Of a stretch of DNA of 64,000 bases, positions 1 through 64,000 are shown piece by piece. The DNA is from Coraliomargarita sp. Lineage in GTDB: Bacteria > Verrucomicrobiota > Verrucomicrobiia > Opitutales > Coraliomargaritaceae. Location of the stretch: the NCBI GenBank assembly GCA_965216325.1, contig OZ244160.1, positions 1,888,001 to 1,952,000 of the forward strand. Reading direction: 5' to 3'. Made by a program: the position numbers and the translations under genes. The notes beneath the pieces are model-generated. The model was not told the origin of the DNA, made no database searches, and saw only the letters and a list, made by a program, of their open reading frames with translations. Each line of letters opens with the position of its first letter. The stretch's first letter is position 1.

Positions 1-1633
<1,633 letters not shown>

Positions 1634-1648
1634 TTGAAATTAAATATC

Positions 1649-1674
1649 AACATATCGTGATATCTTGATATGTT
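1649..1674. promoter_or_regulatory. Palindromic operator upstream of metH (SahR/ArsR-type-like)
   Basis: AACATATCGTGATATCTTGATATGTT is a 26-bp near-perfect palindrome 15 bp upstream of the metH start. Confidence 0.6.
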
Positions 1675-1794
1675 AATGCAAGTCTTGAATTGGTCGTCTC
1701 TAGGGGCGGCAGCTTTCGGAAAAGTGTGGCGGTCGCGATCAAATTCTCAAATAGGTATTGGCGAGTTCGATGGAACTGTTCAGAAACGGTGCCA

Positions 1795-2403
1795 ATGGAA
1801 AAAGTGGATGCAGGGATTTCGAAGGAATGGCGTCGTCGCATGCTATTCATGTTGTTCATGGTTTCGGGCATTGCTGCTTGGTTTCTGTATGATGGCTACA
1901 TCACATGGCCGGCAGAGGATCAGCGCTTCGATGTCTACTCCGAGATCAAGCAAGGCTTGGTCGACGCGGGTAAGATTGATGCCGAGGTGGAGCATGACGA
2001 TAGTGATGCCCTGAAGATTGCTTGGAAGCGTCACGCCGAGGCCAATGGCTACAAGATTGATCCCCCCAAGGAGCGCACGGACAGCGCAATTCGCGAACAG
2101 CGGGTCATCGGCTGGGTGATGATGTCGGGGGCAGCTGTGTTTGGGCTCTGGATTTTATGGAATCACCGTCTACGGATTACGACGGAGGGCGATACGGTGA
2201 TCGGTGTCTCTGGTCAGCGTGTTGAGATTGATTCAATTGTTGGCATGGACCGTAAGAAGTGGGACAACAAGGGAATTGCCTACGCGATCTACGAGATCGA
2301 CGGAAAGCAGAAGCGCCTTTGCCTCGACGAGCACAAATTCAAGGGCTGCGAAGCGATCATCCTTGAAGCCGAGCGTCGGATTGAAGCGCGTAAGGGCAGT
2401 TGA
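1795..2403 (+). CDS. Hypothetical membrane protein (two TM segments)
   Basis: ORF 1690..2403 with likely start at ATG 1795 (MEKVDAG). Two hydrophobic segments (MLFMLFMVSGIAAWFLY; VIGWVMMSGAAVFGLWILW). Confidence 0.7.
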   Translation: MEKVDAGISKEWRRRMLFMLFMVSGIAAWFLYDGYITWPAEDQRFDVYSEIKQGLVDAGKIDAEVEHDDSDALKIAWKRHAEANGYKIDPPKERTDSAIREQRVIGWVMMSGAAVFGLWILWNHRLRITTEGDTVIGVSGQRVEIDSIVGMDRKKWDNKGIAYAIYEIDGKQKRLCLDEHKFKGCEAIILEAERRIEARKGS

Positions 2404-4683
2404 TTATTCTGAGATCGCTTCGTAGCGAATGCGGACGAATCCTTGCTGGTCCATGGGGCTCGGGAGGCGAATTTCCGCCCAAGTATATCCGTCTTCGGAT
2501 GGCGGATTGAGGACCAGATCCGATTCGAAGTTTGGGTCATTGTCGCTGCGCCAAATAGCTGTCCAGTCTGCATCAGTTAGCTCTGCCTTATGCTCAATCA
2601 CAGCAGCATAGCCGACTTTGATATAGCTATAGTAAAACCGAATGGAGAGATACTGATTATTCTGTGCATCTTCATGTTCAGTCAGTGCTATGGGGTGTAT
2701 GGCGTCGCTTGCATCCAGCGGACTGCTGTTGTTGAGCCACTCTAGCAGTGTTGGCTGCCCGTCGTTATCGCTATCAATGAACTGAATGTTATTGTTGTGC
2801 CAAGAATCCGGAAAATAATGGATTAACCAACCCTGAAAGCTGGTCCAGTGATGCGTTCGAACTGTCATCACAGATGGGCTTCCAAGCATGTGCTCGTAGC
2901 CTTCTTCGGCAACTAGGCGAAGTGTGACAAGTGTCGGCTGGCTAACATTCTGATCGTCGTATCCGTTTACGTAGATGGTGTCATAACCGAGGCCTTGAAA
3001 ATTGAAAGCATTATCAGGGAAGACATCGAGACTGTCTGCGATCTGCTGCGTTTCAGCTTCTTTTTCGATATGTAGATCTATGAACTCAGCAGCATCACTG
3101 TCATAAAGCACTTTGGTGATTGCGCGAGCAGGTTCTGGCCAAGGATTTCCGTCTCTGAGCACTTCGAGATGGCTCTTCTCGAAGCGAACGGCAGGTGGCG
3201 GGTCTTTATCGACTAGAATGATTTCGATCTCAGAGGGTTCTCCGACTGCATAGCCGTGACCAGAGCGGATACGATACACGATGCGTCGCAGGCCTTGGTA
3301 GCCCCAATCCTCTTGTTGAGATCGCACTGATACTTCGGTGTGGTTGGGGCCATCCCATGGGAGGGGGATGGGGTTGGGAATTCGTCGAATTGCCGCATCG
3401 TCAAACTCAAAGTCGGTTTCTATGACTTCTAAGAAGACGTCAATGGGTGAATCTGGAGCTTCGTCTATCTGTATATTAAAGTTTGCTGAGTAGGCGCCGT
3501 CTTCGATGAGCGTTATGGATGCGCGATCAAAGTAGACTGCGTTCGGTGTATTTGTCGCTGGCGCTGTATGAAAGCGTGCAATCCGGTTGTGGTTGGTCGC
3601 GGGTGACTCCCAATCGCTGTCCAGCGATGTAAACGCACCGGCAAAGTATAGATAATTATCGTGGACCAATGTAGGCCCAATCCAAGATGACGGTTCGAAG
3701 GGGGCGGCGATGGAGTCATCCGGATCTCCAGAATCATCAAGAACAACTATATTATAGATGTTTGAAGTGCCATAAAAGTCTCCAGTGGCAACGATTCGAC
3801 CATCAGGGAGTTCATTGAGGTCATAGATTTCGTGGAGAGGTGCGTAAAAAGTAGTGTCTTCGCTGCCATCGCTATTGTGGCGGTATAAGCCTCCGACCCC
3901 ACCAATGAGGATTTTGCCATCTGAGGTGAGGAGGGTGCTCTCAACATAGTCGTAATTGGAGAAATCATACTGTAACGAGCTGTCGATCCTGCCATTGGCC
4001 AAAAATTTGGTAACGTCATATGGCTCGAAATCCCCTGCAGCTAACACATCTCCGCTGGGGAAGACTTCGATCTGGTCAATCCACTCGTCTGAGGCAAAGA
4101 CGTGGTCGAATGTGACATTAGGATCCAAACTGCCGTCGCCTCGGAGTTTGGCAATTCGCGAGCGGGGCACCTCATCATAGTGGTCGAAGTTGCCACCGAT
4201 AATATAGCCGCCGTCCCCGGAGTGTTCGATGTGCTTGATGCGGGCGTCGGCACCGACGCCATTGGCGAAGTGTTCGTCCAAACTGCCGTTGGCTCGAATT
4301 CGGGCGATGTTGCCGCGGTCCACTCCGTTGAAGCTGCCGAAATCACCGACGATAATGATCGAGTCGTCTGACAGCACCAGTAGATCGGTGACATAATTGT
4401 AGCTGCCATTGGCGAGGCCTGTGCCAATGTTGAAGCTTTGATCGAGCGTGCCATCTTGAAAAAATCGTGCGAGGCCACGTGAGCTGGACCCTTCAGCGGT
4501 GGTAAACAGGCCGCCTGCAATCAGGCGTTTTGCACTGTCCAAGCCGAGTGCGTAGACCCGTTCATTGACGCCTTGGTTGCCTGTCATATAGCTGGCGTCT
4601 AGCTCCCAAGTTGCCGCTTTCGCTATGTAGGCGAAGGCGAGTAGGCAGAGTATGACGACAAGGTTCGAGCGTGATGATGCCAT
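2404..4683 (-). CDS. Secreted delta-60 (beta-propeller) repeat protein with Calx-beta/Ig-like domains and a verrucomicrobial-type C-terminal domain
   Basis: Signal peptide; repeats of the type IARxxxdGsLDxxF and DGKILIGG; VxF...E Calx-like segments; tail DSDNDG...LLEW...FVRIRY. Confidence 0.8.
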   Translation of the reverse strand: MASSRSNLVVILCLLAFAYIAKAATWELDASYMTGNQGVNERVYALGLDSAKRLIAGGLFTTAEGSSSRGLARFFQDGTLDQSFNIGTGLANGSYNYVTDLLVLSDDSIIIVGDFGSFNGVDRGNIARIRANGSLDEHFANGVGADARIKHIEHSGDGGYIIGGNFDHYDEVPRSRIAKLRGDGSLDPNVTFDHVFASDEWIDQIEVFPSGDVLAAGDFEPYDVTKFLANGRIDSSLQYDFSNYDYVESTLLTSDGKILIGGVGGLYRHNSDGSEDTTFYAPLHEIYDLNELPDGRIVATGDFYGTSNIYNIVVLDDSGDPDDSIAAPFEPSSWIGPTLVHDNYLYFAGAFTSLDSDWESPATNHNRIARFHTAPATNTPNAVYFDRASITLIEDGAYSANFNIQIDEAPDSPIDVFLEVIETDFEFDDAAIRRIPNPIPLPWDGPNHTEVSVRSQQEDWGYQGLRRIVYRIRSGHGYAVGEPSEIEIILVDKDPPPAVRFEKSHLEVLRDGNPWPEPARAITKVLYDSDAAEFIDLHIEKEAETQQIADSLDVFPDNAFNFQGLGYDTIYVNGYDDQNVSQPTLVTLRLVAEEGYEHMLGSPSVMTVRTHHWTSFQGWLIHYFPDSWHNNNIQFIDSDNDGQPTLLEWLNNSSPLDASDAIHPIALTEHEDAQNNQYLSIRFYYSYIKVGYAAVIEHKAELTDADWTAIWRSDNDPNFESDLVLNPPSEDGYTWAEIRLPSPMDQQGFVRIRYEAISE

Positions 4684-4748
4684 GTTGCCATAGCTAACGA
4701 TCTAGAGGTAATTGCAACACAGAAATAGGATGTCAGGCGTGTGCAAAG

Positions 4749-4776
4749 AAAAACCCCGTGGTTGCCCACGGGGTTT
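4749..4776 (-). terminator. Intrinsic terminator after the small Cys-rich gene
   Basis: AAACCCCGTGG-TTGC-CCACGGGGTTT hairpin followed by a U-tract on the minus strand. Confidence 0.8.
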
Positions 4777-4800
4777 ATAGAAGAGTTGTTGGTGCTCGGA

Positions 4801-5124
4801 CTACGCGAATGAAGCTTGTGAATCCACGCTCAGGCCGTCCTTCGTGTCGGCATCAGTTTTGTCGCCGCCTTTCTTGCTGCCTCCGCAGCCACCGCAACCG
4901 GCTGCGAACAGCTTGCTGTTACTGGTGAGCTTGGAAGCGCCTTCTTTCTTACCGTCTTTGTCTCCGCCACAGCTAGTAGCACAGGCGACAGTCGTTGAGG
5001 ATTCGGTCAGGCCGCTCTTCTTGTCGCCGTCTTTTTTGTCACCAGAGCATCCGGTGCCACAGCTGCCTGCGTATGCGAGTGAAGCGAAAAGTGCGAGGAA
5101 TGTAGTAATGATTAATTTTTTCAT
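4801..5124 (-). CDS. Small secreted low-complexity protein with three Cys-pair cassettes
   Basis: Signal peptide MKKLIITTFLALFASLAYA, then CGTGCSGDKK, CATSCGGDK and CGGCGGSKK; has its own terminator. Confidence 0.75.
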   Translation of the reverse strand: MKKLIITTFLALFASLAYAGSCGTGCSGDKKDGDKKSGLTESSTTVACATSCGGDKDGKKEGASKLTSNSKLFAAGCGGCGGSKKGGDKTDADTKDGLSVDSQASFA

Positions 5125-5233
5125 GGTTGGTAGATCGTTCAGATAGCTATGAGCTTACAGGAGCAGGGAATGTTCCCGAAAATTTATTAAAAGATGGAAT
5201 CGCTCCGTTCCGCTCCTAGGCTTGGTAAAAGAC

Positions 5234-5896
5234 ATGGAATCGCTGAAAAAACTTTTTCCGAATATCGACGATGCGACCTGGCCGGTTCTGGCTGAGTGGG
5301 CGGTGCTGCTGCGCGAGTGGAATGCCAAGATCAACCTGATCTCGCGCAAGGATATTGATCACTTAGAAGACCGGCACCTGTCACACTGCCTCGCGATAAC
5401 CAATCATCTGAAGCTGATGAGTGGGGCGCGGATTATGGATGTGGGGACGGGAGGTGGCTTCCCGGGCGTTTTGATGGCGATTTGCTACCCACAGGCGCAG
5501 TTCACCCTGATCGATTCAATCGGGAAGAAGATTGCCGTGGTGCAGGATTTGATCGATAAGTTGGAGCTGAAAAATGCCGAGGCGCGTCAGTGTCGTGCCG
5601 AGTCGATCAACAAGGAATTCGATTTTATCACGGGCCGTGCGGTGAAGAATTTGCCCGAGTATTTCAGCTGGATTAAGGGCAACCTTCGCAAGGGGCAGCG
5701 CAATTCCATCCCGAACGGTGTGCTCTATTGGAAGGGCGGCGATATGGATGACGAGCTGGAGACCCTCGGTATTCAGCCACGCCTGAAGATTGATCTTCAG
5801 CAGGAGTTGCCGGATCCGTTCTTCGAGCAGAAGTATATCCTCCACTTTGATGCGCGTGATGTACCGAGGGTAAGAGCACCACAGGTGAAGAAGTAA
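5234..5896 (+). CDS. rsmG: 16S rRNA m7G527 methyltransferase
   Basis: [29 protein letters not shown] and TGRAV motifs. Confidence 0.93.
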
Positions 5897-6376
5897 CAGT
5901 CACCTCAACAACTCCTGAATTTCTGGCTTGAGAGGTGCAAGCTGCTTCGAGTCGTTGTTGGCGTAGAGCATCTCCATTTTGCAATTGAAATTGTCTGCGT
6001 CGGGCATCGATTGCTGCGAGTCTGTGTTCGAAACTGTCCTACTTTTGAACAATGCTATGCACAACTGTGTTCATTTTTGTGAGCACATCAGAGCGAGATT
6101 CATTTTTTTATCGTGTGAAAAAATTTGAGCTTGGCTGTCGGCGTGTGGTGGCTAGTGAGATGAGCTTGGACGGTACGCGTTGTTTCCGTCCCTGCTGGGT
6201 TTGGATTGTAAGGTGCAGTAATCCAGTGGTTTATGGTTTAGGAGGGGTTGGGTTTTTAAGCTTATTAGCGTGACTTATTTGCGGCGCTATAGTGATGAGT
6301 GCGGCTAGAGGTATGGATGCTCATGCATTAATTGAATTCATGTGTGGATTAAAAAATATAAATCCATCCGTAATCT

Positions 6377-6392
6377 TGGCATCGGACAAGCT
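6377..6392 (+). promoter_or_regulatory. Putative sigma54 (-24/-12) promoter of the urea locus
   Basis: TGGCATCGGACAAGCT has GG-N10-GC spacing and lies about 60 bp upstream of the porin ATG; the -12 element is AAGC rather than TTGC. Confidence 0.55.
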
Positions 6393-6450
6393 AAGTGACA
6401 GCTGCGTGACTAAACTGAAACGCAACAACAAATAACTAAGCAAAAAACTA

Positions 6451-7245
6451 ATGAAATTGAAAAACTCACTTATTGCTGGCGCTACCTGCGCGGCTCTTTC
6501 GTTGTCTTCTCAGCTAATGGCTGAGGAGGAAAGCCCATGGTCTTTCTCTGCATCGTTGGACTTCAACTCACACTTCATGTCATACGGTGTGAATGTCTGG
6601 GGTGATGAAACTGAGGATATCGGTGATGATATTCTCTTTCAGCCTTCTGCACAGATCGACTATGCGATCTCTGATACGCAGGGTGTCTATGTGGGTATCT
6701 GGGCCGACATTAATAGCATTGCCACTGGAGACATCGACTGGGCCTCAGGGCTTGGGAGTGACATCCAAGAGATTGACGTATGGTTAGGTTACTGGATCAC
6801 GTCCGGCGACTTTACCGTAGATTTCACACTTCAGCAGTGGTATTATGCGGGTGAGACCGAGGGGATCTTCGACATCACCGTGTCGTATGACACGATGTTC
6901 TCACCCTACATTAAGATTCACAATCGTATCGAGGCAGTCGGTGATCAGAATAAGGGCACTATTTACGAAGTGGGTGGCACGCTCTATGAGGGTGAATACG
7001 AGGGCTTGTCCTACTCGTTCTCGGCGGGTGCTGCGTTCAACTTTGATGAGTATCACGTCGATGATGAAGACGGTTACGCTTATGCATTCATCGGTGCGAG
7101 CGCGAGCTATGTCATCTACAGCTCTGACAGCTTGGATGTCGATCTGCATGGTGGACTCACATACTACGACACAGATAAGGACAACACAGGTAATGCTGAA
7201 AGTGGTTACCTGACTGCTAACTTCGGTATTGGCTTTAGTTTCTAA
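6451..7245 (+). CDS. Outer-membrane beta-barrel protein (TorF-like putative porin)
   Basis: Signal peptide, alternating beta-strand pattern, EIDVWLGY motif, C-terminal GIGFSF; first gene of the urea locus. Confidence 0.7.
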   Translation: MKLKNSLIAGATCAALSLSSQLMAEEESPWSFSASLDFNSHFMSYGVNVWGDETEDIGDDILFQPSAQIDYAISDTQGVYVGIWADINSIATGDIDWASGLGSDIQEIDVWLGYWITSGDFTVDFTLQQWYYAGETEGIFDITVSYDTMFSPYIKIHNRIEAVGDQNKGTIYEVGGTLYEGEYEGLSYSFSAGAAFNFDEYHVDDEDGYAYAFIGASASYVIYSSDSLDVDLHGGLTYYDTDKDNTGNAESGYLTANFGIGFSF

Positions 7246-7251
7246 TCGATC

Positions 7252-7285
7252 AGCACCCCGTCAGTGAATGACGGGGTGCTTTCTT
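7252..7285 (+). terminator. Hairpin/terminator between porin and urtA
   Basis: AGCACCCCGTCA-GTGAA-TGACGGGGTGCT followed by TTCTT. Confidence 0.65.
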
Positions 7286-7321
7286 ATTCTTGCATTCATT
7301 AAAAACAATTTATCCATAATT

Positions 7322-8587
7322 ATGATCTCTAAACTAACAAAGAAGGCATCAAAGTTTGTAGCGCTTAGTGCCTTGACCGCCGTTACTGCTGGCGTCTCTT
7401 ACGCAGAGGAAGAAACTGTTAAGGTCGGTGTATTGCACTCATTGAGTGGCACGATGGCTATCTCCGAAACATCGCTCCGCGATATTCTACTGTTCACTTT
7501 TGACGAGATCAATGCCAATGGAGGTGTTCTCGGTAAGCAGATCGAGCCAGTTGTGGCTGACGGTGCCTCGGACTGGCCTGTTTTCGCGGAGAAGTCAGAG
7601 CAGCTTTTGGCTAAAGACAAGTGTGCTGCGGTCTTTGGCTGCTGGACATCGGTCAGCCGTAAGTTTGCACTACCGGTTTTCGAAAAATACAAAGGGCTAC
7701 TCTTCTATCCGGTTCAGTATGAGGGTGAGGAAGAGTCACCTAACATCATCTACACTGCTGAGGCTGTTGGTCAGCAGGCGATTCCGGCGGTCGACTACTT
7801 GCTCGCTGAAGGCTACAAGAAGTTCTACCTGATTGGCACCGACTATGTGTATCCGCAGACGACCAATATCGTTCTGTTTGAATACCTCCTCTCCAAGGGG
7901 ATTCCGGTTGAAAACATCGGTGGTGGTATTCGTTACGAAGGCGATGTTGCAGTATCTGCGGGTAATTACACACCGTTCGGTCACACCGATTTCCAGCAGA
8001 TTGTTGCCGAGATCAAGGACTTCGCCGCTTCCGGTGATGCTTGCGTGATCAACACGATCAATGGTGATGCGAACGTTCCGTTCTTCAAGGAAATTGCCGC
8101 GTCGGGCTTGACTTCGGACGACTGCCCGATCGTTTCTTTCTCACTTTCTGAAGATGAGTTTCGCAGTCTTCCGACTAAGGACTTGGTCGGGCATCTGGGT
8201 TGCTGGACATACTTTATGTCGATCGATACGCCAGCGAATGATAAATTCAAGGCTGACTTCCAAACATGGCTTAAGACCAAGGCACCTGACGCGGTGCAAA
8301 AAGAAGGTCGTGTGACCTGTTCACCAATGGTTCTTTCTTATAATGGGGTTTACCTGTGGAAGGCGGCGGTTGAGAAGGCTGGTACATTCGAACCAGAGGC
8401 TGTGATCAAGGCACTTGAGAGCGGCATCTCCTTTGATGGTCCTGGTGGTAAGGTAACCAGCCAAGAAAATCACCATGTAACCAAGAGCGTGTATATTGGT
8501 GAGACACTTGAAGACGGCCAATTTGATATTCTCGAAGTCATTCCTGACGTTTACGGTGAGCCGTGGTTGAAGGGCACGTTCAAGTAG
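7322..8587 (+). CDS. urtA: Urea ABC transporter substrate-binding protein
   Basis: [35 protein letters not shown] and GTDYVYP motifs; start chosen at ATG 7322. Confidence 0.93.
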
Positions 8588-8628
8588 GTTTTACGATCGT
8601 TCTTCATACTAAGTAGTAGTTTGCATTG

Positions 8629-8666
8629 TGGGGCTTGTGGGATTTTTCCTGCAAGCCCCCTTGTTT
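8629..8666 (+). terminator. Hairpin after urtA
   Basis: GGGGCTTGTGGG...CCTGCAAGCCCC followed by TTGTTT. Confidence 0.55.
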
Positions 8667-8734
8667 GGTGGCGTATGAAGTTTTTTTGAAAAAATCATAA
8701 GACGTGCCCGAAACTTGCTAAACAGGAGTGAGTC

Positions 8735-10387
8735 ATGATAACCGGATTATGTTGTAAGCTTTTGAAGAGGTGCTCCCTAGTGCTTTGTGTTTTAGGATGC
8801 ACGGTATTGGGCGCAGAGCAGCGGAGCGCTCGTTTAATTTTGTCTGAGTTGATTCTCGCTGAGGGTGCAGAGCAAAGTGCGTTGATTGATGAACTTTCAA
8901 ATTCCGGCGATCAGGTGATTGCTGAGATCTACGATGCGTGGCGAACGGGCGGGGTGTATACCTTGGAAGAAGGAGAAGAGGTCAAGCTGCTGCAGTTGAG
9001 TGAAAATCAGCAATGGTCGTTGGTTGCCACCGGAGAGGTGCTCTTGTTAACTGAGGATCAGGCTGCCAGCACGGAGAAGGAGCGTGCATCACGTCGCACG
9101 CGCAAGTTGATGAAGAGTATCATTGATACGCTTGGCTTAAAGGCCGAAGATCCAGCTGTTCGGATCGATTCGGCTATGAAAATGGGGCTTAGCCAAAAAG
9201 CGGAATTCATTGATGCCTTGAAGGAGCGTATCGAAGTGGAGTCCTCCAAGGAAGTGGGGAAGGCGTTTAAAGAAGCTCTTGCGATTAGTCTTTTAAAAAA
9301 TGGTTCTGAGGAGGAGATCTTGTCGGCTATTGACGAGCTTACGGCGATGAAATCAATTGCAGCGCGTGGTTTTATCGAGAAGCTTCTGCAGGCGGAGCAG
9401 GAAGCGGAACGCGCTAAGGGCGATCTTGCTCAAGCCTGTGAGCGTTCACTGCTTACGATAGAATCTCACATAAGAATGTTGGAGTTCTTTGGTAGTTTCT
9501 TCCGTGGCTTTAGCACTGGGTCGGTTCTGCTTATCGTTTCTTTTGGTTTGGCAATAACCTTTGGATTGATGGGGATCATCAATATGGCTCACGGAGAGTT
9601 TGTTGCGATTGGTGGCTACGTGACTTTTATGGTGCAGTCATTTTTCATCAATACATGGGGGATCGGTAGCGCAGCATTTGGTTGGTATTTTGTCGTCTCG
9701 CTGCCGTTGAGCTTTTTAGTGGCTGCAGCGATTGGCTTATTACTAGAGAAGTCGATTATTCGTTTCCTATACCGCCGGCCACTTGAGTCACTGCTGTGCA
9801 CTTGGGGTGTTTCAATGGTCATGCAGCAATGCTTTCGGCTCATCTTTGGTGCGGCCAATGTACAGGTAAACAATCCGGGGTGGTTGATGGGCAATCTCAG
9901 TGTCGGTGGATTTAGCATGAGTTACACACGACTTTTTATCATGCTACTGGCGCTTGTCGTGGTGATCATGACCTGGTTTTTACTCCGGAAAACCAACTTA
10001 GGTCTGCATATTCGAGCAGTTATGCAGAATCGTGGTATGGCAAGCAGTCTGGGAATTCCTGTGGCACGTGTGAACTCAATGACTTTTGCACTTGGCTGTG
10101 GCTTGGCTGCCTTGGGTGGCTCCGCACTCTCACAGATTGGTAATGTTGGGCCGTTGATGGGGCAGGCTTACATCGTTGATAGTTTCATGGTGGTGGTCAT
10201 CGGTAGCGTGGGGAATCTCCTCGGTGCTGGACTTTCGGCCATGGGAATCGGGCTGGTCGATCAGTTGCTACAGCCGTCCTTGGGCCCGGTAATGGGTAAG
10301 ATCACGGTGTTCTTTGTCATTATCCTGTTCCTCCAGTGGCGTCCTGGTGGCTTGTTCCCGACGCGCTCTCGTAGCTTGGACGATTAG
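8735..10387 (+). CDS. urtB: Urea ABC transporter permease with long helical N-terminal domain
   Basis: [27 protein letters not shown] and IVDSFMVVV motifs. Confidence 0.92.
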
Positions 10388-10408
10388 ATCAACGGCTTTG
10401 TTTTAAGT

Positions 10409-11518
10409 ATGCTTTCTACAGATAATAAAAAAGAGATCGGTATCTTTGGTCTTGTTGCCAGCTTGTTGATGTTGGTTCCGATGCTGAATGCATGGGGGCC
10501 GGAGTCAGGCATTATGTCGGTCAGTCCATTTCAGGTATCGCTCTGGGGCAAGTATCTGACCTATGCGGTTTTGGCGATGAGCCTTAATTTGCTCTGGGGT
10601 TACACGGGCTTGCTCTGTCTTTGTCAGAGTTTGTTCTTCGCGCTGGGCGGTTATATGATGGGCATGTATCTGATGCTCATGATCGGTGAGCGTGGCGCAT
10701 ATGGTAGCGTCCTGCCCGACTTCATGGTCTTTCTGGGGTATCAGGAGTTACCGCTCCACTGGAAACCCTTCTACAACTTTTGGTTTGCCAGTGGAGCGGT
10801 GCTCTGGGTGCCGGGATTGGTCGCGCTTCTCTTTGGCTTCCTAGCATTCCGCTCACGTATCAAAGGGGTGTATTTCTCGATCCTGACGCAGGCCCTGACC
10901 TACGCCTGCTGTTTGTTGTTTTTCCGCAATGATTTCACTTTTGGCGGCAACAATGGCTTCACGGACTTCAAGGACATCCTTGGGATGGACCTCAATTCCG
11001 CCAGCACGACGCGCTACCTGTATATCGCGACCGCGCTCTTGCTACTGCTAACTTACGCAATCACCTCCGGCTTACTGAGGTCAAAGTTGGGCAAGGTGCA
11101 GCAGGCGATTCGTGATTCGGAAAACCGCGTGTTGTTTTCGGGCTATTCGACAACGAGTTTTAAGCTGATGATCTTTGTGCTCTCCGCAATGATCGCGGGT
11201 GCAGCCGGAGCGCTCTACGTGCCTCAGGTCGGTGGGATCAATCCCAGTGCGATGGAGGCGGCGAAGTCATTAGAGGTGGTGGTCTGGGTCGCAGTTGGGG
11301 GACGCGGAACCAAGTGGGGGCCCGTGATTGGCGCCATCCTTGTAAATATGCTCAAGAGTTATACCACACAGGCGTTTCCGGACTATTGGTTGATTATCAT
11401 GGGCGGACTCTTCGTCTTTGTCGTCTTGGTCATGCCGGACGGTTTGGTCGGTGTGTTCAAGCAGGCCAAGGGGTGGATTGCCCAGAAGCGTTCACTCCAA
11501 ACCGAGGCAGCTGCGTAA
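10409..11518 (+). CDS. urtC: Urea ABC transporter permease
   Basis: [32 protein letters not shown] and WVAVGGRG motifs. Confidence 0.92.
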
Positions 11519-11522
11519 CATC

Positions 11523-12332
11523 ATGACTGGACTACATCACGATCCACTTTACCGCGATACACCGCTGATTCTATCTGTTTCCGGTGTCGATAAATCCTTC
11601 GATGGTTTTAAGGCGATCAACGATCTCAACTTTTATTTGGAAGAAGGCGAGTTGCGCACGATCATTGGTCCGAATGGGGCAGGCAAGAGCACCTTCATGG
11701 ACATCATCACCGGTCGGACGGTGCCTGATACCGGATCGGTCACTTTCCATGGCAAAGACGGGCACGACATCAATCTCGCCAAGATGCGTGAGTTTGAAAT
11801 CAACCGACTCGGCATCGGCCGCAAGTTTCAGACGCCCAGTGTCTATAGGTCGCATACGGTCTATGACAACCTCGTGCTCTCGCTTAATCATGATCGTGGT
11901 GTCTTCAAGACGCTCTTTTACAAGGAGAGCGCTGAGGATAAGGAGCGCATCATGGAAGTGTTGAAGACGATTCGCCTCGAATCCCGAGTGAATGATCTGG
12001 CTGGCATGCTATCGCATGGACAGAAACAATGGTTGGAGATCGGCATGCTGCTGGCGCAGGATCCGAGTATCTTGCTGATCGACGAGCCTGCTGCTGGGAT
12101 GAGCGACGAAGAGACTGAGCGCACAGGCGAGCTCTTGCTGAGCCTTGAAAAGAAACACAGCTTGATTGTGATCGAGCATGACATGGAGTTTATCCGCCAG
12201 ATCGCACGCAAGGTGACGGTGCTGCATCAAGGTCATGTTCTCAAGGAAGGAACCTTCGACAAGGTTAAATCAGACCCTGAAGTCATCGAGGTCTATCTCG
12301 GTCGTCAGGGAAAGAAGGACGCAAACAACTAG
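11523..12332 (+). CDS. urtD: Urea ABC transporter ATP-binding protein
   Basis: GPNGAGKST, GRKFQTP and LSHGQKQWLEIG motifs; start chosen at ATG 11523. Confidence 0.92.
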   Translation: MTGLHHDPLYRDTPLILSVSGVDKSFDGFKAINDLNFYLEEGELRTIIGPNGAGKSTFMDIITGRTVPDTGSVTFHGKDGHDINLAKMREFEINRLGIGRKFQTPSVYRSHTVYDNLVLSLNHDRGVFKTLFYKESAEDKERIMEVLKTIRLESRVNDLAGMLSHGQKQWLEIGMLLAQDPSILLIDEPAAGMSDEETERTGELLLSLEKKHSLIVIEHDMEFIRQIARKVTVLHQGHVLKEGTFDKVKSDPEVIEVYLGRQGKKDANN

Positions 12333-12341
12333 TATGGACCA

Positions 12342-13073
12342 ATGATTTCTGAAGCTGAAACACCACCTGCTGAGACATTGCTCTCAGTTGAGGCACTTAA
12401 GGCGAGTTACGATGAATCGATCATTTTGCGTGGCATCGATATGCTTGTCCCACCAAATTCAGTGGTTGCTTTGCTGGGGCGCAATGGGGTGGGGAAGACT
12501 TCGCTTTTGCGCAGCATCATGGGTTTGATGCCAAAGACTGAAGGCACGATTACACTTGAGGGCGAAACGATTAGCAACTTGCGTACCGATCAGCGTGCGC
12601 GCCTTGGGTTGGGTTATGTGCCGCAGGGGCGTGACATTTTCCCCAACCTCACAGTCCAGGAAAACTTGGAGGTGAGCTTGAGCATATCCGGCGAGGCAGG
12701 CAAAGAGCGCCTCGAGGAGGTCTATGAGTTGTTCCCGGTCATCAAGGAGATGCTCGGACGTAAGGGTGGCGTACTCTCTGGTGGCCAACAGCAGCAACTC
12801 GCGATTGGGCGTGCGCTGCTGACGAATCCCAAGCTGTTGATTCTGGACGAGCCGACTGAGGGCATTCAGCCGTCGATTATCGACCAAATTGAGGATGCGA
12901 TTCATCTGCTAAAGAAACAGGGCAATCTCAGTATCATCCTCGTGGAGCAGTACCTCGATTTCGCGAAAGCTGCCAGCGATACATTCTATATTCTTGAGCG
13001 TGGCAGTGTCGTTCTCTCGGGAGAGTCCGATGAGTTGACGGCTGAAGTCATCGAAAAACATCTTACTGTCTAA
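12342..13073 (+). CDS. urtE: Urea ABC transporter ATP-binding protein
   Basis: GRNGVGKT, YVPQGRDIF, LSGGQQQQL and DEPTEGIQP motifs. Confidence 0.92.
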   Translation: MISEAETPPAETLLSVEALKASYDESIILRGIDMLVPPNSVVALLGRNGVGKTSLLRSIMGLMPKTEGTITLEGETISNLRTDQRARLGLGYVPQGRDIFPNLTVQENLEVSLSISGEAGKERLEEVYELFPVIKEMLGRKGGVLSGGQQQQLAIGRALLTNPKLLILDEPTEGIQPSIIDQIEDAIHLLKKQGNLSIILVEQYLDFAKAASDTFYILERGSVVLSGESDELTAEVIEKHLTV

Positions 13074-13079
13074 ATACCC

Positions 13080-13382
13080 ATGCACTTAACACCTCGTGAA
13101 CAGGAAAAGCTGATGGTCGTGGTGGCTGCGGATCTCGCACGCCGTCGCCAAGGCCGCGGTCTCAAACTTAACTATCCCGAATCGATCGCGATCATCACCT
13201 ATGAGATTCTAGAAGGTATCCGCGACGGCAAGACTGTTGCCGACCTTATGAGCTTCGGCACTACGATCCTGAAGCGCGATGACGTGCTCGAGGGGGTCCC
13301 GGAAATGATTCACGAAGTACAGGTCGAGGGCACCTTTCCCGATGGCACAAAACTGGTAACCGTCCACAACCCGATCCGATGA
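13080..13382 (+). CDS. ureA: Urease subunit gamma
   Basis: [11 protein letters not shown]...[17 protein letters not shown]. Confidence 0.97.
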
Positions 13383-13693
13383 TTCCAGGCGAATACAAAT
13401 ATTCCGATCCCGATGCATTGTTGACTGGGAATCCCGGTCTGGCGACGATCTGTATCGAAGTTTCGAATACAGGCGACCGACCAGTGCAGGTTGGTAGCCA
13501 TTATCATTTCTATGAGGTCAATGAGTCGCTTCAGTTTAATCGAGAGGTGGTGAAGGGCTTCCGGTTGAATATTGCTGCTGGCACGGCGGTTCGTTTTGAA
13601 CCGGGAGATGTCCGCGAAGTGGAGCTGGTAGCCCTCGCAGGTGAGCGCCTGGTGCATGGCTTGAAGAACAAGGTCGATGGGGCCCTGGATTAA
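13379..13693 (+). CDS. ureB: Urease subunit beta
   Basis: [20 protein letters not shown] and GTAVRFEPG motifs. Confidence 0.97.
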
Positions 13694-13708
13694 CCTAGCA
13701 GTGATGTT

Positions 13709-15442
13709 ATGAGTCTTGAATTTACACGTCGACAATACGCCGAGATGTTTGGCCCCACGGTGGGGGTTCAAGTGCGTCTGGCAGATACCGAGCTCTTTAT
13801 TGAGATCGAGAAAGATCTGATCGCCGAAGCCGGTGGCTATGGCAATGAGGTGAAGTTTGGGGGAGGTAAAGTTATCCGTGACGGCATGGGGCAATCGCCA
13901 CTTGCGAAGGATGATGAATGCCTTGATTTAGTGCTTACCAATGCGACCATTATCGATCCGATACTGGGCATTATCAAAGCCGATATTGGAGTCAAAGGCG
14001 GCCGTATTGCTGGTATTGGTCATGCAGGAAATCCGCTGATTCAATCCGGGATTACCGAGAGCATGGTGATCGGTGCGGGTACTGAGGTGATTGCCGCCGA
14101 GGGCCACATTGTCACTGCTGGCGGGTTTGATTCGCACATCCATTTTATCTGCCCACAGCAAATCAATGAAGCGCTTTCCAGCGGTGTGACTACCATGACT
14201 GGTGGCGGCACTGGCCCAGCGACCGGCACGAATGCCACAACGTGCACGCCAGGGAAGTGGAACATACATAAAATGCTCGAAGCCGCCGAAGCCTTCCCGA
14301 TGAATCTTGGCTTTATGGGAAAGGGCAATGCGTCGAATCTCAATGCGCTACGCGAGCAAATCGATGCTGGTGCGATGGGGCTGAAGCTTCACGAGGACTG
14401 GGGCACCACTCCAAGCGCGATCGACCACTGCCTGAGCGTCGCCGATGAGTTGGATGTCCAAGTCGCAATTCATACGGACACGCTCAATGAGTCGGGCTTT
14501 GTTGAAACCACGATTGATGCCTTCAAGGATCGCGTTATCCACACCTTCCACTCCGAGGGAGCGGGTGGTGGTCATGCTCCGGATATCATGAAGGTCTGTA
14601 GCTTGCCGAATGTGTTGCCCTCATCGACCAATCCGACACGACCCTTCACGGTGAATACCATCGATGAGCATTTGGACATGCTTATGGTTTGCCATCACCT
14701 CGATTCCAAGATTCCCGAGGATGTGGCTTTTGCGGAGTCCCGTATTCGCCCGCAGACCATTGCCGCCGAAGACATTCTTCATGACCGAGGCGCGATCTCG
14801 ATTATGTCGAGCGATAGCCAAGCGATGGGACGTGTGGGCGAAGTTATCATACGCACATGGCAGACGGCCGACAAGATGAAGAAGCAGTTCGGTAAACTGG
14901 AGTCGGAGGAACATCCTGCCGCAGATAATTTCCGTGTGCTTCGCTATGTGGCTAAATACACGATCAATCCGGCGATTGCCTGTGGTTGTGCGGCGGATGT
15001 TGGCAGCCTCGAAGTTGGCAAGCTCGCGGATATCGTGATCTTTAAGCCGGCGCTGTTTGGCGTGAAGCCGGAATTGGTGCTGAAGGGGGGTATGATCGCG
15101 ATGGCCAACATGGGTGATCCGAACGCGTCGATCCCGACACCGCAGCCGATGTATTACCGCCCGCAGTTTGCCTCTTTCGGCAAGGCGCTTGCGAAAACAT
15201 CGATTACTTTTGTCAGCCAGTCTGCAATCGACAAGGATGTTGCTGGCGAGCTTGGGTTGGAGAGGATGATTCGCCCTGTTGCGAATACGCGTAGAATTTC
15301 GAAGCACGACATGGTGCTTAATGATTATTTGCCGGAGATCGAGATCGACCCCGAGACCTATACCGTCACCGCTGACGGGGAGGTTCTGACATGTGAACCC
15401 GCTGAGTCGCTCCCCATGGCACAGCGATATTTCTTATTCTAA
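13709..15442 (+). CDS. ureC: Urease subunit alpha
   Basis: Nickel-site motifs DSHIH, KLHEDW, HTDTLNE, MVCHH and SSDSQAMG; ends AQRYFLF. Confidence 0.98.
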
Positions 15443-15444
15443 GT

Positions 15445-15900
15445 ATGCACCTTATTACCCAAGCGCTACCCGCAGTTCCTGAAGGTTTAACTATAGTCAA
15501 AGTTGAAGTCGATCGCCACAAGTTGGCGCGCCGACGTTGGCGTGGCACCGCTGCGGATGGCAGTGATTTCGGCTTTGATGTGAATGAATCGCTCAGTCAT
15601 GGGGACTGTATCCATGCAACGGATACAGAGGTATATGTGATCGAACAGAGCCCGGAAGACTGTTTCCTCGTGCCGATCAAGGCGGCGAAGGAAGCTGCAT
15701 GGATCGGTTGGATGATTGGCAACCTCCATTTTAAAGCCGCGTTCACTGAGGAGGGGGTCTTGGTGCAGGACGACCTGGCTGTTCAGCAAATGCTGGAGCG
15801 AGAGCATATCCATTACCACAAGGTGAAGCAGGTTTTTCAGCCAGCCAAGCAGGGCGGGCATTCGTATGACCACGAGCATCACCACCATCACTCGCATTAA
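15445..15900 (+). CDS. ureE: Urease accessory nickel chaperone
   Basis: IGNLH motif and His-rich C-terminal tail. Confidence 0.9.
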   Translation: MHLITQALPAVPEGLTIVKVEVDRHKLARRRWRGTAADGSDFGFDVNESLSHGDCIHATDTEVYVIEQSPEDCFLVPIKAAKEAAWIGWMIGNLHFKAAFTEEGVLVQDDLAVQQMLEREHIHYHKVKQVFQPAKQGGHSYDHEHHHHHSH

Positions 15901-15903
15901 GCA

Positions 15904-16611
15904 ATGATGCCTTCGGATCAGACTGCGGATTGGGTGCCTGCGCTTTTGCAGATCTCGGATCCTTTGTTTCCCACGGGAGCTTATGCGCATTCAATGGGCT
16001 TGGAGCAGTGGGCGGAGACGTGCGGGTATCGCACAGCTGAGGATTTGATCGAGTTTTTCGAGAGCCATGCAGGGCCCTCCTTGCAGCGCTTAGAGTTGCC
16101 CTACCTGCGTTACGCGGTGGCAGCGTTGCGTGTCAGTGACATGGAAGCACTCTTCACGCTCGAATCCGAGATCGATGCGTGGAAGTGGGCTAGTGAGATC
16201 CGAGAGGCGAGTATTTCGCAGGGGCGTGGACGCTTGCGCTTGCTGAAGAAACTCTGGGATGGATCCGAGTATATTAATGCGTACTCACAAGCCTTTGTCG
16301 CTGGGCGAGTCCGAGGACACCATCTCATCGTCAGTGCCTTGCAGTTCGAACGTTTATCCGTTCCGGATGAGGCGGCGTTGATGACCTATGGCTATCAGAG
16401 TTTAGCCAATTTTGTTTCGGCCTCGGTGAAGTTGTTGCGTATCAGCCCCGAGGCCGCTCAGCGCGCGTTGCACGCTGGCTTGGAGATGTTGCCAGCTTGG
16501 GTGGCACAGTCTCAGCAAGTGGAACGCGAAGAGGCCGGTTGGTTTGCGCCTGCGTTCGATATCGCTTGCGCGCGTCATGCTTCGGCCTTCTCACGACTTT
16601 TTATTTCTTAA
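15904..16611 (+). CDS. ureF: Urease accessory protein
   Basis: [20 protein letters not shown] and C-terminal SRLFIS. Confidence 0.92.
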
Positions 16612-16616
16612 TTGCT

Positions 16617-17246
16617 ATGACAGATATAAACACTCCTCGACCTGTTCGTGTTGGCATTGGAGGCCCCGTCGGCTCCGGTAAGACGATGTTGCTGCTCCGT
16701 CTGATCGAAGTTCTGCACGAGCGCTACTCACTTGTCGCGATTACCAACGATATTTACACCAAGGAGGATGAGCAGTTCCTAGTGAAGAACAGTCCTCTGG
16801 AAGGTAGCCGCATTCTCGGGGTTGAGACCGGAGGCTGCCCGCATACCGCGATCCGTGATGATACGAGTATGAACGAAGTGGCGATCGAAGATCTGACGAT
16901 GCGCCACCCGGACACCCAGGTGGTCTTGATGGAGAGTGGGGGCGACAACCTGTCGGCGACTTATTCACCCGATCTTGTGGATGCCTTCATTTATGTAATC
17001 GATGTGGCCGAAGGGGACAAGATCCCACGGAAAGGTGGGCCGGCGATTCGCTTTTCGGATTTGATGATCATTAACAAGACTGAGCTTGCTCCTTATGTGG
17101 GTGCAGATCTTGAGGTGATGGACCGGGATTCTAAGAAGATGCGTGAGGAGCGTCCCTATGTGTTCTGCGATCTAAAGAGTTATCAGGGTTTGGACGCAGT
17201 CATCGGCTGGCTGGAGAAAGAATGTTTCTTTGCGATTAAGCACTAA
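16617..17246 (+). CDS. ureG: Urease accessory GTPase
   Basis: [23 protein letters not shown] and NKTE motifs; start chosen at ATG 16617. Confidence 0.95.
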
Positions 17247-18106
17247 TGTTGGCTGAACCCATAGAATCTGTATCCGGACGTCCAGCTGTGCATGGTGGGG
17301 CACGCTTACGCTATGAGTTCACCCCTGGTGTTGGCACCCGCTTGCAAGAGCAGTGGGTGCGCCCACCTTTGCATTTGGCGAAGGCCTACCACGAGGAGGA
17401 CTGGGCGATCAGTATACTGACCAGTCCCACGGCTGGCTTGCTGGATGGAGATTTACTCGAAGTTGAGGCAACGATCGCCGCTGGCGCACGGGCGGCGCTG
17501 ATCAGTCCGGCAGCCTGCCGCGTGCATACGATGGCACAGGGGTATGCGAGGGTTGAGCAAGGCTACCGCGTGGAATCCGGTGCGGTGTTGGATGTCTGGC
17601 CCGCGCCGCTGGTGTTACAGAAGGATGCTTCACTGAAGCAGTCAACGCGGATGGATGTGGCGGCAGATGCGACCGTGCTGTTGTGTGAAGTGATCAGCCC
17701 CGGGCGTGCTGCCTACGGTGAGCGATTTGAATTCCGAGAGTGGTCGTCTCAGCTGAAGATTTTCCGCGAAGGTGAGTTGTTGGCCTATGAAAACTTCAGC
17801 TGTAGGCCGGACGCTGGCGATCTGTCCGATTGGTGCGGTCTGTATCCAGATGGCAGTTATGCCAGTTTCTATTATTTAACACCGGAGCCGCTAGCTGACT
17901 TGGTTCAACAGTTGCACGATTTGGAAACGCCGGAGGCCATGATTGGTGCGAGTCCCTTGCGCGAGGGCGGCATGGGCATCAAAATTCTGGCAGCGGATGG
18001 CATTCAATTGCGCAAGGCTGTCTTTTTGGTGCGGAATCTGCTCATCCTGCACTCTCAACAAAATTACCCATATGCGCTGCAACGCGCTCAAACATTTTTT
18101 CACTAG
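17246..18106 (+). CDS. ureD: Urease accessory protein
   Basis: RPPLHL, TAGLLDGD and GRAAYGERF motifs; operon position. Confidence 0.85.
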   Translation: MLAEPIESVSGRPAVHGGARLRYEFTPGVGTRLQEQWVRPPLHLAKAYHEEDWAISILTSPTAGLLDGDLLEVEATIAAGARAALISPAACRVHTMAQGYARVEQGYRVESGAVLDVWPAPLVLQKDASLKQSTRMDVAADATVLLCEVISPGRAAYGERFEFREWSSQLKIFREGELLAYENFSCRPDAGDLSDWCGLYPDGSYASFYYLTPEPLADLVQQLHDLETPEAMIGASPLREGGMGIKILAADGIQLRKAVFLVRNLLILHSQQNYPYALQRAQTFFH

Positions 18107-18115
18107 ATAAGTATT

Positions 18116-18850
18116 ATGCACCTTGTTGAAGGCACACTCGAATCCTCCACGGTTCTCTTTACATCGGCTGCTGGTTTATTGGCATTTGGCGTGGCTTGCT
18201 ATGGTGCACGACGTGAAATGAGCGCCAGGCATCTGCCGTCACTTGTCGCTATGACGGGCTTTGTTTTCGCGGCGCAGATGGTGAATTGTGCGACGGGGTT
18301 CGGCTTCTCCGGTCATTTGGTGGGTGCAGCTTTGCTGGCGATCTTATTTGGCCCCTGTGCGGCCATGCTGTCGATGGCGGTCGTGCTCAGTGCCCAGGTC
18401 GCATTTATGGGAGACGGTTCCTGGAGCACGCTTGGAGCGAACTTTATGAACATGGGTGTTGTCGCGCCATGGTTGGCTTACGGGGTCTTCCGTATGCTGC
18501 AGGGGCGACGCTCGCCTCAGCTTGATGCAGCACAGTGCGCTGCGCTTACGTTGGCTTCTTATGCTTCCATTTTAGGCGCGGCGGTGAGTCTCAGCTTTAT
18601 GGCTGAGTTGCCGCTTCGTTCTATGTTGTCGTCACACGCGCTGATCGGAGTGATCGAAGCCGTCTTAGGTGTCGGAGTCTTCTCCGTCTGCGTGCGAGGG
18701 GTGCGGGCCCGTGTGGGGATGGCTCGGCAATATGCGCTGAAGCCGATTGTCGCGGTCTGCTTGCTCGCTCTTTGCGTGTTGCCCTGGAGCTCCAAGCAGC
18801 CGGATGGCTTTGAGCATGTATCGAGTACGGCAGTGCGCTCGGGAGAGTAG
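18116..18850 (+). CDS. Ni/Co ECF-type S component (CbiM/NikM-like) with a short PDGLE-like tail
   Basis: N-terminal MHLVEG, FAAQMVN, SGHLVG, TLGANFMNMG; PDGFE near the C-terminus. Confidence 0.8.
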   Translation: MHLVEGTLESSTVLFTSAAGLLAFGVACYGARREMSARHLPSLVAMTGFVFAAQMVNCATGFGFSGHLVGAALLAILFGPCAAMLSMAVVLSAQVAFMGDGSWSTLGANFMNMGVVAPWLAYGVFRMLQGRRSPQLDAAQCAALTLASYASILGAAVSLSFMAELPLRSMLSSHALIGVIEAVLGVGVFSVCVRGVRARVGMARQYALKPIVAVCLLALCVLPWSSKQPDGFEHVSSTAVRSGE

Positions 18851-19432
18851 CTACCTTTTGCCGCGCAGGAAGTCGCGGCTGTTGCGGCGGATCTTCTTGA
18901 TGCGGGTTTCCATTTTCTTGAGGTGGCGCTTGTCCATCTTGTCGATGAAGAGCTCGCCGTTTAGGTGATCGACCTCGTGGAGGATGCAGCGTCCGAGCAG
19001 GCCATCGCACTCGATTTCGTGGGGGTTGCCTTCCAGGTCCTGGAACTCGCACTTCACGCCGATTGGGCGCGTTACGTTGCCGCGCACGTCCGGGAAGGAC
19101 AGGCAGCCTTCTTCGTACACATCTTCGCTTGGGTCGATGATGGTGACTTTTGGGTTCACGATCGCCAGCGGCATAATAAGGTCCAGCGGCGGCTGCTTTT
19201 TGTCGTAAAAATACTGGAAGGGGACCTCGGCACCTTCGGGTGGTCGCACGTCCACAACGCAGATTTGAAGTGCCTGATCGATTTGTTGCGCGGCAAGACC
19301 GATGCCTTCTTCGGCATACATGGTCTCAAACATGTCTTCGGCCAGCTGCTTGAGCTCGTCGTTGAATTCAGTGACGGGGGCTCCAACTTCGCGGAGGATC
19401 GGCTCGCCATAGTGGGTGACTCGTAAACGCAT
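18851..19432 (-). CDS. def: Peptide deformylase
   Basis: GIGLAAQQ, EGCLS and HEVDHLNG motifs; start at ATG 19432 (MRLRVTHYGEP). Confidence 0.95.
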   Translation of the reverse strand: MRLRVTHYGEPILREVGAPVTEFNDELKQLAEDMFETMYAEEGIGLAAQQIDQALQICVVDVRPPEGAEVPFQYFYDKKQPPLDLIMPLAIVNPKVTIIDPSEDVYEEGCLSFPDVRGNVTRPIGVKCEFQDLEGNPHEIECDGLLGRCILHEVDHLNGELFIDKMDKRHLKKMETRIKKIRRNSRDFLRGKR

Positions 19433-19482
19433 GGAGGCACGTTGTGCGGAACTCTCCAGCCTGTAAAGTATTTGCTGTGTGC

Positions 19483-20028
19483 TTAGGTGTCGGTGGTGGG
19501 CGCGACCGGAATGTGAACTTCTGAGCGCTTGAGGAAACTGATGGTGAATGGACCGTTCCAATAGATGCCCCGGGCGGGGCCGGTTGCTTGGTGAGTCCCC
19601 TGTGCGTCGAGCCACTCTTTCAGCTGGGCCTCGGCTGTTTTGAAGTTGGTTTGGCTGTAGCTGCCGCGCACGCCGATACTGGCGACTGTACGCTCGGGAA
19701 GCTCTAGAACCCGGACCTCATCGGTGGTGGCCAATTCGCGCTCAGCGGCATCGCCGCCAATGTAGAAATACATGACGCCGGGCGACATCTCGGCTTCAAC
19801 CGGGATGGTCATGGCAATGTCATTGTTCGAGATGTAGCGAAACAGGGGGCGGAAGAGTGCATTGTTGCGCTCAAAATAGCCGCGATCCGACTCGCTGGCG
19901 ATCAGTTTGGCGGCTGGAAGGGTTTTGATTTCGATGGCGCCGACTGCAGTTTTGGCAAATGCTTGTTCGTAGGCGGTGATCAGTTGTAAGGGGAGCAGGC
20001 AGAGGCACAGTAGTTTAAGCGTATTCAT
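19483..20028 (-). CDS. SOUL heme-binding family protein, secreted
   Basis: FRPLFRYI, IAMTIPV, ERTVASIGVRG and WNGPFT motifs; signal peptide. Confidence 0.8.
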   Translation of the reverse strand: MNTLKLLCLCLLPLQLITAYEQAFAKTAVGAIEIKTLPAAKLIASESDRGYFERNNALFRPLFRYISNNDIAMTIPVEAEMSPGVMYFYIGGDAAERELATTDEVRVLELPERTVASIGVRGSYSQTNFKTAEAQLKEWLDAQGTHQATGPARGIYWNGPFTISFLKRSEVHIPVAPTTDT

Positions 20029-20081
20029 GCGGACTGATCTCATAGGGAGCGCAGCACCTTACAGAATGAGCCGATCAGGCC

Positions 20082-20588
20082 TTAAACGCCGGGTAATTTG
20101 AGCTCCTCGGTCAGGCTCAGCTGGCCTTCGGGGTCGCAGTTCGCGCGTAGGCCGACGAAGCCCTCATGGAAGCGATCATAGTAGGGCCACAGGAGCGTGC
20201 GGTCGGTCTCGGGGATCTTGAGGGCGTCGATGGCGGAGCGGCTGAAAAATTGAAACTGGCCCTCGTCGATCTCGGGGGGCAGGGCGTTGATGGCTTTTTG
20301 GGCGTTGAAGAGGAACATTAACCAGTGGCCGGTGCCTTCGTAGCTTTTCTCAGAAATGTAGCCAAAGCAGTGTAGGTCCTCGTCACCCAGTTCGAGGCTG
20401 ACCTCTTCCAGGACTTCGCGGCGGGCGCATTCGTAAGGTGATTCGCCGGTGTGCATGTCGAGTTTGCCTCCAATTGGACTCCAGCAGCCCTTGTTCGGGG
20501 CTTTGCGGCGCTCGATGAGCAGGTGTTCGTCTGCTTCGTTGCGAAGAAATACCAGTGCACTGATTTTAAATGGGAGCTCGGTCGACAT
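20082..20588 (-). CDS. NUDIX hydrolase
   Basis: Nudix box GGKLDMHTGESPYECARREVLEE. Confidence 0.88.
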   Translation of the reverse strand: MSTELPFKISALVFLRNEADEHLLIERRKAPNKGCWSPIGGKLDMHTGESPYECARREVLEEVSLELGDEDLHCFGYISEKSYEGTGHWLMFLFNAQKAINALPPEIDEGQFQFFSRSAIDALKIPETDRTLLWPYYDRFHEGFVGLRANCDPEGQLSLTEELKLPGV

Positions 20589-20813
20589 GTTGGAGAACTT
20601 TTAGATGCCGCTTGGGACGGCAAGTGTAATGTTGGGTGAGCGCTGTGGTCTGGGGGGGCGGCGTGGGCTCGTCCATTCTGCTTCTAATACGGGGCATAAC
20701 GCGCGGATAAATCCGCTCTGGCAGTGAAAAAGGGGTTGCTTTAGCGGGAATCAACCCATACCCCAGACAGTTCATTGTCTCAAGATACCTGTTAATCTCA
20801 GTTTTCCCCGCCC

Positions 20814-21395
20814 ATGATTAGAAGTCTTTTTTCACTTTTTGGTGCGCTCGCAATCTCAGCGGGCTCTCTTGTCGCGCAAGACGTTGTTGTCGATCAAGTT
20901 AAGTTCAATAAGACCCGCGACGACTGGATTCAGATCGAAATGCGCCTCACTTGTAACGGCAATTCGGCGCCGGATGCACGCAACCCGAAGTTTCTGGAGA
21001 ACATCAAGGTTAAGCCATACATTGCCTATCCCAAAGGTGATTCTGCGGATCAGTTCGTTTATTTCACGTCTGAAGTAGAAATCATTGCCATGGAGCAGCG
21101 CGACAAGAGCTACGTGTATTTCTATGTGCCTGGCCCAATTGCAAAACGGGATAATCTTAAATACCCCAAGTATTACTACATTGAGCTGTCGGTAAACGGT
21201 ACGGAATTGCCTCCACAAAAGACTGCCATCGGCAATATCCCCAATGCTGCTAGCCTTGAGCAGATGAAGAGTCTGACTATCTCCGGTGCCGAGGCCAATA
21301 AAGACATGTTGCTGCCCGTGTACTACACGCCAGCGCAATACCTTGGTAGCGTGCGTGATCTACCGATCTTTTTGCGCCGCGATCCGCAGCAGTAA
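20814..21395 (+). CDS. Secreted protein, Amuc_1102-like pilus-cluster component
   Basis: Signal peptide; first gene of the PilM-to-secretin cluster; assignment rests mostly on synteny. Confidence 0.55.
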   Translation: MIRSLFSLFGALAISAGSLVAQDVVVDQVKFNKTRDDWIQIEMRLTCNGNSAPDARNPKFLENIKVKPYIAYPKGDSADQFVYFTSEVEIIAMEQRDKSYVYFYVPGPIAKRDNLKYPKYYYIELSVNGTELPPQKTAIGNIPNAASLEQMKSLTISGAEANKDMLLPVYYTPAQYLGSVRDLPIFLRRDPQQ

Positions 21396-21421
21396 TCCGA
21401 CTTTTAGCTAGCTAACCTTAC

Positions 21422-23089
21422 ATGAGCAGTTCCAAACGCTTAATCATTAACTGTGGCGCCAGTCGTGTGACTGCCGCAGTTCTTACGACCAGCGAAGGCA
21501 GCATCCATGTGGACCGTCTTGTCACTGAGCATCTGGAATACGATTTTTCCAATGAAGATGCGTGGCAAGGGGCAGTCCGCAGTGCGCTGCATTCCCTCAC
21601 GCACGAGCACAAACTCAGTGGTAAGACCACGCTGCTCTTGCCCGGCAGTCAGGTGCTTACCCGCCCGATTCGCATCCCGCATGTGGAGGAAGCTAAGCGC
21701 GCCCAAACGATTGCGTTTGAGGCACAGCAGAATATTCCATTCCCGCTGCATGAGGTGATCTGGGACAGTCAGATTGTCGAAGATGATGGCGTGGAGACTG
21801 AAGTGCTGTTTGTAGCGTGTAAGTCTGAAGTGATTGGCGACCTTTGCAAGAGTGCGGAAGGTGCAGGGCTGGTTGTTGAGCGTATCAATGCTGCGCCCTT
21901 GCTGGACTACAATGCCTTGCAACACAGCGCGGGGCTCGATCAAGAGACGCTGGTGATTAACATCGGTGCAAGTTCAACGAATTTACTCTTTTGCAATAGC
22001 GACAGTTTCTACATTCGTAACATTCCAAAGCTGGGAGGCAATATGCTGACCCAGAGCATTGCGGACAGCGTGGGTAAGAGCTTCATGACGGCTGAAGAGC
22101 TGAAGCTTAAGTTCTTTGGGGGTGAAATTGAAGCGGGCGAGGATGACTCGGGGGCGAAATTGCTGAATGCGAGTGCTGAGGCATTCATGCGTCGCATGAA
22201 CCAGGAAATCACTCGTTCGATCGTTAATTACCGTCGCCAGAAGAAGGGCGCGGCACCGAAGCGTATCTTTTTGAGTGGCCGTGGCTCTTTGTTGAGTGGC
22301 TTGGCTGAAAAGCTTTCCGAGTCGCAGAAGGTAAAGGTCGAGATCTTTGATCCAGTGCAGGCGGCTACCTTGGATGGGAGCATTCATGAGGCCATGGATT
22401 TGCTCCGCCTGCAAACGGGTGAGATCATCGGTGAAGCCTGCCGAGATCTGGTGCCTTCGGGTGCTGGTGTGAACCTTTTGCCGAGCGATGTGCAGGACGA
22501 AATGGAGTTCTCCAAGAAGAAGCCGATCCTGCTGATTGCAGCTGCCTGCTTGGCCCTCGCGCCGATTCCTGCCTATCTCGGGCTTAAGGCTTCTGCCGCG
22601 GAGTATAAGTCCGCGACCCAAGAGGTTCAGGCACAGACAGCTCCATTGACTGCGCGTCAGGCTCAAATCCAGGCCAACTTGGAGGAGTCTCAGAAAATTG
22701 CGGGAGACATCAGTGTGGTTGAGAGCTTGGTTAATACCAAGACCAACTGGATTCAATTTTTTGCGGAGTTACAGGATATTCTGCAGAAAGCCCAAGACGT
22801 CTGGATTGAAGATTTGGCAGTTAATCGCGGCACGACCGAGGCAGGTGTGCCGACATATGAATTGGTGGTCTCAGGTATGACTTTGGTGCGTGAAGCTGCC
22901 AACGGTGCGGACAATGTCGATCAGGGCGCCTTGTCCCTACGTATCCGTCGCTTGCAGGCGAGCTTCGAAAGCTCACGTTTTGTCTCTGAAGCAAAGTCAC
23001 CACGGATCAACTTCGAGAATCTGAATAATGGCCTGAAGGTCCTTCCTTTTGAAATCGTTCTCATCGTAGACGCTGCGAAACCGCTCTAA
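21422..23089 (+). CDS. PilM-like (actin fold) protein fused to a PilN-like TM/periplasmic part (Amuc_1101-like)
   Basis: FEAQQNIPFPL, INIGASSTNL, GGNMLT, LSGRGS, then VNLLP, a TM segment and a coiled coil. Confidence 0.8.
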   Translation: MSSSKRLIINCGASRVTAAVLTTSEGSIHVDRLVTEHLEYDFSNEDAWQGAVRSALHSLTHEHKLSGKTTLLLPGSQVLTRPIRIPHVEEAKRAQTIAFEAQQNIPFPLHEVIWDSQIVEDDGVETEVLFVACKSEVIGDLCKSAEGAGLVVERINAAPLLDYNALQHSAGLDQETLVINIGASSTNLLFCNSDSFYIRNIPKLGGNMLTQSIADSVGKSFMTAEELKLKFFGGEIEAGEDDSGAKLLNASAEAFMRRMNQEITRSIVNYRRQKKGAAPKRIFLSGRGSLLSGLAEKLSESQKVKVEIFDPVQAATLDGSIHEAMDLLRLQTGEIIGEACRDLVPSGAGVNLLPSDVQDEMEFSKKKPILLIAAACLALAPIPAYLGLKASAAEYKSATQEVQAQTAPLTARQAQIQANLEESQKIAGDISVVESLVNTKTNWIQFFAELQDILQKAQDVWIEDLAVNRGTTEAGVPTYELVVSGMTLVREAANGADNVDQGALSLRIRRLQASFESSRFVSEAKSPRINFENLNNGLKVLPFEIVLIVDAAKPL

Positions 23090-23094
23090 GCTCC

Positions 23095-24060
23095 ATGACT
23101 GTATTAAAAAAGAATCCTATTTTTTCTGCTTCGGTCGGGGTCTGCGTGCTGGCCTTTCTTGGGCTCGGCTACATGGCTTTTAGTGCCAGTGGCGAATTGA
23201 AGACAGCCAAGAAGCGCCTCAAGTCTGCTGAGCGTAGCTATATGGCTGCAGCTCAGGCTGAAGTCGCCCCAACTGAAGGTAATCTAGCGGCTTCGACTGC
23301 GAACCTTGAAGAACTGCGCCGTCAATTCAGCGTGGTCAGTGGTGAGCTTCGTAAAGGCACACGTATTACATCGACGGATGATGGTATTGCGGTGACTGCG
23401 GCGATTCGTGATTTTATCCGCAAGTTCCAGCGTGAGGCTGCTGCGCGCCAAGAGGGCGATGTTGAGCTTGCCGAGGTCAAGCTTCCCGAGGACTTCGCCT
23501 TTGGTTTCGAAGACTACTACCGCAATCCAGTCATTCCGGATGATCCGCAAGAGGTGGCTTTCCTGGGCAAGCAGCACCAGATCCTCAACTACACGATGAC
23601 GAAGCTAATGGCTGCGCGCCCGACGTCGATTCAATCCGTGGAACGCGAGTTCTATGCTGCGGGCGGTGGCGATGCGGTTAGTGACGGCTTTGTCATTGAT
23701 CCTGCGGTAAGTGCTGCCGTGCCGGGTGGGATCAATACCATCGCATTTCGTGTCAAGTTCACTGGTTCCACTGATTCGCTGCGCCAGTTCTTCAACAACT
23801 TAAACACATTCGATTTGCCGATCGTCGTGCGCAGTGTGGAAGTATCCCGCGCAGGTGGCGAGGGCATCAGTGTTGAGCCTAAGAAGGGTGGGCTCGAAGA
23901 TATCTTTGGCGCTTTCGGGGGGAGTGGTACGACTACTGTAAAGGAAACGGCACGCGAGCCCGTCATCATTGGCGACAATTCACAATTCACGCTCGTCCTG
24001 GAGTATTTCGAGGTCGTCCAAGCACAAGCAAACACACCGTCCGCGGAGGAGCAGTCTTAA
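23095..24060 (+). CDS. PilO-like protein, Amuc_1100-like
   Basis: N-terminal TM, coiled coil, FAFGFEDY, FRVKFTG...LRQFFN...IVVRSVEV; cluster position. Confidence 0.7.
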   Translation: MTVLKKNPIFSASVGVCVLAFLGLGYMAFSASGELKTAKKRLKSAERSYMAAAQAEVAPTEGNLAASTANLEELRRQFSVVSGELRKGTRITSTDDGIAVTAAIRDFIRKFQREAAARQEGDVELAEVKLPEDFAFGFEDYYRNPVIPDDPQEVAFLGKQHQILNYTMTKLMAARPTSIQSVEREFYAAGGGDAVSDGFVIDPAVSAAVPGGINTIAFRVKFTGSTDSLRQFFNNLNTFDLPIVVRSVEVSRAGGEGISVEPKKGGLEDIFGAFGGSGTTTVKETAREPVIIGDNSQFTLVLEYFEVVQAQANTPSAEEQS

Positions 24061-24066
24061 TTTCGT

Positions 24067-24966
24067 ATGAACAAGCATTACGATAAACTCCTACTTTTAC
24101 TTGCTGTCTGCGCACTCGGTGCAGGGGCCGTTCTCTACGTCAAGCAGTCGGGGCCTGATGCTTCGCGCGCCCGAGGTCTGGGCGAGGGGCACTACCAAGC
24201 GGTTGCAATCCCACAGATGGAGCTGGCTGATGTGAGTTGGGGCACTCCGACACCACAAGAGCCCAGCGGCTTCAAATATGATGTGTTTACGCCGTACAAG
24301 ATCTATATTGATCCGCAAACCGGTGAGTTTACGCAGGATCGACCGAAGGATCCACTCGATGGGCCAGAGTTTATCTGGGACGCAGTGTTGCTGTCCATCT
24401 CGCGTGAACCGTATCGTATTCAGCTTGAGGGATTTATTGATGAAGGGGAGGGCAGTGTGCTCTTTCTCTTCCACGACGTGGAGCTACGCAAGACAGTGCG
24501 TGCTCGTCTAGGCAAAGATTCCGCCGGTGCGGCTGCGTCGCAATTCAAAGTGGTGGATGCTCAGGTCAAACTTCTGGAAGGTGAGGACGGCAGTCGCACG
24601 CGTCTGGCAACAGCGACGATCTTGGATGAGCGCACTGGCGAGGAGAAGAGCCTCATTCACCGCGAACTCTTGTTTGAGGATGCCGTCACTGTTGTTGTCG
24701 GATCGAACCGTGATGGCAGTTTTGAGAGGGAACTCAGCGAGGTCGGAGAGAGTTTTACCACTGAGTATGGTAGTTACACCTTGAAGGAAATTAATCTTGA
24801 AGATTCAACGATTACCGTCGAGAAAGCAGCCACCGCGGATTTCGAAGCTGAATTACGTAAACTATTGATAGACGCTCCTAAAGCCGATGAAGCAACAACC
24901 ATAGAAACCGATTTCGCTGATCCGAGCACCACGCCGGACACCGTGTTCGATCTGTTCTTTCAATAA
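24067..24966 (+). CDS. Membrane-anchored pilus-cluster protein, Amuc_1099-like
   Basis: MNKHYDKLLL followed by a TM segment; lies between the PilO-like gene and the secretin. Confidence 0.6.
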   Translation: MNKHYDKLLLLLAVCALGAGAVLYVKQSGPDASRARGLGEGHYQAVAIPQMELADVSWGTPTPQEPSGFKYDVFTPYKIYIDPQTGEFTQDRPKDPLDGPEFIWDAVLLSISREPYRIQLEGFIDEGEGSVLFLFHDVELRKTVRARLGKDSAGAAASQFKVVDAQVKLLEGEDGSRTRLATATILDERTGEEKSLIHRELLFEDAVTVVVGSNRDGSFERELSEVGESFTTEYGSYTLKEINLEDSTITVEKAATADFEAELRKLLIDAPKADEATTIETDFADPSTTPDTVFDLFFQ

Positions 24967-25000
24967 CCTTTAACAAACAGCAAATACGCTAAACACGAAT

Positions 25001-27781
25001 ATGAAAAGATACCTCACAAAACGCGCCCGTCGTGCTGCCCCGTATCTGGCAGCTGTCGCGGTTACCGCAGCGATGTTCTCCCCACAGCAGATCGACGCGC
25101 AAGATGCGTCTGACAAGATTAAGCTGATGGCTGAGACACTCAGAGCACGTGACTCTGGCAACTTGACTCTTGCCAAGGAAAAGGCGGAGGAGTTGATTAA
25201 AATTGCACCGAACGACGAAAATGTTCAGCGCTTGAACGCATCGATCAATCGTGAGATTGAGCGCCAGCAAGCTGAGGGGGGTGCGGTGTATGGTCAAGCT
25301 GCCGACGCGACGGTTGAAACTGCCATGGAAGGTAGTTCCGCGCCGACAACTGCTGCTCCGGTCGCAGCTGCGGACTCTCTTGCAGATCAAGTCGCAGCGG
25401 AACAAGCGGAAAAGGTTGCTGCTGCAGAGCAAGCCATCGTCGAAGCGAATCAGTTGGCTGACTTGGGCGCATACGATGACGCGGCTGCTTTGCTGACACA
25501 AGCTGCAGCCAGTCTCCAACTGAACACGGCAACAGCGGACACGCTCGCGGACATTCAAGAAGCCAAGGCTGATGTGTTGCTGATCGAAGCCAAAGCGCTT
25601 GCTGAGTCCGGCGACCAGAAGGGTGCAGAAGAAGTTCTCAAGGAATATGTAGCTGCGGGTGGTAGTGCAAGCAAGGCACGTAGCTTGGGTGACAAGCTCG
25701 ACGGTATCATCCGCAACCCATACGATATCGACATTGCAGAGGTGAGCCCGGAATTCGTTGCAGAAGCGGACACCATTCGTGATCTGCTCACTCGTGGGCG
25801 TGCGCAATTCCTGAATGGTGACTACGATGGCGCTGCCGCGACGTTCAAGCAAGTGGAGGCGCGTGATGCAAACAATGCCGAAGCGAAGCTCTTTTCTACC
25901 AAAATCGCTGAAATCCTCGCCGAGATTCACGACCAGACCATGTATAAGACACGTGAGCAAATGCTTTCTGACGTCGGAAAGCAATGGGAGCGTCCAAAGG
26001 TTTACGATATTGCTGGCACAGAAGTGACAGGTCCGACGAAGACGCCTCTCACTGATAAGCTCGATGAGATCATCATTCCTCAGGTGAACTTCTCCGGTAT
26101 GGAGCTCACTCGCGTAGTTGAGACACTCTCCGAACTGTCCGTTGAATACGATAGGGCGGGCGAAGGTGTGAACATCGTGCCGCTCTTTGACGCGAACGAT
26201 CGTAATCCACGCGTGAACATCAGCCTGCGTAAGCTTAGCCTGGCTCAGATCCTCAACTTTGTGACTCAGCAAGTGAGCTTCAACTACGATGTCGGCGAAA
26301 CTGCAGTGACTGTTAGCTGGAGTGGTGAAACCAATGCAACCGGCACGCTGACCACCGACTTCTTCCCAATTACACGTGCGACCATCATTCGCCTGATCGG
26401 CACCGACGATGCCGGTGGCGGCGGCTTTGGCGCGGACCCATTCGGTGGCGGTTCTGACCCATTTGCACCAGCTCCGGTTAGCACCGGTGGCGGTGGCGGC
26501 GATGACAAGGCTGAAAAGCTGAAGGCATTCTTCCAAAGCGCAGGTGTGAACTTCGAAATCGGCGGTGCAAGCCTCGCGTTCGATGGCGAGCAGCTGATCG
26601 TGACCCAAACACGTCGTAACCTCGAGCGCCTCCAGGCGATCCTTCGTCGCTACAACGAAGTGAAGCAGGTGGAAATCGAGACCAAGTTCCTGGAAGTCGC
26701 ACAAAACGATCTCGAAGAGCTCGGCTTTGACTGGACTGTTCAAGACGGCAAGATGCCAATCTTCGACGAGAATGGTGCTCCGGTTCTCGACGATTTCGGT
26801 CGTCCGACCTACACCTACGACCGCACCTTCGAAACACAGGGGCGTAATCTGAATAGCACCTTCGGCACAGGTCTCGATGCCAGCGCGATTGTGGTTAATG
26901 GTAATATCGAAGCGATTAACCGAGCGCCGCAAATCACAGATACCATCGACCTCGCAGCAGATGCCGCAAATCTCTTCACTGCGACCGGTTGGTCAATTAA
27001 TGGCTACGAAGTCGATCTTGCGATCAATGCCTTGTCACGTAAGACGGGTAGCGACTTGATGAGTGCACCAAAGGTGACCGTACTTTCCGGTAAGCGTGCA
27101 AGCATCACGGTTGCTCAAGAACTCCGCTATCCGGAGAGCTATGGTGACATCGAATCGACCGCCGGTGGTGGTGGTGGTACCACCAGTGGTACCACCAGTG
27201 GCGGCGGAGCCTCGATTTCGATCACTGCGGGCACACCGGAAGACTTCGTTACCCGTAACGTAGGTGTGGAACTCACCGTCACGCCAAATGTCGAGAACGA
27301 CGACACCATCAGTCTCCTACTTGAGCCACGTGTGACTGAATTCGAAGGCTTCGTTGAATACGGTGGCCCGAGTGTGGCGATCGTTGGCGGCGGCGCTCTG
27401 TCCGGCGGCACCACGGTAACGGTTCCTGCCGGCTTCTACCAGCCGATCTTCTCCACTCGTGAACTGACTACTGAAGTCACGGTCTTCGACGGTGCAACCG
27501 TCGTCATGGGTGGCCTGACTCGCGACGAAGTGAAATACTACGAAGACAAGGTTCCAGTCGTCGGTGACATTCCTGGTATTGGTAAGCTTTTCCGCTCAGA
27601 GGGTGAGACACGCCAAAAGCGCAATCTCCTGATCTTCGTGACTGCGAACTTGGTCAGCCCGGGTGGCTCGCCAGCTCGTCAGAACTTCCGCCACGCAAAG
27701 GCGAACGCATTGTTCCAGAATCCAACGATCATGACCCCTTCCGGTTCGGTGAACCGGACGATCGAGGAAGACAGCAATTAA
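25001..27781 (+). CDS. Outer-membrane secretin (PilQ/GspD family, Amuc_1098-like) with helical TPR-like N-terminus
   Basis: QVEIETKFLEV, LMSAPKVTVLSG, NVGVELTVTP, VVMGGL, KVPVVGDIPGIGKLFRS and LLIFVTA secretin motifs. Confidence 0.92.
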   Translation: MKRYLTKRARRAAPYLAAVAVTAAMFSPQQIDAQDASDKIKLMAETLRARDSGNLTLAKEKAEELIKIAPNDENVQRLNASINREIERQQAEGGAVYGQAADATVETAMEGSSAPTTAAPVAAADSLADQVAAEQAEKVAAAEQAIVEANQLADLGAYDDAAALLTQAAASLQLNTATADTLADIQEAKADVLLIEAKALAESGDQKGAEEVLKEYVAAGGSASKARSLGDKLDGIIRNPYDIDIAEVSPEFVAEADTIRDLLTRGRAQFLNGDYDGAAATFKQVEARDANNAEAKLFSTKIAEILAEIHDQTMYKTREQMLSDVGKQWERPKVYDIAGTEVTGPTKTPLTDKLDEIIIPQVNFSGMELTRVVETLSELSVEYDRAGEGVNIVPLFDANDRNPRVNISLRKLSLAQILNFVTQQVSFNYDVGETAVTVSWSGETNATGTLTTDFFPITRATIIRLIGTDDAGGGGFGADPFGGGSDPFAPAPVSTGGGGGDDKAEKLKAFFQSAGVNFEIGGASLAFDGEQLIVTQTRRNLERLQAILRRYNEVKQVEIETKFLEVAQNDLEELGFDWTVQDGKMPIFDENGAPVLDDFGRPTYTYDRTFETQGRNLNSTFGTGLDASAIVVNGNIEAINRAPQITDTIDLAADAANLFTATGWSINGYEVDLAINALSRKTGSDLMSAPKVTVLSGKRASITVAQELRYPESYGDIESTAGGGGGTTSGTTSGGGASISITAGTPEDFVTRNVGVELTVTPNVENDDTISLLLEPRVTEFEGFVEYGGPSVAIVGGGALSGGTTVTVPAGFYQPIFSTRELTTEVTVFDGATVVMGGLTRDEVKYYEDKVPVVGDIPGIGKLFRSEGETRQKRNLLIFVTANLVSPGGSPARQNFRHAKANALFQNPTIMTPSGSVNRTIEEDSN

Positions 27782-27818
27782 GCGAAACTAATTACTTATG
27801 TTAACGATCTTCATTACG

Positions 27819-27847
27819 GGAAGCCGACCTTCTGGTCGGCTTCCTTT
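27819..27847 (+). terminator. Intrinsic terminator after the secretin cluster
   Basis: GGAAGCCGACC-TTCT-GGTCGGCTTCC followed by TTT. Confidence 0.75.
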
Positions 27848-27951
27848 ATGCGAGCCTATAAATCTCCATTAGTCATTTATCTAACGTTTCGACTCCGCAA
27901 ATAACGGTCTTCAACGCAAATCCGGATAAATGACTTGAACTGCCTCAGATC

Positions 27952-30900
27952 ATGTCAGTTAAAAAGTCCTCCAAACAAACTCTTCTACTCGGCGCACTCG
28001 CAGCGCTGATAGCAGGAGCCTACTTTTTTACAACGGATCGTTCTGCGCCTGTCGCGCCGGACGAAGCTCAGCAGCTTGCCAGTGAGCAGCCCGCAGCACC
28101 CGCAGAGTCGGTAGTCGACAATGCAACAGAGGAAGCGGCTCACCCGGACGATTGCGCACATTGCCAGGCTGCAGCCCCGGCAGTGACGCCGACTATGTTG
28201 AAGAGCTTGGATGCGGTATTTGCCGATCTTGCAGCATCGAAAGACCGCATCATCCCGAAGAGCACCTTCGACTTCTTCCACGGGGCACGCTATGGTCAGC
28301 CCGCGAGCGTTGAGCTCGCCGGTCGCACTTATACAGGTCAAGTCACCGTGGCTCGCGAAGACCACGAGTTGGCACGCACCTACGGCATGGCACTCGACGA
28401 TGATCTGGGTGCGATGATCGTATCCACTGACGGCGCTGGTTTCATGCGCGGTCACGTCCTGTTCAAGGGCGATTCTCGTGCAATCTCCTTCAAGGAGGTT
28501 CCACAGGGCAAGGATGTCCATGAGCCGAGCGTGGTGCTGGCTCAGCAATCAATCAGTGACATCTTCTGTGCGCCGCTCGACGCGATCTATGTTGGTCCTG
28601 GTGTGAAATCGCCGAGCGGAGCGGGAAGGATTTCTGAGGCCGCACTCGTAGCTGCAGCAGAGGAAGCAGAGGGGGATGGAGAGATTCCAATCGCTGCCGA
28701 TTTGATTATCCCGGTTCTGAATAGTATTACTGATCCAGCGGACTATCAGCACGTGATGTTTCTGGACTTTGGTGGTGGAGAGGTCCGAAACACACCGTGG
28801 AATGTCACCCAAACTATTGAAACAGACGAGGAGTATCTAGGGCTAAACCTTGATCTGATTAATGTAAACGATCTCAACGAAGTTTTATATCCGCCGATTA
28901 AGTATGCGCCGAAAAGCCGTGCGGATGAGCCGCAGTGGGTCCAGCAAATCTGGCGTCGTGTGGTCGAAGACTACGCTCCGTTCCAAATTAACGTTACCAC
29001 GGATAAGGCGGTCTATGAAGCTGCTGATGTAGATAAGCGCCTGCATGTCGTGATTACCTCCACTGGCGATGTTTTCCCCAGTGGAGTTGCTCACCTTTAC
29101 TCGTATCGTGAAAATTCACCGGTTGTCTGGGTTGTGCAGAATTACTTCGGTATCGACATTGTGGATGAAGCCTTGATTGCGAGCACGATTTCTCACGAGG
29201 CAGGTCACGCCTTTGGCCTTAGGCATGATTACGAAACGTTTTACGCGGAGGGTAGTGGGGAGGACTACTACTTGGGTCATAACGGCTCCTATACGCCTGG
29301 CTGGGCACCAATCATGGGGGCCTTTGATGGCGATGACGTTGCCGATGAAGTCGAACAATGGAGTATTGGCGAATTCCCAAATTCCGCAAATTCCGAGGAT
29401 GACGTTGCGATCCTTGGCGACACGACCGATCCACAGCTTGAAGCTGATGAAGCTGCATATATTGAGTATTTAGGCACCACGGATAGTGGCCAGAATTTCT
29501 ACGATCTCTACTACCAAACGGGCATTGAAGTTAGCAACGGCTTCGGCTTCGTGCAGGACGACCATGAGGAAGCTCTCGATTCTGGGCGCGCGATTATCGG
29601 TCTGGAGACTGAAGATCCTCTTGTGGTTACGACTACTACAAGTGGTGTGATTTCGAGCCGTGATGATAAGGATGTGTTCCGAGTGCTACCGTCTGACTCT
29701 GGCCTCATGCGCATCATTATTTCTCCACTGGATGTGGATTCACCTTATTTCGAAGGTGCATCCTTTACCTCTGGTGCGAATCTTGCGGTGGATGCGCAGC
29801 TGTTGGATAGCGAAGGTGCAGTCATTTTCGACGGACGCGACTTTGGCGGCAATGAGTTGTCCTCAGTGATCGAAGGCTCCGTCGATGCGGCGGAAGAGTA
29901 TTATCTGGTGATCGATGGCGGTGGCCGTGGCGATAACCCGCAGACTGGTTTCAGTGATTACGGCAGTTTGGGTGAATACAATATCCGTGCGGAGTTCGAT
30001 GTCGACCCACTGGCGGTCTATGGTAGCTCCGGTAAGATCCCGACCACTCTTGTCCCGAATGGCAGCACGACCGTGGATGAGGTAAACGGCACTGCTTTTG
30101 GCACCACGCCACTCGCAGTTGATGTGGCACACCCATTCCTTCTGGATAATCTCGCAACCATTGAGGATATCGAAATTTTATCCTTCACCTTCGAGTCCGG
30201 TCAACACTTCCGTGTGAGCCCAGCGAATCCAACTGGCATTATCAGTCCAACCTCCAGCGGGAAGTTGGTCGATATCGTGTATGACCCGGCCAGCACCGGG
30301 CTGCATGAGGATACTGCGATCATCACTTATGACTCGCTTGGCGAAACGCTCGAATACCGCTTTATGGTAAATGGTGCGGCGACGCAGTCCGCCACCCGCG
30401 ACAACTACGAGTCGAACGATAACTACACGACTGCCTATGCGGACGTGCCGGAAGACACATGGCTGTCCGACTATCAGGGCCTTGCGTTCTTTGCGTATGG
30501 TCAGCCCAGTGATACGCTGGATTGGTATAAATTTACGGTCGGCACGAATGATGATTTGCTGACGGTCGCAACGAGTTATGATCCAGCTCAAGGAAGCATT
30601 GAGTTCGAATTGTATGATTCGAACCCTTCAACGGGTGCCCCTCTGACCAATGATCCCATTGGCATCACCACTGCTTCAAATGGTATTCTTCAGTTCTCCA
30701 TCCCGTCGACCTACACAGGCAAGCAGCGGACATTCTACTTGCTTGCAAAGACACTCGATCCCGGTAACCCAAAGCAAGAATACGATTTGATCTGGGCAGC
30801 AACCGAGTTCGTTAGCGGTGACGATGATAACTATGAATCCAATCCCCTCACGGGTGATGAAAATGATATTCGAGCCAATGCGACACAGATCACCAGTGAA

Positions 30901-33900
30901 TCGCCTCCTCGCTTCTCAGATACAGACAGAGGCTTGGGCCTCCTAAAGGACGAAGACTGGTATTATTTCAAAATTGAAGAAAACGATACTCTACCGCTCT
31001 ACCGCATGCTCTATGTGGCTGCGGAGTTTGATCATACCCAAGGCAACATCGACATTCAGGTCTTCTACTCGCCAACTGAAAATGGACCGCTTGATGAGAA
31101 TGTGAACTTCTTCTTGGATTGGCGTTCAGCGACAACCAAGGACAAAGAGGTGGTCACGGCCTACTTCCCGATCAATATCGAGCAAACGGACCCTGAGGCG
31201 ATTGATTACCCTGGAGAAAATTACGTCGATAACATTCTTCCGGATGGCAATAACAACATCATCGGCTTGAGAGCGGGTTACTACTATATTCACGTAACCG
31301 GTGATTATGCAGAGAATGAATATGATCTAATTGTAGAGCCATTGCAGGATGACGCTTACGAGCTGGTTGCGCCGGGTGTGGAGAATGACGTGCGTTCAAC
31401 AGCCTATTCGCTAGAGGAATCGATTCTCAATACCTGGCTTTCGGAGATCGATGGTCTCGGCACCAGCGCGAACTATGTGGAAACACAGACTGAGGGGGTC
31501 ATCAGTGCGACACCCGATAGTGACTGGTATTCTTTCACGATCGATGCATCGGAAGTGGTCGAACAGATCAGTGTGCAGTATTACTACATTAATGGTGTGA
31601 TTGATATCGCCCTGTTGGATAGCGCAGGTAATGTGATCGCTACCAACTTGGAATCCGGTGAATTCGGTGTGATCACTGCTGCTGCACCTACAGGAAACAC
31701 TTTCTACGTTCATGTGATAGCTGAGGATCTTGTTGAACCACTTGGCGGCTACGACTTCATGGTGACCTATTCGGCGGAGCCGCTCTTCATTCCGGATCCG
31801 ATTGAAGATAACTACGAAGAGAACGACAACTTCCTGGAGCCGTATAACATTTCCAGCAACGAGGGGCGCTACCTCTCTTCCTTGGCTGGCTACGGCTTCC
31901 AGCTCGACCCGGATTGGTATGCAGTGAATATTCCAAGCAATGCCTCTAAGGTGGAAGCGACGCTCTTCCACGTGGCTGCGGACGGCGATATGGACCTCTT
32001 CTTCAGCCGTGATGAGGGGGCGACATTGTTTAGATCTGAAGGCGGTGGCAACACCGAGTCCATCGTCTGGGACGATCCAGAGGCGGGCGACTACACGCTG
32101 ACTGTTATCGGTGAAAACCGTGGTAACTTCTACAATCTCCTTTGGGACATCACCTACTTCGAGGATAACTACGAAGAGAATGATACCCAAGCAGAAGCAT
32201 TCGACCTAACAGGCTTTGAGCGTCGCTTGCTCAGCAAGCTGGATGGCTTGGGGATTCAGCGAGACGACGACTGGTATCGCATTCGTGCAAACGCCGACAC
32301 GGCCGAGCTGCGCGTCATTGCGACCTTCAATCATAGCGCGGGTGATATTGACCTGTCGCTGTATGATTCGAATGGCGAGCTGGTGGACTTCTCCATCACT
32401 ACCAACAACAACGAAGAGATCCGATTCCAGAATCCGAATGCGGACGACTACTTTGTGCGTGTCCATTTCGGCAATGGCGGTAATGAGTATGACTTGATCT
32501 GGGCTGCGTTGGAGCCTTCTGCGGTCTCGCAAACAGAAGTGCCGGACGATGCCTACGAAGAGAACGATACGCGCGAGCAGCCTTATCCAATACTGGCGGA
32601 CCAGCCGCGTCTGAGTCGCGACCAGGTAGATCAGGACGGTAATCTGACAGGTCTGGCGGTGCTTAAGGATGCCGACTGGTATGAAATTATCATTCCAGAG
32701 GACAACACCGGCCTGCGCGTGGAGTGCACCTTCGATGACTCACTGGGTGATATCGACTTTGAGGTCTATGATCCGCTTGGCTTCCCGCTCTTTGTGCGTG
32801 ATAGCACGACCGACAACGAACTCTTGGATGTTCGCACTCCGATTCCGGCAGGCACCTACACGATCCGTGTCTATGGCCCGGCTCTTGGAAACCAATACGA
32901 CCTCTACTGGAGAGCTTACCTTGAGGATGCCTACGAAGAGAATGACAATGTAAACGAAGCATACGACATCAACACACTGCTTGGATCACCGCTATCCGAC
33001 AATGCAGTGCCGACTCTGGGTGATGAAGACTGGTTCAAGTTCAACGTCGATGGCGTGCAGCAATACGTGAAAGTCACGCTCGATTATCAGGATCTGGATG
33101 GCGCGATCAACTTCCACATCCTCGACTCGAACCGTAATATCATTGCGACAGCCGACTCTACTGAGGATCAGGACGTAGCCTTCCTGCAGGTTGCAAATGG
33201 CACGCACTACATTCAGGTGTATGGTGACTATGCTTACAACCCATACGATCTGACAGTTGAGGTCGTGGGTGATGACCAGTTTGAAGATAACGACGTTCGG
33301 GAAGATGCTGCGGATATTACTGATTTAGAGAATCAGAATATCTTCGCCGCTCAGTTCGACGACGACTGGTATAAATTCAGTGTTACTGAGTCGAATACCT
33401 TCCTGAATATCATCTGTAACTTCACACACGCGAACGGTAATATCGACTTGGCCGTTTATCGCATCGCTCAGGACAACAGTCTGGAACTACTTGGCAGTTC
33501 GACTACCGAACTGGACGGTGAAACCGTGAGCATCGAAGGCGACATCGGTGATTACCTGATTCACGTTACCGGCGATGACATCAATCCGAGATACGTGCTC
33601 AGATGGGGTGTCGATCTCGACGACCAATACGAGCCGAATGATGTTCCGGAGGAATCCGCTGATGTCACGCAGCTCGAGGGTGTTCAAATTGATGCGGTCC
33701 ATTTCGATGACGACTGGTTCGAGGTTGTGGTATCGCCAGGCTTCGTGAAGTTGACCGTGGATATTCTGTTCGAGCACGACGAGGGCAATCTGAACCTCTC
33801 GCTTTACAGTAAGGACGGCGAAGGCAACTTTGAACTCCTCTCTACCGTAGATAGCGAGACCAATAACGAAACACTCGTGTATCCGGTCGATCCGTTTGCG

Positions 33901-36900
33901 AGTGGCGATGTCTCTTACTATGTGCTGGTTGCCGGGCAGATTGGCACGGGTAACCCATATACGCTGATCTGGCAGACCTCAAATGAAGATAATTTTGAAG
34001 GAGAAGGTGGTAATAACATCTTCGAGGACGCCTCGACGGATTTGCTCGCTTCCGAAGGGCGGCGAATTTCACAAACCATTGGGTATGGTGGTGCTTTAGA
34101 TAATGATTGGTATCAAGTGGCGATCAATCCCGGCGATGACGGTATTATTATCGAAGCCTTCTTCATTCATACGGATGAGACCAATATTGACATCGAGTTG
34201 TTTAGTGCTGGTGGTACGTTCTTAGCGCGTTCGATTGGCTTTTCGAATGTTGAACGTATCCACTACAAAGGTGGACCAGGAACCTATTATCTTAAAATCT
34301 TTGGTAAGAGCGGTGAAAACCCTTACGACCTGATCTGGAACAGTTATAAGGAGGATAATCTGGAACTCGGTATCGAAGACGGACCGACCCCGACGAGCCC
34401 ACCGCAGAATGACTCGCCGGATACACCACGTGGTCTGGGACCATCTTTCTTTAAGGATCCGGAAATTAATGTATCGACTCGTGGCACCCGGGACTTGGAG
34501 TTCATCATCCTCGAAGAGATTACACAACTGGACGAGGACTGGTATGCGATCGAAGTCTTCGACGATGAAGACATCTTTATCCTGAACCTCGAATTCGAGC
34601 ACGATCAGGGCGACGTTGACGTAGCCTTGTATCGCGAGGTTGATGGTGGTGATCCGATCCTGGTTGCTCAGGCTGAAACCGAGACCGATGATGAGCAGAT
34701 TATTCTGCGTGATTTACCACCGGGAGATTACCTGATCTGTGTCTATGGCTTCGGCATCTTGAGTCCGAAATCGGATAGCAGCTGGGTTTCAGGGCGTGAA
34801 GATGGCTCAGGAGGCTGGATCCCGGGCACCTACGATCCGATTGTTCCGGAAGAATACAGCACCATCGTGGAAAATGACGCACCGGGCGGCTTCGACTATT
34901 ATGATTTGGCCGACAGCCATGCGCGTGGTTTGGCAAACACCTACTCCTTGCGTTGGCTGAGTTCGGCAGAGGATAGATATGATATCGAGACACCGTCAGC
35001 AGACGATGTGGAGATCAATGATAGCTTTGATACTGCTGCTGATCCAGTAGAGCTTTACGCGCAAGGTGTTGAAGGTGTCGAAGGATTGCTCGACCAGTTT
35101 GATGTGCAGGACGGGGACGGCATCATCGACGATACGACACGCACCGTATCTCTAGAAGGGCCGGATGGTAATGTAAGTCAGCCCTACAAGGCCTTCTACC
35201 GCTACCAAGACCTGGCACAGTTTGATGACGATTGGTTCAAGTTTACCATCAACACTGGAACTGATCACATATTCTTGGCTGCGATTAGTTTCAATCCGAA
35301 GCACGGCAATCTCGGAATTAGCGTTTATGATGCTGACAATAATCCTTTGGCTGAAGTCGAATCTTCTACAGCTGGAATCGAATTCATTACGATCGAAGGT
35401 GTCGGGGCAAAGACCTACTACGTGAAGGTTACCGGTAATGATCTTGGCGTGCCATACTCATTGTTGGTGAGTGGAGCCACGGATGACCTGTATGAAGAGA
35501 ATGACGACCTGGAACAGGCCGATGAACAGGCCAATATCACTCATCTGAATGGAGTGGACGGCAATGCTTCCTTTATCCAGCGAGATGACGATATCTTCAG
35601 AGTGGATATTCCTGAGCACCAAGTGCACTTGAATGTGTATGTCACCGGCTATGAATTCATTACGCCAAGTGTGGAAGTGGTGGATGCCAGTGGTAATCCG
35701 CTGCCGGGGGGCTATGAGCAGTCCGGAGGCACAACAAGCTTTGATAATATCAGCAGAGGTGTGATCTCGCCCGAAGCAGGCACCTACTACTTCAAGGTGA
35801 CAGGCATAGATGCCGGATTCCCATACACTTTAGAGTGGTCCTTTGATAATGAGGATGAGTATGAGGATTACAACTTCCTCAGTCACACAGCGTTTGATAA
35901 CAATACTCCAACCGATGCGTTTGATCTCACACGTTTCCGCTTGGAGCCGCTCTATCTCAGACCACCGGCACAGCAGCCGTTGGATCCGATTAAGGCATTC
36001 GGCTTTGACTATGGATTGCTCGGTGCCCTGACCTTGGGGGATCCTGGATACGATCCATTTGGCCATGCGATTCAGGACGACGACGACTGGTATTCGATCC
36101 AGATTCCGTCCTGGTTCTTAACCAATGCGAATAAGGGCAGCAAGACGGTTCAAGTCATCAAGCGACACTACTATGTGCGTTTGTTCGCTGAAATTGAATT
36201 CGACCATGTTGATGGTGATATCCAAATGGAGATTTGGGAAGACCATCCGGATGACGGCTTTACCCTGCTTGGGCGCTCAGAATCAAATGAAGATATTGAG
36301 TCGCTCAAGGTGCGTGTCGACCCGACCGATGAGGATCGTGTTTACTATATCCGTGTATACGGTGAGGATAAAGCGAACGACTATAGCTTGAAGTGGGATG
36401 TCACGAAGGTAGATGCTTACGAAGAGCTTGAAGACCTCGACGACCGCAACGATACCAATGGTTTCGTTAACAAAGCTTACAACCTGACCAATGCTGATGG
36501 TAACTCGACTGAAGGCACATGGCTGCACGAGGTTGAGTATCTACAGGATGTGAATGGTGATAATATCATCAATCTCACGGACGGTGGTGTGACCAGTGCA
36601 AACGGTTATGGTGTGCACGGCAGCGAGGATGACTGGTATGCCGTGGTGGTTTCCGAAGGTTCGACACAGATTGAAGTCGGTGCACGCTTCTACTCGGATG
36701 ATGATCAGTTCTATGAATACGCTCCGGACGAGCTGGATATCGACTTCGAAGTCTACTTCCTTGCCGGGAATGACAACGATCCGACCACGGATGACTTGCG
36801 TAAGCCGGTCTTGGTCGGACGCTCTACCGGCGATACGGATCAAAGTCTGTTTGTGGGCACCGGTGCGGAATCCCATCAGCTCCCTGCCGGTGGTGATATC

Positions 36901-39900
36901 ACGACCGAGATCCTCGAAAATCTGGAGCTAAATGGTGAGCAATACGTAGTCACCGAGGCTTACGATGTCGAGGAGCCGGGTATCTACTTCATCCGTATTT
37001 ACTACGATAATCGCAACCACCCATATACCTTTATCTGGGATGATATCGGCGATACGAGTAACGAAGGTGATGCGGATATCATTGAGGACTACTTGACCGG
37101 TAACTGGAGCTTCGAGATCCCGGATGATGACAGCTACGAAGAGAATGACACTCTTGGCACGGCCTTCCTACTTTCTGCCGAACAACCGCGCCTATCCAGA
37201 CTTGATGGTCGCGGCATCCAGAAAGACGAAGACTGGTATGCATTTGATGTGCCGGAGGGCAATACCGGCCTGACGATCGAATGCTTGTTCGATGATCGCA
37301 CCGGCCCGATCGACTTCGAGTTCCTGAACTCCGCAGGTGAAGTGCTCCACACTCTTGAGAGTGATACCGACAACGAGCTTCTCGTAATCGATACGCCGGT
37401 CGACGCGGGCACTTACTACGTCCGTGTCTACGGTGCGAACCTGGGCACGATTTACGACCTGTATTGGCGTGCACATGTCGAAGACGTTTACGAAGAGAAT
37501 GACTCTTCAGAAGAAGCCTTCGATATTACCTCGGAGGAAACTGTCACCGAACTGGGTGTGCCGCTTTCGCAGAATGCGATGCCGACCTTGACTGACGAGG
37601 ACTGGTTCCAGTTCACAATTGAGGGAGAGAATCCATATCTACAGGTCAGACTCGACTACCTTGAGGTCGATGGCGCGATTGATTTCGAAGTTCTCGATGC
37701 GGATCTGAATGTGCTCGCGACAGCCGATTCAACCGATGATAGCGAGATAGTATTCATTCTTGTTTCGTCAGGGCTCCATTACATTCGAGTGTATGGTGAC
37801 TATGCTCAAAACCCTTACGACCTCACGGTCTCGGTCTTTGGCTTCGACGACGAGTATGAAGACAACGATACTCTGGCTACGGCCACTCCGATTGGAGGCC
37901 TGCCTCTGGTTGAGGCGGCTCAATACGACGACGACTGGTATCAAGTGCCGGTTATCCCCGCATTCGGCCGACTTCAGGTGGACGTTTTGTTCGACGGAGA
38001 CAATGGCAATATCGACCTCGAAGTCTACGATAGTAACAACGGCTTGCTGATCCCGCAAACCAGCTCAGATCTGGAAGACGCGGTATCTTTCGAACTCGAT
38101 GTTGCTGCGGGAGATTATTACATCCGCGTCTTTGGCGATAATCGTAATCCGCTCTATCAGTTGACATGGAACCTGATTGCAGACGACGGCTTCGAGCAAA
38201 ATGACGTGTCGGACGATGCGGCGATTCTAGGGATCGGAACTGAAGACGTAGCTCAAAACGCTGTGCAGCTGGATGACGATTGGTATCGAGTTCCGGTGTT
38301 TGCAGCAGACCTGACTCTTAGTGTCGATCTGGTGTTTGCGCATGTGAACGGCAATATCGATCTGGAGATCTACGACGCATTCGATCTCGAAACGCCGCTT
38401 GGCATTGCGAATAGTCTGAATGATAACGAGTCGCTGACAGTCCCTGCCAGCTTGGAAAATGCCGTCTACTACATCCGTGTTCTGGGCAGCAATGTGGGCA
38501 ATAACTACACCTTGACATGGAATGCAAGTGTCGAGGACATCTACGAAGGAGAACGAGGTAACAACACCTTCGACGAGGCTTCCAAGGTGCTACTCGATGC
38601 CAAGGGACGTTTCGCTTCCGATACGACAGGCTTCGCAAGTTCGACTGATGAAGACTGGTATGAGATCGAAGTGGCTCCTGGCGACGATCAGTTGACCGTT
38701 TCGGTTGCTTATGAAACGCCGACATTCGGCAACGTCTTTGTCGAACTCTTCGAAGTGGTCGGTGGTCGCGAGCGACGTATCTCTAACGCGGTTGCAGTTG
38801 CGAGCAGTCCAGCCTACTTCCCGTGGGCGGACAAGACGGACCCGACTGAGAGCGAAGTGAAGCATATCGGAGTCGAAGGCTTGAGCGCCGGAACCTACTA
38901 CATCCGTGTGTTCGGTGATCTCTTCGGCACCACCTACGATCTGATCTGGAATAGCAGTTCGGAAGATGGTCTTGAGATCTCCCGTGATAACGAAGGCAAT
39001 ATCTACCACAATGATGGGCTCAACGCTACGGAAGGTGACGGCCTTGCGCCACAGGTGCTCTACGACGGTTTGATTGATCGTGAGCTTCTTCTCCTTCAAG
39101 GCACACTCTTTGATGAGGATTGGTATTTCATCGCGAGTGTGGACCCCGATGAGGACTTGGTGGTCGAGGTGGAATTCGATCATGAGATGGGTGATATCGA
39201 TATGCAGCTTTACGGCGGCGAGCTTGGTGTGCCATTGCTTGCTAGCTCGACGACGCTTACGAATAAGGAGCGTATCGTATATCCTGGTTCAAACGCAGGC
39301 TTCTACATCAGAGTCTTTGGCACTCGGGGGAACACCTATTCGCTTCGCTTCAATATGGTCAAAGAAGACACCTACGAAGAGAACGACCTTGCGGATGGCA
39401 CAGACGCCTATGATTTAACCACTGCGAATGATGATACTCAGGGGGGAATACCTGTTTCGCTGAATAGTATTCCGCTGTCTGATTTGCGCGACGGTCGTAT
39501 CTTTGTCGAGGACCCTGATGCGATCCTGCCTAGCGATAACTACGGTGATTTCGGTGTCCAATTGGATGACGACTGGTTCTCGGTTGATATGACGGGAACG
39601 GAAGCAGTTCTCGTCGTGAACTTGTCACATGGCACGAATGCAGTCGGCAATCTCGACTTGCAGCTCTATGTTCAGGGGGCTGATGGCCTCGAGCTGATCT
39701 CTACAGCTGATGAGGGCAATGGCGTTGAGACGCTTACGATTCCTCAGCCGGAAGCCGAAAGATATTACTTCCGTGTCTATGGTGATGACTTCGGCACGAC
39801 CTATGACCTCGTCTGGCGCACCTATGTGGATGATAGTTTTGAAGAAAACGATGCGCTGGAATCTGCTGTGGATATTACCGCGAATCGCGACCTAGGTCTT

Positions 39901-41664
39901 GGTGCGTCCTTCTTTGAAGACGATCCGGATAATCGACGTTATCTGAGTGAAATCGAAACCAATGGTATTGGTCCGGTCCAACGCGATGCGGATTACTATA
40001 AGATCACCATACCGGAAGATCAGATTGAGATTGTGGTTGATTGGATTCCGCAGCTGCTCACTGAAGATCTAAGCGTCTCAATTCTCGGTCCTGATGGTCA
40101 AGTGCTTGTGACTGAAGATGCTGCGCAGCGAATTGCGTTCAATCTTGCAGAGGAGGGGCTGGTTCGCCCGGGCGGTGATTTCTATATCCGAGTGACCGGT
40201 GATGATCTTGGCTCTTCGTATGACTTCTCATGGAGCTATCACAATGTGGATAACTATGACGACGGTTCGCTCTTGAGCGATCTATCGATCGGCATGCTAC
40301 TGCCTCCATTCGATCCACAGAAGGACCCTCCATATCGCTTGCCAATGACCCAGCTCAATGATCTCGATGGGAATGCCGGGCTTGGTCCTCAGGGTGGATC
40401 GACACCCGGTGCGGGGTATGCGATTCAGGCTAGTGACGATTACTACTTGATCACCGTGCCTGCATGGACGCACTACCGTGAGAACAATGAGGATGTATTG
40501 CGCCCAACCTGGCACGCACAGCTGACCGTTGAGGTCTTCGACTTCGACCGTTCTCAAGGCAACATTCAGTTTGAAATTACGGATGAGCAGACTGGGTTGG
40601 TCGTGAGTTCGACCAGCGCGGATACGAATGCAGAGCGTTTCTCAGGTCGCGAGATCGTAACGGTGCCTTCTTGGCCGAACATACTCGATAACCCGGGTGT
40701 TGACGGTTCGCCGACGCCTCAGTTCACGATTCGTGTCTTTGGTGATAATGCCGCAAACAGCTACGATTTGAAGTGGTCCGTCTCTCTGGATGACGGCTAT
40801 GAAGATAACAACTTCATCGACCGCTACTTCGATCTCACCGATGGTGAGGATAGCTGGCTGAGCCTGAGAAGTATCGACGGCGATGGCATCGGCGATGGTA
40901 TGGGCACCCAGTTGGACGACGACTGGTTCATGATTGTTGTCTCTGATGGTAGCCCTGAGTTGCACATCGATAGCATCTTCCGTGCAGCCGATGGTGATAT
41001 CGATCTGGAACTCTATCAACTGGTGCTCTCGGACCCTGAAGGTATTGATGGTTCTGTTCGTAAGCCGCAATTGATACTTGCTGATGGGGCGCATACGCTC
41101 GAACCGCCGATTGATGGCCTTGAGCCTGAGGAAGGTGTCGAAGGTATCAGTGTGCTGGACCCAGATGCAGGTATCTACTTCGTCCGTGTCACCGGTGCGA
41201 ATCGGGGCAACCCATATAATCTGTATTGGAGGGACTCTGTGGATGATCCTGATGGCGATGAGGCCTACCTGAATGAAACGTGGTCCTTCGATATCCCGCA
41301 GCTCTTACTCGCGGAGCCATATGTCAACGCGGATGGTGATATCTTCGCCAACTGGGCAGAGTTCGCCCTCGGCTTGGATCCAAACCAGGCAGACGCGCCA
41401 GTCTTCTCGCAGCAGCAGGAACAAATCGGTGGCGAAGATTATTACGTCTTCAGCTTCCTGCGCCGTAAGGATGCAGTGGTCGGTGGCTACCAGTTCATCG
41501 TTTACGAAAGTGAAGACATGAACTTCGGCACTGACGAAGCAGTATTAGTCCGTAGCGAAGATGTTGGCTTCGATCTCGAACGCGTGTTCTTCCGTAGCTC
41601 CAAGCCGCTGGACGAACAGGACAAGTGCTTCTTCCGTCTGACCGTTCGCGAGCCTTCAGATTAA
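27952..41664 (+). CDS. Giant (4570 aa) secreted zinc metalloprotease (metzincin-like) with many acidic PPC-like repeats
   Basis: N-terminal hydrophobic anchor; HEAGHAFGLRH zinc motif and APIMG Met-turn; more than 20 repeats of DDxYEEND...DxDWY...GDIDLxLY...YYIRV.G...YDL.W; C-terminal DGD..N..EF..GLDP...FFRL domain. Confidence 0.85.
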   Translation: MSVKKSSKQTLLLGALAALIAGAYFFTTDRSAPVAPDEAQQLASEQPAAPAESVVDNATEEAAHPDDCAHCQAAAPAVTPTMLKSLDAVFADLAASKDRIIPKSTFDFFHGARYGQPASVELAGRTYTGQVTVAREDHELARTYGMALDDDLGAMIVSTDGAGFMRGHVLFKGDSRAISFKEVPQGKDVHEPSVVLAQQSISDIFCAPLDAIYVGPGVKSPSGAGRISEAALVAAAEEAEGDGEIPIAADLIIPVLNSITDPADYQHVMFLDFGGGEVRNTPWNVTQTIETDEEYLGLNLDLINVNDLNEVLYPPIKYAPKSRADEPQWVQQIWRRVVEDYAPFQINVTTDKAVYEAADVDKRLHVVITSTGDVFPSGVAHLYSYRENSPVVWVVQNYFGIDIVDEALIASTISHEAGHAFGLRHDYETFYAEGSGEDYYLGHNGSYTPGWAPIMGAFDGDDVADEVEQWSIGEFPNSANSEDDVAILGDTTDPQLEADEAAYIEYLGTTDSGQNFYDLYYQTGIEVSNGFGFVQDDHEEALDSGRAIIGLETEDPLVVTTTTSGVISSRDDKDVFRVLPSDSGLMRIIISPLDVDSPYFEGASFTSGANLAVDAQLLDSEGAVIFDGRDFGGNELSSVIEGSVDAAEEYYLVIDGGGRGDNPQTGFSDYGSLGEYNIRAEFDVDPLAVYGSSGKIPTTLVPNGSTTVDEVNGTAFGTTPLAVDVAHPFLLDNLATIEDIEILSFTFESGQHFRVSPANPTGIISPTSSGKLVDIVYDPASTGLHEDTAIITYDSLGETLEYRFMVNGAATQSATRDNYESNDNYTTAYADVPEDTWLSDYQGLAFFAYGQPSDTLDWYKFTVGTNDDLLTVATSYDPAQGSIEFELYDSNPSTGAPLTNDPIGITTASNGILQFSIPSTYTGKQRTFYLLAKTLDPGNPKQEYDLIWAATEFVSGDDDNYESNPLTGDENDIRANATQITSESPPRFSDTDRGLGLLKDEDWYYFKIEENDTLPLYRMLYVAAEFDHTQGNIDIQVFYSPTENGPLDENVNFFLDWRSATTKDKEVVTAYFPINIEQTDPEAIDYPGENYVDNILPDGNNNIIGLRAGYYYIHVTGDYAENEYDLIVEPLQDDAYELVAPGVENDVRSTAYSLEESILNTWLSEIDGLGTSANYVETQTEGVISATPDSDWYSFTIDASEVVEQISVQYYYINGVIDIALLDSAGNVIATNLESGEFGVITAAAPTGNTFYVHVIAEDLVEPLGGYDFMVTYSAEPLFIPDPIEDNYEENDNFLEPYNISSNEGRYLSSLAGYGFQLDPDWYAVNIPSNASKVEATLFHVAADGDMDLFFSRDEGATLFRSEGGGNTESIVWDDPEAGDYTLTVIGENRGNFYNLLWDITYFEDNYEENDTQAEAFDLTGFERRLLSKLDGLGIQRDDDWYRIRANADTAELRVIATFNHSAGDIDLSLYDSNGELVDFSITTNNNEEIRFQNPNADDYFVRVHFGNGGNEYDLIWAALEPSAVSQTEVPDDAYEENDTREQPYPILADQPRLSRDQVDQDGNLTGLAVLKDADWYEIIIPEDNTGLRVECTFDDSLGDIDFEVYDPLGFPLFVRDSTTDNELLDVRTPIPAGTYTIRVYGPALGNQYDLYWRAYLEDAYEENDNVNEAYDINTLLGSPLSDNAVPTLGDEDWFKFNVDGVQQYVKVTLDYQDLDGAINFHILDSNRNIIATADSTEDQDVAFLQVANGTHYIQVYGDYAYNPYDLTVEVVGDDQFEDNDVREDAADITDLENQNIFAAQFDDDWYKFSVTESNTFLNIICNFTHANGNIDLAVYRIAQDNSLELLGSSTTELDGETVSIEGDIGDYLIHVTGDDINPRYVLRWGVDLDDQYEPNDVPEESADVTQLEGVQIDAVHFDDDWFEVVVSPGFVKLTVDILFEHDEGNLNLSLYSKDGEGNFELLSTVDSETNNETLVYPVDPFASGDVSYYVLVAGQIGTGNPYTLIWQTSNEDNFEGEGGNNIFEDASTDLLASEGRRISQTIGYGGALDNDWYQVAINPGDDGIIIEAFFIHTDETNIDIELFSAGGTFLARSIGFSNVERIHYKGGPGTYYLKIFGKSGENPYDLIWNSYKEDNLELGIEDGPTPTSPPQNDSPDTPRGLGPSFFKDPEINVSTRGTRDLEFIILEEITQLDEDWYAIEVFDDEDIFILNLEFEHDQGDVDVALYREVDGGDPILVAQAETETDDEQIILRDLPPGDYLICVYGFGILSPKSDSSWVSGREDGSGGWIPGTYDPIVPEEYSTIVENDAPGGFDYYDLADSHARGLANTYSLRWLSSAEDRYDIETPSADDVEINDSFDTAADPVELYAQGVEGVEGLLDQFDVQDGDGIIDDTTRTVSLEGPDGNVSQPYKAFYRYQDLAQFDDDWFKFTINTGTDHIFLAAISFNPKHGNLGISVYDADNNPLAEVESSTAGIEFITIEGVGAKTYYVKVTGNDLGVPYSLLVSGATDDLYEENDDLEQADEQANITHLNGVDGNASFIQRDDDIFRVDIPEHQVHLNVYVTGYEFITPSVEVVDASGNPLPGGYEQSGGTTSFDNISRGVISPEAGTYYFKVTGIDAGFPYTLEWSFDNEDEYEDYNFLSHTAFDNNTPTDAFDLTRFRLEPLYLRPPAQQPLDPIKAFGFDYGLLGALTLGDPGYDPFGHAIQDDDDWYSIQIPSWFLTNANKGSKTVQVIKRHYYVRLFAEIEFDHVDGDIQMEIWEDHPDDGFTLLGRSESNEDIESLKVRVDPTDEDRVYYIRVYGEDKANDYSLKWDVTKVDAYEELEDLDDRNDTNGFVNKAYNLTNADGNSTEGTWLHEVEYLQDVNGDNIINLTDGGVTSANGYGVHGSEDDWYAVVVSEGSTQIEVGARFYSDDDQFYEYAPDELDIDFEVYFLAGNDNDPTTDDLRKPVLVGRSTGDTDQSLFVGTGAESHQLPAGGDITTEILENLELNGEQYVVTEAYDVEEPGIYFIRIYYDNRNHPYTFIWDDIGDTSNEGDADIIEDYLTGNWSFEIPDDDSYEENDTLGTAFLLSAEQPRLSRLDGRGIQKDEDWYAFDVPEGNTGLTIECLFDDRTGPIDFEFLNSAGEVLHTLESDTDNELLVIDTPVDAGTYYVRVYGANLGTIYDLYWRAHVEDVYEENDSSEEAFDITSEETVTELGVPLSQNAMPTLTDEDWFQFTIEGENPYLQVRLDYLEVDGAIDFEVLDADLNVLATADSTDDSEIVFILVSSGLHYIRVYGDYAQNPYDLTVSVFGFDDEYEDNDTLATATPIGGLPLVEAAQYDDDWYQVPVIPAFGRLQVDVLFDGDNGNIDLEVYDSNNGLLIPQTSSDLEDAVSFELDVAAGDYYIRVFGDNRNPLYQLTWNLIADDGFEQNDVSDDAAILGIGTEDVAQNAVQLDDDWYRVPVFAADLTLSVDLVFAHVNGNIDLEIYDAFDLETPLGIANSLNDNESLTVPASLENAVYYIRVLGSNVGNNYTLTWNASVEDIYEGERGNNTFDEASKVLLDAKGRFASDTTGFASSTDEDWYEIEVAPGDDQLTVSVAYETPTFGNVFVELFEVVGGRERRISNAVAVASSPAYFPWADKTDPTESEVKHIGVEGLSAGTYYIRVFGDLFGTTYDLIWNSSSEDGLEISRDNEGNIYHNDGLNATEGDGLAPQVLYDGLIDRELLLLQGTLFDEDWYFIASVDPDEDLVVEVEFDHEMGDIDMQLYGGELGVPLLASSTTLTNKERIVYPGSNAGFYIRVFGTRGNTYSLRFNMVKEDTYEENDLADGTDAYDLTTANDDTQGGIPVSLNSIPLSDLRDGRIFVEDPDAILPSDNYGDFGVQLDDDWFSVDMTGTEAVLVVNLSHGTNAVGNLDLQLYVQGADGLELISTADEGNGVETLTIPQPEAERYYFRVYGDDFGTTYDLVWRTYVDDSFEENDALESAVDITANRDLGLGASFFEDDPDNRRYLSEIETNGIGPVQRDADYYKITIPEDQIEIVVDWIPQLLTEDLSVSILGPDGQVLVTEDAAQRIAFNLAEEGLVRPGGDFYIRVTGDDLGSSYDFSWSYHNVDNYDDGSLLSDLSIGMLLPPFDPQKDPPYRLPMTQLNDLDGNAGLGPQGGSTPGAGYAIQASDDYYLITVPAWTHYRENNEDVLRPTWHAQLTVEVFDFDRSQGNIQFEITDEQTGLVVSSTSADTNAERFSGREIVTVPSWPNILDNPGVDGSPTPQFTIRVFGDNAANSYDLKWSVSLDDGYEDNNFIDRYFDLTDGEDSWLSLRSIDGDGIGDGMGTQLDDDWFMIVVSDGSPELHIDSIFRAADGDIDLELYQLVLSDPEGIDGSVRKPQLILADGAHTLEPPIDGLEPEEGVEGISVLDPDAGIYFVRVTGANRGNPYNLYWRDSVDDPDGDEAYLNETWSFDIPQLLLAEPYVNADGDIFANWAEFALGLDPNQADAPVFSQQQEQIGGEDYYVFSFLRRKDAVVGGYQFIVYESEDMNFGTDEAVLVRSEDVGFDLERVFFRSSKPLDEQDKCFFRLTVREPSD

Positions 41665-41682
41665 GCTCAAGACCTCTTATTC

Positions 41683-41715
41683 AAAAGCCCGACTCGGATG
41701 GAGTCGGGCTTTTTT
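41683..41715 (+). terminator. Intrinsic terminator (potentially bidirectional)
   Basis: AAAAGCCCGACTC-GGATG-GAGTCGGGCTTTTTT. Confidence 0.85.
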
Positions 41716-41732
41716 ACGTCTAGTGCAAATCC

Positions 41733-41756
41733 GTAGCATCAGCGGTCACGCTGATG
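41733..41756 (+). repeat. REP-like palindrome with GTAG foot
   Basis: GTAG followed by CATCAGCG-GTCA-CGCTGATG. Confidence 0.45.
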
Positions 41757-41836
41757 GTTGAGCCACCTTTACGGCTCAAGATGTTGGCGAACCGTCCTTG
41801 TGTTTTAATCCAAACGGGTCTAGGTTGAGACTTACT

Positions 41837-42151
41837 ATGATCGATCTCGTTAAGAAAACAATGTTGGCTGGCGTGGGTCTGGCCGTCGTGACGAAAGACA
41901 AAGTCGTTGAGTCACTCGATGAACTGGTGGAAAAGGGCAAGTTGACCAAGGAAGAGGCTGCCGCGATGTCTGAAAAGATTGTCGAAGAGGGCAAAGCGGA
42001 AACCGAGAAGGCGAAGGCCGAGGCAGGCAAGCTCTTTAGCGAAATGCTGAACCGTGCAAATGTGGTGACCAAGGATCAATATGATGCCTTAGCAGCCCGT
42101 GTGACCGAGCTCGAGGGGAAGCTGCATAAGGAGTTCCCAAACAGCGACTGA
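41837..42151 (+). CDS. Phasin/PhaF-like granule-associated helical protein
   Basis: KKTMLAGVGLA...DELVEKGKLTKEEA...L.ARV.ELE pattern; upstream of an ABC1 kinase. Confidence 0.75.
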   Translation: MIDLVKKTMLAGVGLAVVTKDKVVESLDELVEKGKLTKEEAAAMSEKIVEEGKAETEKAKAEAGKLFSEMLNRANVVTKDQYDALAARVTELEGKLHKEFPNSD

Positions 42152-42164
42152 AGTCGCTGTTTGG

Positions 42165-42200
42165 AGTGTGAAGGTGGGAATGTGCAAAGGTATGAAGGTT
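42165..42200 (+). repeat. Left arm: tandem 8-mers (GTGNGAAR)
   Basis: GTGTGAAG GTGGGAAT GTGCAAAG GTATGAAG. Confidence 0.7.
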
Positions 42201-42206
42201 GTTTGA

Positions 42207-42557
42207 ATGACTGACTTTGCGGAACGCTTTGAAGACCTTCGGATATGGCAGCAGGCTCGCCAGTTAGCGAATGCTGTTTACGAAACACTTGGTGACTTGC
42301 GCGATTATGGGTTTCGCGACCAGATCCTGCGTGCGTCGGTTTCTACGATGAACAATATTGCTGAAGGGTTCGAGCGTCGCACATCGCGAGACTTCGGTCA
42401 CTTTCTGGATATTGCTAAGGGCTCATGCGGCGAGGTCCGTAGCATGCTTTATTTGGCTGAAGATCTAAACTACATGAAGCCAGAAGTAGCCGCTCAGCTC
42501 AGGGGAAATCTCGTGACGCTTTCTTCAGGAATCGCAGCCTTTCGTCGGAAACTTTAA
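42207..42557 (+). CDS. Four-helix bundle protein (23S rRNA IVP-like family)
   Basis: FEDLRIWQ, DQILRASVSTMNNIAEGFER and FLDIAKGSCGEVRSMLY motifs. Confidence 0.92.
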   Translation: MTDFAERFEDLRIWQQARQLANAVYETLGDLRDYGFRDQILRASVSTMNNIAEGFERRTSRDFGHFLDIAKGSCGEVRSMLYLAEDLNYMKPEVAAQLRGNLVTLSSGIAAFRRKL

Positions 42558-42600
42558 TACTTTGCTACTTTCACACCTTTAACCTTCCCACTTTCCCACC
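42558..42600 (-). repeat. Right arm: the same 8-mers in inverted orientation
   Basis: Reverse complement reads GTGGGAAA GTGGGAAG GTTAAAG GTGTGAAA GTAGCAAA. Confidence 0.7.
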
Positions 42601-42615
42601 AAGGCAACGCCTTCC

Positions 42616-44265
42616 ATGAAGCCCTTTAATTATCTTTCCAATGCGGTGCGTGCGCCGGAGATCGTCGCTATTCTGGTGCGTTGGGGCTTTGAGGATTTAT
42701 TGTTGCAGTTGGATACACCGCAGTTCTTGCTGAAGAATTTGGTGCGTCGACGAGTGACGGACCTGACGCCTTATGAGCGGGTGCGCAATGCGGTCGAAGA
42801 GCTGGGGCCGATCTTTGTAAAGTTTGGTCAGATTCTTAGCACCCGCCCCGACCGTCTTCCGGAGCCTTTGGTGATGGAGCTCAAGAAGTTGCGCAGTCAG
42901 GTGGAGCCACAGGAGTATGCGGTGATTGAGCCTGTGCTCTTGAGGGAGCTTGGTGGGCCGATTGAGGATGTCTTCGAGTCATTCGGGAAGACCCCGTTTG
43001 CGGCGGGTTCGCTCGGGCAGGTTTATAAGGCGACGCTGCGGTCCTCGGGGGATGTTGTCGCGGTAAAAGTGCAGCGTGCCGAGATACATAAGACGGTCTC
43101 TGCTGATATGGAGATCATCGGTTGGTTTGCGCGGCAGTTGCATACCCGAGTGGAGGAACTGCGCCCGTATAACCTGCCTGCCTTGGTGAGTGAGGCAGAG
43201 AAGCGTTTACAGGAGGAGTTGGACTTTCGCAATGAGGCCGATAATGCCGAAATCTTTCGTGCGCTGAACCCTGACCAAGCGCGTGTATTTGCGCCCAAGG
43301 TTCATGCTGCCTACACGACGCGACGTCTGTTGGTGACTGAATGGATCGATGGGCGCTCTCCGGAGGATGCCGAGATTACCACTGAAGAAGGGCAGGAGCT
43401 GGCACTTTTGGGCGGTAAGTCGGTGTTTGATCAGATCGTCGGCTCGGGCTTTTTCCATTCCGATCCGCACACGGGCAATATGCTGATTACGCCCGACAAG
43501 CGCATTTGCTTATTGGACTGGGGACAGGCGGGACAGATTACTCAGGAGATGCGTTACCTGCTGGTGGACTTCTTTGCGGCGATTACTTCGCGTAGTCCTG
43601 AGAAAGTGATCCGTGTTGCCGAGCGAATGAGCGTGAGCAATCGTCGTATCGACCGACGCCGACTGGAGAAAGAAGTCGCATACTTACTGAACAAGTATCG
43701 TGAGTATGGGCCCGCAGGAACCAAGATGGGGACCGTTGGCTTGGAGATGTTGTTTGTGTTTGGGACGAATGGGATTTCGGTGCCGCCGGACTATGCCTTG
43801 CTTTCGAAGGCGGTGCTTTGTGTCGAAGAGGCTGCGCGCACCCTGGATCCACAATTTGATATTCAGAGCATGGCGCGACCCTATCTGGAGACCCTGAGTA
43901 AAGAGCGCTGGAGCCCGTCGAATGTGGCGCGTCAATCCTTGTATCCGGTGCTGTCCGTGCTCCACAATTTGCAACAAATTCCCGAGCAGTTGCAGCGCAT
44001 CTTGGAGCGTGTCGAGGATGAGGATATCCGGCTCAATATGCATCACGCCGGCACGGAGAACTTGGAGGAAACCTTCAACGCGTCGATGAATCGACTCACT
44101 GTTGGGATCATCATCGGCTCGCTGGTGATCGGCTCGTCTTTGATTATTACAACCGGTGTGACGCCTTTGTTATGGGGCTACCCGGCGATTGGTATTCTTG
44201 GTTTCCTGGTCTCCGGGATGCTCGGCATGTATATCGTGATCTCGACCTTGCGGAAGCACCGTTGA
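42616..44265 (+). CDS. AarF/ABC1/UbiB family atypical kinase
   Basis: LGPIFVKFGQILSTRPD, AAGSLGQV, VAVKVQR, HSDPHTGN and LLDWG motifs; two C-terminal TM segments. Confidence 0.9.
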   Translation: MKPFNYLSNAVRAPEIVAILVRWGFEDLLLQLDTPQFLLKNLVRRRVTDLTPYERVRNAVEELGPIFVKFGQILSTRPDRLPEPLVMELKKLRSQVEPQEYAVIEPVLLRELGGPIEDVFESFGKTPFAAGSLGQVYKATLRSSGDVVAVKVQRAEIHKTVSADMEIIGWFARQLHTRVEELRPYNLPALVSEAEKRLQEELDFRNEADNAEIFRALNPDQARVFAPKVHAAYTTRRLLVTEWIDGRSPEDAEITTEEGQELALLGGKSVFDQIVGSGFFHSDPHTGNMLITPDKRICLLDWGQAGQITQEMRYLLVDFFAAITSRSPEKVIRVAERMSVSNRRIDRRRLEKEVAYLLNKYREYGPAGTKMGTVGLEMLFVFGTNGISVPPDYALLSKAVLCVEEAARTLDPQFDIQSMARPYLETLSKERWSPSNVARQSLYPVLSVLHNLQQIPEQLQRILERVEDEDIRLNMHHAGTENLEETFNASMNRLTVGIIIGSLVIGSSLIITTGVTPLLWGYPAIGILGFLVSGMLGMYIVISTLRKHR

Positions 44266-44317
44266 AGTTGTCGGTTGAGCGTTGTTTGTTGTTGGATGCG
44301 GCGTGTTCCACGAGCAA

Positions 44318-45511
44318 CTAGCAACGCTTCACGAACAACCCTAGACTCGCGGCGTAGCCGTGTAGCCGTGTTCTCCCGTCGACTTGGCCGAACTCGCCGT
44401 TACAAAAAACGCCTGCTATCGGGAGTTGCGGGAGTGCTGTCTGAATAATTTCAACATCGTGATTCGGAACGCCATAGAGCGAGGTGCCACGACCGATGCA
44501 ATCGCACAGGCAGGCGCCGAGTATCTCGCATTTGCCGATACGCTTACGCAGTTTCTGTAGCTGTTTAGCGAAGTCGGCTTCAGCGATTTGCGGATCACGA
44601 ATTTGAAATTGCAGATTCTGGCCGACGCGTAGTGGGGTTGCGATCGCCACAGCGCCGGTTTTGGGATCGATTGCGGCAAGATTACGAACCAGGAAGTCTC
44701 CCGTCCGAAATTTTGCTTTGTATTCATCCATGACAAGGCCAATGAAGACGTTACCATGGGCTTGCTGTTGCTCCCGTTGCGTCATTCCTTCAAGCGTGTC
44801 TCGCAGCACTTCTAGGATGGGGCGATTGCCGATCTCGTGTATGATGTTACGGTCGGCTTGGGTGATGACCCAAGGGTGCCCGATTGGGCGGCAGCCGTTG
44901 GAAATGATCGGCTCAAGTTCGACTTCACCTTCAAAGCCAAGCGCGACCGCACCATCCTTTGTGCTTTGGCCATTGTAGAACAGTGTGGTTTCGGGGGAGT
45001 CGACAGCCGCGCTCGCGAAACCGCCGAGGGTCACGCGCCCGCCGGTCGCGATATCCCAGTCCTTGAGCCAGTCTTCATGACCAATGCTCTCTGGAGAGGC
45101 GAATAGCAGCCATGAGTTCGCTGCATCACTCGTAGGACCAAGCGCCTTACGGATAGAGTCGCTACCATGATCCGCTTGAAAGCAACTGGAGGGAAGATGC
45201 CGTGCGTGAACCGTCGTTTCGGGCAGATGATAGAGCGCGACGCTCAGCCCGGAGTCATTTTCAATTTCGTTCTGGTTGGCGATTAGGGCACTACCCGTGC
45301 AGCCGATCACGTTGGCGACTTGTCCGTCGATACGGACAATTTCCATGAGCGCTTGCATGGCGTCGACACATTCGACTGAGCAAAAGACCAACGCGAATGT
45401 CGCTGGGCCGCAGAGGCATTGCCTTTGCTCACGAGCCCATTGCTGGACCTCGTTTTCGTTGATTGGAGTAGAGAAGTGAGTGACGACGCAGTGCTTGCTA
45501 GGTTCTGGCAT
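44318..45511 (-). CDS. FIST domain sensory protein
   Basis: VIGCTG, GGFAS, SNGCRPIG, DFLVRNL, CIGRG and GVFCNGEFG motifs. Confidence 0.88.
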   Translation of the reverse strand: MPEPSKHCVVTHFSTPINENEVQQWAREQRQCLCGPATFALVFCSVECVDAMQALMEIVRIDGQVANVIGCTGSALIANQNEIENDSGLSVALYHLPETTVHARHLPSSCFQADHGSDSIRKALGPTSDAANSWLLFASPESIGHEDWLKDWDIATGGRVTLGGFASAAVDSPETTLFYNGQSTKDGAVALGFEGEVELEPIISNGCRPIGHPWVITQADRNIIHEIGNRPILEVLRDTLEGMTQREQQQAHGNVFIGLVMDEYKAKFRTGDFLVRNLAAIDPKTGAVAIATPLRVGQNLQFQIRDPQIAEADFAKQLQKLRKRIGKCEILGACLCDCIGRGTSLYGVPNHDVEIIQTALPQLPIAGVFCNGEFGQVDGRTRLHGYAASLGLFVKRC

Positions 45512-45587
45512 GTAGAAAAGGAAGTCGGATAAGTAGTTGATCCATTAATACACATCATCAGACTAAAAGTGAACGCTAAATTGAGAT

Positions 45588-46742
45588 ATGGATTCGGATT
45601 TAGGAGACAGCGCATTTGCACAAGACGGCTTGGATGCGCCACAGTGCTTAAAGGCTGCATTTATGCTCCTTGAGGAGGGGCATTGGGTTTGGGACTTTGA
45701 GCAGCACCTGTATCTGGACGCCAAATGTTGCCGTATGCTCGGCTTGGATGAGGGCTATCGGACTTGGAGTCTCGCGGACTTCCTCGTCTGTTTACATGAG
45801 CAGCATCATGAGTGGTTATTGGATGCATTCGATGCAGTGTTGGCTGACAACAAAGAACTGCATACCGAGCTGAACTTGGAAAATGGCCAGGGGAAGCTGG
45901 AGTTGCGTGGCGCACTGTGTGAACTTTCCGGGCGGCGTAAGGTGATTGCCGGGACGATGGTGCCGATCACAGCGGTTCCACAGCAGGAGCACGACCGACA
46001 GCAGGAACTCGAGGCGTCGCTTGAGCAGCTGCGCGAGTCCAATTCCGAGTTACAGAGTTTTGCGTCGGTGGCATCGCATGATTTACGTGAGCCCTTGCGA
46101 ATGATTAGTAGCTATTTGCGTCTGTTGCAGGAACGGTCACTTGAAGCACTCGATGCGCGTGCGCAGCGTTATATCAATTACGCCTGTGAGGGTGCTGATC
46201 GCATGCGGACAACGATTGAGGACCTGCTTTCATACGCGCGCCTCGGTAATCAGCAAGCGGAGCTGGAGCCATTCAGCCTCGACCAGATTTTTGAGGAGGT
46301 GGTCGAGAATCTGGGGGCCAGCATTCGCAGTCTAGATGCAAACGTGACGGTTGATATCGACCATTCGCCGGTGATCTTGGGAGAGCGGCCTCGCTTAGTG
46401 CGGCTCTTTCAGAATCTAGTCGCGAATGCGATGAAGTTCCACAAAGACGACTCTGAGCGCCGCGTCGCGATTCGTTTTGAATCGGGAGTGCGGCATAATC
46501 TGGCGAACTATTGGGTCGTTCAGATCGAGGACAATGGGATCGGCATCGACCCGGATCATGTCGACTTGCTGTTCAATGTCTTTCAGCGCCTGAACACACG
46601 CGACGAATTCGATGGCTCTGGCATTGGCTTGGCAGTGTGTAAAAAGATTGCAGAGCAGCACGATGGTCGGATTTGGCTGATTTCAGAGCCTGGGGTCGGC
46701 AGCATTTTCTATGTTGCTTTGAAAAAAGCAGACGATCTGTAA
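45588..46742 (+). CDS. PAS-domain sensor histidine kinase
   Basis: ASHDLREPLR H-box, NLVANAMKF, DNGIG and GSGIGL. Confidence 0.9.
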   Translation: MDSDLGDSAFAQDGLDAPQCLKAAFMLLEEGHWVWDFEQHLYLDAKCCRMLGLDEGYRTWSLADFLVCLHEQHHEWLLDAFDAVLADNKELHTELNLENGQGKLELRGALCELSGRRKVIAGTMVPITAVPQQEHDRQQELEASLEQLRESNSELQSFASVASHDLREPLRMISSYLRLLQERSLEALDARAQRYINYACEGADRMRTTIEDLLSYARLGNQQAELEPFSLDQIFEEVVENLGASIRSLDANVTVDIDHSPVILGERPRLVRLFQNLVANAMKFHKDDSERRVAIRFESGVRHNLANYWVVQIEDNGIGIDPDHVDLLFNVFQRLNTRDEFDGSGIGLAVCKKIAEQHDGRIWLISEPGVGSIFYVALKKADDL

Positions 46743-46885
46743 AGCGTAGGATACAAAGCTGAGCCTTCGGCAGTTCATGGATTCTCCGCCGAGAGGCGTC
46801 GATTTGACAACCGATGCGATGGCTCCTTGCTTTTCTAGATTGATTTGTGCGGCTGAATTGCGCTTTGTAAGTGTTTAACCCTGCC

Positions 46886-49165
46886 ATGCCTGACACGCCA
46901 AAAGAGTATCTAGATATCTTGTTGTTTGAGGACAATGCTGCCGATGCGGACCTCGTGGGCGAGTATCTTGAGCTGTCGAAATTGAACTGTGATTTAGTGC
47001 AGGTTAAACGACTGGCTGAGGGCCTGCAGCTACTGAAGAAAACTTCGTTTGATGTGGTCCTGTTGGATTTGTCTTTGCCGGATAGCCGTGGGATTGAGAC
47101 CTTGGAAAAGGTCGCCGAACTCATCGATGATGAGGTGATCATCGTGCTCACGGGTGCGGATGATGAACAGTTGTCGCTGGATACACTTAAGCGGGGTGCT
47201 CAGGACTATCTTTTTAAGGATAAGTTGAGTGGTGAAGTTTTAGGTCGGTCGATTCGTTATTCTTTGGAACGAACTGCAATGATTAACCGTATTGAGGCGC
47301 ATAATCGGGAGACGAAACACCGTGAAGCGTTGTTGCAGCGGGTCTTTGATGCGAATATTGATGCGATGCTCATCCTTACCGATGCCTGCGAGATCAAGTT
47401 TTTGAATCCTGCTGCGGGCAATTTGCTGGATGCGGATCCTGCGACCTTAGTGGGGGAAATTTTCCCGTTTAGTGTCGAGTCCGGGCAGCAAGCTGAGTTG
47501 GAAATCCCGGGACCAGAGGACACAAACCGTTTAGTGGAGCTGCATGCAGTGGATCTTGTCTGGAAAGGGGAGAGTTCAATGCTGGTAGTGCTGCGAGACA
47601 TTACCGAATACCGGGCTGCGCAGCAGGCACTGAAGTTAGAAAAAGTTCACCTAGATGTTATCTTCGACTCTATCGCAGACGCGGTGATCGTTAGTAACAG
47701 CAGCGGCTTAGTCGAACGTATCAACCCGGAGGCGGAGCGCATTATAGGGATGCGCAACGGTGAGGCATCTGGTAAGCCGCTCAATGAGGTTCTGCAGTTG
47801 AAGCATCCCGAAGGCGGCAAGCTGATTGAAGATCCATCCAAAGTGTTTTTGAGCGTCAAGTCCACTCGACCTGCGGATGAGTGGGACTGTCCGTTGCTCA
47901 GCCACGATGGGCGTGAAATCTTGGTCAATGTGCAGATGCGCCGAATTGAGGAGGCTGCGCCCCAGGGGCATGTCATTGTTTTCCGCGATATCACACAGCA
48001 TAAAGAACGGGAAGAAGGGCTTTATCGTGCTGAGAAGATGCAGTCGATCAGCCAGTTGGCTGGAGGAATTGCGCACGATTTTAATAACATGTTAACCGCG
48101 GTGTTGGGTAACATCTCTGTTGCCCGAATGGGGCTAGGAGAAGGCCATGCGGAAGCCGAGAAGCTTTTATCTGCCGAGAAAGCGGCCTTGCAGGCACGCA
48201 GTTTGACCCAGCAATTACTGACCTTTTCCAAGGGGGGTGAGCCAATCACGGAGGCGACTACGATTGATCGATTGGTTGAAGATTGTGCGCAGTTTCTCCT
48301 GCGTGGCTCTAAGGTGAAGTGTGAGCTTCACAAGGATGATCCCTTGCATGCAGTTGAGGTGGATCGAGGGCAAATCGCTCAAGTCGTGAACAACCTCATT
48401 ATCAACGCCAATCAGGCGATGCCGGAGGGGGGCGTATTGACTGTTTCTTTAAGAAATGTGCGGGTGGCAGCCAACGAACTTCCACCGCTGCATGCCGGAC
48501 GCTATGTTTGTATTTCAGTAAAAGATCAGGGCGTCGGGATCGATCCGCAGCATATTAGTCGTATATTTGATCCATACTTCACAACGAAGGAAGAGGGCAA
48601 CGGCTTAGGCTTGGCATCTTGTTTTAGTATTGTTCGCAATCATCAGGGGCTGATCACTGTCGACTCAACTCTGGGTGAGGGAGCCGAGTTCCGCGTTTAT
48701 CTTCCTGAGGCAGAAGCCGTCGCCGATTCGGAGCTAGTTGAGCCGGCTGAAGAGAAGGCCGAGGAATCTCGAGACCAGATACATCACGGCAGCGGCCGTA
48801 TTCTAGTCATGGATGATATGGAAGCGATGATGATGGTTGCCGGCGAGATTTTGGGTATGCTTGGTTATGACGTGACGCTTACCTCGGACGGAGAAGAAGC
48901 AATCGAAGTCTATAAGGAGGCCAAAGAGTCCGGGAATCCGTTTTTGGCCTGTGTGTTTGACCTGACGGTTCCAGGAGGAATGGGCGGCGAGGAGGCCTGT
49001 CAGATTCTCCGTGAGTATGATCCCAGCATGATCGTGATCGCATCGAGTGGTTACACGACATCAAACGCGATGTCGGACTTTAAGTCTGCTGGTTTCAATG
49101 CGGTGGTTCCCAAGCCGTATCGTATCAAGGAAATGAGCGCAGCGCTGCACGAGCTCTTGAGCTAA
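46886..49165 (+). CDS. Hybrid kinase REC-PAS-PAS-HisKA-HATPase-REC
   Basis: LLDLSLPD receiver, AHDFNNML, PYFTTK, GLGL and C-terminal receiver DLTVPGG...KPY. Confidence 0.9.
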   Translation: MPDTPKEYLDILLFEDNAADADLVGEYLELSKLNCDLVQVKRLAEGLQLLKKTSFDVVLLDLSLPDSRGIETLEKVAELIDDEVIIVLTGADDEQLSLDTLKRGAQDYLFKDKLSGEVLGRSIRYSLERTAMINRIEAHNRETKHREALLQRVFDANIDAMLILTDACEIKFLNPAAGNLLDADPATLVGEIFPFSVESGQQAELEIPGPEDTNRLVELHAVDLVWKGESSMLVVLRDITEYRAAQQALKLEKVHLDVIFDSIADAVIVSNSSGLVERINPEAERIIGMRNGEASGKPLNEVLQLKHPEGGKLIEDPSKVFLSVKSTRPADEWDCPLLSHDGREILVNVQMRRIEEAAPQGHVIVFRDITQHKEREEGLYRAEKMQSISQLAGGIAHDFNNMLTAVLGNISVARMGLGEGHAEAEKLLSAEKAALQARSLTQQLLTFSKGGEPITEATTIDRLVEDCAQFLLRGSKVKCELHKDDPLHAVEVDRGQIAQVVNNLIINANQAMPEGGVLTVSLRNVRVAANELPPLHAGRYVCISVKDQGVGIDPQHISRIFDPYFTTKEEGNGLGLASCFSIVRNHQGLITVDSTLGEGAEFRVYLPEAEAVADSELVEPAEEKAEESRDQIHHGSGRILVMDDMEAMMMVAGEILGMLGYDVTLTSDGEEAIEVYKEAKESGNPFLACVFDLTVPGGMGGEEACQILREYDPSMIVIASSGYTTSNAMSDFKSAGFNAVVPKPYRIKEMSAALHELLS

Positions 49166-49176
49166 CGGGGTGGGCT

Positions 49177-50145
49177 CTATTTCAACCAGTGCTTCCAGTC
49201 CTTCTGGTAGTCGTCGACGTTGCGCCAATCGATTATTTTTGCAGGAGCTGTTATTGTCGAGGCTTCGGGGTCGGACTCCTTGTATAGTTTGTTGACCATT
49301 AATTCGACTCCGGTTTTGCCCCAATCGTAATGAGGATGCACGACGAAGGCGTCGATGTATTCCTGTTTTAAATACAGTATTACCGATGGTGAGGTTTGCA
49401 CTGCTACACAGGGCAGTTCGCCAGGCTTCCAGGGGAGTGCTGATGTCCCACGTAAGGCCCAGTCATTGAGTAGAATCCAGCCTTTGATGAGGCGACTGCG
49501 GTCGGCTTCTTCGGTCTGGCGGATTGCTTCGTTGGCTGCCGCATAGTTGGGTTGGCTGCGCACGATCGTTTCAATACGCTTATAACCGAGCACTTCACGC
49601 ACGCCGGCGAGACGCTCCAGCTCTGCGGGAGAGGGGGGGGCGCTGATTAGAATGGCCACACGCCCACGTGTGGGGAGTTTGGGCAGAATGGCTTGGGCCG
49701 CCAGTTTCCCGACTTCGGCCTCATCGGCCACCATGCTGGCAAGTACGGGGAGTTCCTCGATGCTTTGCTCAAACAGAACCACTTCTTGGCCTTGTTCTAA
49801 GGCAAAGCTGATGGAGGAGCTGACATCATCGACATGTTTTGGGCTGATTAGAAAGCCGTCGGCTTCTTCGGTAAGCAGTTGCCCCAATGCGGTGAGTTGG
49901 TCTTCGCCCTCGGCTTGCTTGGGAGTGAGCACGACGACTTCGACATCGATGGAGTATTGCTCACTTAGAGCCTTGGCCGCATCTTCGGCGCCGGAGTGAG
50001 CGGCTTGATAGGTCGGGTCTTCCAGATCGTGGCCGACGATGCCGATTTTAAATTCTGCAAGCACCTCGCGGTTTTGTGCCACGAGTAGATTTCCAATGCA
50101 CAGCGCGATGAGCCCGAGTCTGAGGTGTTGCGAGAGTTTGATCAT
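49177..50145 (-). CDS. Periplasmic sugar-binding (RbsB-like) protein
   Basis: Signal peptide, ADGFLISP, E.GKLAA and Y.WG..GV type I binding-protein pattern; start chosen at ATG 50145. Confidence 0.7.
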   Translation of the reverse strand: MIKLSQHLRLGLIALCIGNLLVAQNREVLAEFKIGIVGHDLEDPTYQAAHSGAEDAAKALSEQYSIDVEVVVLTPKQAEGEDQLTALGQLLTEEADGFLISPKHVDDVSSSISFALEQGQEVVLFEQSIEELPVLASMVADEAEVGKLAAQAILPKLPTRGRVAILISAPPSPAELERLAGVREVLGYKRIETIVRSQPNYAAANEAIRQTEEADRSRLIKGWILLNDWALRGTSALPWKPGELPCVAVQTSPSVILYLKQEYIDAFVVHPHYDWGKTGVELMVNKLYKESDPEASTITAPAKIIDWRNVDDYQKDWKHWLK

Positions 50146-50206
50146 GAACTTGAGAATGTAGCCTGTTTCTCTGACCACTGGCAACAGCGCTTTGTTCAAT
50201 TGAAAA

Positions 50207-50293
50207 GGTTGGGGTCCCGGCTTTAGCCGGTTCTGTAGCACAGGCATCTTGCCTGTGTAAATTCAGGTCATGGTAGAACAGGCGGGACCCCAA
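50207..50293. repeat. REP-like cluster (inverted pair with a nested GTAG-type palindrome)
   Basis: GGTTGGGGTCCCGGCTTTAGCCGG, then GTAGCACAGGCATCTTGCCTGTG, then a partial inverted copy GGCGGGACCCCAA. Confidence 0.65.
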
Positions 50294-50297
50294 TGAA

Positions 50298-51377
50298 TTA
50301 CCAAGCCGTTTGCCAGCCAAGCGTGACGACGTAGTCGGTCTCAAGCTGGTAGCCGTTTAGATCCTGCCAGAGTGGCAGGCGGACATCGAGCGCTAGGCGG
50401 TGGCCTTTAACCATGCCAGAGTTCCCGAGTAGGTTGACGCCAAGGATCGCATCCACGCGCTCGCCGCCATAGTTGTCGCCGAATGCGGTGGTGACCGATT
50501 GGCGGCCACCCGGAGCCATGGTGCCGATGCCATCTTGCTCGCCATCCAGTTCATCGGACCACTCGTAGCTCAGGCCACCGTTGATCGCGATCCAGTCGGT
50601 GAGGTTATACGCAGCCCAGCCAACGACTTCGAAGGCATCGCCGAGTTGGTAGCCATTGTCGTTCTCACTTTCGAGGCGGATGGTCGCATTGGCTTGTGCA
50701 CCATAGGACCAGTCGTCGAAGAGCTCGACCCAGGTGATCGATGGAAGCAGGTCGAAGGTGCCGGAGCCGAGTTGCATCGGGGCAGGGAGCTGCTGGCGTT
50801 GGCGACCACTCATGGCGGGTGTTTCGTCTTGTTTATCGATGGAACCGGTTGGCACGCTGATGCCGAGTCCGACGTGTGCACGCTGGCGTTCCTTTTGATA
50901 GAACTGATACAGCCCAGTGAACTTCAGGTCGCCCCAGCCGCTGCTCTCGGTAGTGAAGCCGTCTTCGCCGTTGTTGATCATTGCTGCGACTGCTGGATTC
51001 ACAGCGTGGTCCATTTCAATGTCGAGATAGTTGGCCATGACCATGAAGGTGAAGCGATCGGTCGGTGCGAACATCAGACCGAACATATGCATGTCCATAG
51101 TCATCTCTTCGGGTGCGACGGCGTAGTTCGCATCGAAGATATCTTGAGTGGATTCGCTGCTGGTACCGTTGGCCATGCCATCCATCTCCATACGCATGAA
51201 GCGGTAGGAGAGCATCCAACCACCTTCATGGTGTGTGTGATCCCCCATGATGGAGATCGGCGCGTATGCATCCGGGCGTGGTCGGTCAGTGCCGGATGGG
51301 CAGCAGGATAAGACCGGTTCGGCCTGTGTTGCGGAGAGTCCCGCAATGAGTAGTGTTGTGGTGTAAAGTGATTTCAT
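50298..51377 (-). CDS. Outer-membrane beta-barrel transporter with His/Met-rich N-terminus (putative metal uptake)
   Basis: Signal peptide, CC, PDAYAPISIMGDHTHH, MTMDMHMFG, PTGS, MQLGSGT and C-terminal W. Confidence 0.7.
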   Translation of the reverse strand: MKSLYTTTLLIAGLSATQAEPVLSCCPSGTDRPRPDAYAPISIMGDHTHHEGGWMLSYRFMRMEMDGMANGTSSESTQDIFDANYAVAPEEMTMDMHMFGLMFAPTDRFTFMVMANYLDIEMDHAVNPAVAAMINNGEDGFTTESSGWGDLKFTGLYQFYQKERQRAHVGLGISVPTGSIDKQDETPAMSGRQRQQLPAPMQLGSGTFDLLPSITWVELFDDWSYGAQANATIRLESENDNGYQLGDAFEVVGWAAYNLTDWIAINGGLSYEWSDELDGEQDGIGTMAPGGRQSVTTAFGDNYGGERVDAILGVNLLGNSGMVKGHRLALDVRLPLWQDLNGYQLETDYVVTLGWQTAW

Positions 51378-51387
51378 TGTTGAAAAG

Positions 51388-51562
51388 GAGTTAGGAGACA
51401 GAAGCCAGGAGGTAGAATCGTATCTGACGCGACTTCTGATTTACTGATGCTCAAGCACCAAATTTTTAGGCATGACCTGACATGCCATGGCGAATGCGAA
51501 GCGAAACCTAGGGCCTGAAACAGATACTTCTGACTTCTGGCTACTGTATTCTGACTTCTGAA
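51388..51562. repeat. Inverted arms of tandem heptamers enclosing about 110 bp
   Basis: AGTTAGG AGACAGA AGCCAGG AGGTAGA ... CTTCTGA CTTCTGG CTACTGT ATTCTGA CTTCTGA. Confidence 0.6.
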
Positions 51563-51568
51563 AACGAC

Positions 51569-51973
51569 CTACACCAAGCGCGGTGGTGGCGTTGGCACGC
51601 CTGTCGCGACACTTTCGAATGAGTGGACCACTAACGGGTGCTTTGCCTGCGCCGTATACGGGTGGGGAACCTGAACCGGTTGTTCCAGCCCGAGCATGAG
51701 CTTCAAATCCTTGTCGGATGCTGAGGCATTCGCCGGCTGTTGCTCGCGTTCGGTCTCTTCCACTTCGATGATGAGCTTACACATCCCGCAAGGACGTTCA
51801 CCACTAAAGGTTTCCTCAACTGCTTGGCTGAATGAGTTTTCTTGCGAGTAGCTCGCTAGCATCCAGCCCCATGCGCCAATCTGTAGAACGGCCAGAGGGC
51901 CAGTCAGTAAGACCGCACAAAGGGGGAGTAGCAGTAGTTTCGTTAGCAGGCGATGTTGCATCGAGGAGGGCAC
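51569..51973 (-). CDS. Small membrane protein with CxxC and C-terminal PTPPPR (DUF2946-like)
   Basis: N-terminal TM, TFSGERPCGMCK and tail GVPTPPPRLV; the start may be ATG 51961. Confidence 0.65.
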   Translation of the reverse strand: MPSSMQHRLLTKLLLLPLCAVLLTGPLAVLQIGAWGWMLASYSQENSFSQAVEETFSGERPCGMCKLIIEVEETEREQQPANASASDKDLKLMLGLEQPVQVPHPYTAQAKHPLVVHSFESVATGVPTPPPRLV

Positions 51974-52003
51974 AGTGCAGGTGCAGATCTCCTTGCTGTC
52001 GAA

Positions 52004-52495
52004 TTAAATCGAGTGTTGGAGCTCCGTGAATTCGCTGTGGCGGAGTATGCGCTGGTTGGCGGAGCCGCGGAATTTCAGGCTTGGGTCGGCCTTGGCTTGG
52101 ATGAAGCGGCCATCAATCAACACATCCACATAGTCGAGGACTGCGCGCTGTGCGTCCGTGAGATTTTCAAAGGTGTAGCCCGTCCAGAGCCAGATGTCTT
52201 TGTCAGGGCACTCGCGTTTCACGCGCTGAACCAAGTTTAAGACCTCACTGCAGTTTGGATGGAAAAGTGGATCGCCACCACTCAGTGACAATCCGCGTCT
52301 CGGTATATTTGTGTCCTTTAGGTTGGCTATGATGTGGTCGGCTAAGGTATCGGTAAACAGGTGACCGGAGTCTGCACGCCAGGTGCTGGTGTTATAGCAA
52401 CCGGGGCAGTGATGCTCACAACCGGAAACGAAGAGCGTGCAACGGGTTCCAGGGCCATTGATGACGTCGATGTCGATGTAGCGATGATATCTCAT
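52004..52495 (-). CDS. nrdG: Anaerobic ribonucleotide reductase activase
   Basis: NGPGTR, CEHHCPGC radical SAM motif, LSGGDP and FRGSANQR. Confidence 0.95.
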   Translation of the reverse strand: MRYHRYIDIDVINGPGTRCTLFVSGCEHHCPGCYNTSTWRADSGHLFTDTLADHIIANLKDTNIPRRGLSLSGGDPLFHPNCSEVLNLVQRVKRECPDKDIWLWTGYTFENLTDAQRAVLDYVDVLIDGRFIQAKADPSLKFRGSANQRILRHSEFTELQHSI

Positions 52496-52497
52496 AC

Positions 52498-52568
52498 TCA
52501 GATGACAGAAGTCAGAAAACAGAGGTCAAAGAAGACTGGCTTCTGACCTCCGGTCTCTGGCCTCTGAA
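52498..52568. repeat. Gene-less inverted heptamer-repeat hairpin filling the nrdD-nrdG gap
   Basis: TCAGATG ACAGAAG TCAGAAA ACAGAGG TCA ... CTTCTGA CCTCCGG TCTCTGG CCTCTGA. Confidence 0.7.
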
Positions 52569-52569
52569 C

Positions 52570-54744
52570 TCACAGGTGTTTCACACGGCGTTTCACTTCT
52601 TCCTGTTTGCCGGCGTTGAAGGGGCGGGCATCAGGGTTGCCGAGGTAACCGCAGACGCGGCGCGTGACCGAGACTCGGGTGGGCTCGTTGTTCCCGCAGC
52701 TCGGGCAGGTGAAGCCGCTGGAGCTGCATTCGAATTCGCCCGTGTAGCTGCAGTCGTAGCATTCGTCGATCGGGGTGTTGGTGCCGTAGTAGGGCACGCG
52801 CTCGTAGCTGTAGTCCCAGACATTTTCCAAGCCTTCAAGGTTGTGCTGCATGTTGGGATATTCGCCGTAGCAAATGAATCCGCCGCTCGCGACCGCAGGG
52901 TAGGCCATTTCGAAGTCGAGTTTGGCGTACGGGTTCACCTTCTTTTCGACATCCAAGTGGAAGCTGTTGGTATAATATCCCTTATTGGTGACATTTTCTA
53001 TTTGACCAAACTTCTTGAGGTCCAATCCGCAGAAGCGGTCGCATAGGTTCTCGCTTGGTGTGCTATAGAGGCTAAAGCCGTAGCCGGTTTCGGTCTTCCA
53101 GGCGTCGACGGCTTCACGTAACACTTCAATGATATGGAGTGCCTTCTTCTGTAGCTCGAAGTCGTCGTAGACGTGGCCTTTGCCGTAGAGCGCGTTGATC
53201 GTCTCGTGCAGGCCAATGTAGCCGAGGCTAATAGACGCGCGGCCGCTTTTGAAAATGTCTGAAATTGAGTCGTCTGCATTGAGGCGAACGCCGCAGGCGC
53301 CTTGCATGTAGAGAATTGGGGCCACGCGTGCTTTGACATTCTCCAAGCGGGCGATGCGCGTGTCGAGCGCACGGCGTGCGAGTGTGAGGCGCTCACGCAG
53401 GATCTTGAAAAAGCGCTTCTCGTCCCCATTGGCCTCGAGCGCGATGCGTGGCAAGTTGAGGCTGACGACGCCGAGGTTGTTGCGGCCTTCGTGCTGCTCT
53501 TTGCCATCACATTCGTAGGCGCCGAGGAAGCTGCGGCAGCCCATCGGGAACTTGAACGAGCCGGTGATCTTGATGGTTTGCTCGTAGTTCAGAATGTCGG
53601 GATACATCCGCTGGCTCGCGCACTTGAGTGCGAGTTGCTTGATGTCGTAGTTCGGGTCCTCCGCTTTGCGGTTGAGACCCTCACGGATCGCGAACACGAG
53701 CTTGGGAAAGACGGGGGTCTTGCGGCGCTTGCCGAGGCCGCGGATGCGGTTGTTGAGGATGGCGGTTTGGATGAGCTTGGCCTGCCAGCCCTCGCCGAGA
53801 CCAAAGCCAAAGGTCACGAACGGCGTCTGTCCATTGGCGGTGTGGAGTGTATTGACTTCGTACTCGAGCGATTGGAAGGCGTCGTTGCACTCCTTCTCCG
53901 TGAGGGCCATCGCGTAGGCTTCCGGATCTTTGACGCCCCATTCATTCCCCGTGGCGAGGTGCTTGTCGTAGCTCGCAGTAACGTAAGGGGAGAGTACTTC
54001 ATCGATGCGATTGATCGTGGTGCCGCCATAGATGTGGCTGGCGACCTGCGCAATGATTTGTGCGGTGACTGCAGTCGCGGTGGAAATGGATTTGGGCGGC
54101 TCGATCTCGGCGTTGCCCATCTTGAAGCCCTGCGTGAGCATGCCTTCGAGGTCAATGAGCATGCAGTTGAACATCGGGAAGAAGGGGGCGTAATCCAGGT
54201 CGTGGTAATGGATGTCGCCGGATTCGTGGGCATCGACGATGTCCTTGGGTAACATGTATTGCTTGGCGTAGTGCTTGGCGATGATGCCAGCCAGCAAGTC
54301 TCGCTGGGTTGGGATGACACGCGCGTCCTTGTTGGCGTTCTCGTGCAGCAGTTCGGCGTTACTTTGGCCTACGAGGCCTTCGATCTCACGACTGAGCTTG
54401 CTGACGCGTTCGCGGGCGACGTCGCGGTCACGGCGATATTCAATGTAGGCGCGGGCAAGTTCCTTGTAAGGGCCCTCCATCAGCTCGTTCTCGACGAGTT
54501 TCTGGATTTCGGTCACGCAGATGTCTGCCGAGCCGACAAGTTTCGCGGTGACGGCTGCAGTTACTTGGCCGGCGTAGGCAAAGTCGTCGATGTTGGCAGT
54601 GCGCCCAGCCTTGTAGACTGCCTGGGCAATTCGCTCCGCCGAAAAGGGGGTGGAACTCCCATCCCGTTTTTTAACAACGGGATAGGGGAAGGATTGGGGA
54701 GTTTCGAAAAGAGTAGACTGTATGGCACTAGATGTCGGAAGCAT
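52570..54744 (-). CDS. nrdD: Class III anaerobic ribonucleoside-triphosphate reductase with ATP cone
   Basis: VKKRDGS ATP cone, ENANKD, FNC, MGCRSFL, YTNSFH, CxxC...CxxC and RVCGYLG glycyl-radical motif; start chosen at ATG 54744. Confidence 0.97.
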   Translation of the reverse strand: MLPTSSAIQSTLFETPQSFPYPVVKKRDGSSTPFSAERIAQAVYKAGRTANIDDFAYAGQVTAAVTAKLVGSADICVTEIQKLVENELMEGPYKELARAYIEYRRDRDVARERVSKLSREIEGLVGQSNAELLHENANKDARVIPTQRDLLAGIIAKHYAKQYMLPKDIVDAHESGDIHYHDLDYAPFFPMFNCMLIDLEGMLTQGFKMGNAEIEPPKSISTATAVTAQIIAQVASHIYGGTTINRIDEVLSPYVTASYDKHLATGNEWGVKDPEAYAMALTEKECNDAFQSLEYEVNTLHTANGQTPFVTFGFGLGEGWQAKLIQTAILNNRIRGLGKRRKTPVFPKLVFAIREGLNRKAEDPNYDIKQLALKCASQRMYPDILNYEQTIKITGSFKFPMGCRSFLGAYECDGKEQHEGRNNLGVVSLNLPRIALEANGDEKRFFKILRERLTLARRALDTRIARLENVKARVAPILYMQGACGVRLNADDSISDIFKSGRASISLGYIGLHETINALYGKGHVYDDFELQKKALHIIEVLREAVDAWKTETGYGFSLYSTPSENLCDRFCGLDLKKFGQIENVTNKGYYTNSFHLDVEKKVNPYAKLDFEMAYPAVASGGFICYGEYPNMQHNLEGLENVWDYSYERVPYYGTNTPIDECYDCSYTGEFECSSSGFTCPSCGNNEPTRVSVTRRVCGYLGNPDARPFNAGKQEEVKRRVKHL

Positions 54745-54770
54745 GTGCCTACTAATCACTACATCTAGTG
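54726..54770. promoter_or_regulatory. Tandem NrdR boxes
   Basis: CACTAGATGTCGG (54726) and CACTACATCTAGTG (54757) start 31 bp apart at the nrdD start. Confidence 0.75.
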
Positions 54771-54939
54771 GATTCGCTAGCAGAATTTAGAGCCGACGCG
54801 GATGTATTAGGCGTCGAAAAGTTGCCAATGGCGGGGCCTAATAAGCTGAGTCATGTAGGGCTTCTGCTTGCAGAATGCCGCTCGTGTGAATTGGCGTCGT
54901 GCAAGCACGAGCCCGGGGCCGTAGTCAGTGATCAGAAAT

Positions 54940-54962
54940 CCGCCTAAAGGCGGGACCCCAAC

Positions 54963-54963
<1 letters not shown>
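54940..54963 (-). repeat. REP-like palindrome directly after the purM stop
   Basis: Minus strand GGTTGGGGTCCCGCCTTTAGGCGG matches the 50207 copy at 22 of 24 positions. Confidence 0.7.
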
Positions 54964-56171
<1,208 letters not shown>

Positions 56172-56184
56172 GATGCGAAAGGTG

Positions 56185-56216
56185 AACCGTTAATTTACGT
56201 TAATTGACGTTAATTT
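56185..56216. repeat. Left 32-bp inverted repeat of the GxxExxY cassette
   Basis: AACCGTTAATTTACGTTAATTGACGTTAATTT; 30/32 match to the reverse complement of 56656..56687. Confidence 0.9.
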
Positions 56217-56264
56217 TTTTGCGATAAATGCGTGAGGCTGAAAATGCGTGTTTTAGAATTTGGC

Positions 56265-56648
56265 TTATGATGGAGCTAGTGTGACTTTGCGCCACTGTAA
56301 ACTTGGGTGTTTGAAATTGATGATGAGTCCAGTGGTTTTTCCAGTGATGCGTAAATATGTGAGCATCTGGCCTAGCTCGTAGTCACCGATGGCTTCGATG
56401 GTTTTGGTGTCTACTATGAGCGCTTCCTCGACTTCAAGGTCTGGGATGTATTCGTCTACCTTAATGTCTCGATAGAGGACAGGATAGTTGGCTTGTTGAG
56501 TAAATGAAATGCCGAGGTGTTTCAGTTCCACGCATAGCGCACGCTCGTAGGTCTTCTCCCTTAAGCCGTAACCAAGGGTGGAGTGCACGGTCATAGCCGC
56601 ACCAACAACGCGATAGATCAAATCATCGATGTCCTCAGGCTCCGTCAT
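56265..56648 (-). CDS. GxxExxY protein (PD-(D/E)xK-like fold)
   Basis: VHSTLGYGLREKTY, IPDLEVE...IVDTK, QMLTYL and GLIINF motifs. Confidence 0.92.
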   Translation of the reverse strand: MTEPEDIDDLIYRVVGAAMTVHSTLGYGLREKTYERALCVELKHLGISFTQQANYPVLYRDIKVDEYIPDLEVEEALIVDTKTIEAIGDYELGQMLTYLRITGKTTGLIINFKHPSLQWRKVTLAPS

Positions 56649-56655
56649 GCGAGAG

Positions 56656-56687
56656 AAATTAACGTTAATTGACGTAAATTAACGGTT
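56656..56687. repeat. Right 32-bp inverted repeat of the GxxExxY cassette
   Basis: AAATTAACGTTAATTGACGTAAATTAACGGTT, touching the plsC stop codon. Confidence 0.9.
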
Positions 56688-57328
56688 TAAATCACCACTT
56701 CCTGCGGTGGTTGGAGTGCGGCGATGCGTTCCATGATTCGGCGGGAGGCTTCGAGGTAGCGCTCGGGGTGGTCTTTGCCCGGGTCGATCTCTTCTGTGGT
56801 CATGGGTTCGCCGTAAACGATTTGAATGTGGCCGCCGAGCTCGGGGAGTTTGCGGTGGCGTCCATAGGCTTCGTAGGTGCCGAAGAGTCGAGTCGGAATC
56901 ACGGTTGCGCGGGACTTGCAGGCAATCATGCCCGCGCCCGGCTTGGGTGATTGTAGGGCGCCGTCCGCTGAACGCGTGCCTTCCGGATAGATCGCGATCG
57001 AGCCCTTATTCTTGAGGGACTTGAAAATGGCTTTGAGGGAAGAGACGTCTGCGTTTTCGCGGGAGACCGGAATGGTGCCGATGGCTTCGAGGCCCTTGCC
57101 GAATTGCCCTTTAAAGAGCGTGTCGCGGGCGAAATAGTTGATCTGGCGCATGACTTGGCAGCCGATTGCGGGCGGATCGAAGAAACTGACGTGGTTGGCC
57201 GCAAAGATCACGCTGCCCTTCAGCGGAACTGCATCGATGTTGGTCGTGCTGTAGTCGTATAAGGTGTTGAAGAACCAGTCGGCGGTGACGCGGACGGCCT
57301 CATACAGTGGTGGAATTTGCGGACGCAT
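56687..57328 (-). CDS. plsC: 1-acyl-sn-glycerol-3-phosphate acyltransferase
   Basis: NHVSFFD and YPEGTRS motifs. Confidence 0.88.
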   Translation of the reverse strand: MRPQIPPLYEAVRVTADWFFNTLYDYSTTNIDAVPLKGSVIFAANHVSFFDPPAIGCQVMRQINYFARDTLFKGQFGKGLEAIGTIPVSRENADVSSLKAIFKSLKNKGSIAIYPEGTRSADGALQSPKPGAGMIACKSRATVIPTRLFGTYEAYGRHRKLPELGGHIQIVYGEPMTTEEIDPGKDHPERYLEASRRIMERIAALQPPQEVVI

Positions 57329-57331
57329 AGT

Positions 57332-57365
57332 TCAGAAATCAGAGATCAGAAGCCAGAGGTCAGAC
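57332..57365. repeat. Single heptamer-repeat arm just upstream of plsC
   Basis: TCAGAAA TCAGAGA TCAGAAG CCAGAGG TCAGA. Confidence 0.65.
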
Positions 57366-57376
57366 GATTACTAGGT

Positions 57377-57430
57377 GGTGGGAAACGCTCTATCGTTTCC
57401 GTTGGTGGCAATGACGGAGCATTGCCCGCC
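57377..57430. repeat. Inverted REP-like doublet
   Basis: GGTGGGAAACGCTCTATCGTTTCC and the inverted partner GGCGGGCAATGCTCCGTCATTGCC, 6 bp apart. Confidence 0.6.
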
Positions 57431-57458
57431 AATATTGTGGTGACTGAATGAAATAGTT

Positions 57459-58136
57459 TTACGGGTTAAGGATGAGTTGAGCGATGTGCGCGACGACGCC
57501 TTCCAGTGTGAGCGGGCCGGTGTCGACGCGGGTGGCTCCCTCCGGGCAGGTGAGCGGTGCGGTTTTGCGCTGGCTGTCGAGTTTGTCGCGTTCGGCGATG
57601 GAATCGGTTTGGCCCTCTTTGGCGCGGCGTGCGGCACGGGTGGCTTCGTCGGCAAAGAGGAAGAAGCGATGTTTGGCGTCTGGGAAGATGACGGAGCCGA
57701 TGTCGCGGCCTTCCATGATTAGGCCGGCGTAGCCGTTTGCTTGGGCGACCTCTGCTTGGCTGCGCTGGTAGTCGAAGAGCGCGCTGCGCACGGCTTCGAT
57801 GGCAGCGAATTTGGACACGTTGGCATTCACCTCCGGCGAACGGATGTCTGCGTCGGCGGGGACTTGTCCGTTAATACTGAGACGCGCAGTGCGGCCTTCG
57901 AGTTTGGTGCCGAGGGTTAGTTTTCCTAGCAGGGTTCCGAGCTCATCGTTGGAGCAGGTCGGGAGACCTGCGCTCCCGGTTTCTTGGAGCAGTGCGTAAG
58001 TCAGCGTGCGATAGTGCGAGCCCGTATCGACGTGCATGCAGTTGAGTTGCTCTGCAAGCAGGCGGGAGGTGGAGGACTTGCCAGTTGCCGCGCCGCCGTC
58101 GATTGCGATGATCTTAAAGTCGGCCGAATTAGGCAT
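57459..58136 (-). CDS. cmk: Cytidylate kinase
   Basis: IAIDGGAATGKSS, DTGSHYR, EGRDIGSVIFPDA and RDKLDSQR motifs; start at ATG 58136. Confidence 0.93.
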   Translation of the reverse strand: MPNSADFKIIAIDGGAATGKSSTSRLLAEQLNCMHVDTGSHYRTLTYALLQETGSAGLPTCSNDELGTLLGKLTLGTKLEGRTARLSINGQVPADADIRSPEVNANVSKFAAIEAVRSALFDYQRSQAEVAQANGYAGLIMEGRDIGSVIFPDAKHRFFLFADEATRAARRAKEGQTDSIAERDKLDSQRKTAPLTCPEGATRVDTGPLTLEGVVAHIAQLILNP

Positions 58137-59484
58137 CACGCAGCGCCTCCAGTGCTTCGAAGAAATCCGGGAAGGTTTTGCCGCAGCAGGACGGATCTTT
58201 GATGGCAAGCCAAGGCTGGCCATCGCCGAGCAAATTGTAGCTACCAAGGATCGCAAAGCTCATTGCGAAGCGGTGGTCCTCGTAGGTGTCGATTTCGATC
58301 AGTTTGCCTTCATTGCGGAAAGCCATCGCGCGGGCACGGAGCTCGTTTGGTTTTTGGCTGATGGTGAGTGCATCGTCCTCTTCCTTTACGAGCTGGCCGA
58401 GCTTGGAGAGCTCGTTGGCCATGCCTGCGATGCGGTCGGTCTCTTGGCGACGGGTGTGGCCAATACCACAAATGCGCACCGATCCACCGAGTAGCGGGGC
58501 GATCGCCGCGTAGGTGAGGAAAGTATCGGAGAAATGGTTGAAATCGATTTCGCGGTGGCCGCGCTGGATGTCGGCGGGGGCGGCGCAGCTTGCTTTCCAG
58601 GCGTTGCTGTCGGCGTCGACGCGCAGGCCGTGGTGTGCGAGCACTTCGACAAAGTGGGCGTCGCCTTGAAGGGGATCGGGGCCGAGGTTGGGCAATTCGA
58701 GTTGACCGCCTTGGATGAGCGTAAGCGCGAGGAAGTAGCTGGCGGCCGAGACGTCTGGCTCGATGGTGTAAACTTCAGGGTTTTTATAGCTCACTGGCTC
58801 GAGCTGGTAAACTCCGTCTGCGTCGGCGAGCACTGGAGCGGCTCCGAAGGCTTCGCGCATCTTCAGAGTGATGGCCACATAAGAGGGGCGCACGTCTGGG
58901 GAGATGAGCTTTACAGCAGCGCTGCCGGCTGGAGCAGCCAGTAGGAGGGCAGAGAGGATTTGGCTGCTCGCGGTGGCGTCGACGATGGTTTCGCCGCCAT
59001 TGAACCCCTTGGCTTTGAGTGTGAAGGGGAAGTGGCCTTCTTGGCCGTGAAACTCGAACTCCGCTGCACCGAGCTTCACGAGTGCATCGATGAGTCCGGA
59101 CATCGGGCGTTCACGCATGGCCGGGTCGCCGTCGAGCGTATATTCACCGCCAGCTTCGAGCGCGAGCATCGCAGTCAGAAAGCGTGCTGCAGTGCCGGCA
59201 TTGCCGACATCGAGTGTCGCCTTCTTATTTGGGATGCGGCCAGCGCCACCTTGGATTTGGATGGTGTTCGCTGTGGCATCAGCTTTGTGGCTGAAGCCCA
59301 GTTCTTTAAGCGCCTGCAGCATGATTTGGGTGTCACGGCTGAAGAGGGCGCCCTGTAGCGTTGTTTCGCCGCTAGCGAGCGCTGCCAAGACGAGTGCTCG
59401 GTTGGTGATGCTCTTGGAGCCGGGAAGTGTGAGGGTGCTTCCGAGTAGGCCGGTGAAGGGAGTGATCGGGAGAGGGTCGTTCAT
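58129..59484 (-). CDS. aroA: 3-phosphoshikimate 1-carboxyvinyltransferase
   Basis: PGSKSITNR, GNAGTAARF, SSQ, QETDRI, DHRFAMS and KTFP motifs. Confidence 0.95.
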   Translation of the reverse strand: MNDPLPITPFTGLLGSTLTLPGSKSITNRALVLAALASGETTLQGALFSRDTQIMLQALKELGFSHKADATANTIQIQGGAGRIPNKKATLDVGNAGTAARFLTAMLALEAGGEYTLDGDPAMRERPMSGLIDALVKLGAAEFEFHGQEGHFPFTLKAKGFNGGETIVDATASSQILSALLLAAPAGSAAVKLISPDVRPSYVAITLKMREAFGAAPVLADADGVYQLEPVSYKNPEVYTIEPDVSAASYFLALTLIQGGQLELPNLGPDPLQGDAHFVEVLAHHGLRVDADSNAWKASCAAPADIQRGHREIDFNHFSDTFLTYAAIAPLLGGSVRICGIGHTRRQETDRIAGMANELSKLGQLVKEEDDALTISQKPNELRARAMAFRNEGKLIEIDTYEDHRFAMSFAILGSYNLLGDGQPWLAIKDPSCCGKTFPDFFEALEALRDA

Positions 59485-60338
59485 GACTTTGCGCAAGTGA
59501 GTTGGTCGCGGTAGGTTTTGCCTTGTTGTAGCAGGTTTTTGACTGCGCCTGCGTTTTCTTCTCTGAGCGCCTGCTTAAAGTGTTTTAGTTGCTTTTCGAG
59601 CCCGTCGATTGCGGTGAGCACCTCGCTACGGTTTTGCTCGAGGATTTGTAGCCATAGGCCTGGATCGCCACTGGCGACGCGGGTGCAATCGCGCAGGCCT
59701 GGCCCGGAGAGTGCTTTCCAATTGGCGTCTTTGCCGGAGAGGTAGCCGCAGAGCACGGAAGCGAGTAAGTGTGGCAAGTGGCTGATGTGTGCGACGATTT
59801 CGTCGTGCTGCTCGGGGGTGGTGGCCGCCACGCACATGCCAAGAGCTTCCCAGAACGCAGTCAGTTGATCGATTTGTGGAATTGGAGCATTTGGCTCGGG
59901 GGTGATGATGCAGGCGGCGTTTTGAAAGAGATCGGGCTTTGCGTTCTCCAGGCCGGTTTGTTCGGAGCCAGCCATTGGGTGTGAGCCGATGAAGGTGGCC
60001 TGATTACCGATGGAGGTGTTCGCGCGGGAGCAGATTTCGTTTTTGGTGCTGCCGACGTCGGTTACGAGCGCTCCCGGGTTTAGGTGGCTTACGACCGTCT
60101 CCAACAGTGGTGGAATGGTCTCTACAGGTGTGCAAATGACCACGAGCTCACTGTCTTTGACGGCTGCTTCTGGGGTGTCGAACACGGCATCGCACCAGCT
60201 TTGCTGCTGGCACAGTTCACGGGTCTCAGGGCGGCGAGACCATGCGACGACGCGCGACGCTAGCTGACGCTCTTTGGCTGCGATGGCCAGTGAGGCGCCC
60301 AATAGTCCCGGGCCGAGTATGGTGATTTGTGCAAACAT
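59481..60338 (-). CDS. tyrA: Prephenate dehydrogenase
   Basis: GPGLLGAS, DVGSTK, HPMAGSE and SHLPH motifs. Confidence 0.92.
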   Translation of the reverse strand: MFAQITILGPGLLGASLAIAAKERQLASRVVAWSRRPETRELCQQQSWCDAVFDTPEAAVKDSELVVICTPVETIPPLLETVVSHLNPGALVTDVGSTKNEICSRANTSIGNQATFIGSHPMAGSEQTGLENAKPDLFQNAACIITPEPNAPIPQIDQLTAFWEALGMCVAATTPEQHDEIVAHISHLPHLLASVLCGYLSGKDANWKALSGPGLRDCTRVASGDPGLWLQILEQNRSEVLTAIDGLEKQLKHFKQALREENAGAVKNLLQQGKTYRDQLTCAKS

Positions 60339-60493
60339 GACTCTGTCTTGAAACGTCGTTTATGATTTGAAGTCGAGAGCGAAATCCTGCACGCCCATAA
60401 CATCCGGTGAAGCCTTTTGCCTTGCGGGACTCCTCGGATACGGGCAATTAGGCAGATTACAGTTTTCTGCTCCGTATCTACCTATTTTTGGCT

Positions 60494-62236
60494 ATGCCCA
60501 AACGTCGACGTCTCCCTCACGAAAAAAGCCTGTTTCAACGGCTACTGATTATCTTTGGAGTGATCTTGCTCTGTGCCGCTGTGCTTGCTGGATTCTGGCT
60601 GCTGACCAAGCTGGGACCTCAGCAGGTCGATTACAGCAAGGTCGATATGAGCGTTGGTGTTTCTGAGGAGGCGCTCGCGAGCAAGGAGCAGAGTATTGAG
60701 TTTGAGGCCCAGTATGAAGAAATTTTGGTCCTTCGTGATGCTGAAGAGGTGGATATTCAATTATTGCAGCAGGCATTGGAAGCTCAGGAGCGGTATATCA
60801 AGTTGCTGCCTAAGTATGATGGGGATGCGATTGCTCGTCGGGATAATTTATTGAAGCGTTATCAGCATGTTGTGGCTGCTGCTTTGTTGGAGGAGAGTAT
60901 CGAGTATGCCAGTGAAGCTGAGGCCTTGAAGGATAAAGGAGACCTGCCTGCTGCACAGTTGGCCTTTCAGCGTGCCTATGAGTTGCAGGAGACCATTAAT
61001 AAAGAGTATACGATGAGCAACTCGCGTAACCCTAGCCGTGCCGCGACCCTGTTGCGTGAGGTGGGCTTTCTTGCGGCCGAACCCTTGTTCCTAGAGAGTG
61101 TTCGTTTGGAGGAAGCAGCGGATTCTCTACTTCAAAAGCAGGATTGGGAGGGCGCTGAGGCAGCGCTCAAGCAGGCGATGGAGTTGCAGGATCGAATCAA
61201 TCGTAAGCATCGCAATTCAAAGCAGTCGGACGTGGCCCGTTATGAGCGGCTTAAGATTAAGCGTGTTGGTATTTTGTCCGGGCAGGATCAGGTTGAGATT
61301 GAACGAATTTCAAAGATGGCCGATGAGCGCAGAGTCGCTGGGGAGAATTTGGAGGCTGCTAGTTTGTATGACGAGGCGAGCCGTTTACAGCAGGCGCTGA
61401 ATCGAGAGTATCCGGAGAGCCCTTATGCGTCGACTGAACGAGTCACTGAATTCATCCGCAAGAGCCAGACTGCGCAGAGCTTTGAACTGGGTCTGGAGAT
61501 CGAGGCGAATGATGATCGCTTGACTGGCTTGCTCGCGCAGCGTCGAACGCACGAGGCCACTGAAGTGATTACCTTGCTGCGCCGCGATATTAAGCAGATG
61601 CAGGAAACATATCCGCGCAGTTCATTGAATAGTGAGGAGCAGCAAGTTAAAATTCGCTATCTCAATTTGGTGCAGAACGAAATCGCGTTTATTCAGGAGC
61701 GGATTTATGAGTCGCTTTTGCCGATTCCTGAGGAGGAAGGGTGGCAAATGCTTCGCACGGAAGTGCCGCAGGGGCTCTACGAGTTGTTGATGGGCACAAA
61801 CCCAAGTCGTAATGTTGGTGGGGCGAATCCGGTGGATTCCGTGAGTTGGGTGGAGGCGAAGACTTTTTGTCGCCGGCTTTCGTGGATTATGGGTAAACCT
61901 GTTCGGTTGCCGAGTGAGAACGAGTTCCGTCAAGCTTTAGGGCGTTTGCGCTATGTGGTGTTGGAGGATTTGGTGTGGAGTGTATCAGATGCGGATGGAG
62001 TGGCGCAACCGGTTGGCAAAAAGCAGCCGTTTGAGAGTGGTTACTTCGATTTGCTGGGTAATGTAAGTGAGTGGTTGGAATCCGAAGATCGTTTTGATTC
62101 GGAGTCGGCGAAGCATATCGGCGGGCATGCCGCAGATAGTTTGGAGGCGATTTTCACTGTGCCCATGAGAGATTCACCGAGAAATGAGCGCAATCGTGTG
62201 ACTGGCTTCCGGATTGTGATGAGGGTGTCGCGCTAG
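60494..62236 (+). CDS. Membrane-anchored helical-repeat protein with C-terminal FGE/SUMF1-like domain
   Basis: TM segment, long alpha-helical region, then NPS, PVDSVSW, RLPSENE, DLLGNVSEW and GFR. Confidence 0.8.
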   Translation: MPKRRRLPHEKSLFQRLLIIFGVILLCAAVLAGFWLLTKLGPQQVDYSKVDMSVGVSEEALASKEQSIEFEAQYEEILVLRDAEEVDIQLLQQALEAQERYIKLLPKYDGDAIARRDNLLKRYQHVVAAALLEESIEYASEAEALKDKGDLPAAQLAFQRAYELQETINKEYTMSNSRNPSRAATLLREVGFLAAEPLFLESVRLEEAADSLLQKQDWEGAEAALKQAMELQDRINRKHRNSKQSDVARYERLKIKRVGILSGQDQVEIERISKMADERRVAGENLEAASLYDEASRLQQALNREYPESPYASTERVTEFIRKSQTAQSFELGLEIEANDDRLTGLLAQRRTHEATEVITLLRRDIKQMQETYPRSSLNSEEQQVKIRYLNLVQNEIAFIQERIYESLLPIPEEEGWQMLRTEVPQGLYELLMGTNPSRNVGGANPVDSVSWVEAKTFCRRLSWIMGKPVRLPSENEFRQALGRLRYVVLEDLVWSVSDADGVAQPVGKKQPFESGYFDLLGNVSEWLESEDRFDSESAKHIGGHAADSLEAIFTVPMRDSPRNERNRVTGFRIVMRVSR

Positions 62237-62308
62237 ATACTCAAGGTTTGTAATTAATCAGTAACTTAAAGTTGCCGAGGCAATGAAGTCTTGCATACTA
62301 TTTTGACG

Positions 62309-62449
62309 ATGTCGGATCAGTCATCAGAGAAAGACAGCCAGCTTGAACTGCGGGCACAGCGTGTGCAGCGGTGGATCTATATCGCAATGGCTGTTTTTAT
62401 CGTGTTGCCGTTCATCCTTGCGTGGTTGACGGGCGCAATCCGGTTTTAG
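62309..62449 (+). CDS. Small (46 aa) single-pass membrane protein
   Basis: MSDQSSEKDSQLELRAQRVQRWIYIAMAVFIVLPFILAWLTGAIRF*; fills the gap 19 bp before the next gene; below the ORF-track length cutoff. Confidence 0.6.
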   Translation: MSDQSSEKDSQLELRAQRVQRWIYIAMAVFIVLPFILAWLTGAIRF

Positions 62450-62468
62450 CGCAGCGAGGGGCTTAGTT

Positions 62469-63503
62469 ATGAAAAAGAATCTATTCATCTTTCGCATCTT
62501 CTTCATGGTGGTCAGCCTATTGGGGTGCTGGATGATCTGGTATGCGAGTGCGGGTAGCTTGCAGTTATTGCCCGTTTTGGTGATCGGTATGGGGATTGCG
62601 TCTTTGGTGATTCTGACTGATTTACTGCTGCAGGGGTTTTCGCTGCGCGGCTTATCCGCGCTGACGTTCGGTTTGGCTGTGGGGGCTTTGATCGCTTGGT
62701 TGATCGGAAACTCGCCTCTGTTTGAGCCCTTGGAGGAGTCTGAGGAATTTGCAGGCACCCTGTATCTGGTGCGACTTTCGCTTTATATTGTCTGTATGTA
62801 TCTCGCCACGGTTATCGCGATGCGTGGTAAGGATGAATTTAATTTGGTCATTCCCTATGTTCGTTTTAGTGCAGAGAGCGTCGATGCGCAGGTGGTTGTG
62901 GTCGATACCAGTGCGTTGATTGATGGGCGCATTGCTGCGATTTGTGAAAGTCGCTGGGTGGGCTATGCGCTGGTGATTCCGCGTTTTGTTTTGACCGAGT
63001 TGCAGCGCATTGCGGATTCGTCGGATCCGACTCGCAAGGAAAAGGGGCGCCGCGGCTTAGAGGTGCTCGCTCGCTTGAGACAGATGCAGCATGTGGATAT
63101 ACGCATTCATGAGAGTGACGTGCCTTCCGCGGAGGCGGTTGATGCGAAGTTGGTATTTTTGGCGGTGTCGATGAAAGCGAGGCTGCTCACACTGGATTAC
63201 AATCTCGCGAAAATGGCTGAGTTTCATGGGGTCGAGTGGCTGAATATCGCATTGTTGGTGAAGGCTTTGAATAAAGAAATCTCGGTGGGCTCGCGCGTCA
63301 TGATACAGTTGGTCCGGCAGGGCAAAGATGCCGGGCAGGCGGTTGGTTATTTGCCCGACGGCTCGATGATTGTGGTCAATAATGGAGCTTCTCAGGTGGG
63401 TAAGGAAGTTCGCGTTGAAGTGGACTCTGTTGTGCCATCTGCCGGGGGGAAAATGGTTTTCGCGACCTATGCGCCCTCTGCTGGCCCGGTGGGGCAAAAG
63501 TAG
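62469..63503 (+). CDS. Membrane PIN/TRAM domain protein (YacL-like)
   Basis: Four TM segments, VDTSALIDGR, ELQRIADS, GRRGL and GYLPDGSMIVV. Confidence 0.9.
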   Translation: MKKNLFIFRIFFMVVSLLGCWMIWYASAGSLQLLPVLVIGMGIASLVILTDLLLQGFSLRGLSALTFGLAVGALIAWLIGNSPLFEPLEESEEFAGTLYLVRLSLYIVCMYLATVIAMRGKDEFNLVIPYVRFSAESVDAQVVVVDTSALIDGRIAAICESRWVGYALVIPRFVLTELQRIADSSDPTRKEKGRRGLEVLARLRQMQHVDIRIHESDVPSAEAVDAKLVFLAVSMKARLLTLDYNLAKMAEFHGVEWLNIALLVKALNKEISVGSRVMIQLVRQGKDAGQAVGYLPDGSMIVVNNGASQVGKEVRVEVDSVVPSAGGKMVFATYAPSAGPVGQK

Positions 63504-63646
63504 GCAAATGTAAGCCCTTTGTAAAACGGCATAGGGAGCGTTTATGTGCTTGAAGTAATGCCCTCGTTTTGTATGTCTTTTTATAGCTAGGGGAAGCTTC
63601 CCGTGGCAATTATATATAATACAATAATAAAACTAAGGAGTATCAT

Positions 63647-63997
<351 letters not shown>

Positions 63998-64000
63998 TAT

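Follow-up and report, generated by a model that had tools for sequence, protein, structure and literature searches.

A stretch of 64,000 nt from the genome of a marine Coraliomargarita sp. (contig OZ244160.1, positions 1,888,001 to 1,952,000; hereafter the window) raises the question of what kind of element is built from a short word that is repeated in two inverted arrays, is set into the spacer between co-oriented genes, and encloses either one small gene or none. An earlier note on this DNA had described such elements as a single architecture, seen with more than one repeat unit and either with cargo or gene-less. All five sites were recovered where it had placed them, beyond chance, and their parts are listed below.

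42152..42206, + strand: 5' arm of the four-helix-bundle (4HB) cassette (array 42166-42200), purine-rich words of ~8 nt, directly after the stop codon of a phasin-like gene
42207..42557, + strand: 4HB cargo gene, 116 aa, four-helix-bundle / 23S rRNA intervening sequence (IVS) protein (TIGR02436, PF05635)
42558..42615, + strand: 3' arm of the 4HB cassette (array 42559-42600), pyrimidine-rich, running up to the UbiB-like AUG at 42616
51386..51559, - strand: gene-less heptamer element, arms 51386-51417 and 51528-51559, of CAGAAGN / NCTTCTG type
52499..52568, - strand: gene-less heptamer hairpin, filling the spacer from the nrdD stop to the nrdG start
56185..56216, - strand: 3' arm (mRNA sense) of the GxxExxY cassette, 10-nt words with AACCG at the outer terminus; the purM-like start is 14 nt away
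56265..56648, - strand: GxxExxY cargo gene, 127 aa, PD-(D/E)XK-like protein (TIGR04256, PF13366)
56656..56687, - strand: 5' arm (mRNA sense) of the GxxExxY cassette, adjoining the stop codon of a plsC-like gene
57332..57365, - strand: single heptamer array of NCTCTGA type (mRNA sense), 3 nt upstream of the plsC-like start

Each of the five sites lies between co-oriented genes, with 0-14 nt to the neighbouring stop and start codons. The 4HB cassette, being placed between phasin-like and UbiB-like genes, is not within a 23S rRNA helix. Its arm words, GTGTGAAG and GTGGGAAT, are ~8 nt long, and the arms are 73-84% complementary. Both the MFE and the centroid fold of 42149-42618 pair the arms, beginning at the UGA of the upstream gene and stopping 2 nt short of the AUG that follows, with an arm duplex energy of -53 kcal/mol; the fold of the whole cassette is no better than that of shuffled sequences (z -1.2). 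The cargo protein matches TIGR02436 (100 bits), PF05635 (3.3e-31) and PDB 2gsc (1.2e-12). In the GxxExxY cassette, the arms are 32 nt each and 94% complementary, with a repeat period of 10 (TRF) rather than 9 and a cassette fold z of -5.3. The encoded protein matches TIGR04256 (124 bits) and PF13366 (2e-33), which would place it in a family of nuclease-type fold.

The gene-less sites differ in completeness. The element at 51386-51559, in a spacer bounded by a stop codon at 51569-51571 and a start at 51377, has 32-nt arms that are 75% complementary and a 110-nt interior without an ORF, and folds at -50.4 kcal/mol (z -2.3). The hairpin at 52499-52568 folds at -33.5 kcal/mol (z -3.95), a value reached by 0 of 200 shuffles. 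The array at 57332-57365 has no partner arm: 57300-57420 contains no inverted repeats, the best partner score within 900 nt on each side is 7.5, and the fold z is -0.2. As the earlier note had stated, the window appears to be free of transposases, with no transposase family found in 45 of its 46 crudely called genes, a set that omits a 4570-aa ORF.

Word families and the genes that they flank

The genome contains ~58 inverted pairs belonging to ~7 word families, and within each family the order of the arms is constant. Periodic segments number 114 in the real sequence and 0 after block shuffling (293 versus 23 at a looser cut), and CTG at period 7 in four successive registers is found in 24 arrays genome-wide, versus 0-5 for periods 5, 6, 8, 9 and 10. 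A 6-mer family has 112 arrays, in which the unit number peaks at five (66 of 112); its pattern has 100-213 matches in same-genus relatives, compared with 0-1 per strand for the reversed pattern. Arm length is roughly constant at ~30 nt regardless of unit size. Word units combine constant and variable positions, as in C-N-T-A-M-T, and the variable positions are not adenine-specific. The order of units varies from copy to copy, so the arrays are not simple copies of one master.

Elements of this kind are mildly enriched between co-oriented neighbours (46 of 64, versus 62% of all spacers of at least 30 nt). In 30 elements whose two neighbouring genes are co-oriented and no more than 300 nt away, the stop codon lies a median of 11.5 nt before the element and the start codon a median of 15.5 nt after it, and 79% of the spacer is filled. 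Gene-less pairs use the same word families and the same arm order as the cassettes with cargo.

Reading of the flanks shows inverted word arrays on both sides of six of the seven 4HB and GxxExxY genes in this genome, with a separate word for each gene. Heptamer arms are present at a further 4HB gene here and at 4HB loci of relatives. A flank-to-flank inverted-repeat score of at least 14 is reached by only 28 of 2604 called genes, and the five 4HB and GxxExxY genes found by the gene caller score 15-27, with the two window cassettes at 15 and 27. Extending the comparison to relatives, as the earlier note had suggested, upheld the association: within the taxonomic family, 16 of 30 4HB loci and, of the GxxExxY loci scored, 20 of 29 reach the same score. 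Among close relatives of the window's 4HB protein, 54 of 79 loci reach it (in Verrucomicrobiota, Bacteroidota, Patescibacteria, Planctomycetota and others), and the genes flanking the window cassette are found at just two of the 79. Four further Opitutales-type genomes retain the protein itself, with 61-76% identity. Outer AACCG...CGGTT termini are common to 12 of the 20 GxxExxY loci that score at least 14. Across this genome, the taxonomic family and other phyla, these sequence comparisons show a tight tie between the arms and the 4HB and GxxExxY families.

The word also follows the protein. In 3744 non-same-site pairs drawn from 88 cassettes, similarity of arm word and protein clade correlate with a Spearman rho of 0.41, which 0 of 500 permutations reach. 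In a control run with the 87 cassettes that have a control segment, rho was 0.40 for arms, 0.06 for flank controls and 0.47 for GC-matched pairs. Within the window's clade, 44 of 66 cassettes carry AAAGT in the 5' arm, versus 1 of 17 cassettes from other clades. Judging from this pattern, arm word and protein clade are inherited together, unrelated sites included. An intact cognate gene is lacking from 6 of 12 and from 10 of 16 genomes that hold arrays; in two of the six and three of the ten, respectively, part of the gene or a broken copy of it is left.

Turnover at orthologous spacers

The alignment of orthologous loci that had been suggested for filled and empty alleles recovered both. Of the 19 phasin-like-to-UbiB spacers compared, four have the window's cassette type (including one with a broken gene), one has another 4HB type and two have truncated remnants. 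An empty hairpin with a different word occupies two more, a single array of a further word occupies one, and nine have no word array, two of these having GC-rich hairpins instead. In the spacer of the 51386-51559 element, the relatives G001 and G002 have a GC-rich REP-type palindrome instead. The nrdD-nrdG spacer is 8 nt in G002, is reduced to a stop/start overlap in G001, and holds a related hairpin in G003. The spacer that matches the 57332-57365 array is ~15 nt in G001 and ~30 nt in G002 (alignment coordinates). Gain, loss and replacement at orthologous spacers are all evident from these alignments.

The earlier note had read the gene-less pairs as empty sites or scars, and this reading was sustained only in part. 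Truncated scars exist in two relatives, but none of 26 gene-less loops in this genome contains a gene remnant, and truly empty orthologous sites are short spacers of 0-30 nt. Several cassettes stay at one site across genera, and closely related cassette pairs in the taxonomic family mostly share their flanking genes, which points to vertical descent. Cassette mobility would be slow at best, as far as these comparisons indicate. No target-site duplication was visible in four filled/empty comparisons, and the elements have no linked transposase. In the GxxExxY cassette of G003, five of the seven positions that differ from the window copy are changed on both arms.

Stem pairing and known systems

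If the arms were kept for pairing in RNA, G·U mismatches might be expected to exceed A·C mismatches on the sense strand. No such excess was found in 46 hairpins (36 G·U versus 52 A·C) or in 88 cassettes (96 versus 112), and the sense-strand duplex is more stable in 18 of the 46 hairpins, less stable in 27 and tied in one. In gene-less hairpins, an arm pairs no better with its own partner than with a foreign arm: the own partner was best in 1 of 23, 0 of 10 and 2 of 13 cases, and its median rank in the 6-mer family was 12 of 23. Given these two results, RNA-level excision of the cassettes, as the earlier note had proposed in the form of looping out or release from the mRNA, is plausible by analogy with the Coxiella IVS, and no more.

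The earlier note had pointed to excised 23S rRNA IVSs as the setting in which four-helix-bundle genes were first found, and the likeness is borne out in several respects. According to the available parts of the report on Coxiella burnetii (Warrier et al. 2016, PMC4990558), the helix-45 IVS has a 28-bp terminal stem within which RNase III cuts, and tandem GACAGAT heptamers precede its S23p ORF; an S23p pentamer is also mentioned. The window's 4HB cassette has in common with this IVS a PF05635 protein, an ORF in the loop, a terminal inverted repeat (28 bp in Coxiella, ~30 nt here) and an arm of short tandem repeats ahead of the ORF (heptamers there, ~8-nt words here). It differs in that the window cassettes lie in spacers between protein-coding genes, and in that their design is common to a second cargo family, GxxExxY, and to many gene-less copies. 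The Coxiella ORF is decaying, whereas the window's 4HB gene is kept in relatives.

The arrays themselves have published counterparts, and their anatomy in this genome matches tandem units of 7-9 nt, 3-5 per array, in convergent pairs. The heptamers of Xanthomonas (GGGAATC) and Nostoc, as far as covered by the accessible text of Rehm et al. 2015 (PMC4692102), likewise consist of 7-nt units in tandem and favour a certain array length, form 70-75 convergent pairs per genome, lie preferentially in spacers between aligned ORFs at 50 bp or less from a stop or start, and are gained and lost between species. They were read there as G-quadruplexes, whereas the window words (CAGAAG, ACGTTAATT) lack G3 runs; the heptamer and 10-mer words have no GGG run, and the 8-mer arm has scattered GGG only. 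The same text makes no connection to 4HB genes or IVSs. Similar arrays in Geobacter metallireducens (four octamers, three nonamers or five heptamers) occur mostly as opposite-strand pairs at variable distance, and the class 3 consensus, MTYCTGA, is almost the window heptamer; the portions available of that study (Aklujkar et al. 2009, PMC2700814) interpret them as DNA sites of a 'global regulator', with no link to a cargo gene or an IVS.

REP and REPIN elements with their RAYTs are also short intergenic palindromes with many copies and turnover between species, but the word hairpins have periodic arms and flank 4HB and GxxExxY genes rather than Y1 genes. Avd, the four-helix-bundle accessory protein of diversity-generating retroelements (DGRs), is a pentamer and a PF05635 homologue. 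PF05635 is cited in what was available of the DGR literature; unlike in DGRs, the surroundings of the window's 4HB gene contain neither a reverse transcriptase nor a template/variable repeat pair.

Nature of the cassettes

We hold, with modest confidence, that these elements are IVS-type gene-plus-arms cassettes with gene-less derivatives. The cassette would be a heritable unit in which two inverted arrays of a short word (6-10-nt units, ~30 nt per arm) close a loop holding at most one small gene, for either a 4HB IVS protein or a GxxExxY PD-(D/E)XK-like protein, and it would occupy the spacer from a stop codon to the next start codon. Gene-less hairpins and the single array would belong to the same word families, as non-autonomous relatives or leftovers. 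Within the operon transcript, the arms may pair into a ~30-bp stem, so that the insert is pinched out and the stop and next start are brought side by side. RNase III, a gene for which is encoded in this genome, may cut this stem as it does in the Coxiella rRNA IVS, and the arms may double as recognition arrays for the cargo protein.

A more far-reaching version, which we put forward tentatively and consider rather unlikely, is that the arms are clade-specific recognition words for the protein encoded between them, and not primarily a stem, with the protein acting in trans on gene-less arrays of its own word in the operon spacers of a genome. If this were true, a pentameric 4HB protein would read the word, a nuclease-like GxxExxY protein would read the AACCG termini, and every clade of these proteins would keep to one word of its own from phylum to phylum. 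A protein-repeat recognition system would then join rRNA IVSs, the unexplained heptamer repeats of bacteria and the Avd-like family.

It is unlikely, though less so than the other alternatives below, that the arrays are chiefly paired putative DNA-binding sites for the cargo protein or a host regulator, with the RNA stem as a by-product; a gene between its own sites would then be an autoregulated or self-marking unit. Binding sites would fit a word kept within a protein clade across phyla, where pairing alone would permit any word, as well as units with constant and variable positions, arms of ~30 nt at any unit size, strand-symmetric stem mismatches and gene-less hairpins that lack arm-to-arm covariation. 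The paired Geobacter arrays, including five tandem MTYCTGA heptamers, are read as regulator sites in the portions available (PMC2700814). However, genomes that lack an intact cognate gene still hold arrays, in true rRNA IVSs the stem serves as a substrate of RNase III (available parts of PMC4990558), and the both-arm changes in the G003 cassette fit a pairing constraint, or arm-to-arm conversion. Host-serving RNA structures that evolved in place (as mRNA stabiliser, processing site or translation coupling), in which small genes lodged secondarily, are a distinctly more doubtful explanation. The precise filling of stop-to-start spacers, the frequency of co-oriented neighbours and the transcription of most Xanthomonas heptamer repeats (accessible text of PMC4692102) speak for it, but the co-oriented enrichment is mild, the sense strand has no G·U excess, same-genus relatives have the spacer empty or filled with another word or a REP-type palindrome, and word and gene occur together at unrelated sites and in several phyla.

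We regard as very unlikely that the elements are REP/REPIN- or MITE-like and depend for movement on a transposase that acts in trans from another locus, such as a Y1 (RAYT-like) enzyme. Their multi-copy, intergenic, inverted-repeat build, the abundance of the 6-mer family here and in same-genus relatives, the recurrent AACCG...CGGTT termini and the presence of four Y1_Tnp genes in the genome would suit such a mechanism. Yet the Y1_Tnp genes have other repeats at their flanks, namely GC-rich palindromes of REP type (two of GTAGGG type) and not word arrays, target-site duplications were not seen at filled/empty pairs, and the varying unit order argues against a single copied master. Chance low-complexity or slippage-prone simple repeats of no shared origin are scarcely credible: short tandem units can expand by slippage, and the heptamer number of the Coxiella IVS differs among strains (available parts of PMC4990558), but the shuffle, period and reversed-pattern controls, the constant arm order within families and the association with two gene families all stand against this.

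For the favoured IVS-type reading, a gene wrapped in inverted short-word arrays is known in print only for rRNA intervening sequences, and no published link of the repeat-armed cassette architecture to operons was found in the literature. To our knowledge, no function outside DGRs is known for two very large families, PF05635 (IVS protein, Avd-like) and PF13366 (GxxExxY); tandem repeats of 6-10 nt in bacteria have been explained variously as quadruplexes, as regulator sites or as RNA elements, with no common account; and there is no agreement on how rRNA intervening sequences arose. The window and its relatives offer one frame for all three, along with natural filled, empty, remnant and replaced alleles in a single genus. 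The elements also split genes that normally overlap or are coupled, such as nrdD and nrdG, and so bear on the tolerance of operons to insertions.

Cassettes between operon genes

The best-supported reading of the sites described here is a cassette of the type of the 23S rRNA intervening sequence (IVS), in which a gene and two inverted arrays of a short word (the arms) form an inherited unit lodged between a stop and a start codon, with gene-less relatives of the cassette dispersed through the spacers of the genome. The five sites in the window to which the earlier note had drawn attention were all confirmed by direct reading of the sequence:

42207-42557, plus strand: cargo gene for a four-helix-bundle (4HB) protein of the 23S-rRNA-IVS type, 116 aa (TIGR02436, 100 bits; PF05635, 3e-31; PDB 2gsc, 1e-12)
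56265-56648, minus strand: cargo gene for a GxxExxY (PD-(D/E)XK-like) protein, 127 aa (TIGR04256, 124 bits; PF13366, 2e-33)
51386-51417 and 51528-51559: gene-less heptamer arms (fold z -2.3)
52499-52568: gene-less hairpin (fold z -3.95; 0 of 200 shuffles equally good)
57332-57365: single array, no gene, partner arm not found

All five sites have co-oriented neighbour genes, with stop or start 0-14 nt away. The 4HB gene is flanked by a phasin-like gene on one side and a UbiB-like gene on the other. Its 5' arm, upstream of the gene, is a purine-rich array of words of about 8 nt, and its 3' arm is a complementary pyrimidine-rich array, with arm-arm complementarity of 73-84%. In the predicted fold of 42149-42618 the arms close the entire insert, from the upstream UGA to 2 nt short of the next AUG; this 470-nt fold is no better than those of shuffles (z -1.2). 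The GxxExxY cassette has arms of 32 nt each that are 94% complementary, with a word period of 10 and a fold z of -5.3. TRF on its own overlooks degenerate arms.

A search of 45 of the 46 crudely called window genes found no transposase family, in agreement with the earlier statement that the window has no transposase. No Rfam family fits the region, the sole match being a Thr leader at E 0.68. A PDB sequence search gave no match for the GxxExxY protein, and PADLOC and PHROGs searches gave none for either cargo protein that would suggest a defence or phage role. A 4570-aa open reading frame (window 27952-41664, plus strand) terminates 130 nt upstream of the phasin-like gene, and a palindrome of the REP class (GGCAATG...CATTGCC type, window 57366-57430) adjoins the single heptamer array.

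Arms and the two cargo gene families

Inverted arms are tied to the 4HB and GxxExxY gene families. The window's own genome contains five 4HB matches and two GxxExxY matches, and reading of the flanks reveals inverted word arrays around six of these seven genes, with a different word each; the seventh is a truncated 4HB. When genes were scored for inverted repeats between their two flanks, only 28 of 2604 had a score of 14 or more, and these include all five of the called 4HB and GxxExxY genes (15-27). Twenty of the other 23 genes scoring at least 14 were annotated, and the flanks of most were read. They include one DDE transposase gene, four Y1 transposase genes, a DUF559 gene and several small ORFs with GC-rich repeats on either side, and housekeeping genes such as argS and argJ, which have a complete hairpin on either side; gatC is bracketed likewise.

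The DUF559 (Vsr-like endonuclease) gene, encoding 125 aa at 2125566-2125943 of the genome's single contig (G000:C1), offers a further example of a small nuclease-type gene that is bracketed, in this case by GC-rich inverted repeats (score 24.5) and not by word arrays. The truncated 4HB (76-aa frame, G000:C1:1550400-1551200) has upstream fragments of arms of the heptamer CTCTG type and the 10-mer ACGT type, and looks like a decayed or nested cassette. GC-rich REP-type palindromes, some with a GTAGGG head, form a class of their own in the genome. REP-type palindromes also flank the four Y1 genes, which are IS200-like, in a RAYT-like layout (G000:C1:3007746-3008360, 1680034-1680609, 2644054-2645064 and 289853-290770). 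These GC-rich flanks set the Y1 genes apart from the cassettes, and a RAYT link of the word arrays was rejected on this ground.

The association extends beyond this genome. In the taxonomic family (41 genomes), thirty 4HB loci were fetched, of which 16 score at least 14 and 21 at least 12; several of the low scorers are truncated genes. For GxxExxY, 20 of the 29 loci scored reach 14, and one more locus had too short a flank. The GxxExxY arms consist of 9-10-nt words, with an AACCG start and a CGGTT end in 12 of the 20. In species-representative genomes, 80 close relatives of the window's 4HB (40-76% identity) were found in Verrucomicrobiota, Bacteroidota, Patescibacteria, Planctomycetota, Bdellovibrionota and others. 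With both flanks available for 79, the score is at least 14 in 54 and at least 12 in 64, and the flanking genes of the window are common to only two of the 79.

Close 4HB relatives inside the taxonomic family mostly have the word and homologous flanking genes in common, as in a pair from two genera with 84% identity and GAACGTC arms; these cassettes are therefore inherited vertically over long times, with patchy loss. The window's 4HB protein is maintained by selection, since it is 61-76% identical to its orthologues, beside 67-75% for UbiB. Word and protein were compared across the 88 of 108 cassettes with an arm score of at least 12, leaving out 84 pairs with common flanking genes. Between cassettes with less than 30% protein identity the 5' arms have a 5-mer overlap of 0.019, and at 60% identity or more the overlap reaches 0.121; arm word and protein identity are correlated (Spearman rho 0.41, matched by 0 of 500 permutations), although kinship inflates these statistics, relatives not being independent. 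A control run with the 87 cassettes that have a control segment gave a rho of 0.40 for the arms, 0.06 for flank control segments and 0.47 for arm-GC-matched pairs. Arms and gene are inherited together, also at non-homologous sites, and the claim is limited to this. The 5' arms of the window's clade contain AAAGT in 44 of 66 cases and AAGGT in 30 of 66, as against 1 of 17 and 0 of 17 in other clades. Of all 88 cassettes, 64 have a purine-rich (>0.6) 5' arm and seven a pyrimidine-rich one; the median arm length is 32 nt.

Gene-less arrays and the state of orthologous spacers

The genome is a single 3.06-Mb contig, and the scans cover everything outside 24000 bases that include 1352001-1368000 and 2792001-2800000. 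Across this range a period scan (5-12 nt) detected 114 segments where a block shuffle gave 0; with a looser cut-off the numbers were 293 and 23. The motif CTG occurs in 24 arrays at period 7 and in 0-5 at other periods. When each array was matched to its best reverse complement within 900 nt, 61 inverted pairs were obtained, about 58 of them distinct.

Word families of the inverted pairs
6-mer, CTTAATC then GATTAAG: 28 pairs
10-mer starting (G)AACCGTTAAT: 13 pairs
7-mer, GAACGTC: 10 pairs
Smaller families: CAGAAG, CTGAAAC, TTAGAAG and an 8-mer

Arm order is constant inside every word family, and each major family has one cargo-bearing copy in the genome, with identical arm order. The 6-mer family comprises 112 arrays, of which 66 have five units, a sharp mode; its units combine constant and variable positions (C-N-T-A-M-T), and its loops are unrelated to each other. 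No remnants of genes were found in 26 loops of gene-less elements in this genome. By a crude gene caller, author-set thresholds and family labels, on which all element figures for the genome rest, the 30 elements with co-oriented neighbours both within 300 nt lie a median of 11.5 nt from the stop and 15.5 nt from the start, and occupy 79% of the spacer. The preference for co-oriented spacers is mild (46 of 64 elements), because such spacers already make up 62% of the background.

The data do not support a dependence of gene-less arrays on an intact cognate gene, as many array-holding genomes have no intact copy. The 6-mer pattern is found in 12 of the 41 family genomes (18-213 matches), with the cognate 4HB intact in six, in fragments in two and missing from four. 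For the GAACNTC pattern (at least 16 matches, 16 of 41 genomes), the cognate gene is intact in six, broken in three and missing from seven. Arrays thus outlive the gene; that array-free genomes lack it is trivial, since any cassette carries its own arrays. In another relative (G005), dense GAACNTC-type clusters on both strands (G005:C9:53400-54550 and 64940-65125) adjoin a 4HB of the cognate clade (G005:C9:53522-53899).

The earlier note had proposed a comparison of filled and empty alleles, and orthologous spacers were indeed found to be filled, empty, remnant-bearing or replaced. Synteny across the phasin-like/UbiB junction is conserved in 19 relatives.

States of the phasin-like-to-UbiB spacer
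Cassette of the window's type, same 8-mer word: 4 loci in four genera, including the window's own genome; one broken gene
Different 4HB type (33% identical), GTTGTTG-type arms: 1 locus
Truncated remnants of the GTTGTTG-armed 4HB type: 2 loci
Empty hairpin of a third word (CACGAAAG): 2 loci, same-genus relatives, UbiB 93-94% identical
Single array of a fourth word (GTTCAAT type): 1 locus
Spacer of 16-105 nt without a word array: 9 loci, two with GC-rich hairpins

Similar variation is seen at the gene-less sites in three same-genus relatives (G001-G003). The nrdD-nrdG junction (window 52493-52572) has a 70-80-nt hairpin in the window and a related one in G003, and is reduced to 8 nt in G002 (C65) and to a stop/start overlap in G001 (C170), which makes it a natural test case for translational coupling over an insert. 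In both G001 and G002, the spacer matching 51386-51559 is occupied by a REP-type palindrome rich in GC; by alignment coordinates, the spacer matching the single array measures roughly 15 nt in G001 and roughly 30 nt in G002. Among 92 collinear gaps between the window's own genome and 400 kb of G002 (~80% nucleotide identity), word elements of the former occur in three; in two of these G002 shows one array built of another word, and in the third a vestige. One additional 10-mer element is kept in both genomes. No target-site duplication was seen in the filled/empty comparisons read.

In an RNA-library contig from a related strain (matching window 41858-43337), the phasin-like and UbiB genes are joined, with 466 letters replacing the window's 475; the contig shows another version of the insert and says nothing on transcription. 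Among sequence runs, all in the form of contigs, one labelled as RNA contained 5% of the sequence words, and three unlabelled ones contained the complete stretch. Excision was rejected as an explanation of the many short 'joints' in these three unlabelled runs, as the joint sides are 20-29 nt and their source is other copies of the arms.

Pairing of the arms and possible recognition by the cargo protein

Parts of this architecture have been described elsewhere. The Coxiella IVS has a 28-bp terminal stem in which RNase III cleaves, and tandem GACAGAT heptamers of strain-variable copy number upstream of its S23p ORF (PMC4990558). In Xanthomonas, Rehm et al. described 70-75 convergent pairs of GGGAATC heptamers between aligned ORFs and interpreted them as quadruplexes (PMC4692102). 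The genome paper on Geobacter metallireducens lists, as putative regulator sites, arrays in pairs made up of four octamers, three nonamers or five MTYCTGA heptamers (PMC2700814), and TAACTGA direct repeats precede start codons in a paper on Beggiatoaceae. By term search, neither four-helix-bundle genes nor intervening sequences are mentioned in the Xanthomonas, Geobacter and Beggiatoaceae papers, and by title and abstract none of the papers found on GxxExxY, PF05635, TIGR02436 or the IVS protein is about such cassettes. In the window's own genome, 23S rRNA had no match outside the 24000 excluded bases.

An arm-arm stem is surely able to form. By analogy with rRNA IVSs, the arms would pair in the transcript and the paired arms may be cut by RNase III, a gene for which was found in the genome. 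Selection on a sense-RNA helix was looked for in three sequence tests, all of them negative. Sense-strand mismatches number 36 G·U versus 52 A·C in 46 hairpins between co-oriented genes, where the sense duplex is more stable in 18 and less stable in 27, with one tie, and 96 G·U versus 112 A·C in 88 gene-oriented cargo cassettes (p 0.30). In gene-less hairpins an arm pairs no better with its own partner than with the arm of another copy; in the 6-mer family, arms of one copy score 21.0 on average and arms of different copies 21.4, with the own partner first in one of 23. Duplex energies of four orthologous 4HB cassettes are no better within a locus (-43 to -63) than between loci, which makes these cassettes uninformative on covariation.

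The symmetric mismatches and the lack of covariation between arms suggest that, in place of pairing or in addition to it, the arms may serve the cargo protein as recognition arrays, as do the conserved and clade-specific word and the combination of constant and variable positions in its units. The orthologues of the GxxExxY cassette stand against the negative helix tests. The 5' arm of this cassette is identical to that of G002 at 32 of 32 positions, with flanking DNA at about 85%, and in G003 both arms are changed at five of the seven differing positions. The arms of cargo cassettes can therefore change in step, whether by compensation, conversion or replacement.
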